64,000 nucleotides of DNA from an uncultured Verrucomicrobiae bacterium (GTDB lineage: Bacteria > Verrucomicrobiota > Verrucomicrobiia > Limisphaerales > UBA11358), in the NCBI GenBank assembly GCA_963755515.1, contig CAVWKA010000003.1, positions 4,418 to 68,417 on the forward strand, read 5' to 3'. Below are positions 1-64,000 of the stretch, one piece after another. The notes beneath the pieces were generated by a model. That model worked only from the letters and a program-made list of their open reading frames with translations. It did no database searches and had not been told where the DNA came from. How positions within the stretch are numbered: the first letter of the stretch is position 1; each line of letters starts with the position of its first letter. The position numbers were made by a program, and so were the translations under genes.

Positions 1-512
1 TGAGGCAATGAACCAAGAGCATTCTGGTTTACTTCCGTGCGCGCCCCCTCACCTCAATCCTCTCCCCCGAGGGGGAGAGGAAGTTTGAACGAACGCGCAA
101 TCCGGAGAGGCAACGACGATGAGCATTCTGGGTTATTTCCGTGCGTGCCCCCTCACCTCAATCCTCTCCCCCGAGGGGGGGAGGAAGTTTGGCCGGACGC
201 GCAATCTGGTGAGGCAACAACGATTAGCATTCTGGTCTATTTCCGTGCGTGCCCCCTCACCTCAATCCTCTCCCCCGAGGGGGAGAGGAAGTTTGGGCGG
301 ATGCGCGATTCGGAGAGGCAACAACTATGAGCATTCTGGGTTATTTCCGTGCGTGCCCCCTCACCTCAATCCTCTCCCCCGAGGGGGAGAGGAAGTTTGA
401 ACGAACGCGCAATCTGGTGAGGCAACAACTATGAGCATTCTGGTTTATTTCCGTGCATGCCCCCTCACCTCAATCCTCTCCCCCGAGGGGGCGAGGAAGT
501 TTGAACGGGCGG
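1..512. repeat. Tandem array of a ~104-bp unit, about 5 copies, truncated by the window edge. Each unit carries a 22-nt palindrome cctctcccccgagggggagagg.
   Basis: Unit starts (gagcattctgg...) at ~17, 121, 225, 329 and 433. The whole unit is conserved apart from point substitutions, so there are no spacers. Palindrome example at 59-80. Track ORFs 37..330, 119..400 and 249..434 are the same repeat read in three frames. Confidence 0.9.
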
Positions 513-542
513 GGGGATGAGAAATGAGCGGGGGAAGGAAAT

Positions 543-570
543 AAAAAAGGCCCGGGGCCAGGAGGCCTCG
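543..570 (-). terminator. Possible rho-independent terminator of the pilin-like gene
   Basis: On the minus strand, about 25 nt after the stop at 595-597, a GC-rich self-complementary stretch (ggccccgggcc, 549-559) is followed by a T-run (complement of aaaaaa, 543-548). Confidence 0.45.
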
Positions 571-594
571 AGCCTTATGCGCGGAACCAGATTA

Positions 595-975
595 TTACGG
601 CAACGCGTGCGGGAAGTCAGTCAGGGTGCTCAACGAGCAACTGACTTGCGGGAACGCGCCGACGCTGGTGGTGTTATAGGTTCCACCGGCCGGGCAACCT
701 GGGACGCTGCTGTTGGAGTTCAGCTTGATGTAAGCTGAAACGGTGGCCACGGTCGGGACGGCTGCCCCGGTGGTCTGGCCGTTTTCCAACGCCCATTCAT
801 TAATGGCAGCATCAATCTGACGAAGGTTATTGATGCAGGCGTTCTGTTGCGATTTAGAGCGAGCGCGGATAAAGTTGGGGATCGCAATGGCTGCCAATAG
901 CCCGATAATGGCTACGACAATCATGATTTCCACCAACGTAAAACCCGCCTTCCGCCCTTGTTTGGTTTTCTTCAT
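595..975 (-). CDS. Prepilin-type N-terminal cleavage/methylation domain protein (type II secretion pseudopilin / type IV pilin-like)
   Basis: 126-aa ORF. MKKTKQGRKAGFTLVEIMIVVAIIGLLAAIAIP is a class III signal with a G|FTLVE motif and a hydrophobic helix. A CINNLRQIDAA motif follows, as in short PVC pilin-like proteins. Confidence 0.85.
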   Translation of the reverse strand: MKKTKQGRKAGFTLVEIMIVVAIIGLLAAIAIPNFIRARSKSQQNACINNLRQIDAAINEWALENGQTTGAAVPTVATVSAYIKLNSNSSVPGCPAGGTYNTTSVGAFPQVSCSLSTLTDFPHALP

Positions 976-1314
976 TATTTTTTTACTCCGTTATCCGCAG
1001 CGTGAACGATGCAACAGGCGGGTTATTATCATTACAGATTTCGTTCACGGATTGCCTGTCGCGACTGCGGCCAACCTGAAATTAGCATACTGGGTGCCAA
1101 ATTCAAATTATTGTATTCGCCCAACCGAAACGATGCCATTGGATCAGGGGCTTCTCGCGCAAGGTCTTCGTCGGTCGCCGCTTACAAATCGCTTCGCGGC
1201 TCCGTGGTTACAGATCATTTTGCAAGGTTTTTGCATTGATATGTCCAGATTATAGACGCAGTGCCCACAAAATGGGGTTGTGAAAGCTGGGAACGATTCA
1301 GTTTAAGAATTGCC

Positions 1315-1347
1315 TTCACGCAAAGCTCGCAAAGGCCGCAAAGAAAG
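1315..1347 (-). repeat. Dispersed ~34-bp REP-like motif (tttctttgcggcctttgcg..ctttgcgtga), inverted copy
   Basis: The reverse complement ctttctttgcggcctttgcgagctttgcgtgaa matches copies at 45715..45748 and ~46499..46533. Confidence 0.7.
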
Positions 1348-1828
1348 AATTAAGTCTGGCAACAAACGCTTTCGAACAATCCCGGTCCGGTTGTGAATAA
1401 TCTTGAACGCGGTATCGAGAATGATCAGTCAGATGATGCCGCCCCTGACGGGGATTTTGCGTATTCCTGGCGTTTTTCTACAAAGATATTGCTCCTAAAC
1501 GGGGCTTGCTGAGGGTCCGAGCCGGTTGTGAAACGGGTGCGAGAAAAAATTCGCATCTTTTTATCTTTGCGTTACTATACACCGGAGAACAGACGCAGAG
1601 GAAAATGGGTTTCCTGCTTCGTTCGGATTTTTCAAAACCAAGGACATGGCGGCAATGAAACTGACAGGAAGGCGGAAGGGTGGCGGCAAAGGGATTGTCC
1701 AAAGAATTTCCAGCAAGAACCGGGAAGGCGCTCGCGCGCCGGGACGAACCGGGCGAGAACTGAAACGGCAGAGGCGAACGCCCGCGCCGACGCGGCACGA
1801 AGTGAATTTCAGCCGGGAGGGTTACGCG

Positions 1829-3380
1829 ATGATGATGCCGGAGGCCCAGCGGTGGCTGGCGGCGATTGTGGAATCGTCCGACGACGCGATTATTGGGCTG
1901 GATTCGGAGGGCAAAATCATCAGCAGCAACCAGGGGGCGTTCCGGCTCTACGGCTATAAACCGGAGGAAATGATCGGGCGCTCGGTGCGAATGTTGATGC
2001 CGGCGGACATCCGGGATGAGTTGCAGAAGATTTTTGAGCACATTCGGCGCGACGAAATCGTGATGCATTTCGAGACGGTGCGGCGGCACAAGGACGGCCG
2101 GCGCATTGACGTGTCGCTGACCATCTCCCCGATCAAGGATGCCAACGGCGAAATCATCGGCGCGTCCAAGATTGCGCGGGACATCACCGGACGGAAGCGG
2201 GGGGAGAAACAGTTGGGAGACATTTTGGCGCGGGAAAAGGCGGCGCGTGAAGCGGCCGAGGCGGCGAACCGCGCGAAGGACGATTTTCTGGCGGCGCTTT
2301 CGCACGAACTTCGCACGCCGCTGAATCCGGTTCTGCTGCTGGCGAGCGAAGCGGCGCGGAACACGGACCTTCCGCCGGGAATCCGGACGGACTTCGATAC
2401 GATCCGGAAGAACATCGAACTGGAAGCGCGGCTGATTGATGATTTGCTGGATCTCACGCGGATCACCCATGGGCAAAATTGCGCTCAACCAGAGCGAACT
2501 GGACGTTCATGGTGTCCTGAACGATGCGATTTCGACGGTGCTGAACGAGATTGAAGAGAAGCGGCTGGCACTCAAGCTGAATTTGACGGCGAAACACCAC
2601 AAAATTTTTGGCGACGCGGTCCGGATCCAGCAAATTTTCTGGAACATTCTGAAGAACGCGGTGAAATTCAGCCACGAAGGCGGGCGGATCACGATAGGGA
2701 CGCGGTCCGGCGGGGGTCAAATTGCGGTGAGCGTATCGGACACGGGCATTGGGATGAGCGAGGACGAACGGGCGCGCGCTTTTTCGGCCTTTTCGCAAAG
2801 CACGGAACATTTCGGTGGGCTGGGGCTTGGGCTGGCGATATTGCGGGCGTTGGTGGAACGTCATGCCGGCTCGATCAGCGCTGAGAGCCAGGGCAGGGGC
2901 AAAGGGGCGACCTTTGTAGTGAAGCTGCCGCTGATACCGGTGCCGGGAGGGGGAACCAAAGCGCGACAACAAAGCCGGACGGCCGGGGAGCGCGCGGCGG
3001 GGCCGGGAAATGCGCATGGCCGCCGCGTTCATGTTTTACTGGTGGAGGACCACGAGGCGACGCGCATGACGTTGACGAAGTTATTGCTGCGGCGCCGATT
3101 CCAGGTGGCGGAGGCGGGGTCGCTGGCGGAGGCGCGGTCACAAATGGAGAAACATTCGTTTAATTTGCTGATCTCGGACATCGGGCTGCCTGACGGCAAC
3201 GGGAACGATTTGATGGCGGAGTTTCAGAATAAATTCCATGGGAAGGGCATTGCGTTGACGGGATACGGCATGGACGAGGACATCGAGAAAAGCCGGTCGG
3301 CGGGATTTGCCGAGCATCTGACCAAACCGATTCGGATCGAGTCGCTGGAAATTGCGCTGGCGGCGATTGAAGGTAAATGA
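1829..3380 (+). pseudogene. PAS-domain hybrid sensor histidine kinase/response regulator, interrupted by one frameshift near 2470
   Basis: ORFs 1646..2554 and 2436..3380 are halves of one protein. It has PAS (AIVESSDDAIIGLDSEGKII), HisKA (DDFLAALSHELRTPLNP), HATPase_c (VSDTGIGM..GGLGLGLAI) and a receiver domain (VLLVEDHEAT..ISDIGLPDG..LTKP). Removing one g of ggg at ~2470-2472 gives LTRITHGKIALNQSEL, matching the paralog at 49785..51401. Start placed at ATG 1829; the Arg-rich upstream part of the ORF looks non-coding. Confidence 0.85.
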
Positions 3381-3397
3381 GTTCGGTCGGGGGAGGA

Positions 3398-4907
3398 TTA
3401 TTTCCAACCACAACCCAGGGCCTTGATGAGGTTGACGGAAGCGGTCAAGCGCGCGCCTTCCAGTTGGACGGCGTCGTCTTGCTGTTGCAGGGCGGTGGTT
3501 TGGGCGGTGGCCACATTCAAGTAGGTGACAAGGCCGTCTTTGTATTGGTTGTTGGCAACCTCCAAAGCGCGCTTGCGCGGCGACGACGGCTTCGTTTTCC
3601 GCGTTCCATTCATTGGCGAGCAGTTGTTGCGCGGCCAATTCATCTTCCACTTCCCCGAACGCGGTCAAAACCGTATCGCGATAATCAGCGATTTGCTGGA
3701 GGTAAGCGGCGCGCGCGGCGGCGAGATTTGCGCGGTTGTAGCCGCCGGTGAACAGGGGCAACGTCAGGTCCGGTCCGACGGACCAAAGGCGGCTGGACCC
3801 GTCAAACCATGAACTGGCGCTAATGGATTGAAAACCCGCGAGGCCATTGAGGGTGACGGCGGGGAAGAAGGCCGCCTTGGCCACGCCAATGTCCGCGTTG
3901 GCTGCGGCCATGCGGCGTTCCGCGGCGGCGACGTCCGGGCGATATTCCAGCAATTGGCTGGGCACGCCGGGGGGGATTTCCGGGACCGACGCGATTTCGG
4001 TCGCGTTAGTGGTGATAAAAAAATCAACGGGCGACTGGCCGCAAATAATGGCCAGGGCGTGGAGTGTTTGAGCGCGGCGCAATTGGATATCGGGCAACTC
4101 GGCCTCGGCCGCGTGCAACAGCGTTGCGGCCTGGGCGACGTCCAAATCAGAAACCGCTCCGCCGTGCCGGAGATTTTCCGTGAGTTCCAGCGAGCGGCGG
4201 TAGGCCTCAATGGTGCCGGCGACCAGATTATATTGGCGGTCCATAGTCCGCAGGGCAAAGAAATCGTCGGCCACCTCAGCGGCGACATCGAGTTTGGCGG
4301 ACGCCAAATCGTCGGCACTGGCGACAAAGCGCGCCCCGGCCGCCTGGGAGAGCCGGCGCACGCGTCCCCACAAATCAAGTTCCCATCCAAGATAAACCGG
4401 GGCGGTGAAGGTGTCATAGGTTTCCGTGGCGCCGGCGGCGACGCCGTTTTGAGGTTCGTTGATACTGGTGCGCTGGCGGTTGATATCGCCGCCCGGGGTG
4501 CCGCCAGCGGTCAATTGCGGATAGAATTCCGAACGCGCTTCGATGGCGAGTTGGCGGGCCTGCTCAAACTGGGCGGCGAGGGCCGCGAGATTCTGGTTAT
4601 TGGTGAGGGCAAGCTGCTCCAGGTTGTCCAATTCGGGATTGCCGAACAATTCCCACCAGTTGCCGCGCGGCGCATTCGCGGACGGCTCGGCCACCAACCA
4701 AATCACTCCATTGGTCCCGGCGGTCACGGTGGTGAATGATTTTGGCAAGGGCTGGGTTGGCAACGCCGCGGGACGTTGATAATCGGGGCCGACGGCGCAG
4801 CCTGCCGCAAGGGTGGCGAGCGCAAACGCAACAAGAACGGTCGCCAATCCGCAATCGCGAACCGGCCATCTTTTTCCATTCTTCCTTCCGCAATCCACAT
4901 TCTTCAT
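3398..4907 (-). pseudogene. RND efflux outer-membrane factor lipoprotein (NodT/OprM family), interrupted by one frameshift near 3575
   Basis: ORF 3138..4907 carries a genuine N-terminal part with lipobox LATLAAGC. ORF 3398..3643 carries the true C-terminus. Removing one base near 3575 restores AVVAAQRALEVANNQYKDGLVTYLNV. ATGA start/stop overlap with the adaptor gene at 4904-4907. Confidence 0.85.
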
Positions 4908-6070
4908 TCGTTTGGTGAATTCGTTGAGACGACCTGCACGGTCATGCCATCGGCGATGGAGTCAGGCGGATTGTCAATGACGCGGTCGTTTATCGTCAAG
5001 CCATCCAGCACTTCGATGTCGCTGCCAAAATCACGTCCGAGCTTTACCGAAAGCAAATGCACGCGGTCATTGCTGTCAAGGACGGCGACCTGGGTACCCT
5101 GGGCGCGAAAGATGATGGCGTTGTCGGAAATCGTCAGCGTTTTGGGGGCGGCGCTTTCGTTGAAGCGGACCTGGGCGTAGCTGCCGGCGAAGAGTTCGTG
5201 GCGGGGGTTTGGCACCTGCAATTCGACCTGCAGGGTGCGGGAGGCGGGGTCCACCGCGCCCGCGATCTGGGTGACGGTGGCTGTAAAAGTGCGTCCGGGC
5301 AGTTCCTGAAAAGTCAATTCAGCCTTTTGGCCGGGGGCAATCCCATAGGCGTATTGTTGCGGGACCTGGACATAAACGCGCAGCGGGTCGGTTTGGGCCA
5401 TGCCAAAAAGTTCCGGGCCGCTGCCGGCGGCGATGAGCTGGCCGATGTCGGTGTTGCGGGCGGTGATGACGCCGTTAAATGGCGCGGTGACGTTATCAAA
5501 ACCTTTCAGGTCCTGGAGGCGCTGGAGATTGGCGCGGGCGGCCTCGACGTTGGCCTGTTGCAAGACGTAATCGGACTGTTTTTCCTGGGCGTCCTGTTCG
5601 CTGACGCTGGCGGATTTGAGGAGTTCCGTCCAGCGATCGGCGGTAATTTTTGCCAGGTTCAGGGCGGCATTGGCCTGGTCCAATTGCGCTTTGGCTTGCG
5701 CGAGTTGTTCGTCCAATTCAGGTGTTTCAATTTGGGCAAGCACCTGGCCATTGGTGACCTGGTTGCCGATGTCCACGAACCAGTTTTTCAGATAGCCGCT
5801 GGCGCGGGCATGGATGGAGGCTTCAATGAACGCCTGAACATCGGCCGGCAAGGGCGTGCCTAAATCCGGCGCGGCGGGGTCCGGCGAAATGACGGTGACG
5901 GTGCGGACGGAATCTTCGCGCGTGTCGGCCAGGAGCTTGCGGTGGGCAAGCCAGCGAGGCACGAAGCCGATGATGAGGCCGATGACGATGAGGCCGACGA
6001 CGATTTCGCCGACGCGCCGCAAACGGATGGGCGGGGGACCGGATGGCGATGAAGAGGGGGTTGGGTTCAT
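4904..6070 (-). CDS. RND efflux periplasmic adaptor (membrane fusion protein, HlyD family)
   Basis: 388 aa with an N-terminal TM helix (VVGLIVIGLIIGFV), a coiled-coil hairpin (ELDEQLAQAKAQLDQANAALNLAK ... VEAARANLQRLQ) and a beta-barrel part. ATGA overlaps at both ends (6067-6070, 4904-4907). Confidence 0.9.
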   Translation of the reverse strand: MNPTPSSSPSGPPPIRLRRVGEIVVGLIVIGLIIGFVPRWLAHRKLLADTREDSVRTVTVISPDPAAPDLGTPLPADVQAFIEASIHARASGYLKNWFVDIGNQVTNGQVLAQIETPELDEQLAQAKAQLDQANAALNLAKITADRWTELLKSASVSEQDAQEKQSDYVLQQANVEAARANLQRLQDLKGFDNVTAPFNGVITARNTDIGQLIAAGSGPELFGMAQTDPLRVYVQVPQQYAYGIAPGQKAELTFQELPGRTFTATVTQIAGAVDPASRTLQVELQVPNPRHELFAGSYAQVRFNESAAPKTLTISDNAIIFRAQGTQVAVLDSNDRVHLLSVKLGRDFGSDIEVLDGLTINDRVIDNPPDSIADGMTVQVVSTNSPNE

Positions 6071-9000
6071 GGCGTTAACGTTGGGTTGTTCGGCTGCGGT
6101 TGGTAGCGGCGGTGCATGAAGCTGAAGACCACCGGGACAAAAAACAGGGTGGCAATGGTGGCAAAGACCAGTCCGCCGATGACGGCGCGGCCGAGTGGGG
6201 CATTTTGCTCGCCGCCCTCGCCGATGCCGAGGCTCATGGGGGCCATGCCGATAATCATGGCGAGGGCGGTCATCAAGACCGGGCGGATACGGCTTGTGCC
6301 GGCTTCGAGGGCGGCGGTGACGGAATTTGATCCGAGGTGAAGGTTTTGGCGGGCGAAGGAAACGACGAGGACGGAGTTGGCGGTGGCGACGCCCATGCTC
6401 ATGATGGCGCCCATGAGGGCGGGCACGCTCAAGGTGGTTTGTGTCAAAAACAATCCCCAGACGACACCGGCCAGGGCGCCCGGCAGGGCGGTGATGATAA
6501 TGAACGGGTCGAGCCAGCTTTGAAAATTCACGACGAGGAGGAAGTAAATCAGGATAATGGCCATGACCAGACCGAGGCCAAGACCGATGTAACTGGAGAT
6601 CATGGTCTGGGCCTGTCCGCGCAGGATGATGGTGCTGCCCTGCGGCAGGTCCTTCCTGATCTTCGCGATGAGCGGTCGAATATCGCTCAAGACACCGCCC
6701 AGGTCCCGCCCATCCACGCCGCCGTAAACGTCAATGACGGGCATCACGTTGTAATGGGAAACGACGGGCGAGATTTCGATGCGTTTGAGGCTGGCGACAT
6801 TGGCGAGGAGTTGGTCGCCGGAGGGGCCGGCGCTGACCGGCAAGGCGTTGAGTTGTTGAACCGAATCAATGGCGTATTGGGGAGTCATGACGTTGATCAG
6901 GTATTGCACGCCGACGCGGGGATCGAGCCAATAGGCGGGCTGCACCTGGCTGCTGCCGCTCAAGCCCAGCAAGACGGCATTGGCAACGCTTTCATCCGTG
7001 AGACCGAACTCGGCGGCCTTATCGCGGTCAACGGTGATCTGGAATTGGGGCAGGTTGTTTGGTTGCTGCACCCGCACGTCCACCGCGCCGGGGATTTGTT
7101 GGATTTCATCGGCCAGCCGCACGGCAACCTGGCGGTTTTGGACCTGGTTGTTGCCGACAATCTGGACGTCGTATGGCGCGGGAAGGCTGAAGTTCAACGT
7201 CTGGCTGACGATGTCCGCCGGGCAGAAAGTAAAACATGACGCCGGGAAAAGCGCGGCCCAACTCCTGGCGCAATTTGCGCACATAAATTTCCGTTGGGGC
7301 GTGGCCGCGATTGAGCGAGACCAGAACATCCGCGTCATTGGCTCCAATCACGCCGCTGGTATTGTAGCTTAGATTGATGGACGAATTCGGAATGCCGATA
7401 TTGTCGAGGATGCCATGGAGGTCACTTGGGCGAACGGCCTGGCGGATGACGCCATTGATTTCGCCGGCCAGCCGTTCGGTTTCCTCGATCCGTGTTCCTG
7501 TCGGGGCGCGGAAGTGGAGCAAGAACTGGCCGGTATCAACGATGGGGAAGAAATTCCGTCCGAGGACGGCAACGAGGAGCCAGGACAGAACGCAGAACGC
7601 CAAAAACAGGGGCGCGAAGGTTTTTCGATGCTCGAAACAACTGGAGAGCAAGGCGCGATAGCCGTTGCGGAAGCGGTCGAAGGCGCGCTCAAAGGCGCGT
7701 TGGAACCGGACGAACGGCAAGACGGCCGCCGGCACATTGGATTCATCAATGTGTTCGCCGTGCAAATGAACGTTACGATAAAGCCACATGACCAGCGTGG
7801 GGACGAGCGTGCGGGAAATGAGATAACTGGCCAGGATGGCGAACACGACGGCTTCGGCCAGGGGCACGAACAAATAGCGGGCGACGCCGGTGAGAAAAAA
7901 CATCGGCACGAAGACGATGGAAATGCACAACGAGGAGACGAACGCCGGCAGGACGATTTCCTGGGAACCCTTGATGATGGAGTCATTCAGTGCCTGGCCC
8001 GCGGCCATGTGGCGATGGATGTTTTCGATGGTGACGGTCGCGTCATCCACCAGGATGCCGACCGCCAGGGCAAGGCCGCCGAGGGTCATCAAATTGATGG
8101 TTTCGCCGAGGGAACTCAAAGCGGCGATGGAACAAAGGACGGCGAGCGGAATGGACAGGGCGATGATGAAGGTGCTGCGCCAGGAGCCAAGGAACAGCAA
8201 AATCATCGTCGCGGTGAGGCAGGCGGCGATGACGCCTTCCTTCACGACGCCGCTGATGGCCGCGCGCACGAAAAGGGATTGGTCGGCAAACTCATGGACC
8301 TGCAAGTCCGGGGCATTGACATGCACGGCGGCCATGACGCGGGGCAGGGCGGCTTTGACGCCTTTCACGACGTCCAGCGTGGAGGCATTTCCCGCCTTCA
8401 TAATGGTGAGCAACGCGCCGCGGACGCCGTCCTGGCGGACCGCGTTTTGTTGCGGCGTATATCCGTCATGCACCTCCGCGACGTCGCTCAGATAGATTGT
8501 CGCGCCGTTGACCACCTTGATGGGGAGATGATTCAAATCGTCAATCAGTTTCGCGTTGGTGTCCACGGCCACCGAATATTCCGTCGGGCCGATCTTGGCG
8601 GTGCCGCTGGGGAGGACGAGGTTTTGGGCGTTGACGGCGGCGATGACGTCCTGAGCCTGGACATTTTTAGCCTTGAGGGCGGCGAGGTTGAGATCAACGG
8701 CGACGACGCGGTTTTTTCCGCCGTAGGGCCAGGGGATCATGGCGCCGGGGACGGTGGCGAGGCCGACGCGGACCTGGTTGGCGGCGGCGTCGAACAATTG
8801 CTGTTCGGACATTTTTGCGCTGCTGAAGCTGTATTGGAGGACCGGGACGGTGGAGGCGTTGTATTGAATGATGAGGGGCGGGGTGATGCCCGGCGGCATT
8901 TGTTTCAAGACCGTTTGCCCGACTGCGGTAATTTGCGCCACGGCGGAATCCACGGAGGCATGGGGTTGGAGGAAGACCTTGATGACGCCGATGCCGTTGT

Positions 9001-9256
9001 AGGAAGTGGACTCGATATGTTCGATGTTGTTGACGGTGACGGTCAACGCGCGCTCGTTGACATAGACGATGCGCTGCTCCATTTCCTTGGGATTAAGTCC
9101 GGTATATTGCCAGATGATGCTGACGACGGGGATGTTGATGGCCGGGAAAATGTCCGTCGGCATCCGGAGCAGAATGAACGGCGTGAGGATCAAGAGCAGC
9201 AACGCGGCCACCACGAACGTGTAGGGCCGGCGCAGAGCTAAAAGGACAATCCACAT
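6067..9256 (-). pseudogene. RND multidrug efflux permease (AcrB/HAE1-type, ~1060 codons), interrupted by one frameshift near 7220
   Basis: ORF 7106..9256 is the N-terminal part and 6067..7347 the C-terminal part. Removing one c from ccc at ~7218-7222 restores FPGVMFYFLPADIVSQTLNFSLPAPYDVQIVG. Multiple TM segments and large periplasmic loops, typical of AcrB. Confidence 0.9.
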
Positions 9257-9328
9257 ATCGTTTTGCGTTTAAACGCCGGAAGGCCGGCGACATTCATCCT
9301 CGACTCAACGTTCTGGCTTGATCGGTAA

Positions 9329-9344
9329 ATAACTGTTTAGTCAA
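9329..9344. promoter_or_regulatory. Imperfect copy of the TetR-operator-like palindrome, between tetR and the pump gene
   Basis: Minus-strand reading ttgactaaacagtta resembles TTGACTgaatAGTCAA at 10050..10065. It lies in the 124-nt gap between the TetR stop (9381) and the pump start (9256). Confidence 0.35.
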
Positions 9345-9380
9345 CAATGGGCCGTAAGGCGTTCGATCATCTCCGGTTTT

Positions 9381-9983
9381 TCATGCGGCTAATTGCCTGG
9401 CACCGATCATGTCCACCACCGCCGGCTGCAATTCTTCGAGAATTTGGAGGTTATTGTGAACTTTGGCGTAAAGGAGCAATCCCATGGCGGTTGAATAAAT
9501 GCGTCTGGCGCCCGCCTGGGGATCAATGGAAATCAACCCTTCGCGTTGGGCGTCGCGCAAGGCGCTTTCCAGATACCGGAGGTTGCGGTCCATCAGTTCC
9601 TCGGATTTGGCGCGAATCTTTTCGTCTTGGGTGGCGACTTCGGTTCCGAGGCTGGCATAAGGGCAGCCGCAGACGTGGCCGTATTTCTCCGTCTTTTGTT
9701 TCTGGCGCTCTCGCAGGTGTTTGCACCATAGCTCGATCCGCTCCAGCGGCGGAATTTGCGGGGAAAAAATCCGATCCAATTCCGGTTGTTTTTCGCGCCA
9801 ATGCTCTTCGTAGGCTGCGACCGCCAAGTCGGATTTTGACGGAAAAAAATGGTAAAAGCTGCCCTTGTTGACGTGAGCGCGCTCGCAGATGTGGTCCACG
9901 CTCACCGAACCGTAACTCTGGTTCCAAATAAGGTCGAAAGCCACCTGCAGCAGCTTCTCTCTGGCATCACTCGGTCTTCCCAT
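9381..9983 (-). CDS. TetR/AcrR-family transcriptional regulator
   Basis: 200 aa. The N-terminal HTH EKLLQVAFDLIWNQSYGSVSVDHICERAHVNKGSFYHFFPSK is the TetR_N signature. Located directly upstream of, and co-directional with, the RND genes. Confidence 0.9.
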   Translation of the reverse strand: MGRPSDAREKLLQVAFDLIWNQSYGSVSVDHICERAHVNKGSFYHFFPSKSDLAVAAYEEHWREKQPELDRIFSPQIPPLERIELWCKHLRERQKQKTEKYGHVCGCPYASLGTEVATQDEKIRAKSEELMDRNLRYLESALRDAQREGLISIDPQAGARRIYSTAMGLLLYAKVHNNLQILEELQPAVVDMIGARQLAA

Positions 9984-10049
9984 GAGGATTGTGTTGTTGG
10001 TTAAAATTGCGCGATTGATTCAACCGCGCGTTCAGAGAGAATATCATTA

Positions 10050-10065
10050 TTGACTGAATAGTCAA
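10050..10065. promoter_or_regulatory. Perfect 6-4-6 palindrome TTGACTgaatAGTCAA, candidate TetR operator
   Basis: Seen directly at 10050-10065, about 67 nt upstream of the TetR start codon (9983), inside an AT-richer 144-nt intergenic region. Confidence 0.5.
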
Positions 10066-10127
10066 ATCGTCATTGCGACGACCCGGGAGAAAAAGTCATG
10101 GCGGGGACGAGAGGCGCCGGTAGGTAG

Positions 10128-11123
10128 TCAGGCTGGATTTGGCGTTGCCGTCATGGAATTTCGTTCGTTTTTCCAAAACGGACACCGGACGAAACGTCCC
10201 GGCTGGACTTCAATCAGGTCCGGGATTTTTTGGGAGCATTCGGGCCTGGCGATCGGGCAGCGCGGGGCGAAGCGGCAACCCGGCGGGAAATTGCCGATGC
10301 GGGGCACATTGCCGGGGATGGCCGATAGGCGGTCGGAATGGCCGAGTAATTTGGGAACGCTTGCCATCAGCGCGCGGGTGTAGGGGTGGAACGGGCGGCG
10401 CAGTAATTCGTTAGCGGGGGCCAATTCGGCGATTTGACCGGCATACATCACCGCCACGCGGTCGGCCATGTCTCCGACAATTCCGAGGTTGTGCGTGATG
10501 AGGAGGATGGCCATGCCGAGGCGTTGTTTGAGGTCACGGAGCAGATCCAAAATCTGCGCTTGAATGGTGACGTCGAGGGCGGTGGTCGGTTCGTCGGCCA
10601 CGAGGAGATTGGGTTCGCTGGCCAGGGCCATGGCGATCATCACCCGCTGCTGCATGCCGCCGGACATCTCGAAGGGATAATTGCGGATGCGCGATTCGGG
10701 CGCGGGGATGCCGACGAGTTTGAGGAGGCGGATGACTTCCTCATTAGTGGCTTTATCGGGCCGATGCAGTTTGAGCGATTCCTTGATCTGGTTGCCGACG
10801 CGGAAGACCGGATTGAGGGCCGCGCCCGGCTCCTGAAAAACGTAACCGACGACGCCGCCCCGGATTTCACGCAACTCGCGCGGTGACATTTTCAAAACAT
10901 CGCGTCCGTTCAGGAGGATTTCTCCGCCGACATAATGGGCGGGCGGCGAGGGGACGAGGCTTGCAATCGAAAGCGCGGTGACGGTTTTGCCACAACCGCT
11001 TTCGCCGACGAGGCAGACGGTTTCGCCCGCGCGGATGCTGAAGGACACGTCGTCAATCGCCCGCAAGGCCCCGGAGTTTTGGCCGAAGTCCATTTTTAAA
11101 TTTTTAATTTCGAGCAACGCCAC
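10128..11123 (-). CDS. ABC transporter ATP-binding protein, oligopeptide/dipeptide type (OppD/DppD-like)
   Basis: 331 aa with Walker A GESGCGKT, signature MSGGMQQR and Walker [13 protein letters not shown]. The C-terminal oligopeptide-transporter extension is present ([21 protein letters not shown]). Confidence 0.9.
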
Positions 11124-11132
11124 GGCGACAGG

Positions 11133-11300
11133 TTAAAGTTCTTCCACAAATTCTTCCAGAGTTAAACCCGCCTGTTCGACAACGCCTTTCAGCGTGCCGG
11201 GCTTGAGCGGTTTGCGCTGTGGAACAACAACCGTGCGCGCGTTTTTACGAAAAATCAAGGCGCACGCGTTTGGGTCGTGTGCCTGATTCGAAGTAACCAT
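11133..11300 (-). CDS. Short HicA-like toxin remnant or variant (55 codons, below the ORF-track cutoff)
   Basis: My translation: MVTSNQAHDPNACALIFRKNARTVVVPQRKPLKPGTLKGVVEQAGLTLEEFVEEL. The C-terminal half fits the HicA pattern (..VxVPxHxx.LKxGTLxxIxKQAGL..EEF). The N-terminal dsRBD part and the catalytic His context are missing. It overlaps the 3' end of the HicB-like ORF out of frame. Confidence 0.3.
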   Translation of the reverse strand: MVTSNQAHDPNACALIFRKNARTVVVPQRKPLKPGTLKGVVEQAGLTLEEFVEEL

Positions 11301-11442
11301 CCACCGCGTCGGTAATCATCGCATCCAACTCCGCGAACGAATCACCTTGTGTGGTGATACCGCCGCCGCGCGGCGCATCCCAGCGCGCGACATAACCACC
11401 GGTTTCACTACAAGGCTCAACCTGGAAAACGATTTTACTCAT
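11245..11442 (-). CDS. HicB-like antitoxin-fold small protein (family often mislabelled '2-oxoisovalerate dehydrogenase')
   Basis: 65 aa. IVFQVEPCSETGGYVARWDAPRGGGITTQGDSFAELDAMITDAVDGYFE matches the HicB N-terminal-domain pattern (..E.dGGY.A......i.TqGdtleEl...i.dA...). Family assignment is from memory, not a search. Confidence 0.55.
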   Translation of the reverse strand: MSKIVFQVEPCSETGGYVARWDAPRGGGITTQGDSFAELDAMITDAVDGYFESGTRPKRVRLDFS

Positions 11443-11494
11443 GGGAGAAAATTAAGCGCGAGGCAACGCTACGTCAATAAGGCAAAAACGCGCT

Positions 11495-12583
11495 TCATAA
11501 TGATTTGGTGTCGGCGGCGTCTCTTAAGCCATCGCCGAGGAAGTTGAAAGCCAGAACGGTGACAAAGATGGCGGCGCCGGGGGCGAGCAGCCAGGGGTAG
11601 CTTTGCAGGTATTCGGTGTTTTGGGCGGCGGTGAGCATGTTGCCCCAACTGGCATTCGGCTCCTGGATGCCGACGCCGAGAAAGCTCAAGACCACTTCAC
11701 CAAGGATGTAATAGGGCACGCTCAACGTAGCCGCCACGATGACGTAAGAAAAGGTGTTGGGGAGGATATGGCGGACGATGACCATGAGATGCGACTGGCC
11801 GATGGCGCGCGCCGCGAGGACAAATTGCTGTTCGCGCAAGGAAAGGGTCATTCCGCGAATTACGCGGGCCATGCTGGCCCAGCCGATGAAACTGAGGATA
11901 ATAATGATCATGGCATAAACCTGCGCGGAACTCATGCCGGGAGGAAAGGCGTTGCGAAGGGAAATGATCAAATAGAGGGCGGGAATGGACATGATTAATT
12001 CGCAAAGCCGCATAATGACCGTGTCCGTGGCGCCGCTGAAATAACCGGAGATGCCGCCGATCATCATACCGAAGGTGAATGAGAGGAGGATGCCCACCAG
12101 GCCAATGGAGAGGGAGATTTGCGAGCCGTAGATCAGGCGCGAAAAGATGTCGCGCCCGAATTGGTCCGCGCCGAAAAGATAAACGGGGTATTGATCGTTG
12201 CCGGTGCCGAAGAGATGGATGGAGGCGGGAATGAAGCCGAACAATTTGTATTGGCCCCCGCGAACGAAAAAATGCAACGGACGGGTGTCGCCCGGGATTT
12301 CGTGATAGTTGAAATCGTCGCCGCTCGATTGGTACCGCGCGACGACCAGGTGAAAGCTGCGGAGGTGCGGCCAATTCGGCGGATGGAATGAATTATTGGT
12401 ATCAATCCGATCGTATCGGCTAGGCGAAATGAACCCGGCAAAGAGCGCGACCGAGTAGAGAAAAATCAGAATGACGCCGCCGGTCATGGCGATTTTTCGG
12501 CGTCTGAGCCGCAGCCAGAACAATCGCCATGGCGAAAGGATGGCGCGGATTTCAACGGTCGGAATTGGCCCGGCGGTTTCCAT
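11495..12583 (-). CDS. ABC transporter permease, OppC/DppC/YejE-like with a long N-terminal periplasmic loop
   Basis: 362 aa. The BPD_transp_1 core contains the EAA-like motif (LAARAIGQSHLMVIVRHILPN). N-terminal TM helix plus an extended loop, as in YejE-type permeases. Confidence 0.85.
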   Translation of the reverse strand: METAGPIPTVEIRAILSPWRLFWLRLRRRKIAMTGGVILIFLYSVALFAGFISPSRYDRIDTNNSFHPPNWPHLRSFHLVVARYQSSGDDFNYHEIPGDTRPLHFFVRGGQYKLFGFIPASIHLFGTGNDQYPVYLFGADQFGRDIFSRLIYGSQISLSIGLVGILLSFTFGMMIGGISGYFSGATDTVIMRLCELIMSIPALYLIISLRNAFPPGMSSAQVYAMIIIILSFIGWASMARVIRGMTLSLREQQFVLAARAIGQSHLMVIVRHILPNTFSYVIVAATLSVPYYILGEVVLSFLGVGIQEPNASWGNMLTAAQNTEYLQSYPWLLAPGAAIFVTVLAFNFLGDGLRDAADTKSL

Positions 12584-12597
12584 TTAATCAGAGCAGC

Positions 12598-14478
12598 TTA
12601 ATCGGATGAAAGTGGGCCAGCAATTTTGTTTTGCGCGGGGTCGGCGCGGCGTTTGAGGATTTCGACGCCAAAATTTCCATTTTTGAGCGGTTCATCGCCG
12701 AAAAGCCGGAGGGGTTGATAGTTTTGGCGGATCCATTGCATGACGTCGGCGCCAAAGCCGGGGGAGCCAAAATAAACGACGCCAAATTCGGAAGTATCGC
12801 GCTCGACCAGGAAAATGTAGTCGGGGGGGTGTTGCTCGAACGCGGCGGTCATCTTTTGGGGGCCCAGCGCATCCATGATGACCGGCTCCCAGGAAAGGCA
12901 GGGCGTGGGATTGACGCGGCGGGTCAGGAAATTGAGCATGACACCTTCCGGCAGGACGGCGATGGTGGCGTTGGTTGGAATATTATTTTGAGTCCAATCA
13001 ATGGCACGGGAAATATCCACGCCGGTTTGTGATGGTGGACCGAAGGTGAAAATGCGGTCCGCGCCCTGTCCAACCGGCAAATTTTTATCCGCATAGACCA
13101 ACTGGGACTGGTAGAAAAGGCTTCCAAAGCCAATCAACAACGGGATACAGATGGTGGCGCAGAAATAACGGCGTGGAACGGCGAATTTTTCCTCGAACAA
13201 GGCTGGCAGGAGCCAAAGCAGCAGATAAATTGCGCCGACAAATGCGGGCATGCCGAGGACGAAGCCGTAATGCCAGATGCGAGGGAACAATCCCATTTTG
13301 GACAGCATGACGAGGCCGAAGACGCTCCACAAGAGCGGGAAGACCGGCTTTTGGCGCGCGGACAATTTTTTATAGTTGCGGGAAATGAAGACGCAGGCGG
13401 CGAGGCTCAAGAAGGGAAGCGCGGCGCCGCAGGAACGCCAGTCGAATGAGGCGGCGCCGAGCACGAGCGGAGAAATCAGCAACAGATAGACGATGAACGG
13501 CGACTGGATCCGCTCCGATTTCAGATTTACCACCCGCTTCAAGGCAATGGCGTAAACAGCGACTATTAAAAAGACGGCGACGGATTGAATGGCGATTTGT
13601 TCCAGGCGAAGGCCCGGTTGATCGAGTCCCAGGCACCACTGGTAAAATGGATTTTTGAGGACGCCCGGTTGAAACAACGGGAGCCAGCCGAAAATCACCG
13701 AGCGAAAACTTTCGCGCCAATTTTCGAGGCGGAGAAAGAACAAAAAGAAAAACAGCGCCGGCAGGAAGGCGGCGGTGATGAACACCGCCAGGGATTTTGC
13801 CACAAACGAGAATTGCCGCCGCGCCGCGGGACCGGATGAGGGTTGCGGGGAAAGACCGGATGATGCGCCGGATGTGGCGGCGTCCGGGGCATTCCTGGTG
13901 ATGGCGACGAGGACAAATCCCGCCACGGCACAAACCGCGAGCGCGAAAAAAATGTCCGGTTTGGTCAAGAAGACCAATCCGGCGCAGAAGCCGGCGGCGA
14001 CGGCGAACCGCAGGCGCATTTTTGTCACCCAATCCGACAGCAAGGCGATGGCGAGGATGGAGAGCAACAGGCCATGCAAGGCTTCGTGGGCATAGGGCGT
14101 GATATAATTATAATTACCGGTAATCGTGAATTCGTTGAATGCGAAGACCAGGACAATTCCCAGGCAAATGGTGGTGGCGGTGAGCGCGTTGGTTACGTCA
14201 AGAAAACGGCGATAAATCAAGAGCAGGCTGGCGGCGACAAAAATCAAATTGGCGGCGACGAGGGTGAGGAACGACGGGCCAAAGATTTTAAACAGCAGGG
14301 CGTTGAAATATTGGGAGAAGGGGCCGCCGCCGATGTAAAACAAATCGCGATACAAAACCGCGCCCGCGGAAATCCGCCAGGGCATGTAAAGTTGGGCGCC
14401 AAAGTCAACAATGAGGTCGGGCCATTTGCGCCAGGTGAGGGCGGCGGCGAGGGCAAAGACGACGGTTACGAGGGCCAA
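12598..14478 (-). CDS. Polytopic membrane protein, putative GT-C-fold glycosyltransferase (ArnT/PMT-like) with a C-terminal soluble domain
   Basis: 626 aa with at least 10 hydrophobic segments, then a soluble C-terminal ~170 aa. The layout resembles ArnT/PMT_2 enzymes. No catalytic motif could be verified by eye. Confidence 0.45.
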   Translation of the reverse strand: MALVTVVFALAAALTWRKWPDLIVDFGAQLYMPWRISAGAVLYRDLFYIGGGPFSQYFNALLFKIFGPSFLTLVAANLIFVAASLLLIYRRFLDVTNALTATTICLGIVLVFAFNEFTITGNYNYITPYAHEALHGLLLSILAIALLSDWVTKMRLRFAVAAGFCAGLVFLTKPDIFFALAVCAVAGFVLVAITRNAPDAATSGASSGLSPQPSSGPAARRQFSFVAKSLAVFITAAFLPALFFFLFFLRLENWRESFRSVIFGWLPLFQPGVLKNPFYQWCLGLDQPGLRLEQIAIQSVAVFLIVAVYAIALKRVVNLKSERIQSPFIVYLLLISPLVLGAASFDWRSCGAALPFLSLAACVFISRNYKKLSARQKPVFPLLWSVFGLVMLSKMGLFPRIWHYGFVLGMPAFVGAIYLLLWLLPALFEEKFAVPRRYFCATICIPLLIGFGSLFYQSQLVYADKNLPVGQGADRIFTFGPPSQTGVDISRAIDWTQNNIPTNATIAVLPEGVMLNFLTRRVNPTPCLSWEPVIMDALGPQKMTAAFEQHPPDYIFLVERDTSEFGVVYFGSPGFGADVMQWIRQNYQPLRLFGDEPLKNGNFGVEILKRRADPAQNKIAGPLSSD

Positions 14479-14509
14479 GCCGGGCCAGCGGGAACGGCTG
14501 AAGCTGTTT

Positions 14510-15319
14510 TCAATTTTTTTGATAAAATTTTTTCTGCCAGGCGGCCTGTTTTCTGCCGGCCTCGCGCAAAAACGGGGCGAACGCGCCGATGTTCAAGAAG
14601 CGTTCGTTGAGCCAATGCCAGGGCTGCCGGAGCGGACGGGTGAAGTCCACGAAGAGCACGACGCGGTAACCGTCGGTGTCGTTCCAGACTTCGTGATTGA
14701 AGGTGTCGTCGAAGATGAGGGACTTGCCTTCCGACCAGTTGCGGAAATTGTTGCCGATGCGGATGCGGACGTTCTCGCGCGGTTCGGGGACGAGGAGGCC
14801 GAGGTGAAATCGCAACACGCCGTTGTAAGCGCCGCGATGGGCGGGGATATGTTTATGCGGCGAGAGAATTGAGAAGAACGCCGTCTTGACGCCGGGAATT
14901 TTCGCGAGCAACCGCATGGTTTCGGGGCAGCGCCGGGCATTATCGGAGCAATCCATGCCGATGCCGGCGAGGAAAAAAGTTTTCCAGTCGTTGTCGGTTT
15001 GGATGGTCTCAACCTCCTTGAGGATGTCCTGGAAGCTTGGCATCTGGTCGCGAAATTTCATCACGCGATCCAATTCGGCGCGGATTTTGGTCCATTCGGC
15101 CTCGACCTCGGCGGCCCAGGGAAAGGTCTTAACGTCGTAAATCCGCGGATCGCCGTTGATGGAGACGCGGGCGATGAAACCCTCGACTTTGTCCTGCAAC
15201 CAGAGGCCGAAGCGGCCGGAGAGAGTTTTGGGCGGGGCGAGACGGTGTTGACGGTCGGAAAAATCATCCGTGCCGGTTTGGCTTGGGGCGGTCGCTGGTG
15301 TTGCGGATGCCTCGGTCAT
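14510..15319 (-). CDS. Aspartyl/asparaginyl beta-hydroxylase family dioxygenase (LpxO-like)
   Basis: 269 aa. FFSILSPHKHIPAHRGAYNGVLRFHLGLLVPE...IFDDTFNHEVWNDTDGYRVVLFVDF is the Asp_Arg_Hydrox/LpxO core. Confidence 0.85.
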   Translation of the reverse strand: MTEASATPATAPSQTGTDDFSDRQHRLAPPKTLSGRFGLWLQDKVEGFIARVSINGDPRIYDVKTFPWAAEVEAEWTKIRAELDRVMKFRDQMPSFQDILKEVETIQTDNDWKTFFLAGIGMDCSDNARRCPETMRLLAKIPGVKTAFFSILSPHKHIPAHRGAYNGVLRFHLGLLVPEPRENVRIRIGNNFRNWSEGKSLIFDDTFNHEVWNDTDGYRVVLFVDFTRPLRQPWHWLNERFLNIGAFAPFLREAGRKQAAWQKKFYQKN

Positions 15320-15524
15320 GGCCTGGAACTTTAAACAAACCGAAAAGGATATGCAAATCGGGGAATCCCGGTAATCTCGAAGAACGATGAATATTTTTAG
15401 ATTTGATCGGGCGGAATCGGCTCGAGAAGTTGAAACGCTGAAAAGATTTTGTTGAAATCACCGCGGAGGCCTGCGCCAGATTGTCTTCTTGGCAATTGTA
15501 AGTCATTGGATACCCTAGCGAAAG

Positions 15525-18500
15525 ATGAGCCGCCGTTTGAACCGAGATCGTTGGTCCTTTCCAGGATTCAGGGTAACGCTGGCGGTTTTGATTCTGTGTC
15601 TGCTGGCGGCGCGCACCGTTCACGCGGGGGATGATGCCGGGGGGGCAAGCCCTGTCGTGGGCAAGGACTCCAACGGCCATCTGGAGGTGTTCAAATTGGA
15701 CGATGCCGGACAGCTTTGGCATCGCTGGCGAAAAGCATCCGATGGGGCATGGTCGGCGTGGTCCGGGTTGGGCGGTTCCCTTCTGCCGGGGATCGCCATC
15801 GTCCATTCCACGAATGGGGAAATGGAGGTATTTGGCGTGGACCGAACCAACGGGACGCTCGAGGCGATTCGGCAGTTGACAACGAGTCATTTGGATTGGT
15901 CGGCATGGACGAATTTGGGGGGGGCACTGGAGTCACCGGTTGCGGCGGAGGAAAATGCGGATGGACGGGTTGAAGTATTTGCCGTGGATGCGGAGTCACA
16001 TGAAGCGAGGCACCTTTGGCAGGTTACCGGCCAAGGCGGTTGGTCAGCATGGGCGGACTTGGGCGGGGCGCTTCAGCCAGGACTGGTGTCAAAAAAAAAT
16101 AAAGACGGACGATTGGAGGTTTTCGGGATTGCCCTTGGAGGCAATTCGCTGGTTCACTGCTGGCAACTTCGCGCCGACACGACGAACGGTTGGTCTGCGT
16201 GGGCTGATCTCGGCGGGGACATACTTCCCGGGTTTGCCGCGGGGTTGAACGCCGTTGGCCGCATGGAGATTTTTGCCATCAACCGCACGAACAACTCCGT
16301 GACACGGATTTGCCAGACTGGTCCCGGCACCAGCACCGGATGGACGGCATGGGAGGATTTTGGCGGCGAGATGACGTTCGGATTGGCGGTGGGCCAATGC
16401 GGCGACGGACGAATGGAAGTATTCGGGGTGGATGCCGTCAATTCCATGCTGCGGCATCGCTGGGAGTTGTTTGTCAGTGGCGAGGACAAATGGTCGGATT
16501 GGGCGGACACGGGCGAAAAATCCGGTTCGACTCCCGCCGTCGGGGAAAATGAAGACGGCGACCTGGAAGTGTTCGTCACGGATCCGGCGGATTATGGTAT
16601 TATATATCATCGCCGCCAAATCAGTTCGTCGAGTGACTGGCTGGATTGGTCGCGTCTGGGCGAGCCGGTTTTCGATTATGCCTGCCGCGTCTGGCAGGTT
16701 GACGAAGGATTGCCGGACAATCTGGTTTCGGCGATCGCCCAGACAACCGATGGATTCCTGTGGGTGGGAACGCGGGGAGGGTTGGCGAGGTTCGACGGCA
16801 GTAAATTCGTCAACTACAACGCCCAAAACACGGCGGCGCTGAAAAACTCGGTCATTACGGCGCTGTGCGCCGGCAGCGATGGCGGCTTGTGGATTGGCAC
16901 CGATGGGGGCGGTCTCATCCGCTTGAAGGACGGAATTTTTTCGCAGTTTACGATGACGAATGGACTGGCCGGGGATGAAATCGAGGTCATTTATGAAAGC
17001 CGCGACGGAAGTTTGTGGATAGGGACCAACCACGGAATGAGCCGGATGGATCATGGGACCATTCGGATGTACACCACGCATGACGGTTTGCTGTCGGATG
17101 CGGTGAGGTCCATTTACGAAGATCGTGACGGGAATTTATGGATTGCGACCGAGAAAGGCTTGAACCGTCTTCGGGGGGACGGAGCGATGGACGCATTTGT
17201 GATGCCGAACGGCCTGCCGAACGATTCGGTGCGGGTGATCAGCCAGGACCATGGGGGCCGGATCTGGGTTGGCTCAAACGACGGTTTGCTTTGGTATAAC
17301 TGGTATTGGGGAAAATCGTTTTACGCGTACAACACGCACTACGGGTTGTCGGACACTTTTGTGAGCGCGATATGCGACGACGGCGATGGGAATCTTTGGG
17401 TGGGCACCTACAGCGGATTGAATCGTTTTCGTGACGGCTGGTTTTACAATCAACCCGACAATGACGGCGAGCCGTTCGACAAGGTCAACGCGCTTTTTGT
17501 GGACCGCGACGGCAATTTGTGGGTGGGGATCCAAGGAGGGTCTGGCGTGCCTGACCGCCGAGAAATTTTTCACCTATACCAAGCAACAAGGATTGACGCA
17601 CAACAACGTGATGTCCGTTTTGCAGGACGACCGTGACAATATATGGATTGGCACGTGGGGGGGCGGTTTGGATGAATTACAAGGGGAAAAGATCACGGCT
17701 TACACTTCGGCGGTGACGAACGGCCTGTCGCAGGACCTGATACTTTCGCTGTGCGAGGGACGGGATGGCAGCCTATGGGCCGGCGCGGATTTTGACGGTG
17801 GCCTGATGCGGCTGAAGGACGGGCGCATCACGCGCTACACGTGGCGGGACGGCCTGGCGGATTCGGGCTTGCGGGTGCTCCATGAAGGGGCCGGAGGGGC
17901 CCTTTGGATTGGCAGCGACCGCGGGGTGAATTGCATGCAAAATGGAAAAATCATGACAAACGCCGTGACGGCGGCGCTGGCCAATGACAGTGTCCGGGAC
18001 ATTTGCGAGGACAAATCAGGCGGGTTATGGTTCGCCACACAAAATGGCCTGGTTTGCTGGCAGAAGGGACAACTGACCACCTTCACCACCGCAGACGGTC
18101 TTTCCGACAACTCGCTCACCACCCTGTATTTGGGGGAGGAAAACACGCTTTGGATTGGCACCACCGGCGGCGGCCTGAACCGTTACCGAGACGGGCGGTT
18201 CACGGCTTACACCACGAAACAAGGAATGTTCAGCGATGAGATTTCAGGAATTGTGGAAGATCAAGGCTGGCTGTGGATGAGTTGTTCCCGCGGGATTTTC
18301 CGGGTCCGCAAGAGTGATTTGGATGCCTTCGACCTTGGAAAACTCGAGATGATTCCGAGTCTGGTTTATGGCAAGAATGACGGCATGGAGAGCATTCAAT
18401 GCAACAGCCGCGGCCAGCCTTCGGCCTGGAAATCGCAGGACGGCCGGCTTTACTTCGCCACCAGCAAAGGAATGGTGACGGTGGATACAAAGACGGTGGG

Positions 18501-19669
18501 AACCGACGACGAACCGCCATCGGTCTTCATTGAGACGGTGGCGGCGGACCAAAAAGTCATCGCCAGCGGCCGTCTGGAATTGGCCGGGCCAGTCTCGGTC
18601 TTGTTGCGCCGGGATGAGGCGTTGCGCATTGCGGCGGGACATGGCGAACTGAGATTCGAGTATTCGGCCCTCGGGTTCTCGGATCCGGAAAAAGAGCGAT
18701 TTAAATACCGGTTGGAAGGGGTGGACCCGGGGTGGGTGGACGCCGGGGAGCAACGGGTGGCGTATTACAACAATCTATTGCCCGGGAGTTACCGGTTTCA
18801 AGTGACGGCGTGCAATCGCGACGGTGTCTGGAACGAGGCGGGCGCCGGGATGGCCATCCTCTTGTTGCCGCATTACTGGCAAACGGTATGGTTTCACACG
18901 TTTGGGATTTTCCTGGCATTCGTCGGCGTCTGCGGCGGGGCTTTTTACGCGACGCGAAGGAAGATGCAGCGGAAGTTCACCCTGCTGGAACAGCAACACG
19001 CGATTGAAAGGGAGCGCGGGCGGATTGCGAGGGACATGCACGACCAACTGGCGCCGGTTTGACGCAAATTGGATTGCTCGGCGAATTCGCCCGGCGCGAC
19101 GCCGTCCAAAACGCCGACGCGAAGGTTCACGTTCAAAGGATTTGCGACACGGCGCGAGAGTTGGCGCAAACGCTCGATGAAATTGTCTGGATGGTGAATC
19201 CGCGGAACGACCTGCTGAACAAGCTCGGCCTTTACATGGCGGCGTATGCCGAGGGATTTTTTGATGCGACGCCGGTCCGCTCCGGCTCGATATTCCTCCG
19301 GGACTTCCAGCCTATCCGCTCTCGGCGGAGTGCCGGCACAATCTATTTCTGACCGTCAAAGAGGCGCTCAATAACGTCGCCAAACATTCGAAGGCGTCTG
19401 AGGCGCGGCTGGGAATCAAGTTGACGGGGGGCTCAAAAATTCCGGGCCAAAATAATCCGGCGGCTTCCAGCGGGCAGGAGAGCCAATGGCTTGAAATTGA
19501 GATTGAGGACAACGGAATTGGATTTGCAGCGGAGGCCGCGGGGGACGGGCGCAACGGATTGAAAAACATGGGTGAACGCATCAAAGAAATCGGGGGCAGC
19601 CTCGAGTTTTTCAGCCGTCCGGGAAATGGAACCCGAATTTGCATCCGGGTGCCGCTAAAATATTTGTAA
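15525..19669 (+). pseudogene. Large sensor histidine kinase: signal peptide, 7-bladed lectin-like propeller, Reg_prop repeats, Y_Y_Y, TM, HisKA_3 and HATPase_c. Three frame breaks (~17529, ~19041, ~19270).
   Basis: Built from ORFs 15525..17636, 17431..19062, 19059..19352 and 19421..19669. Junctions restore DRDGNLWVG-SKEGLACL, ARDMHDQLGAGLTQIGLL and DATPV-PLRLDIPPGLPAYPLSAECRHNLFLTVKEALNNVAKHS. The Y_Y_Y part is FKYRLEGVDPGWVDAG..YRFQVTACNRDGVWN, and the ATPase part is IEIEDNGIGF..GLKNMGERI. Confidence 0.85.
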
Positions 19670-19773
19670 TTTCCGGTTTATGGTTATAAATTGTGAGTGG
19701 AAATGGAGGAGATTGCATGCGAGCGGCATTTGCGGAGCCACTGGTGAATTCCCGTCAATCTGATTCGGGATTT

Positions 19774-20400
19774 ATGCCAATCACAGTGTCCATCGTGGAA
19801 GACAACCGGCAAGTCCGGGAAAGCCTGGCGGTATTATTGAATGGCGGCGGGAACACGCGCTGCGTCGGCGCGTATTCCAGCGGTGAGGATGCGTTGGCGG
19901 GGGTGGTTCAAAAAAAGCCGGACGTCGTTTTGATGGACATCAACCTTCCCGGCATGTCGGGCATTGAATGTGTGCGCCGGGTGAAAGCGCAATTGCCGAA
20001 AACGCAAATTTTGATGTTTACGATGTATGAAGACGACGAAAAGATTTTCCAATCACTGGTCGCGGGCGCGAGCGGTTATCTCGTCAAGCGCACCTCGCCG
20101 GCGGAATTGCTGAAGGCCATCGAGGAGGTCCATAGCGGGGCTTCGCCGATGTCCGGCAAAATCGCGCGGACGGTCGTCGAATATTTTCAAAAGCTGCGGA
20201 CGGAGATTCCGACACAGACCTATCTCTCGAAACGAGAGGAGGAAATTTTGATTTTGCTGGCCAAGGGTTACCGGTACAAGGAAATTGCCGACGCCCTCGC
20301 CATTGGTTTTGAAACGGTGCGCTCTCACTTGAAGAATATCTACGAAAAATTGCACGTCACGTCGCGGACGGAAGCGGTGGTAAAATACCTTAACAAGTGA
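19774..20400 (+). CDS. NarL/FixJ-family response regulator (REC + LuxR-type HTH)
   Basis: REC elements VSIVEDNRQ..VVLMDINLPGMSG..GYLVK; HTH LSKREEEILILLAKGYRYKEIADALAIGFETVRSHLKNIYEKLHV. ATG 19774 (MPITVSIVED) is preferred over the ORF-track start 19693. Confidence 0.9.
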   Translation: MPITVSIVEDNRQVRESLAVLLNGGGNTRCVGAYSSGEDALAGVVQKKPDVVLMDINLPGMSGIECVRRVKAQLPKTQILMFTMYEDDEKIFQSLVAGASGYLVKRTSPAELLKAIEEVHSGASPMSGKIARTVVEYFQKLRTEIPTQTYLSKREEEILILLAKGYRYKEIADALAIGFETVRSHLKNIYEKLHVTSRTEAVVKYLNK

Positions 20401-20402
20401 AA

Positions 20403-20430
20403 ACATCCCCCGAAAGGGGGATGTGTTTCC
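20403..20430 (+). terminator. Rho-independent terminator after the response regulator
   Basis: acatccccc-gaaa-gggggatgt is a perfect 9-bp stem (20403-20411 / 20416-20424) followed by gtttcc. It begins 3 nt after the stop codon. Confidence 0.75.
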
Positions 20431-20668
20431 GGTTCGTTTCCCAATCGTCACGCTCTTTTACCCTTAAAGGGGGATTATCGGCGTTCAATGTTCTGTGCGA
20501 GAATGATTGAAAGTAAAGCAATTGTCATTCATGCAAAGAGCATTTTTGTCTCGCGCGGCGGACTGGTTTCCGCTGGTCCCTAGGGCCTGTAAAGCGATCC
20601 GCTGATTTTGTTTCGAACTGTTCATCCCCATAATACCCATACCCCATACCAACCTGACCCGCATCATT

Positions 20669-23600
20669 ATGAAAAAATCCGTCCTGCTGACTGCTGTCGC
20701 CTCTTTAATCTTTGGCGCGGCAATTATTGCAAACGCCCAAACGTATTCCAACGCCGTGATAAGTTTAAATCCGGTGGGATACTGGCCGTTGAACGAAACG
20801 ACTGCGCCGCCGCAACCGATAGACCTCGTGGCCCAAAACCTCGGGAGCTTGGGCGCGGCCGGGCAACGCCTATTACGGCGCGTGGTATCAGCCATCGGGA
20901 ACCACCTGGTACCTCACCAACAACATCGTCCAGGCGCCGGCGGTGACTTATACCAATGATGGCAGCATGGGCATGTTGTGCCAGGGCGCGCCGGGACAAT
21001 ACCTCATCGTTCCGCGCAACACCAACGGCGTCGCCAATTCAAGCATCGCCCTCAATCCCCCGTTCTCCATCGAGGCCTGGGTCAAAATTGGGGCAACCAA
21101 CAGCGCCCTGCGCGATATCGTCAGCCAGGGCGGTTCGGTGAACCTGAATATTGGCGGACCAAACACCAACAATCCCTATTACGGCGGCCTCGGCTCTGGA
21201 TGGGCCGGCGTCGAATTGGGGCAATATCAGGATTATATCTTTTTGCTGACGCAGTCCACCAACGCCGTTGGCAACAAGAACAGCGAACTGGACACTTCCA
21301 AATATAATACATACACGGGTTTTAAAACCGGTGAATGGGTCCATGTCGTGGCAACGTTCGACGGCTCGACGGAAACCATCTGGACCAACGGCGTCCAATG
21401 CGCATCGAAGACCAGTCCGGCCAACGCCATCGGCCAAAAGTATGTGCTGGATCCAACGACTCCGCTGATGATTGCCCGGCGGCAGCGATGTGACGGCAAG
21501 CTATGGCGTGGGCTTCCAGGGAACCATTGACGACGTCGCGATTTATACCAACGTCCTCTCGCAGACCAGCATTGACAACCATTACCAGGCCGCCTACGTC
21601 ACCAACAGCACTTTTCCCAGTTATACCAATGCGGTGCTGGCGGACGACCCGATCCTTTATTACCGTTTGAACGATCCGCAGGTGCAGACGAATGCCGGCT
21701 ATCCGAGCGGCAGTTTTCCTGTGGCCAATAACTATGGCAGCGCGGGCGCGGCCGGGGAGGGTGTTTATCAGCCTGGCACGACGCCGGGTGTGGCCGGCCC
21801 TTCTTACGCCGGCTTTGGCGCAAACAGCAAAGCCGTGGCATTCAACGGTTGGCTCGGCGGCGTGGATGTGGGCGGCGGCAATCTGCCGGCCAGCTTGAAC
21901 CCCACCAACACTTCACCGCTGACCGTCGTGACTTGGTTCCAGTCCGGTCCGGCTGATTCCCCGGGTCGGTTCCAGGAAATGTTGGGCCACGGAGATTCGT
22001 CGTATCGCATGTCGTTGGGACAGGTGGCGGGTGAAAATCATTTTAATCCCGGACCCGGCCCCGAACTGCAATTTACCACCGCAGCCTCCGTCGCGACCAA
22101 TGGTTTCGCTTTTAACGACGGCAACTGGCACATGGAGGCCGGCGTGTCCGATGGAACCAACGAGTATATGTACCTGGACGGCGCGCTGGCCCAGAGCAAT
22201 AACTCGCCCACGGGCATTAAGATTGCAGGCAACACCAATGACCTTCTCATCGGTGGTGACAGTGAATATACCTATGCCAGCTTTGGTTCGGCCAACACGG
22301 TCCGAACCTTCGATGGACAGGTCGCCCAGGTGGCCTTTTGGACCAACGCGCTGTCGGCGTCGCAAATTCAATCGCTGTTTAACGCAGCCGGAGTGCCGCC
22401 GTATATCTGGATGCAACCGGTTTCGCAAACCAACAATGCCGGGGTAAATATAACGATCGCTGCCGGGGTTCGGGGCAGTGCGCCGACCTTCCAATGGTAC
22501 CAAAACGGGGTGGGGCCTGTTTCGGGGCAGACCAGTATGGATACTCAGTTTCACTCCGGCAGTTTTAGGTGACGCAGGCAGCTATTACCTTGTGGCCAGG
22601 GATGCCGCCGGTTCGGTGACGAGTGCCGTCGTCAATCTGGTGCTTTACGGTCCGCCGGTCATCAACGAACAATCCAGCACGCAAATTGAGGTCTTCGCGG
22701 GAGCGAGTCCGGTTTTGAATGTGGAGGCTGGCGGCGCGCAACCGTTGTCCTATCAGTGGACTCTGAACAGCGACCCCATTGCCGGCGCGACCAATTCAAC
22801 CTATGCCGTTGCCAACGTCCAAACCAGCGGTACTTACGGCTGCACGGTGACCAATACTCTCGGCCAGACGCCAATTTCTTCGATTTCGCTCACGGTGCTT
22901 TCAGATCCGACGGCGCCGTATCCGCAGCAGGTTCTCGCCGATGGCCCGATGGACTATTACCGTCTGGATGAATCCAGCGGCACGACCGCATACGATTACG
23001 TCGGAGGCAACAATGCGACTTACACCAACGTCACGCTGGGCGTGCCGGGCTACAACTCGGAAGCCAGTGTCAAGAGCGACCCATCGGAGACAGCGGCTGA
23101 GTTTGGTGATTTTCCGCCGAACGACTACGCCGGGGATGTTCCCTCCTATGTCAATTTTGGCGCGCCCGCCGGCAGCAACGCCGAATTTTCGGTTGAAGCC
23201 TGGTTCACCGAATACCTCTATAGCAGTATCGGTGACGCCATCGTCGCTCTGGGTTACGGCAACGGCGGCGAGCAGTTCGTCCTGGACACCGGCGCGGGCA
23301 CCGCGGGTGACCTCCGGTTCGGGGTCCGCAATGCAGCCGGGACTTTCAGTTCGGCGAGCAGCAGCTATGCGCCGGCGGACGACGGATTGTGGCATCACGT
23401 GGTGGGCGTCTGCGACGAGGCGGGCGGCACCCTTTCTCTGTATATGGACGGAAAGCTGGTTGGGACAGGAACGATCACGGCCAAAAGCGGCTTGTTGGGC
23501 GCGACATCGCCGTTAAGCATCGGCGCCCGCCAGTCGGCGAACAATCACGGGACGAACTACGACGCGCAGTTTTATGGCGCCGTGGACGACGTTTCACTCT

Positions 23601-25428
23601 ATGATTACCCGCTGACCGCGGCACAGGTGGCCAACCACTTTTACGCCTCGGGCATCGCGCCAACCATCACGCAATTGCAGCCGGGGGACCAAATTGCGGC
23701 AAATCAAGGCGGAGGTGCGACCGTCACGGTGGGGGCGACGGGCACCACTCCGTTCACTTATCAGTGGTATGACAACAACAACAATCTGATTTCAGGCGCC
23801 ACCACTTCCAACCTGGATCTTTCCAACCTGCAGACAACCCAGGCCGGGAATTACACGGCGACGGTGGGCAACACCTATGGTTCGGCCAGCACCAACTTTT
23901 ATCTCTCGGTTGGCTCCGGGCCGCCGGTCATTTCGGTGGATTTGTCGCCGACGAACCTGACGGCATACGCCGGCACCATGGAGACCTACTCAATCCACGT
24001 GGGCGGCAGCGGGGCTGGGCTGGCCTACCAATGGTATCGTGACGGAGGGGCCATTGCCAGCGCAACAGCCTCATCCTATACGTTTGCGGTCCTTCAAGGC
24101 ACCAATACTTATTACTGCGCGGTTACCAACGATGACAGCGCGGGCGTGCCCACCGACAGCAGCACCGGCACGGTGATCGGGGTTGTCCAGCCGTCGCTGA
24201 ATCCGCTGTCCTTCGGGTCGAGGCTCAAGATTACTTTCAGCGGTTATGATCGCACTGAGACACTGCAGGATTTCCCCGCCCTGGTGAATCTGGGTCCGAC
24301 CAACCTGTCGGGATTCTCCTATTCGCAGTTCGCCTCGCCCACCGGCGCCGACCTCCGCTTTACGGACGCCACCGGATCGAACGAGATTCCATACGAAATT
24401 GATGAATGGAACCCGAGCGGGACTACGCCGGTTTGGGTGCAGGTTCCGGCCTTGTCCCAGACCAACAATTTCATCTGGGCCTACTGGGGCAATCCGGCCG
24501 ACACGACTCCGCCCGCTTACACGACCAACGGAGCAGTCTGGGTGCCGCCGGCCTTCCAGTCACTGCCTCCTTATCTCGTGGTGTATCATTTGGAACAGAG
24601 CGCGTTCCCTTATTTTGACAGCACGCTCAATTATCCGTCAACGAACGGCGTCGCGCCTTCCAGGCTCCAGGCATCGTGGGACAGGCTGCGTCGTTCGACG
24701 GCACCGGCCCTTATATTGACGCCGGTTCGGTGAATCTGGGCAACACCTTCACCTTGTCCGCTTGGGTGAATATCTCTACCTCCGAGCCATCCAATATCCA
24801 GGGGGTTTGGGTCAACGGCGTCGGCGGTTACGATTCCGACGAGATAGCGCTGTTTGTAAACGAATACGAAACCGCAGACGGTGCGCTCCTTTTGGGGACG
24901 GGTGACGGCACCGTCGGTCAACAACCGCAGACGGGGACTGGCCTCGTCACGGCTGGCCAGTGGCATTTGGTGACGGCTGCGGTAAATCGGACTGCTAGCG
25001 GCACTCAAGGCACCACTGAATTGTATGTGGACGGAACGCTCCAAGGGTCCGGCGCTACCGTTAATGACTTCCCGACCAACAATGACATGAACCTCGGCCG
25101 CTTCATCGGCGGCCCCTACGATATGGATGGCCTCATTGATGAAGCGCGCATCCATTCGGGAGTGGATGACGCAAACTGGACATGGGCGAGCTACATGACG
25201 GTGGCTCAAAACTCGTTGTTTGAAACCTATTCGGCCGTGGGTTCCTCGGCCGTTACATTGACCATTCAGCGGTCAGGCAACCGGGTCATCCTGGCCTGGC
25301 CGCAGGGCACCTTGCAATCGGCCACGCAGGTAACCGGCCCTTATAACAACGTGCCTGACGCGACGTCGCCTTACACCAATGCGGTGTCCGGGACGCAACA
25401 ACAATTCTATCGCGTCCAGGTCCAGTAA
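20669..25428 (+). pseudogene. Giant secreted LamG/ConA-like lectin-fold protein with Ig-like domains, a DUF2341 domain and a C-terminal FYRV module (~1585 codons). Four frame breaks (~20860, ~21474, ~22535, ~24665).
   Basis: Built from ORFs 20669..20959 (signal peptide MKKSVLLTAVASLIFGAAIIANA), 20943..21530, 21472..22572, 22478..24733 and 24676..25428. Laminin_G_3-type stretches (FSIEAWVK.., FSVEAWF.., FTLSAWVN.., DDVAIY/DDVSLY/DEARIH). Ig-like repeats (..AGSYYLVARDAAGSVTS..). DUF2341 part (LKITFSGYDRTETLQDFPALV..RFTDATGSNEIPYEIDEWN..IWAYWGNP). Confidence 0.8.
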
Positions 25429-25445
25429 ACATCGTGATCACAGTG

Positions 25446-25477
25446 TTGGCGGGGATGCGACGCAGCGTCCCCGCCAA
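25446..25477 (+). other. Intergenic hairpin (10-bp perfect stem, 12-nt loop) between the LamG gene and the GH27 gene
   Basis: ttggcgggga-tgcgacgcagcg-tccccgccaa seen directly. No T-run follows, so it is not a classical terminator. Confidence 0.5.
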
Positions 25478-25484
25478 CCAGGCA

Positions 25485-27824
25485 AAAATGCAAAATAACG
25501 CCAGCAATCTTAAAATGAGCACCCAATGTCGGCCGGTCATGGTCGCATCGGTGATCGTGATGTTCATTTCACTCCGCAGCGCCCGGGGTTTGACGAATGG
25601 GCTGGCCCTGACTCCGCCGATGGGCTGGAACAGTTACAACCATTTCGCCTGCAACATTGATGAAAATATCATCGAGAGCGAGGCGGATGCCATGTGTACC
25701 AACGGCATGGAGGCTGCGGGTTATAGCTTTATCAACATTGACGACTGTTGGCAGACCAACCGTGACGCCAATGGTGTCCTTGTGGCGGACCCTGCCAAAT
25801 TCCCTCACGGCATCAAGGCGCTTGCCGATTATGTCCATTCCAAAGGTCTCAAGCTCGGCATTTATTCAGACCACGGAACTGTTACCTGCCAGGGCAAACC
25901 AGGCAGCTACGGCTACGAATACGTGGACGCGCTGACTTTCGCCTTGTGGGGCGTGGACTATTTGAAATACGACAACTGCAATCTGCCTCCCGGCGACAGC
26001 ACAAACGCCGATGACGCCAAAATGGCGGCCGCTTTGGGCCAAACCGGACGGCCAATCGTCTTCAGCCTTTGTGACTGGTCGTATGCTTCCTGGATGCCGG
26101 ATGACGGCAATTTATGGCGGACGACCTCTGACATTCAGGACACGTTTTCCAGTTTTGTCGCCAATCTGGGGGCGGACAGCCCAATGGCATTTGTGGCCGG
26201 CCCGGAACGGTGGAATGACCCGGACATGCTGGAAGTTGGCAATGGCGGGATGACGGCCACGCAGGATCAATCAGAGTTCAGCCTTTGGTGCATCGTCGGC
26301 GCGCCATTGATTGCCGGAAACGATCTGACCACGATGTCCGCGCAAACACTTGCCATATTAACCAATTCGGAAGTCATCGCGGTGGACCAGGACCCGGTGG
26401 GCGAGCAGGGGATTCAGGTGGCCGGTTCTTCTTTAAGGCAGGTTTGGTGCAAACCCCTGGGAACCAATTTCAACACCAAAGCAGTCGCCTTGTTCAATCT
26501 GACCAGCAGCGCAACCAGTATCAGCGTAAATTGGACCAACCTTGGATTGCAAGCCGGGCCGGCGACGGTGCGAGACTTGTGGGCGCACGCGGATTTGGGG
26601 ACATTCACGAATAGTTTCACCACCAACGTGCCTGGGGACGGAGCCGTAATGCTGAAGGTTGTCGGTACGGCCCCGGTGTTTCCCATCCCGGGCACCAACT
26701 ATCTGACAGAACTCCAGCCGGCTTATGCCTATACCGGTTCGGGAACGATTACCGCCAACAAAAGCATCGGCGGAAATGCCATCACGCTTAATGGCGTCAC
26801 CTACACAAACGGCATAGGCGTCAACTCCTATTCCGGTCTGGAATATTGCCTCGGCGGAATGGCCGCGCGTTTCCAGGCGGACATCGGGGTGGACGACGAG
26901 GTGGGCAGCAGTGGTTCCGTGGTGTTTCAGGTATTCGCCGATGGCCTCAAGATTTATGACAGTGGCGTTATGAAGGGCGGCGCGCCGCACCAGACCATCA
27001 ACGTGGACGTTACCGGCGTGAACCGGTTGACGCTTGGCGTGAACGACGCCGATGACGGAACCACCGATGACCACGCTGACTGGGCCGGACCGATGGTCAT
27101 CGTTTCAAATGCGGCGCCGGTGGCGCCTCTGCCGCCGGTTGGCCTGGCCGCCGCCGGGGGACAGCCGATTGCGCTGACGTGGCAAGCCACGCCGGGGGCC
27201 GCGGCTTACAATGTTTATCGTTCCACCTCCGGCAACGGCGCATTCACGAACATTGCCAACACGGTTTTACCAGATTACATGGACAGCAACGTGGTTGCCG
27301 GCACGACCTGCGATTATGCGGTTTCCAGCGTCGGAATTGGCGGAGAAAGCCCGGCTTCAACCGTCGCCAGCGCCACAGCCTGTCTGCCGCCGGCTGTGCC
27401 AACGGGTTTGACAGTAACCATTAGTGGCGCGCAAGCCATCCTCATTTGGAATCCCGTTCCGGGCGCCGCCACTTACACTGTTTTGCGAGCCACCAAGTCC
27501 ACGGCTTATACTCCCATCGCCACCGGCCTCGAGACTACGGCTTATACGGATACGAATCGGGCAACGGGCGCGATTTATTACTACGCCGTGGCCGCCGGCA
27601 ATGGTTGCAGCCAGAGTGCTTTTTCCCCCTTTGCGTTCGGCTCAACGAACGTCACCCTCGGCATCCGGTATTCCGGCAACAGCGTCATCCTGGCCTGGCC
27701 GCTGGGAACCTTGCAATCTGCCAGCCAACCGGGCGGCCCGTATAGTGATCTGACCGGCGCGACTATGTTTTACACGAATCCGCCATCCGGAGCCGAACAA
27801 TTTTACCGTGTCCGGGTTCAATAA
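25485..27824 (+). CDS. GH27 alpha-galactosidase (or alpha-N-acetylgalactosaminidase) with NPCBM-like domain, two Fn3-like domains and a C-terminal FYRV module
   Basis: Melibiase core [55 protein letters not shown]-like part [35 protein letters not shown]. Start 25485 or 25512 (signal peptide [18 protein letters not shown]); the ORF-track start 25434 would include the hairpin. Confidence 0.85.
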
Positions 27825-27876
27825 AATAAAAAATAAAAAATCCGGCGAAATTAACGTTCCACCGGTCAAAGATAGA

Positions 27877-28776
27877 ATGAAAAGCAAAATCAGAAGAATT
27901 GAAGAGAATGTCCGTCACGCCCGGAATGGCGGGAACGGAAAGGCTGCATATTCAGGGTTCACGTTAATCGAGTTGCTGGTGGTGATCTCCATCATCGCGA
28001 TTCTGGCGGCGATGTTGTTGCCGGCGCTGGCAGCGGCGAAACGCCGGGCACAGTCAATTCAGTGCATGAGCAATACCAAACAACTGGCGACGGCCTGGAT
28101 CATGTATGCCGGGGACAATAACGGCAATTTGGTCATCAATCATGCCGGCCAAAGCGCCAGTGATACGACTCCAAGCTGGGTGACCGGGTGGCTGGATTAC
28201 AGCGGCAATCCCGCGGACACAAACATTCAATTCCTGATTAGTCCCCAGTATTGCATGTTAGCCATCTACCTGAGGGACCCGGCCGTCTATAAGTGTCCGG
28301 CGGACATGAGCTGCCAATATGGTTTGAAGGGCCTTCCCCGGGTGCGCACTTATTCGATGAACGCGGCCCTTGGGCCGGATGCAATATCCATCCAGAACAG
28401 TTGGTTGCCGGTGACGGCCTATAAGGTTTATCTCAAAGAAAATGAAATGACAGTTCCCGACCCGTCAGACATGTGGGTATTTCTGGATGAAGACGTGGAC
28501 AGCATCAACGACGGCTCCTTTGCCGTCAAAATGCCTGCAACGGCCAAGGCTACGGAATGGGTTGACATGCCGGGAAAGGCCCATGGGAATTCCTGCGGCT
28601 TCTCTTTTGCGGATGGCCATTCGGAGATTCATAAATGGCTTGAACCCGGAAATATCGAAGCTCCCAATTACAGCACTTTGATCAAAACCGGCATCTTTGA
28701 ATTGGGCGACCCGGACATTCTTTGGATGGCCAAACACACCTCGACGTTTTCCGATGGCGAAGGGCTTCCTTATTAG
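27877..28776 (+). CDS. Prepilin-type N-terminal cleavage/methylation protein with H-X9-DG motif (DUF1559-type pseudopilin-like protein)
   Basis: [45 protein letters not shown], with [13 protein letters not shown] (H-X9-DG) near the C-terminus. Start at ATG 27877 (MKSKIRR). Confidence 0.85.
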
Positions 28777-28814
28777 TTGAAAACCAATCGTATTTCCGAG
28801 GGCAAAGGACGCTG

Positions 28815-31649
28815 ATGTTGCAAAAATCTGACGGACGTTATTATTTCATGATGGCTTTGCGCCGATTCAGGTCTGGCCAATTAAAGACCATTGCCGGAAT
28901 GGCGCTCATCTTGTGGGCGGCGATTTCCATTTCAAGCGCCGCCAATCTGGACGACTCGCAGGTGGACAGTTACAATCTCCGCATCGGCACGGAGACGTTT
29001 GCGGGCACGTATCAATTTACCACCAACACCCTGCTGGTTGAAACCGCCCAGGCCATCACCAATATGGGCAGCGACACCATCAAACTTTACATGGGCACGG
29101 ACACTTCCTACCAAAGCGGGGTCACGCTCACTTCCAATATCACGAATTTGTTGACGCTCGCGCGCGATGAGCCGAGCTATCATCAGGTCCTCGACATGCC
29201 CTTCCGGCATTTTATCATGTGGGAATATCCGTTTGCAAATTCGGACAGTTGGTGGGCCAACGGCTACAATGCGACGAAGGGCGCCGCGGACTACCAGGAA
29301 ATGTATGCTCTGACCAAATACCTTCTCACCAACTACAACAATTCCGGAAAAACGTTTTATCTCGGGCATTGGGAAGGCGACGGCTATCTCGACGTGGATG
29401 GCTGGTCAACGAATCCCCCGGCCATTACGATTCAGGGGATGATTGGCTGGCTCAACAACCGCCAGAAGGCCGTGGACGACGCCAAAGCGGCCACCGTATA
29501 TACCAATGTCTATGTATATAACTATGCGGAGTGCAATCGAGTCCAGGATGCCATGAAAAATGGCACCAACAATAACGAGCGTGTCATCAATTGCGTTGTT
29601 CCCTATGTTACCAACCTGGATTATTTGTCCTACTCCTCCTATGACTCGCAGAATCTAAGCGCGTCGGCCCTCTACAACACCCTGAATTATATGCAATCCA
29701 TGCTGCCGACCAACAAGGCGTCGGTGGTACCGGGCGAGCGCATGTGGATCGGCGAATATGGTTGGGGTACGGAATCCACCGCCGCGCAGGAGCCGCTGAT
29801 CCGGTCCTATATTCAGCGGTTGTTGGGCTGGAATTACAACGGCCAGTGCCTTCCGTTTATTCTCTACTGGGAAATGTATAGCAACTATAATCCCGGCGGG
29901 GGCACCAACTATTGCCTGATCAACTATTTGGACCAGGAAGCACCGGCATGGTATCTCCACAATTATTTTTACAACGATGCCCGGCTGGCGGTTGCGCAAT
30001 TCAGGGAGACGGACGGGCGGCTGCCTACCGACACGGAGTTCACGTCGCTGATGTCGCCGTTGTTGAACCAACCGTTGTCCGCGCCGGTGGCCCTCACGGT
30101 GGCGAACGCCGGCGCCGTCCTCGTCACCAATACCGTTGCCACCCTTTCGGGGACGCTTACCCAGGGGATTTACGGTGAAAGTGAAGCAGGAGTTTGGGTC
30201 TATTATGGATTGCAGGACGGCGGGACAACGGTCGGCAATTGGCAGGCTGGACGTTATGTGGGCATGAACACCAATTTCAATCCCCACACCTTCTCTGTCA
30301 CGCTCAACAACCTCGTGGGCGGCACCAATTATTTCTATCGCTTCTATGCCGCCAACTCCACGACCAATGCATGGGCGCCGGCATCATCGCAATTCAGCAC
30401 GACGACGATCGCCCCTTCGGGCTACGGTTCGAAGATGAAGATTTTTTTTTCGGGATACAACCGCAACGAGACCCTGACGGATTTTCCGATGCTGGTGGAA
30501 TTGAGCGCCAATCTGCCCGGCTTTTCCTACCGGCAATTTGCATCGCCCTCCGGCGGCGATTTGCGTTTCACCGACTCGAGCGGATTGTTGCCGATTCCGT
30601 ATGAGATTGATGAGTGGAACACCAACGGCGTTTCCAGCGTTTGGGTCAACGTGCCGTCACTCTCCCCCACGAACGATTTTGTCTGGGCCTATTGGGGCAA
30701 CCCGGCGGCGACCAACCCTCCGGATTACACGACCAACGGCGCGGCCTGGCCGGGTTTCGATTTGGTTTGGCACTTGAGAGAGACCGGGTTTCCGTATGCT
30801 GATAGCGCGCTCCAATGGCCGGCGCTGTCCGGCGTCGCCCCGGTACGCACCACCGGAATTGTCGGTTACGGTCAAGCCTTTAACGGGTCCTCGGATTATT
30901 TGAATGCCGGGAGCGTCAACACGCTGGGCAACGCCTTCACCCTGTCGGCGTGGGTGAACGTCTCGCCCGCGAACAGCAACATTCAGGTCGTATGGGCCAA
31001 TCAACAGGGCGGCTATGGTTCGCCCGGTTTTGCCCTGTTTGTTAATTCTTACAACACGACCAATGGCGCCCTTTTATTGGACACCGGCGATGGTGTCAAT
31101 GGCTCGGAATTATCCACCGCGGCCGGGGCCGTGAGCTTCGGCCAATGGCATTTGATTTCCGCGGCGATTAATCGCGCGGATAGCGCCCTGTCCCTCTATG
31201 TGGATGGCGCGTCTGTGCCGATTGTCAGTGGCGATCCAGTGGTATCTGACTTCGCCAACACCTCCGATTTGAATTTCGGCCGCTTCACCAACAATTATGA
31301 CTATTTTACCGGCACGATGGAGGAGGCGCGCATCCAGTCGGGCATTGAAGATTCAAATTGGGTTTGGGCAAGCTGGGAGACGGTCGTCTCCAACTCCGAT
31401 TTCGAAAATTACGCCGCGGCGACGCAACAATCGCCGGTGCTGGCCATTGGCATGGGCGGCGGCAATGCCATGACTTTCAACTGGCCGGGCAGCGGCGTCG
31501 GTTTTTCCCTTTACACGGCAACCAACCTGACACCGCCCGTCGCCTGGACGCCCGCCAACAGCCAGCCGACGCTCGTCAGCAATCAATGGCAGGTGACGCT
31601 GCCGACGGACAACAGCAGCTCCCGATATTATCGCCTCGAATCGCAATGA
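28815..31649 (+). CDS. Secreted multidomain protein: uncharacterised TIM-barrel-like putative glycoside hydrolase domain, Fn3-like domain, DUF2341, LamG and a C-terminal YYRL module
   Basis: Signal/anchor IAGMALILWAAISISSAA. The N-terminal ~400 aa carry candidate catalytic motifs FYLGHWEGDG and MWIGEYGWG. The DUF2341/LamG cassette is paralogous to the one in the LamG giant (MKIFFSGYNRNETLTDFPMLV..RFTDSSGLLPIPYEIDEWN..VWAYWGNP; FTLSAWVNVS..MEEARIQ). Start 28815 or 28848. Confidence 0.6.
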   Translation: MLQKSDGRYYFMMALRRFRSGQLKTIAGMALILWAAISISSAANLDDSQVDSYNLRIGTETFAGTYQFTTNTLLVETAQAITNMGSDTIKLYMGTDTSYQSGVTLTSNITNLLTLARDEPSYHQVLDMPFRHFIMWEYPFANSDSWWANGYNATKGAADYQEMYALTKYLLTNYNNSGKTFYLGHWEGDGYLDVDGWSTNPPAITIQGMIGWLNNRQKAVDDAKAATVYTNVYVYNYAECNRVQDAMKNGTNNNERVINCVVPYVTNLDYLSYSSYDSQNLSASALYNTLNYMQSMLPTNKASVVPGERMWIGEYGWGTESTAAQEPLIRSYIQRLLGWNYNGQCLPFILYWEMYSNYNPGGGTNYCLINYLDQEAPAWYLHNYFYNDARLAVAQFRETDGRLPTDTEFTSLMSPLLNQPLSAPVALTVANAGAVLVTNTVATLSGTLTQGIYGESEAGVWVYYGLQDGGTTVGNWQAGRYVGMNTNFNPHTFSVTLNNLVGGTNYFYRFYAANSTTNAWAPASSQFSTTTIAPSGYGSKMKIFFSGYNRNETLTDFPMLVELSANLPGFSYRQFASPSGGDLRFTDSSGLLPIPYEIDEWNTNGVSSVWVNVPSLSPTNDFVWAYWGNPAATNPPDYTTNGAAWPGFDLVWHLRETGFPYADSALQWPALSGVAPVRTTGIVGYGQAFNGSSDYLNAGSVNTLGNAFTLSAWVNVSPANSNIQVVWANQQGGYGSPGFALFVNSYNTTNGALLLDTGDGVNGSELSTAAGAVSFGQWHLISAAINRADSALSLYVDGASVPIVSGDPVVSDFANTSDLNFGRFTNNYDYFTGTMEEARIQSGIEDSNWVWASWETVVSNSDFENYAAATQQSPVLAIGMGGGNAMTFNWPGSGVGFSLYTATNLTPPVAWTPANSQPTLVSNQWQVTLPTDNSSSRYYRLESQ

Positions 31650-33298
31650 GGCCACCGCGCGCGTCTTCGAGTCCAAGGGTTTGGCGATGGTTTCCTTATT
31701 GTTTAATCGCGGTTTTGCTGGCGCTGGCCGGAGGCTCGCGTGTTTTCACGGCGGCTCCGCGGGAAGATGACAGCGCCTTGTGGCGTCCGCGTCTGGCCAC
31801 GCCCGCCATCGTGGCGCTGGACAGCGCGGCGGACCGGCAGTTCACGGCGGAAGTCAAGGCGTCGCCCGGCGCAGGCGATTGGAGCGCCACCATTGCCAAT
31901 GATTTAAAAAGCTGGCCCTGTAAAATCGTGTCGGCGACCTACTCAAAAATCAACAACGGAACTGAACCGGGCTGGCAGGTCAAGATCAGCGTACCGGCCA
32001 ACGCCTCGCCCGAACTTTTCACTTTGACCGTGGCCTGCGACGAGGGCGCCAGCGTGCAACCGCAGGCGGTGAGCGTCATCGAAAATTTCGCCACGGACTT
32101 TTATATCCTGCACATCACCGACGAGCAGATCGTGAATCAATATCATACGGATCCATCCGGGCAGTATTATCACATGGTGGGGACGTGGGAGGAAATGAAG
32201 TGGATGCAGGGGCCGGTAAATCTCATCAACCCGCGCTTTGTGGTGATTACGGGGGACCAGATTGATTTCAACGGCGCGCTGGACGGCTGGAACAATTGGG
32301 CGAACTGGGGTTTTGTGCCGCACGGCAAAAAGATCTTTTCATTCCAGGAAACCACCAATCTCGAACTTCGCTTGAGCGAGATGTACAAGGATTGCCATAA
32401 AGGATACCGCGTTGCCTATGTGGAGACACCGGGCAATCACGACGTCACACCGCCGGGAAAATTGCTGACCGGCTCGACGATTGACTGGCATCCAATCTCG
32501 GTCCGTCTATACGAACAGGAATTCGGCCAGCGCGACTGGTCCTTCCGCATGGGTGATTTTTACGTGCTCATGCACGATTGGAGCGATGCCGCGCTCCGGG
32601 AATGGGCCGCGCGGGATTACGCGGCCGCCCTGAACGATCCGGGCATAACGTTTCGTCTCATTGGCCAGCATTATTACGCGAAATGGGGCGGCGCGCCGGA
32701 TGGAAATCATCCGTTTACGCCGGACCAATGTGATTTGATGCTGATTGGCCACGGGCACGTGACGAAAACCCTCCAGACATCGCCTTATTACATCTATGAA
32801 GAACGGGCGGCCTTCGTTTACGGCACGGCGGGATTCTTTAATTTTCGCCGCACCGCCGATGGCTGGTCCTGTGACCAAACGGGTGCGCCGCGCGATGAGC
32901 ATAAGGATGTCTGGGGGCTGTTCACCGCCAATGGCGTGACTAAAAAAGTCCGCGCCGATTGCCCGGACACCATGAATATCACAAACGATTCCGTCACCAT
33001 CACCAATGATTTGCCGGAGAATTTTTACGACGGCCGCGTGCGGTTTGTCCTGAACAGAGGGACCTACCCAACTGTCGAAAATGGAACGGTTTTGGCCGAA
33101 TACAATTGCGTCAAAAATACGCGTACGGCCATCCTCGTTCGGGTGAATATCCCCGCCAGCGGTTCCATCACGGTTCGAATTCCGGATGAATCCAACGCAA
33201 CGGCGGGGACGGCGCGGCTGGTTGGTCCGCAACAGAAACTCGCGGCAACGATGTCGCGGCGCGGCGCCGAGTCATCAACTAATAATCGCTCCACATAA
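31646..33298 (+). CDS. Calcineurin-like metallophosphoesterase
   Basis: Motifs VITGDQIDFNG (GDxxD), ETPGNHDV (GNHD) and LIGHGHV (GHxH). Motif I is atypical (HITDEQ rather than DxH). Signal peptide RWFPYCLIAVLLALAGG. ATG 31646 overlaps the upstream stop (ATGA). Confidence 0.75.
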   Translation: MRPPRASSSPRVWRWFPYCLIAVLLALAGGSRVFTAAPREDDSALWRPRLATPAIVALDSAADRQFTAEVKASPGAGDWSATIANDLKSWPCKIVSATYSKINNGTEPGWQVKISVPANASPELFTLTVACDEGASVQPQAVSVIENFATDFYILHITDEQIVNQYHTDPSGQYYHMVGTWEEMKWMQGPVNLINPRFVVITGDQIDFNGALDGWNNWANWGFVPHGKKIFSFQETTNLELRLSEMYKDCHKGYRVAYVETPGNHDVTPPGKLLTGSTIDWHPISVRLYEQEFGQRDWSFRMGDFYVLMHDWSDAALREWAARDYAAALNDPGITFRLIGQHYYAKWGGAPDGNHPFTPDQCDLMLIGHGHVTKTLQTSPYYIYEERAAFVYGTAGFFNFRRTADGWSCDQTGAPRDEHKDVWGLFTANGVTKKVRADCPDTMNITNDSVTITNDLPENFYDGRVRFVLNRGTYPTVENGTVLAEYNCVKNTRTAILVRVNIPASGSITVRIPDESNATAGTARLVGPQQKLAATMSRRGAESSTNNRST

Positions 33299-33305
33299 CC
33301 TTAAA

Positions 33306-35876
33306 ATGAAAGTCATCCTGCCATCCCTGTTCTTTGCCGCCCTGATTGCCGGCGCCACCGCGGCGGCTCCGCCCGCGACGCTTGAACTGCCCGGTCCCAA
33401 GGCCGACGGTTCGGTCCTGCTGCCGAACCAGTGGTCCCTGCGGCCCGCCGGGCGCCAGGTCGAATTGGGTGATTTTCCGGTCAATATTGCCGTTCATCCG
33501 GGCGGCCGTTTCGCTGCCGTCTTGCATTCCGGTTACGGCAAACATGAAATCCTTGTCGTGGATCTGAAGACGGGAAAAGTGGTTTCGCGCGCGCCATTAC
33601 ATGAATCATTCTATGGGCTGCAATTTTCAGCCGATGGCCGCCATCTCTATTGCAGCGGCGGCGGCGACGAAGTGATACATCTCTTCGATTTCCGGCACGG
33701 GCAATTGGTTCCCGAGCCGGATATCCGTTTGCGCGACGTGAGCGAGCGCGGCATCCCGTGTGGCCTCGCAATTTCAAAGGACGAACGGGAGTTATTTGTC
33801 GCAAATGTCTGGGGGCAGACCGTGTCGGAAGTCAATCTGTCCGCGCCCGCAAACCCGGCCGAAATTTTTTTCACGGCGGACGCCGCCATCGCCGCGCCCG
33901 TTTTTAAAAATCGCGGTCACGTGGATCCTTATCTGGCCGCTGTCCGGAAACGGGCTGAAGTTGCGCAGGACCCCACCAAACCGGATGCGCCGTTCCCCTA
34001 CGCTTGTGTCCTGGACGAACAGCACCATCGCCTGTACGTGAGCCTTTGGGCGCGGTCCTGCGTGGCGGTCGTGGATTTGCCCTCGCGCCAAATTGTGGCC
34101 CGCTGGCCAACCGGCGAGCACCCCAATGAAATGTTGCTGACAAAGTCCGCGCGCTACCTGTTCGTGGCCAACGCAAACCTGAACACCGTCACCGTGCTCG
34201 ACACTTCCACCGGCAAGACCGTCGAAACGCTGAACGCCGCTCTGAGTCCGGATGCCCTGCCTGGCTCCACTCCGAACAGCCTCGCGCTATCGCCCGACGG
34301 AACCAAGCTCTTCGTCGCCAATGCTTGCAACAACAATGTCGCGGTGTTTGATGTCAGTGTCGTTGGCAAAAGCCGCGCTCTCGGTTTCATTCCCGTCGGC
34401 TGGTATCCAACGTCCGTCCGCGTGACGCCAAACGGCAGAGAGCTTCTGGTGGCGAATGGAAAGGGCTTGGTTCCCCTCCCGGACCCGAACGGCCCCGAAC
34501 CCGGCAAACCGCATTACCGGGGAAGCCAATACATCGCCGGAATGTTTCACGGCGCCTTGAGCATCATTGATTTGCCGAAAGGAAAAAAATTTGCCCGACA
34601 ACTTGCCGCTTGGACGGCGCAAGCCTACCTCTGCACGCCCCAGCACAGCGTCGCGCCCGTTACCCCTTCGCCGGATAACCCGGTTCCCGCGCGCCCCGGT
34701 CTGCCAAGCCCGATTAAGTATTGCATCTATATCATCAAGGAAAATCGCACCTACGACCAGGTCCTCGGCGATATGAAGGAGGGCAACGGCGACCCGGACA
34801 TCTGCCTCTTCCCTCAAAACGTCACTCCTAATGAACACAAAATCGCCCGGGACTTTGTGTTGCTCGATAATTTTTACGTGGACGCGGAAGTCAGCGCCGA
34901 CGGGCATGAATGGTCCATGGGCGCTTACGCCTCCGACTTTGTGGAAAAAAACTGGCGCATGAGCTACGGCCACAACCAAATGGGAAAGTATCCCTATCCG
35001 GCTGAAGGCGGGTTCCCGGTTGCCTTTCCGGCCAACGGCTATATCTGGGACCGGGCGCGCGAAGCCGGCCTCAGTTATCGGAGTTACGGTGAATTTGTTC
35101 AGAACGGCAAAACCCCGGCCGACCCGGGTTACACGCGCGTCGCCGCCCTTCAAGGCCATTTCGACCCCGCCTACCGCGGTTTCGATACTGGCTACCCCGA
35201 TGTGAAACGGGCCGAACGGTTCATTTACGATTTGAAACAATACGAGGCCCAAGGCGAAATGCCGCGGCTCCAAATCGTGCGCTTGCCCAACGACCACACC
35301 TCCGGGACGGTGAATGGCGCGTTGACTCCAACGGCTCTCGTCGCCGATAACGACCAGGGAGTCGGAATGTTGGTCGCTGCCGTGAGCCACTCGAAGTTCT
35401 GGCCGCAAACCGCGATCTTTATTCTCGAAGACGATGCGCAAGACGGGCCGGACCACGTGGATGCGCATCGCAGCCCGGCATACATCGTCAGTCCCTACAC
35501 CCGCCGCGGCGTTGTGGATTCCACAATGTACTCCACGAGCAGCATGTTGCGCACCATGGAATTGATTCTCGGCCTTCAGCCGATGTCGCAGTTCGACGCG
35601 GCCGCCACGCCGATGTTCAACGCCTTTCAAGCCGCGCCGGATTTGCGGCCGTATGACCTCGTGCCGCCCCAGGTGGATTTGCACGAACGCAACACCGCCG
35701 CGTCCTGGGGAAGCGCCGCTTCGGACAAAATGGATTTCAGCAAGGAAGACGCCACCGATGAACAGCAACTCAACCAAATAATCTGGCACTCGGTCCGCGG
35801 CCCGAGCCTGCCGATGCCCGCGCCCATTCACGCCGCGTTTGTGTTTGGGCACTCACAGAAAGATGACGATGACTAA
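33306..35876 (+). CDS. Bifunctional-architecture protein: N-terminal YncE/YVTN-type beta-propeller plus C-terminal phosphoesterase-family (PLC/AcpA-like) domain
   Basis: Signal peptide MKVILPSLFFAALIAGATAAA. Propeller repeats (..GRHLYCSGGGDEVIHLFD.., ..ELFVANVWGQTVSEV.., ..LFVANANLNTVTVLD.., ..KLFVANACNNNVAVFD..). Phosphoesterase motifs YIIKENRTYDQVLGD, SADGHEWSMGA, LPNDHTSG, ILEDDAQDGPDHVDAHRS. Confidence 0.8.
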   Translation: MKVILPSLFFAALIAGATAAAPPATLELPGPKADGSVLLPNQWSLRPAGRQVELGDFPVNIAVHPGGRFAAVLHSGYGKHEILVVDLKTGKVVSRAPLHESFYGLQFSADGRHLYCSGGGDEVIHLFDFRHGQLVPEPDIRLRDVSERGIPCGLAISKDERELFVANVWGQTVSEVNLSAPANPAEIFFTADAAIAAPVFKNRGHVDPYLAAVRKRAEVAQDPTKPDAPFPYACVLDEQHHRLYVSLWARSCVAVVDLPSRQIVARWPTGEHPNEMLLTKSARYLFVANANLNTVTVLDTSTGKTVETLNAALSPDALPGSTPNSLALSPDGTKLFVANACNNNVAVFDVSVVGKSRALGFIPVGWYPTSVRVTPNGRELLVANGKGLVPLPDPNGPEPGKPHYRGSQYIAGMFHGALSIIDLPKGKKFARQLAAWTAQAYLCTPQHSVAPVTPSPDNPVPARPGLPSPIKYCIYIIKENRTYDQVLGDMKEGNGDPDICLFPQNVTPNEHKIARDFVLLDNFYVDAEVSADGHEWSMGAYASDFVEKNWRMSYGHNQMGKYPYPAEGGFPVAFPANGYIWDRAREAGLSYRSYGEFVQNGKTPADPGYTRVAALQGHFDPAYRGFDTGYPDVKRAERFIYDLKQYEAQGEMPRLQIVRLPNDHTSGTVNGALTPTALVADNDQGVGMLVAAVSHSKFWPQTAIFILEDDAQDGPDHVDAHRSPAYIVSPYTRRGVVDSTMYSTSSMLRTMELILGLQPMSQFDAAATPMFNAFQAAPDLRPYDLVPPQVDLHERNTAASWGSAASDKMDFSKEDATDEQQLNQIIWHSVRGPSLPMPAPIHAAFVFGHSQKDDDD

Positions 35877-38853
35877 ACTAAAATTCGCATGTGTTTATGC
35901 CGGCGCCCTTGCCGCCGCCTGCCTTGTTTCGGCGGAAGTGCCCGGCGAATTTCGGCCGCAGCCGGTGCTGCATCCGTTGGAACATGCCGGGGCCACTGGA
36001 ACAAACGTCCAGCCGCTGAATACCTATCCAGTTTCTCGCGCGCCCTTGGTGAACACCGCCGCGCGCAAACCGAAACTGGCGAACCCCGGTCAACCGGCGT
36101 TACGCGGCAACGAACTTGTTTTCAACGCGGGCTGGGAAATGGCCGAAGCGCCGGCGCTCAAGAACCCCGGCGGCGCCACGCTCTCCGAACCCGGCGTGGA
36201 CACGCGCGATTGGTATGACGCCACGGTGCCCGGCACGGTGCTGACGACGCTGGTCAATGAGGGAATCTATCCCGACCCGTACTATGGTTTGAACAATCTT
36301 TTGATCCCCGAAAGCCTGAATAAACAGGACTACTGGTACCGCACGGAATTCGTGGTGCCGAAAAAATTCTCCGGCCGCGAACTCACCCTCCAATTCAACG
36401 GCATCAATTACTACGCCGAAGTCTGGTTTAACGGCCAATACCTGGGCCATATCACCGGCGCGTTCATCCGCGGCAAGTTTGATGTGACGAAGCTGGCCAG
36501 GCCGGGTGATGAAAACGTGATTGCGGTGATGGTCGCGCCGCCGCCCGACCCTGGCATTCCCAGCGAGCAGTCCGTCAAATACGGTCCCGGCGATAACGGC
36601 GGCAAGATGTGTCTCGACGGTCCATCGTTTGAATGCACGGAAGGATGGGACTGGATTCCCGCGATTCGCGACCGGGACACCGGCATCTGGCAGGATGTGA
36701 TTTTGCGCGCGACCGGCCCGGTGATTCTCGGTGATCCGCAGGTCATCACGCTGTTGCCGTTGCCCGACACCTCGCGCGCGGATGTCACGGTCAACGCCGA
36801 ACTGCAAAACGCCTCCGACGCGGTCCAGCAGGGGACCTTGCGCGGCTCGTTTGAAGGCGTTTCCTTCGAGCAACCGGTGACCTTGCAACCCCGCGAAACC
36901 AAAACCGTCAGCTTCGCGCCGCAAGAGTTTCCGCAACTCACCGTCCAGCATCCGCGCTTGTGGTGGCCGAACGGCTATGGCAAACCCAATCTTTATCATT
37001 TGCAGTTGAGCTTCGTTACCGAGGACAATCAGGAGTCCGACCACGCGGCGACGCATTTCGGCATTCGCGAGTTGAGCTATGAATTTGAGGTAAAGAAACC
37101 GGACGGCACGCATGAGCGTGTCGAGTTCACGCCGTCATTGGCGCTTGGTGACAATGAAAAAATCATTGATAACCGCCGCGACACGATGGTTTGGGGCCTG
37201 GAAAACAAAGCCAAACGCGACGCCGCCGTCATCGCCGCGGGCGGCAAGCCTTCGGACAAGCCGTTCTGGTGGGGGCAACAGCAGGAAACCACCGTCGGCC
37301 TGTGGCCCGGCGCGGAAAATTCTCCCGCGCTCCGGGTGGTGGATGACACCAACATGGGACCGTATCTCGTTATCAAGGTGAACGGCCAAAAGATCGAATG
37401 CCTGGGCGGGGACTGGGGCATGGACGACGCCATGAAACGTGTTTCACGCGAGCGCCTCGAACCTTACATCCGCATGACCCGCGACGCGCACATGAACATG
37501 ATTCTCAACTGGGCCGGCCAAAGCACCTCGGACGCCCTGTATGATTTGTGCGACGAATACGGCATCCTGGTCTGGAACGATTTCTGGCGCAACACGGAGG
37601 CCTTCGATTACGCCCCGGTGGATTTCAATCTCTTCGCGAGCAATGCCGCGGATGTTCTCATGCGTGACCGCAATCATCCCAGCATCGCCCTTTGGTGCTC
37701 GGGCAACGAAGGGGTCTGCCCCGAACCATTGCATGAACGCTTGAACCAGCTTATTTACGAACTGGATGGCACCCGCTATTTTCAGCCCAATTCGCGCCTG
37801 ATCAATATGCGGAACAGCGGGCCATGGTCGAATTTGCCGCTGGACCAGTATTTCCACAATCTGAACCAGGGCTTCAGCACCGAAATCGGCGCCAGCTCGA
37901 TTCCCTCGGCGGAAACGATGCGCACGTTCATTCCCACGGCCGATTTGTGGCCTTACAATGACGTGTACGCCTATCACGATTTGCACTCGGAGGGCGCGGG
38001 CAGCAAAAGCTCCACCTTTAGCCGCATGGCCGCCCGTTATGGCGCGCCGCAAAACCTTGATGACCTCTGCCGGAAAGCCCAGATGTTGAACTACGAAACC
38101 ATTCGCGCCATCTACGAAGGGTTCAACAGCCGCATGTGGAATGATTGCAGCGGCGTGGTGATTTGGATGAGCCAGCCGTCGTGGCCCGATCTCCTTTGGA
38201 ATTTTTATTCCTGGGATTACGCTCCGGACGCCTGCCTCTTCGGCGCCATGAAAGGCGCCGAGCCGATCCATATCCAAATGAGCGTGCCGGAGTGCAAAGT
38301 GGACATCATCAACCACGGCGCCGAAGCGATAGACCACGCCACGGCAACGGCAACCATCTATAGCCTGTCCGGCCAACCCGAACAAAGCCGCAAAGAAAGT
38401 GTGGACGCCGGGGCGGACGCCTGCACCCATGCGTTCACGCTGGATTGGCCGGCGACGGGCGCGCACTTTGTCAAATTGGAATTGCGGGACAGCGCTGGCA
38501 AATTGCTTTCGCAGAACTTTTATTGGCACGCCCGCGAGGAATCACAGTTGCGGGAATTGAACTCCCTTCCGCAGACTCCCCTCCAGGGAGAGATGCGCGC
38601 GCGGCGCTCGGCGAAGGGATGGGTCGTTGATGGCCAGGTCACCAATGCCGGGAACACGCCGGCGGTGGAAGTGACGCTGGCCTTGCGTTCCGTCCGGACC
38701 GGCCAATACATCCTGCCGGTGTATTACGGCGACAATTATTTCTCGCTGTTGCCAGGTGAAACGCGCAAGTTCCACATCGAGTCCGGGGCCACTACGGAGA
38801 AACCGGAAGTGGGATTGACCGGCTGGAACATCCAGCCGTCCATCTTGCAATGA
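35863..38853 (+). CDS. Glycoside hydrolase family 2 (beta-mannosidase / exo-beta-D-glucosaminidase-like)
   Basis: GH2 sugar-binding N-domain (DWYDATVPGTVLTTLVNEGIYPDPYYGLNN..LQFNGINYYAEVWFNGQYLG), catalytic barrel (HPSIALWCSGNEG) and a long C-terminal beta-sandwich. The start overlaps the upstream gene's end. Confidence 0.8.
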   Translation: MTMTKLKFACVYAGALAAACLVSAEVPGEFRPQPVLHPLEHAGATGTNVQPLNTYPVSRAPLVNTAARKPKLANPGQPALRGNELVFNAGWEMAEAPALKNPGGATLSEPGVDTRDWYDATVPGTVLTTLVNEGIYPDPYYGLNNLLIPESLNKQDYWYRTEFVVPKKFSGRELTLQFNGINYYAEVWFNGQYLGHITGAFIRGKFDVTKLARPGDENVIAVMVAPPPDPGIPSEQSVKYGPGDNGGKMCLDGPSFECTEGWDWIPAIRDRDTGIWQDVILRATGPVILGDPQVITLLPLPDTSRADVTVNAELQNASDAVQQGTLRGSFEGVSFEQPVTLQPRETKTVSFAPQEFPQLTVQHPRLWWPNGYGKPNLYHLQLSFVTEDNQESDHAATHFGIRELSYEFEVKKPDGTHERVEFTPSLALGDNEKIIDNRRDTMVWGLENKAKRDAAVIAAGGKPSDKPFWWGQQQETTVGLWPGAENSPALRVVDDTNMGPYLVIKVNGQKIECLGGDWGMDDAMKRVSRERLEPYIRMTRDAHMNMILNWAGQSTSDALYDLCDEYGILVWNDFWRNTEAFDYAPVDFNLFASNAADVLMRDRNHPSIALWCSGNEGVCPEPLHERLNQLIYELDGTRYFQPNSRLINMRNSGPWSNLPLDQYFHNLNQGFSTEIGASSIPSAETMRTFIPTADLWPYNDVYAYHDLHSEGAGSKSSTFSRMAARYGAPQNLDDLCRKAQMLNYETIRAIYEGFNSRMWNDCSGVVIWMSQPSWPDLLWNFYSWDYAPDACLFGAMKGAEPIHIQMSVPECKVDIINHGAEAIDHATATATIYSLSGQPEQSRKESVDAGADACTHAFTLDWPATGAHFVKLELRDSAGKLLSQNFYWHAREESQLRELNSLPQTPLQGEMRARRSAKGWVVDGQVTNAGNTPAVEVTLALRSVRTGQYILPVYYGDNYFSLLPGETRKFHIESGATTEKPEVGLTGWNIQPSILQ

Positions 38854-41408
38854 GCCGTCGGAAAGAAAAATCAGACATGAAAATTCAATGGTTCATCGTC
38901 CTGTTTTTTGGCTGCTTGACCTTGGCCGCCCCGTCCCTATTTTCTGCGCCCGTTATGAGCAATACTGGTTGGTTTACCCTCGGCGCAATGCCCGCGCCAG
39001 CCTGGGACGGCAAAACGCTCTTGTTCCATGGCGCGCAAGGCACCCTCGCCATCACGCCGTTGTCCGACGATGTGATCCGCCTCCGGTTCACCACCCAACC
39101 CGCGTTTGGCCGCGACCACTCGTACGCCGTCGTCAACTACGATTTGGGCGCTCCGACGGTCAAAGCCAGCATCGGCTCGGATTCCGCCACGCTCGCCACC
39201 GCGTCGCTCAAAGTCATGGTGCAATATTCGCCCTTGCGGATTTCATTCGCGAATACCGCCGGTGAAATTTTGGATGCCGATGATCCGGCCCGTGGCATTT
39301 CAATGGCCGGGACGGAATTTCGCGTCGCCAAAAAACTCCGTGATGACGAACATGTTTATGGGTTTGGGGAGAAGACCGGTCGGCTCGACAAACGCGGCTG
39401 GCAACTTGGCGGCTACAACTATGTGATGTGGAATTCGGACACCCCGGCCTATGATTCGAGCACCGACCCGCTTTATGTGGACGTTCCGTTCTTCATGGTG
39501 ATGCGCCAGGGACAGGCCCACGGAATTTTTCTGGACAGCACTTGGCGAAGTTTTTTTGATGTTGGCCGCGAAGAGCCGGATTTGCTCACGTTCGGCGCCG
39601 ATGGCGGCGACCTCGATTATTACTTCATCAACGGGCCGGACCCGAAGCAGGTGATTGAGCGTTACACCGCGCTGACGGGACGGATGCCCTTGCCGCCGTT
39701 GTGGTCGCTCGGTTATCAGCAGTGCCGCTGGAGTTATTATCCGGAATCCCGCGTCCGGTTGCTGGCCGACACCTTTCGCGAAAAGCAAGTGCCCGCCGAC
39801 GGCCTGTGGCTCGATATCCACTACATGAAGGATTACATGCCCTTCACTTGGGACCCCGACCGGTTTCCAAATCCAAAGAAAATGATTTCGGATTTGAGCG
39901 CGCAGGGATTTCACCTCGTCACCATCCTGGATGGCCATCCGCCCGCGTTGAAAGGTTATGCGCCGTATGATTCCGGAATTGCCGGCAATCATTTCGTCAA
40001 AAATCCCGACGGGAGCGTTTATGAAGGCCCCGTCTGGCCATCGCAGGCCGGCGAACATCCGCTGAGCGTCTTCCCGGATTTCAGTTCGCCGTCCACGCGC
40101 GAATGGTGGGGTAATCTTTACAAGAGCCTGCTCGACGTCGGCGTCGCCGGCATTTGGAATGATATGGACGAGCCGTCTGTGTTCGACATGCCGAACGGGA
40201 CGATGCCTGCGGACGTGGTTTTCGACAATGAAGGCCAGCCGGCCTCCAGCCTCGAAATGCACAATACCTACGGCCAGCTCATGAGCCGTTCCACGTTTGA
40301 GGGCTTGAGCCGGTTGCAGCCGGATAAACGAGCATTTGTGCTCACGCGTTCCAGTTTCGCCGGGGGCCAGCGTTATGCCGCGGTTTGGACCGGCGATGCC
40401 ACCGCGGATTGGTCATCGCTCCGCCAATCCGTATCCATGCTGCTCGGCCTGGGAATTTCCGGGTTTCCGTTTGTCGGCAGTGACATCGGCGGATTCGCCC
40501 GCATGCCCTCGGCTGAACTTTGCACGCGCTGGCTGCAAGCCGCCGTTTTCAATCCCTTCATGCGCATGCACACCTCCATTGAGAACCCGGACAAGGAGCC
40601 GTGGTCGTTCGGCTGGCGCTACGCGGCCATCAACAAACGCGCCATCGAATTACGCTACGAACTCCTGCCTTACATCTACAACGCAATGCAACAGGCCAGC
40701 CAAACCGGCGTGCCGGCGTTGCGTCCGTTGTTCCTGGATTATCCCGGTGACGAACTCACGGCCAAGATTGATGATGAATTTTTGTTCGGCTCCGACTTGC
40801 TGGTGGCGCCGGTGCTATGGGAAGGGGTGGAACAACGCTCTGTCTATCTTCCACCCGGCGTATGGTTCGATTATTGGACTGGCCGGCGCTATTCCGGCAA
40901 TTCAACAATCGCCCTCCCGGTCACGATTGATTCCATCCCCATCTTCGTGCGCGGCGGCGGCTTTATTTTCCGCCAGCCCGTGGTGCAAAACACGGGTGAA
41001 ATGCCCGGCAACCCTTTGCGTGTCTTGATTGCGCCCGCCGCAAAATCCGAATCGTTCCTGTACGAAGATGACGGTGAAAGCATGGCCTATCGCAATGGCG
41101 ATTTCATGAAACGCGTCTTCCTTCAAAGCCGCGATGCGCAATCGCTCACCGTCGGGATTTCCGCGCCGAAAGGTCCTTACCGTCCCGCCCGGCGCGACCT
41201 GATTCTCGAAACATGGATGGACCGTGAACCCGGCACGGTGACGGAGCAGTCGGCCAACGGGGCGGCGAAGACATTGTCCCGAATGGGTCCCGATGATTTG
41301 GCCCGGTCGCCGTCCGGCTGGTCCTATTCCAACGGACTCTTGACGGTGAAGGACACGGACCATTTTGACGCGGTCAGTTACACAATTCAAGCCGGGCCGC
41401 TGAACTGA
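38850..41408 (+). CDS. Glycoside hydrolase family 31 (alpha-glucosidase/alpha-xylosidase-like)
   Basis: GH31 signatures GIWNDMDEPSVF (nucleophile Asp region) and AAVWTGDATADW (acid/base region). Signal peptide WFIVLFFGCLTLAAPSLFSA. ATGA overlap with the GH2 stop at 38850-38853. Confidence 0.9.
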   Translation: MSRRKEKSDMKIQWFIVLFFGCLTLAAPSLFSAPVMSNTGWFTLGAMPAPAWDGKTLLFHGAQGTLAITPLSDDVIRLRFTTQPAFGRDHSYAVVNYDLGAPTVKASIGSDSATLATASLKVMVQYSPLRISFANTAGEILDADDPARGISMAGTEFRVAKKLRDDEHVYGFGEKTGRLDKRGWQLGGYNYVMWNSDTPAYDSSTDPLYVDVPFFMVMRQGQAHGIFLDSTWRSFFDVGREEPDLLTFGADGGDLDYYFINGPDPKQVIERYTALTGRMPLPPLWSLGYQQCRWSYYPESRVRLLADTFREKQVPADGLWLDIHYMKDYMPFTWDPDRFPNPKKMISDLSAQGFHLVTILDGHPPALKGYAPYDSGIAGNHFVKNPDGSVYEGPVWPSQAGEHPLSVFPDFSSPSTREWWGNLYKSLLDVGVAGIWNDMDEPSVFDMPNGTMPADVVFDNEGQPASSLEMHNTYGQLMSRSTFEGLSRLQPDKRAFVLTRSSFAGGQRYAAVWTGDATADWSSLRQSVSMLLGLGISGFPFVGSDIGGFARMPSAELCTRWLQAAVFNPFMRMHTSIENPDKEPWSFGWRYAAINKRAIELRYELLPYIYNAMQQASQTGVPALRPLFLDYPGDELTAKIDDEFLFGSDLLVAPVLWEGVEQRSVYLPPGVWFDYWTGRRYSGNSTIALPVTIDSIPIFVRGGGFIFRQPVVQNTGEMPGNPLRVLIAPAAKSESFLYEDDGESMAYRNGDFMKRVFLQSRDAQSLTVGISAPKGPYRPARRDLILETWMDREPGTVTEQSANGAAKTLSRMGPDDLARSPSGWSYSNGLLTVKDTDHFDAVSYTIQAGPLN

Positions 41409-41437
41409 AAGCGCTTCATTGAAATGAATCCCCGCTC

Positions 41438-41748
41438 CCATAAGGTTTGTAGTTCCGCGTTCACGCGGTCCCTTTGTTTCTTCGCGTCCGTTGCATGAGA
41501 CCATGAGGTTTGTAGTTCCGCGTTCACGCGGCCCCTTTGTTTCTTCGTGTCCATTGCATGAGACCATGAGGTTTGTAGTTCCGCGTTCACGCGGCCCCTT
41601 TGTTTCTTCGCGTCCATTGCATGAGACCGTGAGGTCTGTAGTTCCGCGTTCACGCGGCCCCTTTTGTTTCTTCGCGTCCATTGCGTGAGACCATGAGGTT
41701 TGTAGTTCCGCGTTCACGCGGCCCCTTTGTTTCTTCGTTCCATTGGTG
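41438..41748. repeat. Tandem array of a 63-bp unit, about 4.9 copies, each with hairpin ccgcg-ttca-cgcgg
   Basis: Unit ccatgaggtttgtagttccgcgttcacgcggcccctttgtttcttcgcgtccattgcatgaga starts at ~41438, 41501, 41564, 41627 and 41690. The whole unit is conserved, so there are no spacers. Confidence 0.9.
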
Positions 41749-42089
41749 TTAAAAATTTCTGCTTTCTTCTTTCTGTTTTTCCCCCGTCCCGCGCAGCAGC
41801 CCCCTTTTTTAGCCTTCAGCCTTTTATTTGAGGGTAGCGCGGACATTCCTGTCTGCGGGTTCGCGGGACATTCCTGTCCCGTGTTTCTCTTTTTCGTTTC
41901 AGCCTTCCTCCTGTTCATAACCTGTTGCCTTCTTTTCTTCATTCTTCACTTTGCGTTCGCAGGCAAACAGGGCTTCTGGAAATCACTCGTTGTTCCCTTC
42001 CGGAATACGTCCCCTCCAAAGCGCCAGAGGGCCGGCGCAGTCCAAAAGCTGGCCCGAATTTCCGGCGGTCTCCACGCAGTCGCTTGTCG

Positions 42090-42309
42090 TCTTGAAGTGC
42101 GGTGGCTGTGACACCGCTTTCAATCTGAGGGCGATCCCCAAATGTTCAAGCGTCACCTCAAGGATGAATCCGTGGACCTCGTTTATCTCGGTCCGCCCTT
42201 CAAATCCGCAACCCGAATACGCCGCCCCGCCGCAATAAGGCCGCCTTTGGCAAGTTATCTGCTCAAGAAAATCGGCCGTCGGCGCGGCATCTTCCAGAGT
42301 TGGCCGTGA
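42090..42309 (+). pseudogene. Degenerate N-terminal remnant of an N6/N4 DNA methyltransferase (DPPF motif region)
   Basis: My translation from 42142: MFKRHLKDESVDLVYLGPPFKS.., preceded in frame by ..EGDPQ. This fits the methylase N-terminal pattern YGDnlevLrrHikDESVDLVYLDPPFNS, with D mutated to G. Stops and frame changes lie on both sides, and no downstream catalytic domain is present. Confidence 0.5.
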
Positions 42310-42836
42310 ATCGAATCCGGTTGAATCGCTTTTGATAAGAGCAGTCTGCCTTTGAGTTTCCTGGAATCGGTTCCGGCCGTGGACGCCAAGCTCAAAGCGC
42401 CGAACACGGCGGATGAGAAGTTTGAGGACGTGGTGAATTCGGCGAAGAACGCGGCTGTCTTGGTGTTGGTGTATTGACATGAAAACTGGCTGATAAAACG
42501 GACACCAAAACAGCTAAAACGGGTATAATCGGGTTAAGCAAAAAATCAGCCGTTCCTCTTGCTGGTCGAAATTCAAATTGGCGCGGGACAGCAATTAGAA
42601 ACGGCTGAGAAAAACCAGGGGATTGGAAAAAAGGTTGAAAAAATGACTTGTAACCCTGTGGAGCAGGAAGAAAATCACGAATAAAGCCCACCCCGGTCGT
42701 GGGCATGAAACCAAACCCAACGCCGCTCTCGTCGCTCAGGGCTGACCTCGCACCCACATTTCGCCAAAAAGAGGCTTGATATGCTCCGGCCACGTGGCTA
42801 AAACCCCATTGTTGGGAAAATAACGCCCCGTAATCC

Positions 42837-45545
42837 ATGAAACTGAAAATGTTCATCTTTGCCTTTGCGGCAGGAGTGTGCGCTTTTGGGTCATCATCGT
42901 CTGCGGCTGGGAGTCAAATACTACGCGGTCAAGTACCGGCAGCAATCGCGCGGTTGCATCTGCAACCGATTGGTCGCCTGCCAGCCACCAATCGCCTGCG
43001 TTTAGCGATTGGCTTGCCTTTGCGGAACAAAGAATCGCTCACCGATTTGCTTGAACAATTATATGATCCGACCAGCCCGAACTATCATCATTATCTCACG
43101 CCACAGCAATTCACGGAGAGATTTGGACCGACAGAGGAGGATTACCAATCGGTCATCGCTTTTGCCAACACAAATGGACTCACAATAACCGGCACATACT
43201 GCAACCGCGTCGTGCTGGATGTGTCGGGCAAAGTTTCAGACATTGAAAAAGCCTTTCATGTCAACTTGCGCCTTTATCAACACCCCATAGAAGAGCGCAT
43301 TTTTTTTGCGCCGGACGTTGAACCTTCTGTGGACGCAGGACTGCCGATATTGGACATTAGTGGACTGGACAACTATACACTGCCACATTCAATGGTGCAT
43401 TTAGAGCCATCTGCGGAAAGTGGAATTCCAGACATTGGTTCTGCAACAAACGGTTATTACATGGGCAACGATTTCAGAAATGCCTATGTTCCCGGCGTAA
43501 CGCTTGACGGGTCGGGCCAAATTGTCGGGCTTGTGGATATTACTAATGGATATTACCCGGAAGACATCGAAGCTTACGAGCAGACCGCAGGGTTGACGAA
43601 CGTCACTTTGCAGAATGTCCTGTTGGATGGTGCAAGTGGAATTCCCTCTCCCGACGACAACGTCACTGAATCAGAATTGGACATCGAAATGGCGATTTCG
43701 ATGGCACCTCATCTGTCTGCCGTCGTTGTGTTTGAAGGTGATAAACTGAACGACATTCTCAACGCGATGGCTGCCAGTAACCAAATCAAACAATTCAGCG
43801 ATTCTTGGACCTTTGATGAACCGAGCAATTCAACTGGTGATCAAATACTTCAACAAATGGCTGCACAAGGTCAGTCGTTTTTTAAGCCATCTGGAGACGG
43901 CGATGCTTGGACTAGCCCAATTCACTGGCCCACGGATAGTCCTTGGGTTACAAGCGTCGGAGGAACAGAATTGTCAATGCAAGGTCTGGGAACTTCGTAT
44001 ACTTCTGAAACTGTTTGGAATGTTGGCTATAGTCCCCCAGGATGGTCTGAAAATGGGGCTGGTTATGTGGGAAGCGGCGGCGGAATTAGCTCCAACTTTT
44101 CCATTCCGTGGTGGCAGACCAATACCGACATGAGTGCTAACGGAGGTTCGGCGACCATGCGTAATTTTCCAGATGTTGCTGCAGTTGCTTACAACATTTG
44201 GGTCACATACGGCACTAATCAAGAGCGCGTAACGAGTGGCACCAGTTGCGCTGCGCCATTGTGGGCGGGCTTCATGGCACTGGTGAATCAGAAGGCGGCA
44301 AGCGTTGGCGTGCCGCCAGTCGGATTTGCCAACCCGGTCATTTATGCCATTGGCAACGGGACAAACTACACGGAATGTTTTCACGACATCACGACGGGCA
44401 ACAACACGAACAGCACTTCTCCGACAAACTTTTTTGCGACGACTGGTTATGATCTTTGCACGGGTTGGGGCACGCCCAATGGGAGCAATCTGATAACCGC
44501 CCTTATCTCCGAACCTTACAAGTCCATGCCGCCGGCCGTTACCACAGCCCCGCAGGGTCAAAGCGTTTCTCTCGGCGGCAGCGTCAGCTTTAACCTAACC
44601 GCCACTGGCGAATCTCCGTTGACACTCCAATGGTATCATGACGTAACGCCCCTCGCGAACGACGGAAGAACTCAGATTGCCAGCGCGCACGTCCTCGAAA
44701 CGGTGAATACTTCCAGCTTGACTATCTCGAATATCCAAACCAGTGACATTGGGAATTACTATGTGGAGGCGGCTAATGCTCTCGGAAGCGTCACGAGTTC
44801 CGTTGCGGTTCTAACGGTTTATGTCCCCGCGCCGCCGTTCACAATAACCTTCGACAATTTGCCCACGCCTAATCCAACTGGCGATGGCTCTTTTGATGGG
44901 TCAGTCCCGAACTCATACAGCGGATTAACTTGGAGTAATTTTTCCATTATCAACGGAGTGTTGGAGACCAATAGCGGCTACGCGGCAGGCGTCATATCCT
45001 CAAACAACGTCGCGTATCACGGCGGCACGAATTTCGCCAGCATCAGCAGCGCCGTGCCGTTCGACCTGCTTTCAGCTTACCTCACCGCCGCATGGAACGA
45101 CAGTTTACAAGTGCAAGTACTGGGTTATACCGCTTCAACGGAGACTTATTCCAATAGTTACACGTTGAGCGCAACCGGGCCAACATTTATCAATTTCGAC
45201 TATCTTGGCGTGAATGAAGTTGATTTTACTTCTTCCGGCGGCACACACCATTCGGGCTACGCTGGTAATGGAACGCAATTTGTGATGGATAATATGACGA
45301 TTGTGACTAATCTCGCCGTCAGCGTTTTGCCAACCATTCAAACGACTACGGAAGCGGGCAATACAATTATTTTCGGTTGGAATGCTATGCCGGGGCAGAT
45401 GTACCAAGTGCAATGCGAGACAAATTTGACCCAATCTGACTGGAATAATTTGGGTGGCGCCATCACCGCGACCAATTCGACGATTTTTGAAGTAGATTCG
45501 ATCAGCAACTCGCAGCGATTTTATCGCATTGTTCTGATGCCGTAA
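42837..45545 (+). CDS. S53 (sedolisin/kumamolisin-like) serine peptidase with pro-domain, Ig-like domain, an unassigned beta-rich domain and a C-terminal FYRI module
   Basis: Pro-kumamolisin activation region (RLAIGLPLRNKESLTDLLEQLYDPTSPNYHHYLTPQQFTERFGP), catalytic elements ESELDIEMAISMAP and SGTSCAAPLWAGFMALVNQ, and signal peptide MKLKMFIFAFAAGVCAFGSSSSAA. Confidence 0.85.
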   Translation: MKLKMFIFAFAAGVCAFGSSSSAAGSQILRGQVPAAIARLHLQPIGRLPATNRLRLAIGLPLRNKESLTDLLEQLYDPTSPNYHHYLTPQQFTERFGPTEEDYQSVIAFANTNGLTITGTYCNRVVLDVSGKVSDIEKAFHVNLRLYQHPIEERIFFAPDVEPSVDAGLPILDISGLDNYTLPHSMVHLEPSAESGIPDIGSATNGYYMGNDFRNAYVPGVTLDGSGQIVGLVDITNGYYPEDIEAYEQTAGLTNVTLQNVLLDGASGIPSPDDNVTESELDIEMAISMAPHLSAVVVFEGDKLNDILNAMAASNQIKQFSDSWTFDEPSNSTGDQILQQMAAQGQSFFKPSGDGDAWTSPIHWPTDSPWVTSVGGTELSMQGLGTSYTSETVWNVGYSPPGWSENGAGYVGSGGGISSNFSIPWWQTNTDMSANGGSATMRNFPDVAAVAYNIWVTYGTNQERVTSGTSCAAPLWAGFMALVNQKAASVGVPPVGFANPVIYAIGNGTNYTECFHDITTGNNTNSTSPTNFFATTGYDLCTGWGTPNGSNLITALISEPYKSMPPAVTTAPQGQSVSLGGSVSFNLTATGESPLTLQWYHDVTPLANDGRTQIASAHVLETVNTSSLTISNIQTSDIGNYYVEAANALGSVTSSVAVLTVYVPAPPFTITFDNLPTPNPTGDGSFDGSVPNSYSGLTWSNFSIINGVLETNSGYAAGVISSNNVAYHGGTNFASISSAVPFDLLSAYLTAAWNDSLQVQVLGYTASTETYSNSYTLSATGPTFINFDYLGVNEVDFTSSGGTHHSGYAGNGTQFVMDNMTIVTNLAVSVLPTIQTTTEAGNTIIFGWNAMPGQMYQVQCETNLTQSDWNNLGGAITATNSTIFEVDSISNSQRFYRIVLMP

Positions 45546-45640
45546 AAATCCGTACCACAATGACAAAAGCTGGCACATTTTGAGCAAAGATTTTCAGGCG
45601 GCCAGAGCCATGAGTTTATCGACATCGGCCTGGGCCATCC

Positions 45641-45800
45641 GTGGTTAATTCCGGTCTTCGTTTTCTTTGTTTTCTTTGTTTCCTTTTTTGTAAAAGTTTT
45701 TAGCCTTCAGCCTTTTTCTTTGCGGCCTTCGCGACCCTTGCGTGAGAAGGTGCTTTTCCCCATTCAAATTCGCGTCCCTTCGCGTTCATTCGCGTGAAAG
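45641..45800 (+). repeat. Copy A of a ~160-bp composite intergenic repeat; contains the 34-bp REP-like motif at 45715..45748
   Basis: gtggttaattccggtcttcgtt...tagccttcagcctttttctttgcggccttcgcgacccttgcgtgagaa..ccccattcaaattcgcgtc recurs at 46408..46590 in direct orientation. Confidence 0.75.
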
Positions 45801-45958
45801 CTTTTTTCTTTACCATCTGCGTTCATCTGCGTTATCAGCGGTTAATCCTGATTTTCCCCTCCAAAAATCACGTTCCTGGGCAACATGACGTGTTCCAGCT
45901 TCTGTGCTTAAATCGCCTCATGCGAAATTTGCAGTCGCCACCTTCGCGGAAAATTTAA

Positions 45959-46189
45959 ATGAAAAATTCCAATCTTGCCGAAACCAAATCGCTGCTGTTG
46001 AAAATAGTGGCCGAGGCCCGGGAATTGAGACAGGCGGCAGGACGCCCCGTGACCGACGCCGTCGCGGCCTGGCTTGCGCCGCAATACCTGATGGCCGCGC
46101 GCGACGAGCTGTCGGCAAAAGCCGGAGCCGCCCGCTACGGTGCGTTGCGCACGGCCGCCAAAGCCGCCAGCGGAAACCCCTCCTGCTGA
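45959..46189 (+). CDS. Hypothetical small protein (76 aa) lying between the two repeat copies
   Basis: ATG-initiated ORF MKNSNLAETKSLLLKIVAEARELRQAAGRPVTD.. with an Ala-rich helical look. No recognisable family, and overlapping alternative ORFs exist on both strands. Confidence 0.25.
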   Translation: MKNSNLAETKSLLLKIVAEARELRQAAGRPVTDAVAAWLAPQYLMAARDELSAKAGAARYGALRTAAKAASGNPSC

Positions 46190-46407
46190 ATCCGGGGCAA
46201 ACCCAGTCAAACCCAGTCAAACCGAATCCGGCCCAATCCAACCAATTTTTTATATGCAACAATACAACCGCAGCCGAAATACATAAGGGGCTTTGAAATG
46301 GAATTGTTTTTTAAAAAGAGACACCGTCTGTCCCGGTCCTTGCCGCCGTCAAATTCGCGTCAATTCGCGTCAATTCGCGGTTCAAATCTCCGTCAATCAA
46401 TGTTCCT

Positions 46408-46590
46408 GTGGTTAAATCCGGTCTTCGTTTCCTTTTGTAAAGTTTTAGCCTTCCCTGTCAGCCATAGCCTCAGCGGCGACGGCGGAAGCCTTCAGCCTTT
46501 TTCTTTGCGGCCTTTGTGGCCTTTGCGTGAGAATGAGCTTTCCCCATTCAAATTCGCGTCAGTTCGCGCCAATTCGCGTAAAATTTACTG
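46408..46590 (+). repeat. Copy B of the composite intergenic repeat, with a ~35-bp internal insertion
   Basis: Core 46486..46560 aligns with 45701..45776 with few mismatches by eye. A related tail motif (catctgcgt.atcagcggtt) occurs at ~45810-45845 and ~46872-46905. Confidence 0.75.
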
Positions 46591-46868
46591 TCGAATTTAC
46601 TGTCGTTTCCCCTTATATTACCCACGTTTACTCATGTTTACTCATGAAAATAATAATCCCCCGCAAATGAATGACACCGCGGAAAAATTGCACCGGCCCG
46701 GCCTTTGTTTCCCCCCGTGTAACTCTTCTTTGCATTCTCTGTACTGCAATACGTCCAAGTCACGTAACTTCGCGAGGATTTCTTGTGCAACTGCAAAACG
46801 TCATTTTGTTTCCTTTGGTTTCGGCTCTGCTGGCTGTGTTCTTTCGCGGCTAAAAAACCCGTCCGGCT

Positions 46869-47926
46869 ATGCGTGATCTGCGCCCATCTGCGTCATCAGC
46901 GGTTTCCCCTTTCCGCATTCTTGCGCTGCTCTTCTTCTCCGTCCTTTCTGTCGCCGCCGGTCCGTTCACTGTCCCCGTCACCCGCTGCGCGGATGAGATT
47001 TTGCGGCGCCAAACGTCCGACGGCGCCATTGTAATGGGTGCCATTCAAACAACCAATAACGTCAGTCCTTATTTTGCCAACCTTGCCGCCATCGGTTTGG
47101 TGAAGGCCTCGCAGGAAACCGGCAATCGTCGCTACCTGTCCGCGGCGGAACATTGGTTCGATTGGTACGCCGCGCGCATGAACCCGAACGGAACCGTCTT
47201 CGATTACACGGGTACCCCGGCAGCGTGGCGGTCCACGGGCGATTTCGATTCGACAGATTCCTACGCTGCCACGGCCTTGGAACTGCTGGATGCCATTGAA
47301 CACCAGGACAAAGTCTGGGCCTGCGCCCGCTATGCCAGGGCGTCTCGCGCCATCGCCGCCATCCGGCTAACTCTGCAAGCCAATGGTCTGACCCTGGCAA
47401 AGCCGGGTTGGCCGATTGCATATCCATGGACAACATTGAGGCGATGCGAGGACTGCGCGCGGCGGCGCGGATGGCGGCCGTGACCGGTCATCCCGCCGAC
47501 GCGGCCGCGTGGGGCCAAATGGCGAGCCGCATGGAGGCGTCCATCGCCACCAACCTTTGGGACACCGGGCAGGCCGCCTATTTAGTTGGAATTCAATCGA
47601 ATGGCGCGCGATTCGCGGCCCAAAATACCTGGTATCCCGGCTTGATGGCCGATTTGATGGCCGTGGGCCTGGGGCAGGATTCAAGCCGCAATCGAAATCT
47701 TTACCAACGGTTGATTGCTGAAGATGCGGCGACGATTCCGGCAAGGGCAGCGACGGAGAACGACGTGGAACATCTCGTCTGGTGGGGCTATGCGGCCCGG
47801 TCCGCCGGTGACCAACCGCGCTTCGAAAAGATCCAAGCGGAACTGTCCACGGCGATGGCCAAGCCTCTGCCCGTTGCCAATACCGCCTTGCTGGGACATG
47901 TGTGCCGCTTGCTGGCGGGACAGTAA
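46869..47926 (+). pseudogene. Secreted alpha-helical-repeat protein (possible alpha/alpha-toroid fold, function unknown), with one frame break near 47420
   Basis: ORFs 46869..47483 and 47408..47926 join as ..LAKPGWPIAY(P)MDNIEAMRGLRAAARMA.. if one base is added at ~47419-47422. Signal-like ILALLFFSVLSVAAG. The fold assignment is only a guess from the helix-rich, W/Y-rich pattern. Confidence 0.4.
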
Positions 47927-48246
47927 GTCAAAAAATTGAGCCGCGAGCAGGGATTGGACACCCATGTAAAATCAGAATTGTCGTATGGCCAAAGCCCAAA
48001 CGCGAAGCGTTCGAGCTTTACTTCCTCGAAGGCTTTTGAGCCGGAAGAAATCGCGATGTTCATTGGACAGCCGTCCAATTCTTTGCGGGAACTTATCGGC
48101 CTCCTTAAACGGCGGCTCCGGCCTAAATCTTTTCTAATTCTGGTTCCCGTCGCCATCACTGCCCCGAATTGACAGTCTTTTTGACCTGCGGATAAATAGT
48201 CATTTTACTTGTCATTAAAATTCGATTATAATGTGCAACTCTGGTT

Positions 48247-49732
48247 ATGAGTGACAAATCCAATGGAGAAAAGTCGCGATGCACAATGGGGATGAAGGGG
48301 TTGGACGACATTCTTGGTGGTGGCCTGCCCCGTAATCGCGTTTACCTTATAAAGGGAGATCCCGGCGTGGGCAAAACCACGCTGGCGCTGCAATTTTTGT
48401 TGGAAGGCGCGCGCCTGGGCGAGGGCGGCCTTTATATCACCCTCTCGGAAACCAAGGAAGAGCTGGCAATGGTGGCCGATTCGCATGGATGGGATTTGGG
48501 AAAAATTCATTTGTTTGAGTTGTCAGCCGTGGAAGAAAAACTCAAAGGTGAAACGGAAAGCACATTTTTTCATCCCTCGGAAGTGGAGTTAAATCGGACG
48601 ACAAAGGCATTGCTGGATGAAGTGGAGCGGGTGAAGCCGGCGCGCGTGGTATTTGATTCGCTTTCGGAAATGCGCATGCTGGCGGAAACCCCGTTGCGTT
48701 ATCGCCGCCAGATTTTGCAGTTGAAACAATTTTTTTCAGGGCGCAAATGCACGGTCCTCCTGCTGGACGACCTCACGTCGGGCGCGGAAGATTTGCAAAT
48801 TGAGAGCATTGCCCACGGCGTATTGAGCCTGCAACGGTCGTCGCCGGAATACGGCATTGCGCGCCGGCATCTGCAGGTCCAAAAGATTCGCGGTGTAAGA
48901 TTCCGCGAAGGCAACCATGATTTCGTCATCGAGAAAGGCGGGCTGGTGATTTTTCCGCGGCTGGTGGCGGCGGAACATCATTTCAACTTCCAGCGGGAAA
49001 GTTTTTCCAGTGAAATCGGGGAATTGGATGCGTTGCTGGGCGGCGGATTGGATCGTGGCACAAGCAACATGCTGATGGGGCCGCCGGGCACCGGGAAATC
49101 CACCATTGCCATTCTGTTCGCGCTCGTGGCGGCGAAGCGTCATGAAAAAGTGCTGCTTTTTATCTTCGATGAAACGGTGGGGACGCTGGTGAACCGCGCG
49201 ACGCAATTAGGAATGGAAATCGAGCCGCATATCAAAAGCGGGCTGATCGAAGCGCAAAAGATTGATCCCGCGGAAATTTCCCCCGGTGAGCTGGCGCACC
49301 AAATTCAATCGGCTGTATCACGGGACAACGTCCGCATGGTCATCATTGACAGCATCAATGGCTATCTCAATGCAATGCCCGGCGGAAAAGTATTTAAACC
49401 TGCAACTGCATGAGTTGCTCTCGTTCCTCAACCAGCAGGGCATTGTCACCGTCATGGTGCTGGCGCAGCAGGGGTTGGTGGGAAATATGCGGTCCACCGT
49501 GGACCTTACGTATCTGGCCGATACGGTGGTGATCTTTCGCTATTTTGAAGAACGCGGCGCGGTAAAACAGGCGTTATCTGTCATCAAAAAAAGGAGCGGA
49601 AATCACGAACGCACCATCCGCGAAATGAAAATCGGCAAAAATGGGATTGAGATAGGCCAGCCATTGATCAATTTACAAGGAGTGTTGACTGGCGTACCTT
49701 CATTTGTGGAAGACAAAAAAGGTGACGAGTAA
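48247..49732 (+). pseudogene. KaiC-family double-domain RecA-superfamily ATPase (KaiC homologue), with one frame break near 49379
   Basis: Two KaiC/RadA-like domains with Walker A GDPGVGKT and GPPGTGKS, and Walker B VVFDSLSE and VIIDSINGY. ORFs 48247..49413 and 49262..49732 join as [29 protein letters not shown] when one c of ccc at ~49379 is removed. Confidence 0.85.
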
Positions 49733-49784
49733 CACGGAATTGGCCCGGGCGGAAGCTGAAACATGGCCGACAGAGAAAGTGTCG

Positions 49785-51401
49785 ATGCTTGAACGCCGTG
49801 TTTTGATTTTTGCGCCGACGGGAAACGACGCGCGGCTTACCGCTGAATTTTTGGCAAAAAACAATGTGCCTCCGCAAGTGTGCTCCAGCGTGTCGGGGCT
49901 TTGCGACGAATTCCGCCGGGGATGCGGGGCGATTATTCTGGCGGAAGAAGCGTTGCTCGAAAGATCCATCCTCACGTTGGTCCAACATCTTGCCGCGCAG
50001 CCTGCCTGGTCGGACATTCCCATTATTCTCATTACCAGCGGCGGCGAAGTGAGCCAGACAGAACTGCGCCGCCTTGCCATTTTTGGTCCGGGCGGCAATG
50101 TCACGGTGCTGGAACGGCCGTTCCGTCCGGCCACGCTTATCAGCACCGTGGAAGTGGCCTTGCGCACCCGGCAGCGGCAGTATGAAGCGCGTGATTCGGT
50201 GGAGGAATTGAAGCGCGCCCACGATAAAGCGCAGGCCGCCTCGCGCGCCAAGGATGATTTTTTGGCCGCGCTTTCGCACGAATTGCGCACACCATTGAAC
50301 CCCGCCCTGTTAATCGCCAGCGAAGCCGCGGAGGATTATGCGCTGCCCGAAGAAGTGCGTTTGAACTTTGAAACCATTCGCAAGAACATCGAGCTGGAAG
50401 CGCGGCTGATTGATGACCTGCTCGATTTAACCCGTGTCACGCACGGCAAATTGGAATTGCAACTCGCTCCGGCGCCGGTCGGGCGGTTGATAGCGGATGC
50501 GATAGAAACGTGTCTGGACGATCTGAATCACAAGAAACTGTCCCTCGTCCGTGATATTCAATATTTTCAAAAGACCATTCTGGTGGATGGCGCGCGCATC
50601 ACCCAAATCCTTTGGAATTTGTTGAAGAACGCCATCAAATTCACACCACCGGGAGGCACGATTACGATTCGGACCCGCATCGAACAGGGTGGCGATTCCG
50701 AATATCTGACCATTGAAGTCCAAGACACCGGCCCCGGCATTAAACCGGAGCAGCTTGGACGCATCTTTGATGCGTTTGAGCAGGCCGACCGCAGCATCAC
50801 GCGGCAATTCGGCGGACTCGGTTTGGGTCTGGCCATCAGCAAAGCCATTGCCGAACGCCACAACGGCTCGCTCACGGCCGCGAGCGAAGGGGTTGGCCAT
50901 GGCAGCACCTTCACCCTGACACTTCCCTTCAAAACATCCGGGGAGCCAGAGATGGCCGAAACGGGCCTTTCGGATGCAAACAAGGTTTCGGATACCGTCG
51001 TTCCAATTGCGAGCACTGACCGTCCCCTAAGGATCCTGCTGGTGGAAGACCATCCCGACACCGCCCAATCGTTGAGCAACATCCTGGGGCGGCGCGGGTA
51101 TGTTGTGAAGATTGCGTTCGATGTGGGCGCCGGGCTTAAACTGGCCGCCGCCGAGTCATTTGATTTGGTGATGAGCGATCTCGGTCTTCCTGACGCCACG
51201 GGTTATGATTTGATGAGACAAATTCGCCAAAATTATTCCGTGCCCGGCATTGCCTTGAGCGGTTACGGAATGGAGGAAGACCTGCGCAAATGCCATGAAG
51301 CGGGATTTAGCGGGCACTTGGTCAAACCCATTGAAATTTCCCGGCTTGAAGAAGCAATCTCCCGAGTTGTCCACTGCAATAGAAAGGCAAAAACCTCATG
51401 A
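49785..51401 (+). CDS. Hybrid histidine kinase: N-terminal pseudo-receiver, HisKA, HATPase_c and a canonical C-terminal receiver
   Basis: The N-terminal REC-like fold (RVLIFAPTGNDA..GAIILAEEAL..PIILITSGG..LERPF) lacks the phospho-Asp and the conserved Lys. HisKA DDFLAALSHELRTPLNP; ATPase EVQDTGPGI..GGLGLGLAI; REC ILLVEDHPD..VMSDLGLPD..LVKP. Alternative GTG/TTG starts (49704/49722) would overlap the KaiC stop. Confidence 0.85.
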   Translation: MLERRVLIFAPTGNDARLTAEFLAKNNVPPQVCSSVSGLCDEFRRGCGAIILAEEALLERSILTLVQHLAAQPAWSDIPIILITSGGEVSQTELRRLAIFGPGGNVTVLERPFRPATLISTVEVALRTRQRQYEARDSVEELKRAHDKAQAASRAKDDFLAALSHELRTPLNPALLIASEAAEDYALPEEVRLNFETIRKNIELEARLIDDLLDLTRVTHGKLELQLAPAPVGRLIADAIETCLDDLNHKKLSLVRDIQYFQKTILVDGARITQILWNLLKNAIKFTPPGGTITIRTRIEQGGDSEYLTIEVQDTGPGIKPEQLGRIFDAFEQADRSITRQFGGLGLGLAISKAIAERHNGSLTAASEGVGHGSTFTLTLPFKTSGEPEMAETGLSDANKVSDTVVPIASTDRPLRILLVEDHPDTAQSLSNILGRRGYVVKIAFDVGAGLKLAAAESFDLVMSDLGLPDATGYDLMRQIRQNYSVPGIALSGYGMEEDLRKCHEAGFSGHLVKPIEISRLEEAISRVVHCNRKAKTS

Positions 51402-51548
51402 ACCTCGAACGGCTCTTCTTTTCAGCCTGTCGTTCGCATTGTTGCTGCCAGCTTTCAAATTTGGTCGTCGTAGCTTTTGTCATCACTTAACCATCTGCCT
51501 GAGTAAATTTTCTGTAACCTTTGCCGGGATTTTTCTAAAGTCAGGATA

Positions 51549-51701
51549 ATGGCGTCGAACGAAAGCCATCGTCCTGGCGATGGCGCGGCCATGGGCGCGC
51601 CGGCATTTGTGACGACTCATTGGTCGGTCGTGCTGACCGCGACCGGCGCGGACACCACCAAAGCCCGGGCTGCGCTGGAACATCTCTGGTGGCAAATCTG
51701 G
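51549..51701 (+). pseudogene. N-terminal remnant (~50 codons) of an ECF sigma factor paralogous to 52893..53666
   Basis: APAFVTTHWSVVLTATGADTTKARAALEHLWWQIW versus PTVFATTRWSVVLAAGHGDTTHAGAALEKLCRTYW in the intact sigma. Similarity is lost after ~51700, and no sigma-70 region 2/4 follows in any frame. Confidence 0.6.
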
Positions 51702-51939
51702 ATCAATTCGGACAGGAAGCACCTGTGCCCACCTCGGAATTTGAATACTCGCCGCCGGACCTGCAAATGGAGTGGAAATGGCAGGGTTGGGGGTATAATG
51801 GGACACCGGGAGACGGCAAACTCGCAGGCGCCTGGTCCCAGGGTGGGGGCGGCTTTTCATTGGTCTTTGAAAGAGGGAACTAATTTATTAGAATCACCCG
51901 TAATTCCAGGAAGTTTAATTTGTGCCAATCCGCGCTCCG

Positions 51940-52626
51940 ATGAAAGAGTTCTTATTGACCCTGCCATGGAACATCATCGGATGCTTCAGGGGCCGGAAGA
52001 TTTTTTGGCACTTTGCGGCAATTATTCTCACATGGATTCTCGTCACTTCGGGATTCGATTGGTTCTATTTTCACTCCACGCGAAGTCGTGAGCTTCGGTC
52101 ATGGATGTTTCCCGCCGTCATCATCGGCCAACTTTTGCCCATGACACTGCCGCTCCTGCTCTTACTGATTGGCGGCATTTTCAGAAGCGCCACCGCGAAA
52201 CGCACAGGATGGGCCATCGGCCAGGCTGCGCTTCTGGGCCTGGCCGTTTCATCCGCCTATAAAACCATTACCGGACGTCCCCATCCTCCGCGTGGCACGG
52301 CGTTGGATATGAGCCATGTTTTCCGGTTCGGTTTTATGCGTGGCGGCATTTTTTGGGGATGGCCTTCATCCCATGCGACCACTGCCGTTGCAATGGCGGT
52401 TACGGTTTTTATCCTCTTTCCGGAAAAGAAGTGGCTGCGTATCGCGGCCATTCTCTATGCCTGCTATATCGGCATCGGCGTTTCCATGACCATCCATTGG
52501 TTCTCGGATTCCGCGGCGGGAGCCATCATTGGAATCGTCATTGGGACGACGGTGGGGAAAAGTTATGCGGCAATGGATTTACTGAGTCGAGGAAATGGCG
52601 TTCAAAATGTCCCGCAAGGCACATAA
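51940..52626 (+). CDS. PAP2-superfamily membrane phosphatase
   Basis: Motifs KTITGRPHP (KxxxxxxRP), WPSSHATTAVA (PSGH-like) and SMTIHWFSDSAAG (SRxxxxxHxxxD-like), with several TM helices. Start at ATG 51940 (MKEFLLT). Confidence 0.8.
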   Translation: MKEFLLTLPWNIIGCFRGRKIFWHFAAIILTWILVTSGFDWFYFHSTRSRELRSWMFPAVIIGQLLPMTLPLLLLLIGGIFRSATAKRTGWAIGQAALLGLAVSSAYKTITGRPHPPRGTALDMSHVFRFGFMRGGIFWGWPSSHATTAVAMAVTVFILFPEKKWLRIAAILYACYIGIGVSMTIHWFSDSAAGAIIGIVIGTTVGKSYAAMDLLSRGNGVQNVPQGT

Positions 52627-52818
52627 CGCCATACGCCCCGCCCAAAGCGCAATTGATCGAATTGAGGCCCAGTGGCGGGAGTTTTGGAAATGAGCAACCA
52701 ATTGGGCTTCGGTTTGATTTGGAAGGCCAGCCCTGAGGAGGCACTCCGGGCAAAGCCCCATCGGCACATCCAGCGGCAGCGCTTTCCGGCAATTTGGGCA
52801 GATTTTAATCGTTTCCAT
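52625..52818 (-). pseudogene. Truncated, frameshifted remnant of a Ser/Thr protein kinase (N-terminal zinc-ribbon plus glycine loop only)
   Basis: METIKICPNCRKALPLDVPMGLCPECLLRAGL is the CPxC..CPxCLL N-terminus seen in kinases that follow this ECF-sigma type. In a second frame, FPKLPPLGLNSINCALGGAYGVM resembles the GxGxYGxV loop. Similarity ends at the PAP2 stop codon (~52626). Confidence 0.55.
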
Positions 52819-52892
52819 AATATTTGTCTTTCTACTAATTACTTCGGAAACGGCAGCCAAGAGTCACACAAAAAATCGTTAAATCACACAAA

Positions 52893-53666
52893 TCATCCCG
52901 ACAGCACGGACACCAAGTGGCGCAGTTCTTCGTCCACCTCGTCCGGTTCGGCCACAGTCTGGGCAATTTCGTCGCGCAGCAACTGGCGATAACGCTGGCG
53001 CAAGCGATACACGGCGGTCTTGACTGCGCCCTCAGTCACACCGAGTTTGACTGCCAGGTTGGCGTAGGGTTGGTCGTCGCCCTCGCCCACAAGGCAGGGG
53101 TGCAAGGCGGCGAAAAAAGCCTCCCGACCTTCCTGGTCGTATTCCGCGCGCAGCCTGTGCAGGACCTTATCGAGCAAGGTCAAAGCCCAACGCCGTTCGT
53201 AAATCTGCTCCGGAGTGACATTGTCTGACGGTTCATGACCGTAACGAGTCTCCGCCGTGTCCAATTGCAACGGCACGGGCACCAGGCCGCCCCCCCGTTT
53301 TTGCGCATGTGCCTTATCCCATTCATCGGCGAGAAAATGGTTCATAAGCGACAAGAGAAAGGAACGAAACCGTCCCCTTTGCTGGTCGGCACGTCCGATC
53401 CAGTTGCGTTCAAGCAGGCGCGCGAAAAATTCCTGGGTCAGGTCCTGGGCGTCCGCGGGCGAATGACCGCGGCGGCGCACGTAGGCGTAGAGCGGAAACC
53501 AATAAGTGCGGCAAAGTTTTTCCAGCGCCGCGCCGGCGTGGGTGGTATCGCCGTGTCCCGCCGCCAGGACGACCGACCAGCGGGTGGTGGCAAAGACGGT
53601 CGGCGGTTGGGCAGCGCCGGGAGTTGAAGGCGGATTAGACGGAGCAGTTTGGGTTGAAGTGCTCAC
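52893..53666 (-). CDS. ECF-type RNA polymerase sigma factor (subgroup genomically linked to Ser/Thr kinases)
   Basis: 257 aa. TTRWSVVLAAG..AALEKLCRTYWFPLYAYVRRRGHSPADAQDLTQEFFARLLE (region 2) and ..YANLAVKLGVTEGAVKTAVYRLRQRYRQLLRDEI (region 4). Confidence 0.85.
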   Translation of the reverse strand: MSTSTQTAPSNPPSTPGAAQPPTVFATTRWSVVLAAGHGDTTHAGAALEKLCRTYWFPLYAYVRRRGHSPADAQDLTQEFFARLLERNWIGRADQQRGRFRSFLLSLMNHFLADEWDKAHAQKRGGGLVPVPLQLDTAETRYGHEPSDNVTPEQIYERRWALTLLDKVLHRLRAEYDQEGREAFFAALHPCLVGEGDDQPYANLAVKLGVTEGAVKTAVYRLRQRYRQLLRDEIAQTVAEPDEVDEELRHLVSVLSG

Positions 53667-53777
53667 CGGGGATGAGCGTAGCCGAACAGGGAGGGGAGGA
53701 AAAGTAGAAAGCAGACGGCGGGGGAAAAAGGGGAATCTTTGACACGAATTGGCGCGAAGGGCTTTTTAGTAATCTGC

Positions 53778-56700
53778 TCAAAACCGGCCGTGGCGAGGAG
53801 CTGGCTTTTCCGCGACAAATTTATAGGTTCCCGATCCGACATTCAAATAGATTATATCCCTTCTTTGTTTAATGAACTTTACGCCTTCTGCTTTCTTCAC
53901 CGGCGTTCCGCTTTCAGTGACGTTGGCAACATACGTTGCCGGGATGCAGACGGTCGCCCTGGTATTGGCGGGGATGGTCACTTCGAGCGTGAACCGGTTG
54001 CCATCTATTTTCCAATCAGTCGAAATCAAACCGTGGATGGAATCGTAGCTGGCCTTGGCCCAACTGAGGCCCGGGCCAATAACCGGGTCAATTAAAATAG
54101 TTTTGCAGCCCGGGCTGGCGGGTCGGATGCCTCCAATATCGGCCATAAGAAATTCGCCGCAGGATCCCAGCGCATAATGGTTGAAAGAGTTCATCTGGGG
54201 ATCCTGAAAGCCTTTGTCCGGGGTCCACCCATTCCATCGTTCCCAAATGGTCGTGGCCCCATGTTCCACTGGAAACAGCCAGGAGGGATAGGTGTCCTGC
54301 AATAACAAACGATAGGCGGCGTCGGCCTTGCCCATCTGGGCCAATGTCGGCAGCAAATAACCGACGCCCAAAAATCCTGTGGAAAGATGCCAGTCTCTTT
54401 TTTTAATGTTGTCTTCAAGATGTTCCGCGGCTTTGGCACGAAGGCGGTTAGGCAGCAGGTCAAAGTTAAGCGCCAGGAGATAAGCGGTTTGAGTGTCTCC
54501 TTCGACATGGCCGTCGCGCGCGACGTACTTTTTAATGAAAGCGGCTTTGATTTTCTTAAACAATTTTTGGTATTTGGCGGCGTCGTGAGAACGGCCCAGA
54601 GCCGCGCAAGACTCGGCCACGAGATGGGTGGAATAGGCGAAGTAGGCGGTTCCGATCAAATCCTTGGGTGTATTGGCATTGACGGAAAGCCAGTCGCCAT
54701 AATCGCTGCCTCTATCCCGGTCACGAATCAAACCGTCGCTGTGCCGGCGCAGATATTCCACCCATTGGATCATGGACGGCAGATGCTCTTCAAGAATCCT
54801 TTTGTCGCCGTAAACCTGATAGATTGTCCAGGGACAGATTACGCCGGCATCGCCCCAACCCGGGGCGCCAGGGCGGCCCGGGGCGTCGTTTGGACTTACG
54901 TCGCTAAAGGCGCCTTCCGAGGACCGCCCGTCCTCGACATCCATCAGCCATTTGGTAAAAAATGCAGCTACATCGGCATTGTACGTGGCGGTTTTGATGA
55001 AGACCTCAGCATCACCCATCCAGCCCATCCGCTCATCGCGCTGGGGACAATCTGTGGGGACGCTGAGATAGTTGCCCCGTTGACTCCATTGGATGTTCGA
55101 CTCGAGCTGGTTGAGGAGCGGATCTGAACACGCGAAGTGGCCGACCGACGGAGTCGCCGTACCGATGACAATGCCTGTGACGGCATTGGTCCCGGGATCT
55201 GTCGCCAGACCCGTGACTTCAACGTAGCGGAACCCGTGGTAGGTGAAGCGCGGCTGCCAGACTTCTGTGCCGGTTCCTTTGCAGATATAACGATCTATTG
55301 ATGGCGCCCCGCGAAGATTGTTGGTATAGACGATGCCGTCAGCCTTGAGCATTTCGCCATGGCGCAGGGTAATCTCGGTTCCGGCAGGCGCCGAAACTTT
55401 CAGCCGGACAACGCCCACCATGTTTTGTCCCAGATCATAAGTCCAATGGCCCGGCTGTGGCTCGGTCTCCCGCCGTGGTTTTAATTCCAGAAGTTCTTCG
55501 ACTGGTTGCATGACTTGCGATTGGATGAGAATGGAAGGCTCATTGCGCAGCGTCACCGGCGCCCATTGACGGTCCTCCAGACCCGGCTCATCCCAGCCTT
55601 TGATCTCCTTGCGCGCGTCGTAATCTTCTCCCATCATGATATCGGAAGATAGAATCGGGCTGGGGTGCGATTTCCACGACGAGTCGGTCACGATTCGCCT
55701 GGTGGCGCCGTCCGCGCAGGTCACTTCGAGTTGGGCCAGCAAGGCGGGCGCTTTTCCATATAACTGGAATCCGCCATTGCCAATATGGCCGCTATACCAG
55801 CCATTTGCCAGAATCGCCGCCATCGCGTTATCACCTTCTTGAAGCAGGCCGGTAACATCATAAGCCTGATAACGCACCCGTTTGTGGTAATCAGTCCAAT
55901 CGGGCGCGAGCACATGGTCTCCCACACGGCGGCCGTTAATGTCAATCTGATAAAGGCCCAAAGCGGTTACATAGAGAACAGCCCGCCGCACGGGGCTGTC
56001 CAAACCAAAACTCTTCCGGAGGTAAGGCAGAACGGCTGCGTCGGGGGGAATTACCACCGGCTGATCCTCGCCAATTTCCAAGGTGCGCGCCTGACCGTTC
56101 CATTCGTAGTCCAGTCGCAATTTTTTATGGTGGTTGGGAGCCGGATCCCCTCCAAGAGTCTTGTTATTAACGATGATTGAAAGAGTATTGGTGACCACGT
56201 TGCGGACCACGGCAGCCGTCACGTCGGTGGCATTGGTGCCATCACTGGCCTCATAGGTTGCTCGACGAATGATTAAACGGGACGCGGGATCAAGCTCGGG
56301 CGCGCCCGCGCTGATCCATTCAGCCGTCCAATCCCCCGGCTCAAGCAAGCCCATCTCCCAGTGGGCCGCCGGACTCCAGGCACTGCGACCGTCCTGATCC
56401 CAGATCCGCACTTTCCAGTAGCAGTCCTCGCGTGAGGCCAGCGGCAGGCCTTGGTAAACGATTTGACTAGTGTCATTGGAGCGGACTTCGCCGGTGTCCC
56501 ACAAATCGGCTTTGTCCGCCTCCAGGGATTCGGGAGAGGAAGCGACCATGATTTGGTACGCGGATTGTTGCTCGCCTCGCCGCCCGGAATTGATAATCCA
56601 GCTCAAACGCGGATTAACGGCATCAATGCCCAATGGATTGACGAGATATTCGCAGCGCAGGCAACTGACGCGGGCAATAGAATCGGTTGTTTGGCCGGAA

Positions 56701-56795
56701 CTTTCATCGGTCGGAATGAGAACCAACATAATCAAGAAAATCGGGAGCAGAAATACAGGTTGTAGCGGTTTCATTTGAAATCGAATTGCATTCAT
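53778..56795 (-). CDS. GH78 alpha-L-rhamnosidase
   Basis: Characteristic N-terminus LRCEYLVNPLGIDAVNPRLSWIINSGRRGEQQSAYQIMVASS..DLWDTGEVRSNDTSQIVYQG..CYWKVRIWDQDG. The six-hairpin catalytic region includes DCPQRDERMGWMGDA. The start may be 56774 (MKPLQP). Confidence 0.9.
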   Translation of the reverse strand: MNAIRFQMKPLQPVFLLPIFLIMLVLIPTDESSGQTTDSIARVSCLRCEYLVNPLGIDAVNPRLSWIINSGRRGEQQSAYQIMVASSPESLEADKADLWDTGEVRSNDTSQIVYQGLPLASREDCYWKVRIWDQDGRSAWSPAAHWEMGLLEPGDWTAEWISAGAPELDPASRLIIRRATYEASDGTNATDVTAAVVRNVVTNTLSIIVNNKTLGGDPAPNHHKKLRLDYEWNGQARTLEIGEDQPVVIPPDAAVLPYLRKSFGLDSPVRRAVLYVTALGLYQIDINGRRVGDHVLAPDWTDYHKRVRYQAYDVTGLLQEGDNAMAAILANGWYSGHIGNGGFQLYGKAPALLAQLEVTCADGATRRIVTDSSWKSHPSPILSSDIMMGEDYDARKEIKGWDEPGLEDRQWAPVTLRNEPSILIQSQVMQPVEELLELKPRRETEPQPGHWTYDLGQNMVGVVRLKVSAPAGTEITLRHGEMLKADGIVYTNNLRGAPSIDRYICKGTGTEVWQPRFTYHGFRYVEVTGLATDPGTNAVTGIVIGTATPSVGHFACSDPLLNQLESNIQWSQRGNYLSVPTDCPQRDERMGWMGDAEVFIKTATYNADVAAFFTKWLMDVEDGRSSEGAFSDVSPNDAPGRPGAPGWGDAGVICPWTIYQVYGDKRILEEHLPSMIQWVEYLRRHSDGLIRDRDRGSDYGDWLSVNANTPKDLIGTAYFAYSTHLVAESCAALGRSHDAAKYQKLFKKIKAAFIKKYVARDGHVEGDTQTAYLLALNFDLLPNRLRAKAAEHLEDNIKKRDWHLSTGFLGVGYLLPTLAQMGKADAAYRLLLQDTYPSWLFPVEHGATTIWERWNGWTPDKGFQDPQMNSFNHYALGSCGEFLMADIGGIRPASPGCKTILIDPVIGPGLSWAKASYDSIHGLISTDWKIDGNRFTLEVTIPANTRATVCIPATYVANVTESGTPVKKAEGVKFIKQRRDIIYLNVGSGTYKFVAEKPAPRHGRF

Positions 56796-56836
56796 TTTAA
56801 TGGAGTCTGTTATTTGTAACCATTGAATAGAGGCGA

Positions 56837-59800
56837 TTATGGCGGGTCGGCCCCGGTTTCCGAGGCGAATCTGTAATTACCGGAACCAACCTGGCAAACG
56901 ACTGCTCCGGGAACAACACGAACCAGGGTGACTCCCTCCGACGCTGCCGCCGGCTGGCCGGATTCAGTCACCACATCGGGACCGGACGCCGGAATAAACA
57001 CGGTCGCCGTGGTGTTTGCGGGAACGGTCGCATCCAGTTCAAATTTCCCGTCGTGGCATTTCCAATTGATGACAATCCTGCCGCGCGGAGAATCATAGCT
57101 GGCGTTGCACCACGATACTTCCCTTGTTGGACGCGGGCGAATTGTAAATGATTGGTAACCCGGATGCTGCTCGTCCGGGTTCAGCCCGGCGACATTTCGC
57201 CAAAGCCATTCGCTCGCGGCGCTATGGGTCCAGTGGTCCAAGGATAGATTTCGTGTGTTGGCGTCAAAGGCCTCCCACAAGGTAGTGCTGGTGTCGGCCA
57301 TATAACCCCATGAAGGCATCCCGCGCTGGTCCATCATGAGCGCGGCCGCGTCATTGTGGCCGAAGGCGGACAGGGCCAACAACAAGTCAATGCTGCTCCA
57401 AAATCCGGTCGTGGGGTGATACTGATTCGCGGCCACCAGGTGAACCAGACGGTTCACGGCCTCAGAACGCAACGGTTCGTCAAGTAAATCGAATTGCAGC
57501 GCGAGGGCATAGCTGCCCTGTGTGTCCTCCGACTCCGTGTGGTCAGGTCCATACGTGGCGGACGTGATTATTAAAGAGTTCTCGCTGTCGCCGGCAAGAT
57601 GAACCAACCCATCTTCCGGGAACGATTGTTTATAGCCTTTCTTCCCGATGTCATAGGAAAGCCAAAGTCTCTTTTCCTGCCGAGGCGCCGGGTCGTCGTC
57701 AAAAACATTATTTTTAACCTCGAAGTCGAGTCTCTCATTTTTTACCAGGGCGCGGACAATGTCCGTAACATCTCGCGAGGCCGGTTTTTGTTCCCGGACA
57801 ATTCCAGCCGGGCTGAGGTAGGCATTGACAAACGCTTGCCGAATGCCTTGAAACAAAGAGCGATAGCGTTCCGCGTCGGCGTCGTCTCCCAGCACTTGCG
57901 CCATGCGCGATACCAAGTCGGCTGAGTGGGCAAAGAATGCTGTCGCGCCAATTTCCTTGGGAGTCGGAGTTCCGGCGCTCATCCAGTCGCCCCAGTCCAT
58001 GCCGCGATTGTTTTGCCACAGCAAATCCGGATTACTGGCGTGAATGAAATCCACCCAACGGCGCGCCGCCTCAAACTGCCGGGCCAGCAAACGCCGGTCG
58101 CCGGTATTCACATAGGTTTGCCACGGCAGGGAGACACCCGCATCTGCCCATCCCGGCGAACCCACGCAGTTCGTGGTTCCGCGCAGGTGTGCCTGCGGAC
58201 AAATGTCGGTGAAGCGACCATCAGCCAGCTGGTCGTCCCGCAAGTCCTGAGCGTACTTTTCCAGGAATGCCGCAGCATCGAAATTAAACAACAAAGATTG
58301 CACACAAGGCCGGATATCGCCTGTCCAGGCCAGACGTTCAGCACGCGCAGCGCAACCAGCGGGCACGTCAAATAGCAGGTTGGCCTGGGTCCAGACCGCC
58401 GCCTTTTGGATCCGATTGTATAACTCGTTTGAACATTCGAAATGACCGGCAATCGGCGTATCGGTGCGCAGGTTGACGGCCACCAAGGTGTCGGGTTTTA
58501 GTTCGCCGGGGAATCCCGATAACTCCACATAACGGAAGCCGTGGTAGGTGAAGTGGGGTTCCAGGACGCGCGGCCCGTGCCCATCCAGAATATAGTCTTC
58601 CTCTTGCGGTGTGCCCCAAAGGTTTTTTACATCAATTTCGCCATTCGGTAAAACTTCCTCCGCGTGACGCAGACGCAAGTGCGTGCCGGCCGGACCATCC
58701 GCTTTTAACCGGCACCAGCCGGATATTTCCTGCCCGAAATCAAACACAAAAACGCCGGGTCTAATTTCTTTGACAGCCACGGGTTGCAGGTCGCCAATCT
58801 CCCGCACGGGCTGGCTGCGCTGCCACACCAGGGCCGTATTGTCGCGCGGTTGGGTCCAAACAGGCCGCCAGGCGTGATCGTCGAATCCTGGTTGATCCCA
58901 GCCGGACATTTCCCGGCGGCAGTCATAACCTTCGCCATCCAGTAAATCAGACCAGCGAACAGGCCCATCCAAAGTGCTGCGCCATTGACCATCGGTGCCA
59001 ATGGTTAAGTGCTTGCCGTCCAACAGTTCAACATCAAGTTGAGCGATGAATTGAGGGAAGTAGCCGTAAATGCAACGGTTATCAAACAAGTTCATGTGAC
59101 CGGCATACCACCCATAACCGAGCAGGGCGCCGATGGCGTTTGTGCCGCGACGGAGAAGTTTGGTGACATCGTAGGTTTGGTATTGAATACGCACATCATA
59201 ATCGGTGAAGCCCGGAGCGAGCAGTTGGTCGCCGACCCGTTTTCCGTTGATTCGCACCTCATAGAAGCCGCGCGCGGCGACATAGAGCGAAGCCCGGCGA
59301 ATTTTGCCGGAAAGGTTGAACTCCCGGCGCATCATTGGCACTCTTGATACTTCAGACTTCGCCGGGACGCCTTCCATGCCCGCGGCAATGGCCGGCGAGT
59401 CGCCGGCCAGCATCACGTCCGCCTTGCCGTCCACCAAGAAACGTTTGGACCAGCCATTCGATTCAACGGAATCCGAGCATTGCACGCCTGCTCCGATGGC
59501 AATGGATTGGGTCCCGTCAAAGACGGCCAGGCCCCCCAAAGCCACGGCATAGTCCCGGCCATCCCAGCAGGAAAGGCGAGTGACGGTGAGACGAACGTAT
59601 CGCGCCGCAACCGTATTGAATTGAAACCGGCAGGAATTATCGCGCGGATTCGGAAAATCGGATGCGGTTTCATCCACCACGGATTGGGCATCGCTGAAAT
59701 TCGGGTTCACGGCGGTCTCGACCTTGAAACGGACAGGGAACATCGCGGTGCGGAAATCTTTATTTTGGCCCGGGGGACGAGCGGGGATTATGTCAATGGC

Positions 59801-60364
59801 ATCCATTTGTTTAACGCTGCCGATATCCAGGACGATCCATTTGACGGCATCGGGCCGGGACGCAAGTTCGCTGCGGTAACAATGGATCGGCGTCATGGGA
59901 CGATTGGCCGGGTCGGCAAGGAGGGGATCACTAATCCACTGCGCGGACCAATCTCCCGGCTTGAGCAGGCCCATGGACCATGAAGCCGGCTGGCTCCAAT
60001 TGGAGGGCTTTCCAAAGCCATCCCAAATACGCACTTTCCAATAACATTGTGTTCGAGACGGCAGGGATTGTCCGGCGTACTCCACTTGCGTTGATTTATC
60101 GGATAATACTTTGCCGCTGTCCCACAAGTCGCCCTTGCCATTCGCCAGCAGCTCTGCCGAGGAGGCAACCATGACCTCGTAAGCGGCCTGGGTTTCATTC
60201 CGGCGATCCGATTCGATAATCCAGCTCAACTCCGGCTGGGGTTCGTCAATGCCCAGGGGATTGCGACGGGACTCGCAATGCAGATCGCCCACAGTGACGG
60301 CAGCAGCGACTTTTGCCGCAACCATACTCACCATGAGCCACCAAACCGTCAATTTCTTAACCAT
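56837..60364 (-). CDS. GH78 alpha-L-rhamnosidase with an inserted F5/8-type-C (discoidin)-like domain
   Basis: LHCESRRNPLGIDEPQPELSWIIESDRRNETQAAYEVMVASS..DLWDSGKVLSDKSTQVEYAG..CYWKVRIWDGFG. Insert ~59490-59920 (WIVLDIGSVKQMDAIDIIPAR..RYVRLTVTRL). Catalytic region CAARAERLAWTGD. Confidence 0.9.
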   Translation of the reverse strand: MVKKLTVWWLMVSMVAAKVAAAVTVGDLHCESRRNPLGIDEPQPELSWIIESDRRNETQAAYEVMVASSAELLANGKGDLWDSGKVLSDKSTQVEYAGQSLPSRTQCYWKVRIWDGFGKPSNWSQPASWSMGLLKPGDWSAQWISDPLLADPANRPMTPIHCYRSELASRPDAVKWIVLDIGSVKQMDAIDIIPARPPGQNKDFRTAMFPVRFKVETAVNPNFSDAQSVVDETASDFPNPRDNSCRFQFNTVAARYVRLTVTRLSCWDGRDYAVALGGLAVFDGTQSIAIGAGVQCSDSVESNGWSKRFLVDGKADVMLAGDSPAIAAGMEGVPAKSEVSRVPMMRREFNLSGKIRRASLYVAARGFYEVRINGKRVGDQLLAPGFTDYDVRIQYQTYDVTKLLRRGTNAIGALLGYGWYAGHMNLFDNRCIYGYFPQFIAQLDVELLDGKHLTIGTDGQWRSTLDGPVRWSDLLDGEGYDCRREMSGWDQPGFDDHAWRPVWTQPRDNTALVWQRSQPVREIGDLQPVAVKEIRPGVFVFDFGQEISGWCRLKADGPAGTHLRLRHAEEVLPNGEIDVKNLWGTPQEEDYILDGHGPRVLEPHFTYHGFRYVELSGFPGELKPDTLVAVNLRTDTPIAGHFECSNELYNRIQKAAVWTQANLLFDVPAGCAARAERLAWTGDIRPCVQSLLFNFDAAAFLEKYAQDLRDDQLADGRFTDICPQAHLRGTTNCVGSPGWADAGVSLPWQTYVNTGDRRLLARQFEAARRWVDFIHASNPDLLWQNNRGMDWGDWMSAGTPTPKEIGATAFFAHSADLVSRMAQVLGDDADAERYRSLFQGIRQAFVNAYLSPAGIVREQKPASRDVTDIVRALVKNERLDFEVKNNVFDDDPAPRQEKRLWLSYDIGKKGYKQSFPEDGLVHLAGDSENSLIITSATYGPDHTESEDTQGSYALALQFDLLDEPLRSEAVNRLVHLVAANQYHPTTGFWSSIDLLLALSAFGHNDAAALMMDQRGMPSWGYMADTSTTLWEAFDANTRNLSLDHWTHSAASEWLWRNVAGLNPDEQHPGYQSFTIRPRPTREVSWCNASYDSPRGRIVINWKCHDGKFELDATVPANTTATVFIPASGPDVVTESGQPAAASEGVTLVRVVPGAVVCQVGSGNYRFASETGADPP

Positions 60365-60465
60365 ACCTTCGCTTTATTCGCCGAATAATCATCACATTTA
60401 TATCCATCAAGGAACTCATTCAATCAGATGCTAAAAGATTGCGCCCGGCATGGAAACGCTCCAAT

Positions 60466-61603
60466 TCATGGAGCCTTTGTCAAACCTTCCCATTTGACCA
60501 CCCAGGCGCCGTCATCGGGAAAGCCGGGGGCGGGTTTGCCGACGGGCGCGCCATCCCATCCCGCCGCCATCATTGCCACGGCATAAAGCAGACCACCGTT
60601 GCCGGGCAAATAAGGACAGGAACCGCCGGTGTTGAGTCCACTGGAGCGCAACGCGCCAGTAGCCAAGTTCAAATATCGTGTTGCGCCGAAGGGTGCGGTT
60701 ATCGCCTTCGTAGGCGGGCCAGACGGGATAAAGGTCGTAATGCCCGGTGACCTCATCCCACGTGGGGTAATCGGCCATGAAATCAGCGGTGCCGAAAACA
60801 ACGTCCCTCCATTTGTCGAGAGTAGCGTCTGTGGGATGCAGCCGGTGGTCCAGCTCGGCGAAAAAAATCGGGTGAGGCTCTCTCCAGAGCAGCGCCATCT
60901 CGGGTGGCCAGCCGTCGTTATATCCGTTTGGCCCGGTTGACTTGGGCCACATCAGGCCTTGATAATCAAAATTTTTGGCGATCGCGCGCGCGACGGGGCT
61001 GATGCGTTGGTAAATGGTCAGCGCCTTTTCCGCCAAGGGCCAACGACCCCACAGGGCATAGTGGGCCAAATGCCACCAGATCATTTCGAAGTGCCACTTG
61101 GCATCCCAGGGATCGGTTCCAGTCAGACCGCATTCGGCGGGCGGATTGTCACCGGCGGATTGCACTGCAAGCTCGTATTGGGAAAGCACAATCCGGCGTT
61201 CCAATTCCATCCAGCGCGGATCGCTGCTTCCCGATAGATCCATTGCCCCGCCACTTGTCCAAAAAGCCGGCCAAAATGCCGCGCACGCCGTCTTGATGTT
61301 TTCAAAGTCGGTCACGCCTGGCGGAAGCGGGAAGCTATGCCAACACCAATGGGACATGGTGTTGCCGCCGATGGTTTCCAAGCCGGTGCCGTCCGCGTTG
61401 AAGGCGAAATTGCCATTACCCAGGGGAATCTGGCCGTCGAGGCTGGGCCAATCAATATTGTGCCGGATCACCAGCGCATGACGGTCAATGGCTCTTCTAT
61501 TCTTTGGAACCACGACGCCCCCGGCGGCCCAGCTAAACGAAGGCGTCACGGTCAACGCGGAAGCGATGAATGAAGTGTTGCGGATGAACTTTCGGCGATT
61601 CAT
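60466..61603 (-). pseudogene. Tat-signal secreted six-hairpin-type putative glycoside hydrolase (unassigned family), with a frame break near 60650
   Basis: MNRRKFIRNTSFIASALTV is a twin-arginine signal. ORF 60512..61603 is genuine up to ..NTIFELGYWRVAL. ORF 60466..60801 supplies the C-terminus ..SGLNTGGSCPYLPGNGGLLYAVAMMAAGWDGAP... Family recognition is from memory of similar hypothetical glycosidases. Confidence 0.5.
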
Positions 61604-61780
61604 TTTTTAGGCCGCGTGCTTGCGGCTTTCGGTGACGGATTTTGTATTGTTGGTCACAGTTGAGACAGGCGCGGTGTGTTCCAGTTCAAAACGGCCGCCA
61701 TCGTTCGTTTAAAAGTCATTACCCAAATGGTCACACCGCGGTCGGAAAGCGGCGCCATTGCAGAAGCTCCACGTTTGAGT

Positions 61781-62476
61781 TCAAAGGAGGCGTTCGGTGA
61801 GCGCTTTGGCGACCGCGCCCGTACGATTGTGAACGTGCAACTTGGTGTAAATGTTGCGGAGGTGGGTATCCACCGTGTGATAACTCAGGGACAAATTGTC
61901 TGCAATTTCCTTTTTAATCAGTCCCCGGGTCATCAACTCCAGAATTTTCCGTTCGCGAGAGGTGAGTCCGTAGTCTTGTTCTTGTTTGGGCCGGGCCATT
62001 TTGGAAAACATTTCCAACACGGAACTGGCCACGCGCGGCGCCATGGGCGCGCCGCCCGCCAGCGCCTCGTGGATGGATTCAACAATATGGTCCACGGGCG
62101 ACGTCTTGAGCAGGTACCCGGAGGCGCCGGCACAAATGGCCTTGAAAATCTTTTCGTGATCGTCAAACACGGTCAGCATGACAATGCGCGTGGAAGGCGA
62201 AACGGATTTAATTTTTTGCACCGCCTCGATCCCATTTTGGCCGGGCAGTTCCACGTCCAGCAGCACGACATCCGGCACCCCGCCGCCGCGCAGAGCATCC
62301 AAAGCGTCTTCGGCGTTGGCAAAATGCCGTGAACATTCAATGCCGTCTATGCCGTTCAGCACCCTGGCCACAGTTGCACGGAACGTGTGGTTGTCCTCCA
62401 CCAACCAGACGCTGACGGCCGGCCGGAAATTAAAACTTGCGCCGGTTGCTTTGCCTGTTTTCGTAACGCTTTCCAT
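61781..62476 (-). CDS. NarL/FixJ-family response regulator (REC + LuxR-type HTH)
   Basis: VWLVEDNHTFR..VVLLDVELPGQNG..GYLLK; LTSRERKILELMTRGLIKKEIADNLSLSYHTVDTHLRNIYTKLHV. Paralog of 19774..20400. Confidence 0.9.
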   Translation of the reverse strand: MESVTKTGKATGASFNFRPAVSVWLVEDNHTFRATVARVLNGIDGIECSRHFANAEDALDALRGGGVPDVVLLDVELPGQNGIEAVQKIKSVSPSTRIVMLTVFDDHEKIFKAICAGASGYLLKTSPVDHIVESIHEALAGGAPMAPRVASSVLEMFSKMARPKQEQDYGLTSRERKILELMTRGLIKKEIADNLSLSYHTVDTHLRNIYTKLHVHNRTGAVAKALTERLL

Positions 62477-62497
62477 CTGTTCACAAGGATAATTGAG

Positions 62498-64000
62498 CTA
62501 CCCTGAACGTAGCAGTTTCTTCAAATAGCACCAGTCCCGCGTTCGCGTGATGGGTGCGACCAGCGTCACTGCCGTGCCGAAACCGGGCCGGCTTTCAATC
62601 GTAATCTGCCCGCCAATTTCGGCCGCGCGCCGCTTCATGTTTTTTAACCCGTTGCCGGCGTATTTCTGATCCCGATCGAAACCCACGCCGTTATCATGCA
62701 CGCAAAATTGAAATGCGCCGTCATTGCGGCGCACCGAGATTCCGACACTCGTGGCATGGGAATGCGTGAGCAGATTGTGGAGTGTTTCCTTGAAGAGCGG
62801 CGGAACGTTGCGACGGAACGCGAGGGGCAAGCTTGTGGAATCGAAATCCCCAACCTGGTCAAATTTGACCTCCAGCGCCGGAAGCATCACGCGAGCCGTT
62901 CCGTGCAGGCGGGCGACCAGGTCGCTTAGCCGGTCATGCGTTGGGTCAATGAGCCAGACGATGTCGCGGAGAGTGTCAATTGTTTGGGTTGCGAGGTTTC
63001 GTACCTGGGTGGCGTCCGAGCGGGAGGGCGTTTGCTCCATGATTTGAGAAAGCAGCGAAATGCTGCCCAGATTGGCCCCGACTTCGTCGTGCAAATCGCG
63101 CGCGATGCGAAGGCGTAGTTTTTCAAGCGTCCTGAAGCGGGCAATTCGAAAGGAATAAATCGCGAGCAGGACCGCGGTCAAAAACAAGCCGGTGGCGATC
63201 TCAAACCACCAGGTCTGCCAGAAATATGGCAACACGATGAGCCGGGTGGTGGCTCCAGCGTCGTTCCAGACACCATCGTTGTTGCAAGCCTGCACTTCAA
63301 ACTGGTAGTTGCCTGGCGGAAGGAAGCTATAACTTGCCGTGTGATGGGTGCCACCGTCCACCCAATTGGGTTCCAAACCAATTAGCCGCCATCTAAATCT
63401 CACCTTGTCCGGGGAAGTAAAGCTCATTGCCGCGAATTTAAATTCGAAATAGTGGCCGCCCGCGGCAATGCGCATTCGATCGGGCACGCGCGCGCCGGGT
63501 TGCGTGGGCGAAACGGGGTCATCGGTCATCCGTTTCCCATCAACCAAGACTTCCTCCAACTGCACCGGGGGCGGGCGTGGATTAAAATGCAGTGCCAGTG
63601 GGTTGACCCAGACCGGACCTTTGATTGTGGAGAACCACAAACGGCCGTCCCGGCTCTTCCAACAGGCCGGTTGAATGTTGCCGGAACATTCCAGACTTGG
63701 CAGCCCGTCGTATTTTCCATAAGTGATGAAATTGATGGGACTGTTAGAATCAGTTGCAAAGTTATTCAAGTCGCTTTTGGCCACGCGCGCAATGCCGGCC
63801 CGGGTGCCCAGCCAAAGCTCGCCACGATCGTCCTCCAAAATCTGGCTGACATCCTCATTGGGCAGGCCATTCTGGGTTGTGTAACGCGTGAAGTGGCCGT
63901 CTTCGAATCGCAAAAGACCCCCGCCGAGTGAACCAATCCAAAGGACACCGTCGGTGTCAAAGTGCAACGCCCAAAAACGTTCGCGGCCGAAAAGCGTGCC
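62498..64000 (-). CDS. Y_Y_Y/Reg_prop sensor histidine kinase (HisKA_3 + HATPase_c); the 5' part lies beyond the window edge
   Basis: The frame stays open to position 64000 (..GTLFGRERFWALHFDTDGVLWIG..). Y_Y_Y part FRWRLIGLEPNWVDGG..YQFEVQACNNDGVWN; TM helix; HisKA_3 IARDLHDEVGANLGSI; ATPase VHDNGVGF..GLKNMKRRA. Confidence 0.9.
   Translation of the reverse strand, partial: GTLFGRERFWALHFDTDGVLWIGSLGGGLLRFEDGHFTRYTTQNGLPNEDVSQILEDDRGELWLGTRAGIARVAKSDLNNFATDSNSPINFITYGKYDGLPSLECSGNIQPACWKSRDGRLWFSTIKGPVWVNPLALHFNPRPPPVQLEEVLVDGKRMTDDPVSPTQPGARVPDRMRIAAGGHYFEFKFAAMSFTSPDKVRFRWRLIGLEPNWVDGGTHHTASYSFLPPGNYQFEVQACNNDGVWNDAGATTRLIVLPYFWQTWWFEIATGLFLTAVLLAIYSFRIARFRTLEKLRLRIARDLHDEVGANLGSISLLSQIMEQTPSRSDATQVRNLATQTIDTLRDIVWLIDPTHDRLSDLVARLHGTARVMLPALEVKFDQVGDFDSTSLPLAFRRNVPPLFKETLHNLLTHSHATSVGISVRRNDGAFQFCVHDNGVGFDRDQKYAGNGLKNMKRRAAEIGGQITIESRPGFGTAVTLVAPITRTRDWCYLKKLLRSG

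Follow-up and report, generated by a model that had tools for sequence, protein, structure and literature searches.

The closest described relatives of the domain reported here are the lectins of the PLL family of Photorhabdus (PLL, PLL2-PLL5 and PHL; PDB entries 5c9o, 6rfz, 6t96, 8q82, 8q83 and 5mxe). They are soluble, stand-alone proteins of ~370 amino acids that occur as monomers, dimers or tetramers, PLL and PHL making use of Cys residues to oligomerise. The ligands of the characterised family members are fucose, galactose, glucose and O-methylated sugars (PMC6943638, PMC5584973, PMC12203525). Two types of sugar pocket are found in PHL: a hydrophobic (H) site for fucose or O-methyl-sugars consisting of one threonine and two tryptophans (Thr194, Trp199 and Trp214), and a polar (P) site formed by Arg186, Glu188 and Trp202 of one blade (n) together with Gln251 and Trp259 of the next (n+1) (PMC5584973). 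The polar pocket of PHL accommodates a monosaccharide only, with sub-millimolar affinity, and the authors of that study doubted that galactose was its natural ligand (PMC5584973). The PLL-type propeller family as a whole proved to be large in our analysis, with ~5,500 clusters at 50% identity, and most of its members are fused to peptidoglycan-active enzymes, among them M23 peptidases (PF01551), CHAP domains (PF05257), amidases (PF01510, PF01520), GH25 lysozymes (PF01183), DUF1906 (PF08924) and phage tail tip lysozymes. Among sensor kinases, the systems to compare are the hybrid two-component systems (HTCS) of Bacteroides thetaiotaomicron (BT4663, PDB 4a2l/4a2m; 3v9f; 3va6/3ott), in which Reg_prop repeats, a Y_Y_Y domain and a transmembrane helix are followed in one and the same chain by a HisKA-type kinase, a receiver and an AraC-type DNA-binding domain, and whose genes adjoin those of glycoside hydrolases.

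The locus described here lies in a 64,000-nucleotide stretch of DNA from an uncultured Verrucomicrobiae bacterium (contig CAVWKA010000003.1 of assembly GCA_963755515.1), the whole of which is referred to as the window [Table 1]. Like the Photorhabdus lectins, its propeller consists of seven W-motif blades of ~47 residues, superimposes on theirs with TM scores of 0.87-0.93 and has the polar motif intact at three blade interfaces; in contrast to them, it is the N-terminal domain of a 1381-residue membrane kinase, is devoid of the hydrophobic pocket (judging from the aligned residues) and has imperfect polar sites at four of its seven interfaces. With the Bacteroides sensors the protein shares the Reg_prop repeats, the Y_Y_Y domain, the transmembrane helix and the proximity to glycoside hydrolase genes, but its kinase is of the HisKA_3 type, its NarL/LuxR regulator is a protein of its own, and it bears an extra N-terminal propeller that is absent from the solved HTCS sensors. 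The peptidoglycan hydrolase fusions (M23, CHAP, amidase and GH25; mostly from Actinomycetota, e.g. the Streptomyces 'peptidase M23') resemble it in their PF26607 domain, in 31-40% identity and in the polar-site consensus, whereas their partner is catalytic and wall-degrading and their propeller usually follows the enzyme domain on its C-terminal side and does not stand at the N-terminus of a signaling protein.

The preliminary description of this DNA had placed seven repeats at residues 46-383 of the kinase (nt 15660-16673). Seven tandem repeats, each corresponding to one blade, were indeed delineated in the ORF starting at position 15525 (+), at the slightly wider bounds of aa 43-384, and the two repeats quoted earlier as examples match blades 3 and 4 letter for letter. 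The blades are 47-50 residues long, share a mean pairwise identity of 34% (range, 21-47%) and have in common the motif DG(R/H/E/D)(L/M/V)E(V/I)F ... (W/R/C)(Q/R/E) ... W(S/T/L)xW ... (L)GG. The resemblance to known lectins far exceeds chance: a phmmer search of the PDB sequences with the propeller returned PLL2 (6rfz) with E = 1.2e-64 and seven other PLL-family chains with E = 2.6e-53 to 6.4e-46, including PLL (E = 2.9e-52), PHL (E = 1.9e-51), PLL3 (E = 6.4e-46), and PLL4 and PLL5 (8q82/8q83); the alignment with the Photorhabdus lectins was in register blade for blade, at 30-34% identity. The AlphaFold2 model of the domain reached a pLDDT of 93.4 and a pTM of 0.92 and, when submitted to Foldseek, yielded PLL-family lectins as all of its top 22 matches (TMq 0.87-0.89 and TMt 0.89-0.93 for PLL, PLL2-5 and PHL). 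PF26607 (Beta-prop_PLL) was moreover found in the precomputed annotation of all database homologs of the propeller. The family assignment is based on these sequence, annotation and fold searches, the copy of Pfam that was scanned being devoid of PF26607; together with NCBIfam, that copy gave no family for residues 1-395 of the kinase. Thus, as proposed earlier from the repeat pattern, the repeats form a genuine seven-bladed propeller of the PLL family and a relative of the sugar-binding lectins of Photorhabdus.

The likeness to tectonin (PF19193) and DUF346 (PF03984) repeats that had also been suggested found no match in residues 1-395: at E <= 10, the Pfam scan returned nothing but noise and FG-GAP_3, which at E = 8.6e-5 fell below the cut-off, and both families were present only on some more distant homologs of the propeller. 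CV39L of Chromobacterium violaceum (6gxs; TMq ~0.8 in the Foldseek search) and the fungal fucose lectins AAL, AFL and AOL (TMq 0.5-0.56) are likewise propeller lectins with inter-blade sugar sites, but they share only 13-20% identity with the domain, the fungal ones are six-bladed, and they are not its closest family.

Table 1 Features of the propeller-kinase locus and of the downstream genes in the window.
Feature	Position (nt)	Strand	Evidence and remarks
Sensor histidine kinase gene	15525-19669	+	Indel-corrected product of 1381 aa; three 1-nt indels spread the gene over four reading frames here
N-terminal signal peptide or signal anchor, aa 1-34	15525-15626	+	RRLNRDR (basic n-region), VTLAVLILCLLAA (hydrophobic core) and VHA|GD
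PLL-family seven-bladed beta-propeller	15651-16676	+	Blade boundaries, phmmer vs PDB, AlphaFold2, Foldseek, PF26607 on all homologs
Propeller blades 1-4	15651-15791, 15792-15938, 15939-16082, 16083-16232	+	
Propeller blades 5-7	16233-16382, 16383-16532, 16533-16676	+	
Junction of blade 7 and first Reg_prop blade	16635-16715	+	DWLDWSRLGEPVFDYACRVWQVDEGLP; conserved
Reg_prop repeat region, ~650 aa (aa 393-1040)	16701-18645	+	Expected size of two seven-bladed propellers; holds indel 1
Indel 1	17527-17529	+	One extra base in G run; TGGGTGGGGATCC here vs TGGGT-CGGTTCC in L001
Y_Y_Y domain	18676-18840	+	Pfam PF07495, E = 1.6e-15, aa 416-470 of ORF 17431-19062
Predicted transmembrane helix, aa 1120-1142	18883-18951	+	Sequence TVWFHTFGIFLAFVGVCGGAFYA, then RRKMQRK; between Y_Y_Y and HisKA_3
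HisKA_3 dimerisation/phosphoacceptor domain	19012-19202	+	RIARDMHDQLG...; Pfam PF07730, E = 5.6e-9, corrected sequence; holds indel 2
Indel 2	~19050	+	One base missing vs L001
Indel 3	~19280	+	One base missing vs L001
HATPase_c	~19343-19660	+	Pfam PF02518, E = 3.5e-9, corrected sequence; C-terminal end of kinase
NarL/LuxR-type response regulator (Response_reg + GerE)	19693-20400	+	Pfam, E = 2.6e-26 and 9.8e-17
Terminator-like hairpin	20403-20424	+	CCCCCGAAAGGGGG; just 3' of regulator stop codon; conserved in four closest orthologs
Downstream same-strand locus	20669-41405	+	Pfam; glycan-related, 20-25 kb
LamG/Ig/DUF2341 secreted protein	20669-25425	+	Frameshifted
GH27 + NPCBM	25359-27821	+	Pfam
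N_methyl protein	27754-28773	+	Pfam
DUF2341 + LamG	28701-31646	+	Followed by unknown ORF
Lactonase-type propeller + phosphoesterase	33147-35873	+	Pfam
GH2	35782-38850	+	Pfam
GH31	38760-41405	+	Pfam

Pfam and PDB matches agreed with the earlier view of the propeller as the N-terminal, outermost domain of a Reg_prop/Y_Y_Y kinase encoded beside a NarL-type regulator. The Reg_prop repeats matched Pfam with E = 1.3e-41 and 8.1e-21, and residues 385-1153, which span Reg_prop, Y_Y_Y and the transmembrane helix, matched the Bacteroides sensors 3v9f (E = 2.1e-61), 4a2l (BT4663; E = 3.2e-57) and 3va6/3ott (E = 7.9e-33) in a phmmer search of the PDB. The hydrophobicity of the N-terminal signal region (a Kyte-Doolittle value of 1.97 over aa 11-29) is that of a putative signal peptide or anchor, and suggests that the part of the protein downstream of it is exported to the periplasm. 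With its HisKA_3 and HATPase_c domains and a partner harboring Response_reg and GerE, the kinase belongs to a two-component system of the NarL/LuxR type; the hybrid HTCS architecture is absent, the kinase ending with HATPase_c and the receiver and GerE-type helix-turn-helix residing on a separate protein. All three indels that interrupt the gene are located 3' of the propeller, so that the repeat region itself is uninterrupted. The corrected frames are free of in-frame stops and, compared to the ortholog L001, display a dN/dS of 0.13 both before and after the indels. Given this low ratio and the twelve intact, single-frame orthologs described below, the three frameshifts most likely represent assembly errors rather than gene decay.

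Orthologs of the kinase were collected at 13 loci from species-representative genomes, mostly labelled Verrucomicrobiia MAGs. At 12 of them the gene is an intact single-frame ORF encoding ~1340-1400 residues, the remaining one being truncated by the end of its contig. The corrected kinase of the window aligned end to end (aa 1-1381) with the L001 ORF on contig CAWCRR010000010.1, at 78% identity and with 3 gap positions, and was colinear over the same residues with the 11 other full-length, single-frame orthologs, at 44-61% identity. Common to these 12 orthologs is the junction Q-I-S-x-x-x-D-W-L-D-W ... Y-x-x-R-x-W-x-x-(D/E)-(D/E/G)-G-L-P, and the same transition from blade 7 to Reg_prop was found in seven database fragments (P0001, P0004, P0007, P0010, P0013, P0031 and P0032). 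The fusion accounts for four full-length clusters at 50% identity in a library of 1.84 billion proteins. Selection appears similarly strong along the chain, with dN/dS values of 0.13-0.22 for the PLL part and 0.11-0.18 for the rest of the protein. Because this highly conserved junction recurs in all 12 full-length, single-frame orthologs as well as in the one cut short by its contig, the fusion is not an assembly chimera, a concern that had been raised together with the proposal of a survey across genomes; it is real and under purifying selection. An ortholog of the regulator (47-81% identity) directly follows the kinase gene at 10 of the 13 loci; L003 and L004 end too early to show one and L009 has none there. 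The kinase-regulator pair is also kept in L081 and L082. In line with the preliminary description, whose author knew of no characterised example, our literature search retrieved no paper describing a propeller-kinase fusion, and a search on the Y_Y_Y kinases of Verrucomicrobia yielded nothing specific.

To map the sugar pockets, we used the residue numbers of the PHL structure paper (PMC5584973). The position equivalent to Trp199 is occupied in blades 1-7 of the window protein by W, E, R, V, T, R and Y, respectively. In no blade is this position constant among the 12 full-length orthologs, and the threonine is mostly replaced too. With the stacking tryptophan retained in one blade of seven, the Trp-lined fucose/glycan pocket envisioned earlier, that is, the hydrophobic fucose/O-methyl-sugar pocket of the PLL type, is by these alignments lost. 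What survives of the proposed carbohydrate-binding pockets is the polar type. Its full set of residues, with Arg, Glu and Trp supplied by one blade and Gln and Trp by the following one, is complete in the window protein at sites 3P, 4P and 6P, and site 1P is near-intact, with His for Arg but Glu, Trp, Gln and Trp in place; sites 2P, 5P and 7P are destroyed both in the window protein and throughout the clade. When the window protein and the 12 full-length orthologs were considered together (13 sequences), the stacking tryptophan of the polar site was kept in blade 1 of all 13, in blade 6 of 11 (the other two having Phe) and in blades 3 and 4 of 10 each; it was never kept in blades 2, 5 and 7. 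The whole polar site was intact in 11 of the 13 sequences at 6P, in eight at 3P and in six each at 1P and 4P, and the Gln that blade 7 contributes to site 6P was invariant, both by direct motif check and in the alignment. Among 57 diverse homologs, the polar-site residues correspond to the family-wide consensus and the hydrophobic-site Trp does not. Conservation of the polar site may in part be structural, because the Arg and Glu of DGRLEVF, the WQ pair and the Trp residues of WSxW are core residues of the repeat.

The glycan locus of about 25 kb that had been noticed earlier does lie directly downstream, extending over 20-25 kb [Table 1], while its presumed control by the kinase is weakened by the hairpin that intervenes between the regulator and the next gene and by the restricted synteny of the LamG gene, which follows the regulator only in the four closest orthologs (L001, L002, L006 and L007). 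The N_methyl gene is syntenic 3' of the regulator in L001 and L006. Around two other orthologs we found GH2, GH59 and GH31 genes along with genes for giant PATR/Fn3_assoc proteins, and the neighbors sampled for five distant orthologs included no glycoside hydrolase. A clade-wide link between the kinase and glycoside hydrolases was thus only partly found; in the window, it is adjacency that suggests that the downstream locus may be under the control of the kinase. The LamG gene and the AcrB gene of the window are broken in the same manner as the kinase gene.

The domain identities, the fold, the existence of the fusion and the purifying selection acting on it, and the pattern of pocket residues are shown by the analysis. 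As to function, we lean, with slightly better than even confidence, toward a two-component kinase in which the PLL propeller, through its polar pockets, serves as a sugar-binding input and which controls nearby glycan genes. The host protein, from a lineage of soil Verrucomicrobiia, is a two-component sensor kinase of the classical kind, partnered with the adjacent NarL/LuxR-type regulator and ordered, from its N-terminus, into the PLL propeller, the Reg_prop region and Y_Y_Y as the predicted periplasmic sensor, one transmembrane helix, HisKA_3 and HATPase_c. Probably exported to the periplasm, the propeller may bind carbohydrates with low affinity and at several sites, as an input or an accessory module that contacts sugars through the retained pockets 3P, 4P and 6P and the near-intact 1P, the counterparts of the D-galactose site in PHL and of the alpha-methyl-fucoside site in PLL3 and PLL5; the hydrophobic pocket would not be used. 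That the junction with the first Reg_prop blade is so strongly conserved points to a fixed geometry between the domains, which could pass ligand binding on to the HTCS-like sensor. In the case of BT4663, a scissor-like transmembrane movement has reportedly been proposed. The sensor would then set the phosphorylation of the regulator and, through it, the expression of neighboring genes, which encode glycoside hydrolases and large secreted proteins of the LamG/Ig or PATR type. In Bacteroides, the Reg_prop/Y_Y_Y module suffices on its own to sense glycans, so that the ligand site does not have to lie in the added propeller. A direct 'lectin-to-kinase' sensor, in which the multivalent pockets (1P, 3P, 4P and 6P) sense a periplasmic oligosaccharide by its spacing or its degree of polymerisation and gate Reg_prop/Y_Y_Y via a rigid junction, is a possibility that we entertain with considerable doubt; if true, the extra lectin propeller would add a step of ligand recognition that is not known from any two-component system.

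The propeller might instead bind a glycan of the bacterium's own envelope (peptidoglycan or another wall polymer), thereby tethering or positioning the sensor's far end at the sacculus, or reporting on the status of the wall rather than on an imported nutrient glycan. This would suit a family most of whose members are fused to peptidoglycan-active enzymes and a domain that, going by primary sequence, lies further from the inner membrane than any other part of the sensor, and in L004 an ORF in which an S13 DD-peptidase-like domain is fused to a PLL-like propeller is found directly upstream of the kinase ortholog. Peptidoglycan binding, however, is not known for any member of the family, whose known ligands are those listed above (PMC6943638, PMC5584973, PMC12203525), and the neighborhoods of three orthologs are glycoside hydrolase loci and not wall-maintenance loci; we consider an envelope ligand unlikely. 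Improbable as well, in our judgment, is a propeller that is no longer a lectin and whose role is structural or consists in contacting other proteins (as a platform for dimerisation, a spacer or a docking site for a partner protein in the periplasm), with all sensing left to Reg_prop/Y_Y_Y. The blade-specific retention of polar-pocket residues (in blades 1, 3, 4 and 6, never in 2, 5 and 7) down to 44% identity argues against it, as constraint from the fold only would be expected to act alike on all blades, and the dN/dS of the propeller is as low as that of the rest of the protein. Consistent with a purely structural role are the loss of the hydrophobic pocket in nearly all blades, the clade-wide destruction of 2P, 5P and 7P, the obligatory dimerisation of histidine kinases and the precedent of the Photorhabdus PLLs, which dimerise or tetramerise through propeller loops and can accommodate peptides and the side chains of Met in their hydrophobic sites (PMC6943638, PMC5584973); the Bacteroides HTCS sensor module, in addition, binds glycans alone (PMC8534201). 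Finally, a dead gene or an assembly artefact is very improbable despite three frameshifts within 4.1 kb and a chimeric-looking fragment (P0005, a 1.7-kb contig) that joins five PLL blades directly to HATPase_c, the chimeric lectin-kinase join being largely refuted by the same junction in uninterrupted ORFs of 12 independent assemblies, and the frameshifted pseudogene being unlikely in view of single-base indels, similarly split AcrB and LamG genes, and stop-free corrected frames whose dN/dS is unaltered across the indels.

So far, the only PLL-type propellers to have been characterised are soluble lectins from Photorhabdus, a pathogen of insects; here, one lineage has wired such a propeller into a transmembrane signaling protein, of a type by which the use of polysaccharides is controlled. 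Should the sugar-binding input that we favor prove correct, the protein would provide a clean natural example of a lectin as the input of a kinase and would extend the Bacteroides HTCS model of sensing to soil Verrucomicrobia, and its fixed subset of kept pockets would offer a simple system in which to ask what the poorly understood polar site recognises. If the propeller binds no sugar, it would be a case of a lectin fold taken over for a structural purpose.

Past a basic and hydrophobic leader (aa 1-34 of the ORF starting at 15525 on the plus strand), the N-terminal domain of the sensor kinase consists of seven tandem repeats, the blades of which share a mean pairwise identity of 34%. These repeats are far from chance. 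Searched by phmmer against PDB sequences, they matched Photorhabdus PLL-family lectins only, with PLL2 on top (E = 1.2e-64) and seven further chains of the family at E values of 2.6e-53 to 6.4e-46. An AlphaFold2 model of the propeller built with 57 homologs as input (pLDDT 93.4, pTM 0.92) was compared to the PDB with Foldseek; the best 22 matches were all PLL-family structures (TMq 0.87-0.89, TMt up to 0.93), followed by CV39L at ~0.8 and six-bladed fungal fucose lectins at ~0.55. The PLL-type label given in the preliminary description was correct, and both strings that it cited were found verbatim as blades 3 and 4; the tectonin and DUF346 families proposed alongside gave no match to this sequence in a Pfam scan at E <= 10. 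The propeller is followed by Reg_prop repeats, Y_Y_Y, a TM segment, HisKA_3 and HATPase_c, the Reg_prop/Y_Y_Y part having homologs among periplasmic sensor structures from Bacteroides hybrid two-component systems (HTCS) [3v9f, E = 2.1e-61; BT4663 (4a2l), E = 3.2e-57].

The residues of both sugar pockets are named in the structure paper of the Photorhabdus lectin PHL (PMC5584973), residues 33-364 of which were rebuilt from printed alignments with the numbering checked against that paper. To the hydrophobic site, which binds fucose and O-methyl sugars, blade n contributes its GG/V backbone and blade n+1 three residues: Thr, the leading Trp in LWHxWQ and the trailing Trp in WSxW (PMC5584973). In the polar site, blade n supplies Arg and Glu from DGRLEVF and the trailing Trp from WHxWQ, and blade n+1 supplies Gln from WQ and the leading Trp from WSxW (PMC5584973); PHL binds galactose there, and PLL3 and PLL5 bind alpha-methyl-fucoside (PMC12203525). 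At the position of the hydrophobic-site Trp, the window protein has W, E, R, V, T, R and Y in blades 1 to 7. Because Trp is found in blade 1 only, the hydrophobic pocket survives at most once; the one possible survivor has Asp in place of Thr, and the Trp position varies in every blade across the 12 full-length orthologs. The polar motif (R,E,W followed by Q,W) is intact at blade interfaces 3P, 4P and 6P, reads H,E,W followed by Q,W at 1P, and is destroyed at 2P, 5P and 7P. When the window protein and its 12 full-length orthologs were counted together, the stacking Trp of the polar site was present in blade 1 of all 13 sequences, in blades 3 and 4 of 10 each, in blade 6 of 11 (Phe in the other two) and in blades 2, 5 and 7 of none; site 6P is intact in 11/13. 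The family alignment of 57 sequences has the polar-site residues as its consensus in all blades, but not the hydrophobic-site Trp. Thus, the polar pocket looks like an ancestral, general feature of the PLL family, and the fucose pocket like something peculiar to the Photorhabdus proteins. The main idea of the preliminary description stood; its specific prediction, a Trp-lined pocket of the fucose type, did not.

A library of 1.84 billion representatives searched with the propeller yielded 5,526 clusters at E <= 1e-3 and 483 at E <= 1e-30. The full architecture was found among the best 150 clusters in P0121, P0122 and P0132, along with several fragments. P0250 (874 aa), which has a PLL propeller, Reg_prop, HisKA_3 and HATPase_c without a Y_Y_Y match, may be a shorter natural variant, and P0005 (369 aa, 1.7-kb contig), in which five PLL blades are joined straight to HATPase_c, probably arose by mis-assembly or deletion. 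In most other family members, the propeller is joined to a peptidoglycan-active enzyme (M23, CHAP, amidases, GH25, DUF1906). The domain is thus widespread, but its fusion to a kinase is rare and restricted to one lineage. Both the sensor class and the lectin family are already known; our literature search found no paper on a PLL propeller-sensor kinase fusion, and databases annotate the fusion proteins only as hypothetical or 'propeller domain-containing'. The propeller might instead bind the cell's own wall glycan, a reading that we consider unlikely and that draws on the strong association of the PLL family with peptidoglycan hydrolases and on the DD-peptidase-PLL ORF adjoining the kinase in the related locus L004. 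In this ORF (L004:1-2397, which immediately precedes the kinase ortholog), an S13 DD-peptidase-like region showing SxxK, SGLSHSDR and KTG motifs is joined to its own PLL-like propeller, making it a second PLL-domain protein at the locus, tied to peptidoglycan metabolism. We would likewise give little credence to a structural or dimerisation module devoid of lectin activity.

Relatives were scanned using one genome per species, and of 334 stretches encoding PLL-like proteins the best 80 loci were kept; 13 of these (L001-L012 and L045) matched the whole kinase. In 12 of them the ORF is uninterrupted, ~1340-1400 aa long and colinear with aa 1-1381 (44-78% identity); the remaining one is cut off by its contig end. 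The regulator lies directly downstream in 10/13. One of the best-conserved stretches is the junction that links blade 7 to the first Reg_prop blade (QIS...DWLDW...Y..R.W...GLP.N.V.AI.QT.DG.LWVGT). In five pairs, one of them the window copy and L001, dN/dS was 0.13-0.22 for the propeller compared to 0.11-0.18 for the remainder of the protein. Given the unbroken orthologs, common junction and low dN/dS, the fusion is therefore genuine and under selection. That it is a pseudogene or an assembly chimera is most improbable in view of the 12 colinear ORFs with their conserved junction, the dN/dS of 0.14 and 0.13 between the window copy and L001, and the similar splitting of other window genes; a very recent pseudogene is a remote possibility. 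The 13 loci are mostly labelled as Verrucomicrobiia MAGs; two (L005, L010) are labelled Candidatus Acidoferrum and one (L006) Bifidobacteriaceae. The kinase and regulator of these three are typical of the Verrucomicrobiia clade despite their labels, which could be due to mis-binning or lateral transfer.

The window kinase gene (15525-19669, plus strand) is spread over four frames. Comparison with its closest relative, L001 (75% nucleotide identity, colinear across 9.3 kb), where the kinase and LamG/Ig genes each occupy one frame, revealed three single-base indels, the correction of which yields a protein of 1381 aa. Many window genes are broken by single-base indels, which suggests that consensus errors were left uncorrected when the contig was assembled. 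Since the AcrB and LamG genes are split likewise and dN/dS is low, the kinase indels, too, are most likely consensus errors.

The genes upstream of the kinase are unrelated (RND efflux, TetR, Opp-type ABC transporter, membrane protein, Asp/Asn hydroxylase). Downstream of the regulator, the glycan locus described earlier proved real, with GH27, GH2, GH31 and LamG genes. Synteny covers the LamG gene in L001, L002, L006 and L007, and in L001 and L006 also the N_methyl gene, the contigs stopping short of the hydrolases. Two further orthologs neighbour GH2, GH59 and GH31 genes and PATR/Fn3_assoc giant proteins; the sampled neighbours of five distant orthologs included oxidoreductases, HEAT-repeat proteins and PATR/Ig proteins, and no hydrolase. 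The terminator-like hairpin after the regulator stop is kept in the four closest orthologs and, with two short blocks downstream, is common to five loci (window, L001, L002, L006, L007); these are candidates for a terminator and for an operator or promoter of the LamG gene. A second kinase, 35% identical to the first and with its N-terminus beyond the window end, lies ~2 kb from two GH78 genes, one unassigned ORF intervening, and may form with them a second glycan-sensing unit.

Features of the window discussed in the text
Feature	Position	Strand	Remarks
AcrB	6070-9268	-	two frames, single-base indels
Seven tandem repeats, 47-50 aa each	15651-16676 (aa 43-384)	+	from sequence
Kinase indel 1	~17527		one extra G within G run, vs L001
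Kinase indel 2	~19050		one base missing, vs L001
Kinase indel 3	~19280		one base missing, vs L001
Response_reg + GerE regulator	19693-20400		directly downstream of kinase; domain matches
Hairpin CCCCCGAA(A/C)GGGGG	20403-20475 region		directly after regulator stop
Blocks GTTTGTTTCC(C)GAT(T)GT(C)AC and AAAGGGGATTA	20403-20475 region		downstream of hairpin
Downstream gene 1, LamG/Ig/DUF2341 secreted protein, ~1,580 aa	20669-25425	+, as kinase	four frames, single-base indels
Downstream gene 2, GH27 + NPCBM		as kinase	
Downstream gene 3, N_methyl protein		as kinase	
Downstream gene 4, DUF2341 + LamG		as kinase	
Downstream gene 5, ORF without family assignment		as kinase	
Downstream gene 6, lactonase-type propeller + phosphoesterase	33147-35873	+	propeller seven-bladed; phospholipase C/acid phosphatase family; within glycoside hydrolase locus
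Downstream gene 7, GH2		as kinase	
Downstream gene 8, GH31		as kinase	
KaiC-like double P-loop ATPase, then hybrid histidine kinase (HisKA, HATPase_c, receiver)	48232-51398	+	KaiC gene apparently frameshifted too
Two GH78 alpha-L-rhamnosidase genes	53781-60373	-	
Second Reg_prop/Y_Y_Y/HisKA_3 kinase	62501-64000	-	

The best-supported reading, to which we incline with some reserve, is that the exported propeller binds carbohydrate via its polar pockets and modulates the Reg_prop/Y_Y_Y sensor. The domain identities, the fold, the conservation and the residue pattern are shown by the data above; export, binding, coupling and regulon are proposed. The leader would export the sensor, so that the propeller would lie in the periplasm and form the distal end of an HTCS-like sensor; sensors of this type have been proposed to undergo a scissor-like movement across the membrane (BT4663; PMC8534201). 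The retained polar pockets would there bind carbohydrate weakly and multivalently, and the propeller would act on the sensor via the conserved junction; that the kinase in turn controls the downstream hydrolases may reasonably be inferred.

Follow-up and report, generated by a model that had tools for sequence, protein, structure and literature searches.

The window, the whole 64,000-nt stretch of DNA analysed here, contains an operon-like cluster of 21 kb whose ORFs, from 20669 to 41408, all lie on the plus strand. ORF calls bear out the same-strand run of the original prediction, ORF ends agree with its ATGA overlaps at 31646-31649 and 38850-38853, and ORF ends together with the junction sequence confirm a 14-nt overlap at 35863-35876. 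Its domain calls for G1, G2, G3, G4, G6, G7, G8 and the S53 peptidase are upheld by Pfam, and the signal peptides or anchors claimed for all products correspond to signal-like or prepilin N-termini, as judged by eye. Related loci, labelled L001, L002, etc., belong to metagenome-assembled genomes (MAGs) of Limisphaerales-type Verrucomicrobiia.

Regulators, binding proteins and glycosidases of the cluster

As predicted, Pfam scans place a Y_Y_Y kinase and a NarL regulator directly upstream of the cluster. The sensor histidine kinase (15525..19666, plus strand, ~1380 aa), studied by Pfam, PDB search and alignment to L037, comprises a signal or transmembrane segment, a seven-bladed lectin propeller of the PLL type (aa ~40-370), Reg_prop propellers (1.3e-41) and a Y_Y_Y domain (1.6e-15). 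It is collinear with an intact 1444-codon ORF in L037, and its C-terminal ~190 aa align with the L037 kinase. The PLL lectin domain was overlooked previously. Matches of the N-terminus to PLL2, PHL and PLL in the PDB range from E 1e-64 to 1e-46, the PLL2 match (E 1e-64) covering aa 59-320 of a 342-aa query, which marks it as a propeller of the PLL family; its closest propeller homologues carry PF26607. A stand-alone PLL-like gene lies directly upstream of G4-G5 in L004, and the sequence around the nearest PLL-kinase homologues (L034, L035) ends too early to inform. The NarL/LuxR-type response regulator (19693..20400, plus strand, likely ATG at 19774) has Response_reg (2.6e-26) and GerE (9.8e-17) domains. 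Its orthologues (54-86% identity) occur upstream of G1 in L010, L011, L021, L022, L024, L027, L028 and L037. Between regulator and G1, a hairpin rich in G+C, with a T-rich tail on either strand (20403..20424), resembles a terminator, so that G1 probably opens a new transcript. No common operator upstream of G1 is seen by eye across 14 loci.

G1 (20669..25428, plus strand), examined by Pfam on fragments and by tblastn against its L002 orthologue, encodes a secreted protein of ~1585 aa with the signal peptide MKKSVLLTAVASLIFGAAIIANA and the domain order LamG-LamG-Ig-Ig-LamG-Ig-Ig-DUF2341-LamG, followed by a C-terminal module. By tblastn it is collinear with intact orthologues of 1599-1655 aa, including that of L002. 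It was presented originally as a single gene; instead, the ORF is broken by four frameshifts (near 20855, 21477, 22548 and 24660), and three more (~17530, ~19050 and ~19281) split the kinase, none of them recorded before. With seven frameshifts in these two genes, the locus may be inactive in this genome. Decay, which would make true pseudogenes of sensor and G1 and leave the enzymes unregulated and unused, is possible yet doubtful. The 16 kb from G2 to G8 are free of frameshifts, which points to decay, as does the fourth G1 frameshift, a 1-nt deletion relative to L012 and L015; against it, neither premature stops nor large deletions are seen, split genes occur throughout the window (AcrB-like, gene 46869-47926, KaiC-like) and other long-read metagenome contigs of relatives (L004, L035) are fragmented in the same way. 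Such fragmentation in both the window and these contigs makes assembly indel errors at least as likely a cause.

Three glycosidases belong to the cluster. G2 (25434..27824, plus strand) combines an alpha-galactosidase-type GH27 domain with NPCBM and the C-terminal module (Melibiase_2 2.6e-75, PF16499 254 bits, NPCBM 4.1e-43; rice alpha-galactosidase 1UAS, E 1e-101), and its GH27 is found in five related genome loci. G8 (38850..41408, plus strand) is of the GH31 alpha-glucosidase type (Glyco_hydro_31_2nd 1.8e-119, PF01055 399 bits), with maltase-glucoamylase, alpha-glucosidase II and glucosidase II as best PDB matches and orthologues in L001/L005, L021, L022 and L024; an exact-sequence look-up of its product gave no match. 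Family domains exceeding curated thresholds support the predicted assignment of G2 to GH27 and of G8 to GH31. G7 (35863..38853, plus strand), a GH2 enzyme of the beta-mannosidase/exo-beta-glucosaminidase clade, shows the GH2 N-terminal, Ig, TIM and C-terminal Ig domains plus Ig_GlcNase in Pfam. It shares this five-domain architecture, full-length alignment and the nucleophile Glu with CsxA (2VZS; PDB match 7e-60) and beta-mannosidases (2JE8, 5N6U; 1e-51 to 1e-47), and differs from all of them by an insertion of ~100 aa (aa ~405-506). In the alignment with CsxA, D469 and E541 correspond to SGNEG, the acid/base motif, and STE, the nucleophile. G7 carries Asn-Glu, as in beta-mannosidases, where CsxA has Ser-Asp469, and exo-beta-glucosaminidase is rejected as a name for it; the glucosamine option of the original prediction is not supported. 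D469 belongs to the acidic pocket in which CsxA accommodates the amino group. A second glycosidase group, with two GH78 genes and a Y_Y_Y kinase, lies 12 kb from the cluster.

G3 (27808..28776, plus strand, likely ATG at 27877) encodes a GspG-like pseudopilin. Both its prepilin motif (G|FTLIELLVV) and its C-terminal motif (H-x9-DGH-x-E-x-HKW) are conserved in 19 orthologues. A class III signal peptide with Glu at +5, followed by a hydrophobic helix, makes it type II secretion pseudopilin- or type IV pilin-like, with matches to N_methyl (8.1e-8), PF07963 (32 bits, cut-off 21.2) and TIGR02532 (27.7 bits, cut-off 16.3). Against the GspG equivalog TIGR01710 it reaches 36.6 bits, below the cut-off of 88.85 and over the N-terminal 73 positions only; its 250-aa C-terminal domain differs from that of GspG.

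A GH-A-like barrel coupled to phosphoesterases

G4 (28848..31649, plus strand), a secreted protein of ~933 aa, was studied by structure model (pLDDT 86, pTM 0.82), Foldseek and homologue alignment. It is laid out as a (beta/alpha)8 barrel (aa ~35-410) followed by FN3-like, DUF2341 and LamG domains and the C-terminal module; its C-terminal 440 aa and the C-terminus of G1 are paralogous (61% and 42% identity). The candidate acid/base E175 (GHWEGD) and nucleophile E302 (IGEYGW) are both invariant in 27 homologues. In the model, E175 follows strand 4, which ends at residue 172, and E302 lies within strand 7 (298-303); this barrel with a Glu after strands 4 and 7 is predicted to be of clan GH-A, a domain that went unnoticed in the earlier reading of the locus. 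The best Foldseek matches are all to GH-A families or to enzymes designed from a GH10 xylanase. They include GH10, GH5_18, GH39 PslG, GH2, GH1 and GH164 (E 1e-5 to 1e-4, ~10% identity, TM 0.4-0.5), and because the barrel is equally weakly similar to many GH-A families, its specificity cannot be read from the fold.

Searches of the PDB by phmmer and profile gave no sequence relatives of G4, and the barrel lies outside every Pfam and NCBIfam family. It has hundreds of unannotated homologues, and homologues likewise lack precomputed families. The barrel is a candidate for a new glycoside hydrolase family, unclassified with respect to Pfam, NCBIfam and the PDB, and may correspond to a structurally unsolved CAZy family. 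Contexts of stand-alone homologues of the barrel (L032, L033) are unrelated and uninformative.

G5 (31646..33298, plus strand), analysed by motifs and Foldseek, is an exported metallophosphoesterase-like protein of 550 aa. The G4 stop codon and the G5 start codon share an ATGA in 25 of 26 loci and a GTGA in the remaining one. GDQID, GNHD, H342 and GHGH are invariant, with TDEQ as first motif versus the DxH of calcineurin-like metallophosphoesterases. Foldseek retrieves purple acid phytase/phosphatase and PhoD (E 3e-8 to 8e-6, TM 0.24-0.32) with a model of only pLDDT 63, which suggests with moderate confidence a purple-acid-phosphatase-like fold. G5 resembles purple acid phosphatases/phytases and PhoD in having a beta-sandwich at the N-terminus and then a putative metallophosphoesterase core with GDxxD, GNHD and GHxH; identity to these is ~10%, and the TDEQ motif and an extra C-terminal beta-sandwich set G5 apart. 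The GDxxY tyrosine, the ligand that gives purple acid phosphatases their colour, is an aspartate in G5. Pfam gave no match to G5 (none to Metallophos at E<=0.01), nor did profile searches of NCBIfam and PDB sequences give a meaningful one; NCBIfam has no names for G1, G2, G4, G5 or the S53 product.

G6 (33303..35876, plus strand) joins a YncE/lactonase-type beta-propeller to a PF04185 phosphoesterase, a phospholipase C/acid phosphatase family (NCBIfam acid_phos_Burk, 7.9e-10). Of the two phosphoesterases originally called here, G6 is backed by its Pfam family, while the label of G5, which has none, comes from motifs and fold. Against the nearest relative, G6 stands out as a clean indel: it is absent from L001/L005 and present in L006, L008, L012, L015, L022, L024 and L037. 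In L037, G4 is joined by the ATGA overlap to G6 instead of G5. In essentially all loci G4 has a phosphoesterase coupled to it, as would suit a phosphorylated substrate.

Extent and conservation of the unit

The unit ends after G8 in five tandem 63-bp repeats and a terminator-like hairpin (41438..41883, plus strand). The repeats (63-bp x4.9, 41438-41745), each a CCGCG-TTCA-CGCGG hairpin with a T-rich tail, precede the terminator-like hairpin with a 9-bp stem at 41862-41883. In promoter and terminator scans, which yield consensus matches only, terminator-like hairpins are found solely before G1 and after G8.

Beyond this spacer, the original prediction added an S53 peptidase with a shared C-terminal module. 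The repeats and the module stand; membership in the locus does not. The S53 product (pro-kumamolisin and Ig by Pfam) lies in a 5.5-kb segment (41390-46917), low in GC and bounded by repeats, that is missing from the closest relative L005, and no related locus has an orthologue. The module (~75 aa, common to G1, G2, G4 and S53) is always terminal in orthologues of G1, G2 and G4. Across the library, 2591 cluster representatives contain it, frequently in tandem copies, and it is rejected as a dedicated sorting signal tying S53 to the locus; as a widespread repeat domain, it is no evidence for such a link. Also rejected as a member is the 343-aa gene downstream of GH31 in L005 (46869-47926 here), since it is not conserved in other loci.

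Comparison with 27 genome loci, for which G5 served as anchor, gives the common order NarL regulator, G1, G3, G4, G5 and GH2. As most were retrieved via G5, its presence is given by construction and only that of the neighbours is informative. G4 is directly upstream of G5 in 23 of the 26 judgeable loci, GH2 follows G5 or G6 in 21 of 24, G3 lies between G1/GH27 and G4, or in L025 directly before G5, in 18 of 20, and G1 is present in 17 of 19, plus two probable cases; the NarL regulator precedes G1 in seven of the G5-anchored loci. A kinase-anchored search, independent of G5, recovered kinase-regulator-G1-G4 in L037 and a kinase adjoining G1 in L036, and gene-call views of L001-L004 are consistent with the tblastn synteny. 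Departures exist: G3 is absent from L009, L024 and L037 while the remaining cluster persists, and in L025, which has no G4, G3 sits directly before G5. Variant clusters carry GH92 (L022, L024), GH35 and GH30_2-LamG (L009) or a sulfatase (L025), and in L018 a solitary G5 is immediately preceded by a GH29 fucosidase.

Lack of co-conservation in relatives, which would have counted against the original prediction, is the opposite of what synteny reveals: the cluster is strongly co-conserved. The conserved core consists of G1, G3, G4, G5 and GH2, with sensor kinase and NarL regulator upstream; its phosphoesterase is normally G5, and G6 in one genome. GH27, GH31 and G6 are accessory. Order, strand and the 4-nt G4/G5 overlap are kept in distant relatives whose proteins are only 45-80% identical, as in a conserved operon-like unit. 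This contradicts the view that unrelated genes for secreted CAZymes have come together by chance in a genome rich in them, a very remote prospect even though such genes are plentiful in verrucomicrobial genomes and the other glycosidase group is only 12 kb away. The cluster is a conserved trait of uncultured soil and peat Limisphaerales-type Verrucomicrobiia, and no description of it was found in literature searches with DUF2341, DUF1559, H-X9-DG, Laminin_G_3 and Limisphaerales.

The surface capture originally predicted for the LamG/DUF2341 proteins and the pseudopilin is a putative role, to which positional conservation and analogy with the literature point. DUF2341 proteins encoded in type IV pilus loci are proposed tip adhesins (PMC4858521); as here, they are large and secreted, and their genes adjoin a pilin-like gene. 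Unlike those loci, this cluster has no pilus ATPase, platform or secretin genes nearby, and one of its DUF2341 proteins, G4, is also enzyme-like (PMC4858521). Another parallel is the alginate-induced CAZyme cluster of the verrucomicrobium Verruconatronum alginivorum, which likewise places a GspG/PulG-like pseudopilin from a large paralogous family in a SusC/D-less, substrate-specific enzyme cluster; alginate lyases there contrast with the GH-A-like barrel, phosphoesterases and GH2 here, and in the passages searched neither LamG/DUF2341 giants nor a lectin-type sensor were found (PMC13274419).

An adhesin system in which G1, G3 and G4 serve pilus-associated attachment, with a secondary part for the neighbouring enzymes, would accord with the proposed tip adhesins and with the maintained position of G3 next to the DUF2341-LamG proteins. 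It is nevertheless a poor candidate: the G4 barrel keeps its catalytic glutamates and translational coupling ties G4 to a phosphoesterase, conservation of GH2 matches that of G1 and G3, G3 is missing from three loci that otherwise retain the cluster, and pilus assembly genes are absent. In a bolder and less likely reading, G3 and the DUF2341-LamG cassette of G1/G4 could be a PVC-specific glycan-capture device on a T2S/T4P-like fibre, the functional counterpart of SusC/D-associated binders, and the translationally coupled G4-G5 pair could be a new enzyme complex, the founder of a new GH family, acting on glycans that phosphate esters or phosphodiester bridges block.

Substrate, mechanism and comparison with known systems

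The locus reads, with reasonable likelihood, as a SusC/D-less CAZyme cluster (PUL-like operon) with an upstream two-component pair, for which a phosphate-decorated, mannose-containing heteroglycan of eukaryotic type is favoured. It probably digests a phosphate-decorated complex glycan, the favoured candidates being a glycoprotein glycan of fungi, protists or invertebrates, or a phosphoglycan. From the substrate first predicted, the phosphorylated character fits the coupling of G4 to phosphoesterases. The alpha-Gal/alpha-Glc part derives from variable genes, since GH27, GH31 and G6 are accessory, and the protein-linked part falls with S53, which is outside the conserved unit. As accessory enzymes vary between genomes, a single common substrate may not exist.

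It is tempting to propose a sequence of events for the favoured glycan. The lectin propeller of the sensor would bind a sugar epitope of the substrate, fucosylated or O-methylated by analogy with PLL, and the NarL regulator would turn on a single long transcript from G1 to G8. G1 and G4, through their common 440-aa DUF2341-LamG cassette, would keep the polymer on the cell surface and might themselves be docked on a short pseudopilus containing G3. The G4 barrel would then cut the glycan backbone while G5, with G6, strips phosphate mono- or diester groups that obstruct the glycosidases, and the fragments would be trimmed by GH2, GH27 and GH31.

Two other substrates deserve consideration. Most homologues of the PLL-type propeller are fused to peptidoglycan hydrolases (GH25 muramidase, M23, CHAP, amidases), and PhoD, which has a role in teichoic-acid turnover, is among the fold matches of G5; two phosphoesterases with an alpha-glucosidase and an alpha-galactosidase would also suit a decorated poly(glycerol/ribitol phosphate). 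The cluster might then degrade bacterial wall glycopolymers, teichoic-acid-like and decorated with alpha-Glc/alpha-Gal, from Gram-positive necromass or prey, the lectin sensing wall sugars. This seems unlikely, because the core is devoid of GlpQ-type glycerophosphodiesterase, muramidase, amidase and peptidase, GH27 and GH31 are outside it, and variant enzymes of the GH92, GH35 and GH29 types suggest mannose, galactose and fucose glycans in preference to teichoic acids. Phosphorus could instead be the main target, with glycosidases that merely expose phosphate esters to G5 and G6. Coupling of G4 to a phosphoesterase throughout and the purple acid phytases and phosphatases as nearest folds of G5 agree with this idea, which is nonetheless improbable given adjacent regulators that are a lectin/Y_Y_Y sensor and NarL rather than PhoR/PhoB, the absence of a phosphate transporter and a coding capacity devoted mostly to binding modules and glycosidases.

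Few Verrucomicrobiota are in culture, although they rank among the most abundant bacteria of soils. For the question of how polymers are captured and broken down by them without SusC/D, the cluster offers a compact, conserved and testable unit. It contributes the G4 barrel as a candidate new glycoside hydrolase family and, coupled to it, G5 as a divergent phosphoesterase family that hints at phosphate-masked glycans. A sensor kinase has recruited a lectin propeller, and the conserved adjacency of G3 and the DUF2341-LamG proteins makes them a defined pair with which the idea of glycan capture by pili can be tested. Should the substrate prove to be a phosphorylated glycan of eukaryotic origin, the cluster would also connect the turnover of carbon with that of phosphorus in fungal or faunal necromass in soil.

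Compared with known systems, the sensor region ~40-370 is a full-length homologue of the PLL/PHL propeller lectins of Photorhabdus (6RFZ, 5MXE, 5C9O; PMC12203525) and has the same repeated W-x-x-W...LGG blades; those lectins are soluble, whereas here the propeller forms the N-terminal part of a histidine kinase in the membrane. Close in organization are the Bacteroidota PULs with Y_Y_Y (hybrid two-component) sensors. Both have single-substrate CAZymes beside a periplasmic Reg_prop/Y_Y_Y sensor, secreted or surface products and modular accessory glycosidases. Bacteroidota PULs rely on SusC/SusD and TonB-dependent transport. As the original prediction held, Pfam scans of all long plus-strand ORFs in 20669-41408 reveal neither TonB-dependent receptor (SusC) nor SusD, tblastn maps and Pfam scans of extra ORFs give none in the related loci, and no transporter gene is found in Pfam scans of the cluster ORFs. 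The cluster is not a canonical Bacteroidota PUL, defined by adjacent susC and susD. With GH27, GH2 and GH31 beside a histidine kinase and a NarL regulator, it is a CAZyme gene cluster. The Y_Y_Y hybrid of Bacteroidota is one protein, whereas kinase and NarL-type regulator are separate here; the sensor has an additional PLL lectin propeller, and the pseudopilin and giant LamG proteins occupy the place of the binding proteins. Collectively, this is a novel version of a known, PUL-like kind of locus, and it contains two unclassified enzyme families, the G4 barrel and G5.

Gene content and conservation of the cluster

The glycan-degradation cluster is real and is conserved in soil Verrucomicrobiia; it lacks SusC/D and is immediately preceded by the genes of a two-component pair. 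The original prediction of such a locus holds in outline across relatives. In the window, a Reg_prop/Y_Y_Y histidine kinase (15525-19666, + strand) and a NarL-type regulator (19693-20400, +) precede eight + strand genes, G1-G8. G1 (20669-25428) encodes four LamG domains with Ig domains and DUF2341, G2 (25434-27824) a GH27 domain with NPCBM, homologous to plant-type alpha-galactosidase, and G3 (27808-28776) a protein with a prepilin-type N-terminus. G4 (28848-31649) joins DUF2341 and LamG to a 400-aa N-terminus with no family match, and G5 (31646-33298) has no match in Pfam. They are followed by G6 (33303-35876), with a beta-propeller and a PF04185 phosphoesterase, and by the GH2 and GH31 genes G7 (35863-38853) and G8 (38850-41408). 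The predicted 4-nt ATGA overlaps at 31646 and 38850 agree with the ORF ends, as does, together with the sequence of the junction, the 14-nt overlap at 35863-35876; every product has the expected signal-like or prepilin N-terminus when the sequences are judged by eye. A terminator-like hairpin (20403-20424) separates the regulator from G1, and five repeat-borne hairpins plus a terminator-like 9-bp stem (41862-41883) lie 3' of G8. Since a scan by consensus matches only found no convincing terminator hairpin between G1 and G8, the eight genes would be consistent with a single transcript. Over the first ~20 kb of the window the GC skew is strongly positive (+0.12 to +0.21), and from there to 48 kb it stays near zero; the switch coincides with the stretch between the regulator and G1, a junction conserved in relatives.

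The G5 family is large and well conserved in Verrucomicrobiia MAGs (65-91% identity). A search of one genome per GTDB species, with a G5 alignment as query, gave 27 loci, onto which all window proteins were mapped; as G5 served as the anchor, its own presence in these loci says nothing, and the evidence lies in its neighbours. G4 lies directly upstream of G5 in 23 of 26 judgeable loci, and GH2 downstream, directly or past G6, in 21 of 24. G3 precedes G4 (or G5 in L025, a related locus without G4) in 18/20, and G1 is found upstream in 17, plus 2 probable cases, out of 19. The NarL regulator stands upstream of G1 in seven loci. G6, GH27 and an orthologous GH31 occur in six, five and four loci of this census, respectively. 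Gene calls with precomputed Pfam matches in four related loci (L001-L004) give the same picture. Metagenome contigs were also scanned independently, with the N-terminal half of the kinase as anchor; this recovered kinase-regulator-G1-G4 in contig L037, a kinase adjoining G1 in L036 and a kinase-regulator pair in L040. The overlap of the G4 stop with the G5 start is CAATGA in 25/26 loci and GTGA in the remaining one; in L037, the same overlap couples G4 to G6, the other phosphoesterase. Because the neighbours of G5 co-occur, the kinase-anchored scan agrees and this overlap is kept, the cluster is a real unit. Its core comprises the kinase/regulator, G1, G3, G4, the coupled phosphoesterase and GH2. 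The gene set originally proposed thus stands in outline, apart from accessory genes taken as core.

Reading frames and segments outside the unit

G1 is not one open frame, as had been assumed. Its coding frame runs in the order 1, 2, 0, 1, 0, with four shifts near 20855, 21477, 22548 and 24660, the last of which reflects the loss of one base compared with two relatives. Despite these breaks, G1 can be aligned over its whole length with intact orthologues of 1599-1655 aa. The kinase gene is broken at three places; in L037 its collinear counterpart is an uninterrupted ORF of 1444 codons. The original prediction overlooked the frameshifts in both genes. Long-read assembly indel errors are a good explanation, because splitting of this kind recurs in the long-read contigs of relatives and other genes in the window are also split, namely an AcrB-like gene (6067-9256, -), a gene at 46869-47926 whose 343-aa product is intact in the nearest relative, L005, and a KaiC-like gene (48247-49732). 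Real gene decay may instead be the cause, as the 16 kb of G2-G8 show zero frameshifts; the shifts are due to one or the other. The region 48247-51401 holds the KaiC-like double ATPase, which seems to be frameshifted, and after it a hybrid histidine kinase/response regulator. A second glycosidase group occupies 53778-63967 (-), with two alpha-L-rhamnosidases of family GH78 (1005 and 1175 aa) and a further Reg_prop/Y_Y_Y histidine kinase.

L005 DNA is 90-92% identical to the window and collinear with 25124-33304 and 35857-41390, then with 46917-47921. Since collinearity resumes at 35857 after 33304, G6 (33304-35857) is a clean indel relative to L005. The 5.5-kb segment 41390-46917 is absent from this relative, and its GC content is 0.50 versus 0.57-0.60 in the cluster. 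It includes the predicted repeat-rich 1.4-kb spacer, which contains a 63-bp tandem repeat (five units, x4.9), each unit a small hairpin whose tail is T-rich. The segment also carries an N-terminal piece of a DNA methylase (near 42143), the gene for the S53 peptidase (42837-45545) and repeats of REP-like type. A perfect 20-nt direct repeat, with copies at 41806 and 45697, flanks the methylase piece together with S53. Another tandem repeat, of 104 bp (4.9 copies, 90% matches), occupies 2-507 of the window. The S53 peptidase, found in none of the G5-anchored loci and carried by a foreign segment missing in L005, is not a member of the locus, contrary to the original prediction.

S53 shares with G1, G2 and G4 a C-terminal module of ~75 aa (25201-25425, 27597-27821, 31392-31646 and 45288-45542) that ends in F/Y-Y-R-hydrophobic and has no Pfam or NCBIfam model. 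In G1, G2 and G4 orthologues, its position is terminal without exception. A profile search of 1.84 billion representatives finds it in 2591 of them, often as tandem arrays, which reach 22 copies. Such a distribution shows the module to be a widespread extracellular domain that is not specific to this locus; it looks like an undescribed extracellular repeat domain. With S53 outside the unit and the module widespread, the idea of a protein-linked substrate loses its only support.

Enzymes, sensor and putative substrate

The N-terminal 450 aa of G4 have 628 homologues at E<=1e-3, nearly all without any Pfam domain, and no PDB chain is matched by phmmer or by profile. The AlphaFold model, built with 27 homologues and of good confidence (pLDDT 86, pTM 0.82), is a (beta/alpha)8 barrel. 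Its Foldseek matches (E 1e-5 to 1e-4, TM 0.4-0.5, identity ~10%) are confined to clan GH-A (GH10, GH5_18, GH39 PslG, GH2, GH1, GH164) and to designed enzymes derived from a GH10 xylanase. Two invariant glutamates, E175 (GHWEGD) after strand 4 and E302 (IGEYGW) within strand 7, have in the model the classic clan GH-A acid/base and nucleophile layout. Because of this barrel, its invariant glutamates and the lack of a PDB sequence match, G4 is predicted to be an enzyme and not a lectin-fold protein alone, and its barrel may represent an as yet unclassified GH family; this catalytic domain had been missed. The last 440 aa of G4, made up of DUF2341, LamG and the module, have a paralogous counterpart at the C-terminus of G1 (61% and 42% identity). 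Barrels of this type also exist as stand-alone 500-600-aa proteins with an FN3-like domain, in unrelated contexts (contigs L032, 10001-11800, and L033, 10001-11575); one such gene adjoins an exopolysaccharide export cluster (Wzz, Poly_export).

G5 has the invariant motifs GDQID, GNHD, H342 and GHGH, and its model, of moderate confidence (pLDDT 63), matches purple acid phytases/phosphatases and PhoD (E 3e-8 to 8e-6). G6 is a YncE-type propeller joined to a PLC/acid-phosphatase-family domain. G7 is closest to CsxA glucosaminidase (7e-60) and beta-mannosidases; its acid/base position is Asn-Glu, as in beta-mannosidases, whereas CsxA has Ser-Asp469. G8 is an alpha-glucosidase-type GH31 (glucosidase-II-like).

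The sensor carries a lectin domain, likewise overlooked. Kinase residues ~40-370 (15615-16640) form a full homologue of the Photorhabdus PLL/PHL seven-bladed lectins (E 1e-64). The closest homologues sharing the PLL and Reg_prop architecture come from Pedosphaera-like MAGs, and a PLL propeller joined to a Y_Y_Y histidine kinase seems to be an uncommon arrangement, limited to these bacteria. Other PLL-like propellers mostly occur in Actinobacteria as fusions to peptidoglycan hydrolases (GH25, M23, CHAP, amidases), a pattern suggestive of a general role in targeting cell walls or glycans. Since L004 has a stand-alone PLL-like gene directly upstream of G4-G5, the lectin module accompanies the cluster in two different arrangements.

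Some related loci contain additional genes: a GH92 alpha-mannosidase between GH2 and GH31 (L022 and L024), GH30_2-LamG and GH35 (L009), or a sulfatase and its radical-SAM maturase (L025). In L018 (8508-11521), a solitary G5 homologue follows a GH29 alpha-L-fucosidase gene at a distance of 75 nt, and the opposite strand nearby encodes a PIG-L-family deacetylase of 846 aa. The beta-mannosidase-like motif of GH2, the glucosidase-II-like GH31, the putative fucose/methyl-sugar lectin domain on the sensor and the constant phosphoesterase together favour, as substrate, a phosphate-decorated, mannose-containing heteroglycan of eukaryote type. The main alternative would be a teichoic-acid-like bacterial polymer.

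Pseudopilin and proposed surface capture

No account of this cluster was found in the searchable literature. Its most valuable features are the G4 barrel family, the coupling of G4 to a phosphoesterase and the conserved pairing of a pseudopilin with DUF2341-LamG proteins. G3 orthologues retain two motifs, G/A↓FTLIELLVV for cleavage and methylation and H-x9-DGH-x-E-x-HKW in the C-terminal part, and GspG models match G3 at the N-terminus only. Three clusters that are complete in other respects (L009, L024 and L037) lack G3. Analogies exist in known systems. The alginate-induced cluster of Verruconatronum alginivorum contains a PulG-like pseudopilin with 67 paralogues, and a pseudopilin is over-expressed on alginate (PMC13274419). 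Archaeal type IV pilus loci encode large DUF2341 proteins, proposed to be tip adhesins (PMC4858521). By analogy with both, the original proposal that the pseudopilin and the LamG/DUF2341 proteins may form a capture apparatus is reasonable.

Follow-up and report, generated by a model that had tools for sequence, protein, structure and literature searches.

We propose that the locus described here is an intact two-gene operon for KaiB-independent Kai-type signalling, in which a pseudo-receiver domain of a hybrid histidine kinase couples this enzyme to a KaiC homologue, and we consider this reading probable, though well short of assured. The locus lies in a 64,000-nucleotide stretch of DNA from an uncultured Verrucomicrobiae bacterium (referred to here as the window; Table 1). 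A two-gene operon of this kind is real and is widespread in soil bacteria. An earlier note on this DNA had described a KaiC homologue without KaiB that is functionally coupled to a hybrid kinase carrying a pseudo-receiver at its N terminus, and the adjacency and co-occurrence of the two genes uphold this description. However, the note overestimated its novelty, as a matching arrangement had already been published in 2011, together with the proposal that the N-terminal domain of the kinase interacts with KaiC (PMC3164672). What is new here is that this N-terminal domain is defined as a pseudo-receiver family, one that is overlooked by Pfam.

Table 1. Features of the kaiC–kinase locus and of a related kinase, in window coordinates
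Feature	Position	Strand	Basis or remark
Promoter-like site TTTACT-17-TATAAT, 10/12 matches, 15 nt 5' of the kaiC-like start codon	48204..48232	+	Consensus scan
kaiC-like gene: double RecA/KaiC-domain ATPase, 494 aa across a one-base frame break	48247..49732	+	ORFs, Pfam, PDB alignment, orthologues
Walker A of CI, GDPGVGKT, aa 37-44	48355..48378	+	Sequence
S67-E68, aligned with catalytic E77-E78 of Synechococcus KaiC CI	48445..48450	+	PDB alignment
Walker A of CII, GPPGTGKS, aa 278-285	49078..49101	+	Sequence
D308-E309, at the position of catalytic E318-E319 of KaiC CII	49168..49173	+	Alignment
ccc run with one extra C (frame break)	49378..49380	+	Comparison with second assembly
T421-Y422 ('TY' type), at the positions of KaiC phosphorylation sites S431-T432	49508..49513	+	PDB alignment
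Spacer between kaiC-like and kinase genes, 52 nt	49733..49784	+	ORF ends
Hybrid histidine kinase gene, 538 aa	49785..51401	+	ORF, Pfam
N-terminal pseudo-receiver, aa 1-136	49785..50192	+	Family alignments, PDB profile matches, AlphaFold, Foldseek
Pseudo-receiver motifs APTGND, AEE, T84 and ERPFR	49812-49829, 49941-49949, 50034-50036 and 50112-50126	+	Family alignments A1, A2
HisKA dimerisation and phospho-acceptor domain	50247..50447	+	Pfam; H165 at 50277-50279
HATPase_c catalytic domain	50586..50933	+	Pfam
C-terminal true receiver	51033..51359	+	Pfam PF00072, E 1e-23
PAS kinase paralog	1646-3380		Itself frame-broken

By ORF scan, the kaiC-like frame consists of two open reading frames, 48247-49413 (388 aa) and 49262-49732 (156 aa). 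Pfam finds PF06745 in the first of these (E 2.6e-63) and a second copy that continues in the second, while KaiC chains from the PDB align end to end with the 494-aa read-through protein (residues 12-491, E 7e-51). The protein has two tandem RecA-like KaiC domains with a Walker A motif in each, as is typical of the double-domain KaiC family, and its orthologues are unbroken proteins of 480-500 aa with 70-89% identity. Among 68 orthologues, G-K-[TS] is invariant in the Walker A motifs of both domains, as is S-E at the catalytic position of CI; residue 421 is T in 58 of them, S in the other 10, and is followed by an invariant Y422. In the alignment, S67-E68, D308-E309 and T421-Y422 are conserved variants of the KaiC sites, with one acid kept per site, and Lys/Arg at SeKaiC K224/R226 and K457/R459 are kept as well. 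The protein scores below the cut-offs of the NCBIfam 'circadian clock protein KaiC' equivalogs NF006799 (242.6 vs 408 bits) and TIGR02655 (144.1 vs 546); with this result and with S-E instead of E-E in CI, KaiC-like biochemistry is an assumption on our part. The protein presumably forms a hexamer in which both ATP sites are kept. Orthologues carry the RefSeq label 'ATPase domain-containing protein'. The promoter-like site in front of the gene is a consensus match alone and is no indication of function.

The KaiC frame had been reported in the earlier note to be broken once near 49379 by an extra c in ccc; this run is indeed present, and comparison with a second assembly (L018; ENA ERZ25039501 contig_81900) puts the extra C at 49378. 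The second assembly is 99.9% identical to the window, reads cc at this site and is in frame there, as are all kaiC-like genes in the 68-orthologue alignment. Over 4.5 kb, the two assemblies differ by one substitution and three single-base indels, each of which disrupts a frame in one assembly only; the hybrid kinase gene, which is unbroken in the window, is split in L018 by another single-base indel, and at least two further genes of the window are split by single-base shifts. We regard the break as most likely an assembly or sequencing indel and the kaiC-like gene as probably intact. If the break were genuine, which we think improbable, kaiC would be a recent pseudogene in this strain and the kinase an orphan or decaying. 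The window sequence as given does contain the extra C, and only 2 of the 25 genomes sampled from the genus have the module, a patchy distribution which indicates that loss does occur. However, a near-identical assembly that is in frame at this very site and has indels of its own elsewhere, the ratio of three indels to one substitution and the further split genes all argue against a genuine break, as does the finding that, one base aside, the kaiC gene is without stops or defects and 89% identical to intact orthologues. The note had conceded that a genuine and fixed break would speak against its reading, but the break looks like an assembly error.

Possible starts of the kinase gene are TTG 49704, which overlaps kaiC, 49722, 49740 and ATG 49785; the first three shorten or abolish the spacer, and the last, which leaves a 52-nt gap after the kaiC-like stop codon (49730-49732), is favoured by alignment with orthologues. 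The description of a double-domain KaiC-like gene of ~494 codons followed within 0-52 nt by a hybrid kinase holds for the ORFs, the motifs and the choice of starts. The kinase has the make-up of a hybrid histidine kinase, namely a HisKA domain with its His, an HATPase_c domain with N and G boxes and a C-terminal receiver with its Asp. In 74 homologues, H165 is invariant, as are N278, N282, D314, G316 and G318 of the N and G boxes, and the sequence of the C-terminal receiver contains the acidic pair E-D, the phospho-Asp D465 (51177-51179), a Ser and Lys 514. A search of the kinase against Pfam gave nothing in the first ~150 residues.

All PDB matches listed for the family profile of this N-terminal region are receiver domains (PhoB receiver, E 2.5e-6), and the matches to the PhoB and CheY receivers span the whole domain. 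Prediction by AlphaFold from the single sequence gave a poor model (pLDDT 55); the alignment-based model used instead (pLDDT 87) has a (beta-alpha)5 fold, and the best 50 Foldseek matches listed for it are all receiver domains (TM 0.65-0.79). The domain is thus predicted to adopt the CheY-like fold of PF00072 receivers. T84 is the sole remnant of the receiver active-site quintet (DD, phospho-Asp, Thr/Ser, Lys): in comparison with PhoB, the DD pair is replaced by A10-P11, the phospho-Asp by E54 and the Lys by R111, and it is due to these losses that we refer to the domain as a pseudo-receiver. Residues conserved in the family are found on the loops of the former active site (APTGND, AEE, ERPFR), and P11, D15, E54/E55, W75-S76-D77, E110-R111-P112, R129 and Q132 are invariant. 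The note's view of a kinase N terminus with a receiver fold that lacks the phospho-acceptor Asp and the Lys is in agreement with the profile, the model, the Foldseek matches and the PhoB alignment alike. With the domain alone, Pfam gave no significant match, and in the family it gave matches in 6 of 78 members, with a best E of 0.003. Judging from profile and model, the domain is nearest to ordinary receivers of the PhoB/OmpR type. Its best sequence match in the PDB is the constitutively active PhoB mutant D10A/D53E, whose two substitutions correspond to A10 and E54. A KaiB/SasA-like thioredoxin fold has been suggested for the corresponding Ramlibacter domain RtaNt, for which De Luca et al. 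gave 16% identity to the SasA N terminus and 10% to KaiB (PMC3164672), and such a fold would make the module a strict SasA-KaiC analogue. However, the modelled domain has five strands in the (beta-alpha)5 arrangement of receivers, and the profile and Foldseek matches listed are all receivers, with KaiB, SasA and thioredoxin not among them; we regard a thioredoxin fold as ruled out by these results and give the analogy next to no credence.

The KaiC type is encoded directly upstream and on the same strand in 77 of 79 public pseudo-receiver loci, which come from five phyla. In most of these 77 loci, 8-133 nt separate the two genes, and at one contig edge the gap computes as -15 nt; locus L030 has a pseudo-receiver kinase with no kaiC within 7 kb. 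A third conserved neighbour (response regulator, Hpt or KaiB) was not found in the 79 loci. When 300 genomes of the phylum with at least 90% completeness were sampled and KaiC was counted at 42% identity or more, the pseudo-receiver was present in 12 genomes and KaiC in exactly those 12, adjacent in every case, and among 25 genomes of the genus, either gene was found only in G000 and G009, each of which has both. The pair would have had to be separated in relatives for the note's reading to fail, and the survey shows the opposite. The family comprises more than 4,000 sequence clusters, including members from Agrobacterium, Rhizobium, Sphingobium and Nitrobacter, and reaches Burkholderiales plasmids; the KaiC/pseudo-receiver pair was also found on Agrobacterium and Rhizobium megaplasmids, its carriers among laboratory strains being Agrobacterium tumefaciens C58-type strains, Nitrobacter vulgaris DSM 10236 and Rhodoblastus acidophilus DSM 137, and a named-homologue search from the Nitrobacter kinase gave Alphaproteobacteria only. 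The pseudo-receiver is the only constant input of the homologous kinases; PAS, GAF and C-terminal receiver domains are present in some of them and missing from others. Pairwise distances of KaiC correlate with those of the pseudo-receiver at r = 0.87 vs 0.57 for the kinase core, and the partial correlations are 0.80 vs -0.01; such a mirror-tree signal could also come from swapped or saturated kinase cores, and related genomes are not independent samples. By these measures, KaiC appears to track the pseudo-receiver in evolution and not the kinase core.

Searches for kaiB (PF07689) and kaiA (PF07688) gave no match over cut-off in the organism's own 5.29-Mb genome, which is 85% complete. The note had stated that neither gene is present in the window and had called for a genome search, in which the statement holds; a kaiB gene just outside the window would have counted against its reading, and none turned up in this search. 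All 12 genomes of the phylum that have the module lack KaiB, and the locus is not part of a KaiBC or KaiABC cluster by this measure; nine other genomes of the 300-genome sample do have KaiB. Among five further carriers of the module, kaiB was found in Rhodoblastus only, on another contig. The earlier note had also pointed to a PAS paralog at 1829..3380 as a possible second branch. This kinase exists (1646-3380), with a core 40% identical to that of the hybrid kinase; however, no pseudo-receiver was found in it, its gene is frame-broken and nothing links it to the module, and we rejected it as a second branch.

In our model, the first gene encodes a double-domain KaiC-like P-loop ATPase with a Thr-Tyr pair where cyanobacterial KaiC autophosphorylates, and the second a cytoplasmic hybrid histidine kinase whose sole input domain is the non-phosphorylatable N-terminal pseudo-receiver. 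The pseudo-receiver would couple the kinase to KaiC, most simply by docking onto the KaiC ring, and the nucleotide or phosphorylation state of KaiC would set the autophosphorylation of the kinase. The kinase would relay the signal first to its C-terminal receiver and then to a phosphotransfer partner. Such a module may report metabolic state, stress duration or time in the fashion of an hourglass and would not be a self-sustained clock. We infer the physical contact, the direction of signalling and the physiological role; direct docking of the pseudo-receiver on KaiC is made plausible by near-obligate adjacency, co-occurrence and co-evolution. A more specific version, which we put forward only tentatively and would not wager on, is that the pseudo-receiver is 'locked-on' and takes the role of KaiB or SasA, binding the KaiC ring according to the phosphorylation of T421/Y422 or the nucleotide state. 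If this were true, two proteins would make up an hourglass timer or energy gauge wired into a phosphorelay, and this would be among the commonest Kai-type outputs outside cyanobacteria.

Rather less likely, but still to be taken seriously, is that the pseudo-receiver acts mainly within the kinase, in autoinhibition or dimerisation as in ShkA or CikA, and that KaiC acts at the DHp, the CA or the true receiver, or indirectly; both genes would then still belong to one pathway, only the pseudo-receiver would not be the docking site. In hybrid kinases, pseudo-receivers known so far bind the HisKA domain of the same protein and inhibit autophosphorylation (PMC12632262), and the conserved former active-site loops would also fit a small ligand or an intramolecular partner. 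However, it is KaiC and not the kinase core of the same protein with which the pseudo-receiver co-evolves. Loci that have the domain but lack the KaiC type upstream are very rare, and the domain stays constant while cores and inserted PAS/GAF domains vary. It is very unlikely, on the other hand, that the ATPase is of the RadA/RecA type or otherwise non-signalling and merely shares an operon with the kinase, with no Kai-like logic. While the scores below the NCBIfam KaiC cut-offs, weaker matches to RadA, RadB and DnaB models and the RefSeq name of the orthologues would be in line with this, full-length double-domain KaiC proteins match far better than anything else, and the alignment includes the catalytic acids, the Lys/Arg positions and the phosphosite region. 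In addition, without a direct functional tie one would hardly expect an exclusive pairing with one kinase input domain over five phyla.

The closest known arrangement is the 'second kaiC context' of De Luca et al. (2011), in which kaiC is followed by a specific Nt_HK without kaiB (PMC3164672). In Ramlibacter tataouinensis, Rta_04330 (KaiC) and Rta_04340 (Nt_HK) are co-transcribed as determined by RT-PCR, and the two proteins were proposed to interact via the kinase N terminus in a rudimentary hourglass (PMC3164672). The window agrees with this context in its same-strand kinase directly after kaiC, its TY phosphosites, one of the SY, TY and SF types of the context, and the lack of a detected kaiB (genome 85% complete). 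Ramlibacter likewise has a kinase with a conserved, weakly receiver-like N-terminal domain and no kaiB or kaiA; however, it belongs to the Betaproteobacteria and not the Verrucomicrobiota, the N-terminal domains are compared here by description, and the 2011 paper leaned to a KaiB/SasA-like module (PMC3164672), whereas the fold predicted for the window is a pseudo-receiver. Stand-alone KaiC proteins without KaiB are also encoded in an operon with a (hybrid) kinase in Pseudomonas (P. putida PP_3834/PP_3835 and P. protegens CHA0). These KaiC-like proteins bind the neighbouring kinases in two-hybrid and pull-down assays, for which kinase residues 1-138 suffice (bioRxiv 10.1101/2022.01.26.477890), are phosphorylated at one or two sites and function in stress resistance rather than as a circadian clock. 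In contrast to Pseudomonas, no third gene is conserved in the window module, and the Pseudomonas N-terminal domain has been termed PAS and that of the window is a pseudo-receiver, again compared by description. No relevant literature was found on KaiC in Verrucomicrobia, on KaiC in Agrobacterium or on KaiB-independent KaiC.

In cyanobacteria, KaiC is an ATPase or autokinase that controls histidine kinases by protein-protein contact, to which we liken the window module, although the cyanobacterial output needs KaiA and KaiB, both missing from the genome search, and the window KaiC fails the NCBIfam equivalog cut-offs. SasA docks by a KaiB-like thioredoxin fold, unlike the window kinase. Both CikA and the window kinase have a pseudo-receiver without phospho-Asp, but the parallel drawn in the earlier note is a loose one, since the CikA domain is located at the C terminus and has KaiB in the KaiC complex, rather than KaiC itself, as its binding partner (PMC12632262), whereas that of the window is N-terminal. 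ShkA of Caulobacter crescentus is likewise a hybrid kinase gated by a pseudo-receiver that senses a binding partner instead of phosphorylation; however, its pseudo-receiver sits between kinase and receiver and binds c-di-GMP, with no KaiC involved. KaiBC hourglass systems of purple bacteria, such as that of Rhodopseudomonas palustris (PMC4794148), and clusters of the type kaiC-kaiB-kaiB, known from sister species within the genus of this bacterium, also use a non-cyanobacterial KaiC for timing or stress, often with a kinase following; in contrast to the window, they have kaiB beside kaiC and phosphosites of ST or SS type, and their KaiC is only ~30% identical to that of the window. KaiBC and the pseudo-receiver module never occur in one genome of the 300-genome phylum sample; Rhodoblastus acidophilus has both.

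The window itself is ordinary, being one more copy of the module, probably intact, in a verrucomicrobial MAG. KaiC homologues that lack a KaiB partner are frequent among non-photosynthetic bacteria, and this locus represents a sharply defined class in which KaiC is wedded to one kinase input domain. As Pfam does not recognise the pseudo-receiver, the domain falls outside pseudo-receiver censuses based on PF00072. Since the class is also present in genetically tractable bacteria, the ideas that the pseudo-receiver docks on KaiC and that the module may serve as a timer or stress sensor are directly testable.

Our analysis confirmed the observation of the earlier note that a KaiC-like gene is followed by a hybrid kinase gene with an N-terminal pseudo-receiver, with no kaiB or kaiA. 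Its interpretation was also largely right, in that a KaiB-less KaiC is paired here with a pseudo-receiver kinase, although this arrangement is not new (PMC3164672).

Coordinates of the KaiC–kinase pair, its domains and surrounding genes
Feature	Position	Strand	Remarks
KaiC piece 1	48247-49413	+	ORF, 388 aa; Pfam PF06745 match
KaiC piece 2	49262-49732	+	ORF, 156 aa; Pfam PF06745 match
KaiC-like gene stop	49730-49732	+	
Promoter-like site	48204-48232		consensus match only
Walker A motifs	48355-48378; 49078-49101		
Kinase HisKA	aa 155-221		H165; Pfam
Kinase HATPase_c	aa 268-383		Pfam
Kinase true receiver	aa 417-525		D465, K514; Pfam
PAS-HisKA-HATPase_c-receiver hybrid kinase	1646-3380	+	two frames, ORFs 1646-2554 and 2436-3380
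Sedolisin-type (pro-kumamolisin) peptidase, upstream	42837-45545	+	902 aa, secreted, Ig-like domains; not conserved beside module
Glycoside-hydrolase-like gene, upstream	46869-47926	+	weak MGH1-like match
PAP2 phosphatase-family membrane protein, downstream	51922-52626	+	not conserved beside module in other loci
ECF-type sigma factor, downstream	52893-53666	-	not conserved beside module in other loci

Reading through the ccc run at 49378-49380 unites the two KaiC ORFs in a 494-aa protein, and a 454-aa entry of the protein database matches this read-through protein at 100% identity and is in frame across the junction. It comes from a near-identical locus (L018) in ENA assembly ERZ25039501, contig_81900, which differs from the window over 48134-52638 at four positions only, one of them a substitution. 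The window has an extra C at 49378, which breaks its kaiC, whereas L018 has an extra T after 48357 and an extra G after 51030, which break its kaiC and its kinase, respectively. With three indels to a single substitution, and with each indel disrupting a reading frame in just one of the two assemblies, the differences follow the pattern of sequencing or assembly errors, and all 67 full-length KaiC-like orthologues are unbroken. It is highly probable that the frame break is an artefact, and we are quite confident that the organism itself has an intact kaiC-like gene. The glycoside-hydrolase-like gene is split by a missing A at 47423 into ORFs of 204 and 172 aa and is whole in L018 (420 aa). Its beginning contains 11 substitutions clustered in 46 bases (47030-47075), and L018 has about 207 additional bases at window position 46875 (L018 4515-4721); these two differences reflect either strain variation or local misassembly in one assembly. 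The split of the PAS hybrid kinase is probably a further single-base assembly error.

Solved KaiC structures align to residues 12-491 of the KaiC-like protein (best 8zn5, E 7e-51; Synechococcus KaiC about 1e-40), and both Walker A motifs reported previously are present. Among 68 sequences of the subfamily, G-K-[TS] is invariant in both P-loops, the catalytic pairs are S67-E68 in CI and D308-E309 in CII, Lys/Arg align at the positions of Synechococcus K224/R226 and K457/R459, and the S431/T432 positions are occupied by T421 (T or S) and by Y422, which never varies. The chain ends near the beginning of the cyanobacterial A-loop, and thus the KaiA-binding tail is absent. With scores far under the cut-offs of the NCBI 'circadian clock protein KaiC' models (243 vs 408 bits and 144 vs 546 bits), the protein is, judged by sequence, a KaiC-family member and not a clock-KaiC equivalog.

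A kinase start at TTG 49704 is possible; orthologue alignments start at ATG 49785 (MLERRVLIFAPTG...), which leaves a 52-nt spacer after the KaiC-like gene and gives a 538-aa cytoplasmic hybrid kinase. A Pfam scan of its residues 1-150 gave no match, and across the family Pfam by itself detects a receiver in 6 of 78 members. The N-terminal domain belongs to a closely knit family, represented by alignments A1 and A2, with invariant P11, D15, E55, W75, S76, P79, E110, P112, R129 and Q132 and the motifs APTGND, GCGxxLAEE, QPxWSDxP and NVxLLERPFRP. Searched against the PDB, the family profile retrieved receiver domains only, with PhoB best (E 2.5e-6, whole domain aligned). AlphaFold with the family alignment gave a (beta-alpha)5 topology (pLDDT 87, pTM 0.85), and the best 50 Foldseek matches listed were receiver domains throughout (TM 0.65-0.79). 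The pseudo-receiver proposed in the earlier note is therefore borne out, with E54 in place of the phospho-Asp and R111 in place of the Lys; mapped on PhoB, the acidic pair falls on A10-P11 and the Thr is retained (T84). The KaiB/SasA-like fold considered in 2011 is rejected for this family, since profile, AlphaFold and Foldseek all indicate a receiver. Among PDB sequences the domain is matched best by a constitutively active PhoB mutant, D10A/D53E, whose two substitutions it shares, a likeness that is suggestive only. Run against a library of 1.84 billion representative proteins, the profile matched 5,559 clusters at E <=1e-3 and 4,116 at <=1e-10, and placement was N-terminal without exception in the best 150 matches listed. 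All 74 complete partner kinases scanned (73 loci and the window's own) are histidine kinases; 54 have a C-terminal receiver, and PAS (about 27) or GAF (6) domains are inserted behind the pseudo-receiver. The separate PAS hybrid kinase is 40% identical to the KaiC-linked kinase over core and receiver, with PAS replacing the pseudo-receiver.

Conservation of the two genes as neighbours, which the earlier note had wished to see surveyed, was found in 77 of 79 pseudo-receiver loci (contigs from one genome per species), where the matching KaiC type (48-89% identical) lies directly upstream on the same strand, with a gap of 8-133 nt in most and -15 nt as computed at one contig edge. One of the two exceptions is at a contig edge and one lacks KaiC; the latter, in a Chthoniobacterales MAG (JAATET010000021.1), is the sole locus where kaiC is missing from the 7 kb upstream of the kinase. 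Taxonomically, the loci span Verrucomicrobiota, Acidobacteriota, Bdellovibrionota, Planctomycetota and Alphaproteobacteria (Nitrobacter vulgaris DSM 10236 and Rhodoblastus acidophilus DSM 137 are among the carriers), and no third conserved gene was found beside the module in the 79 loci. In RefSeq, orthologous pairs occur on 160 plasmid records (including 40 Agrobacterium, 18 Sphingobium, 17 Rhizobium and 13 Sinorhizobium), labelled 'hybrid sensor histidine kinase/response regulator' beside 'ATPase domain-containing protein' or 'circadian clock protein KaiC'.

Among 300 evenly drawn phylum genomes of at least 90% completeness, the pseudo-receiver occurs in 12 and the matching KaiC in exactly the same 12, always adjoining; kaiB is absent from all 12 and is present in nine others, beside a different KaiC (~30% identical), so that the two Kai systems never share a genome in this sample. 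The window's own genome, which is 85% complete, has one pseudo-receiver copy, and the check for kaiB and kaiA found neither there. Pairing of KaiC and pseudo-receiver is thus near-obligate and KaiB-independent. Outside Verrucomicrobiota the two systems are able to coexist, since the phototroph R. acidophilus DSM 137 has the module plus two kaiB genes on another contig (C38:49753-50279). Three module-bearing kaiB-less genomes carry an additional KaiC paralogue with 29-31% identity (G153:C1:27337-28776, G222:C1:844752-846197 and G234:C1:1524762-1526195), perhaps another type of KaiB-less KaiC. Within the genus the module is found in 2 of the 25 genomes sampled (G000 and G009), and two sister species have kaiC-kaiB-kaiB clusters instead (G003, C15:22573-24926; G005, C121:147-2499; KaiC ~30% identical). 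This patchiness, together with a G+C content of 0.50-0.52 at 42000-50000 vs 0.55-0.61 in the remaining window, hints at horizontal acquisition.

KaiC and pseudo-receiver also co-evolve: pairwise KaiC distances correlate with those of the pseudo-receiver at r 0.87 and with those of the kinase core, which lies on the same chain as the pseudo-receiver, at 0.57 (partial correlations 0.80 vs -0.01), values that may be affected by common ancestry, swapped kinase cores or saturation. The analysis establishes that the module consists of two genes, that the catalytic motifs are intact and that the N-terminal domain has a pseudo-receiver fold; we infer that the pseudo-receiver docks on KaiC. KaiC, presumably as a hexamer, would bind this domain, kinase autophosphorylation would be gated by the ATP/ADP or T421/Y422 state of KaiC, and a phosphorelay would run through D465 of the kinase to a downstream partner. 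In the main rival reading the pathway is the same, but the pseudo-receiver would act as a gate within the kinase molecule. A possible parallel to docking comes from Pseudomonas, where KaiC-like proteins bind adjoining kinases via the kinase's first 138 residues, have a role in stress resistance and show phosphorylation that tracks culture age (Terrettaz et al., bioRxiv 10.1101/2022.01.26.477890). The analogy with CikA is weak because the CikA pseudo-receiver has KaiB as its binding partner (PMC12632262).

In the 'second kaiC context' of De Luca et al. (2011), a kaiC with SY, TY or SF sites, in a genome without kaiB, always directly precedes a specific kinase whose conserved N-terminal domain is weakly receiver-like; co-transcription of the two genes was demonstrated in Ramlibacter, and the authors proposed that the kinase interacts with KaiC and that the system is a rudimentary hourglass (PMC3164672), an idea restated in 2025 (PMC11847603). 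In gene order, phosphosite type and lack of kaiB, the features open to testing, the window locus fits this context, and its pseudo-receiver may be homologous to the N-terminal domain of the Ramlibacter tataouinensis kinase Rta_04340. The arrangement is thus already known but its class is uncharacterised, and to it the present analysis adds a fold assignment, a family profile and a quantitative survey of synteny, co-occurrence and co-evolution.
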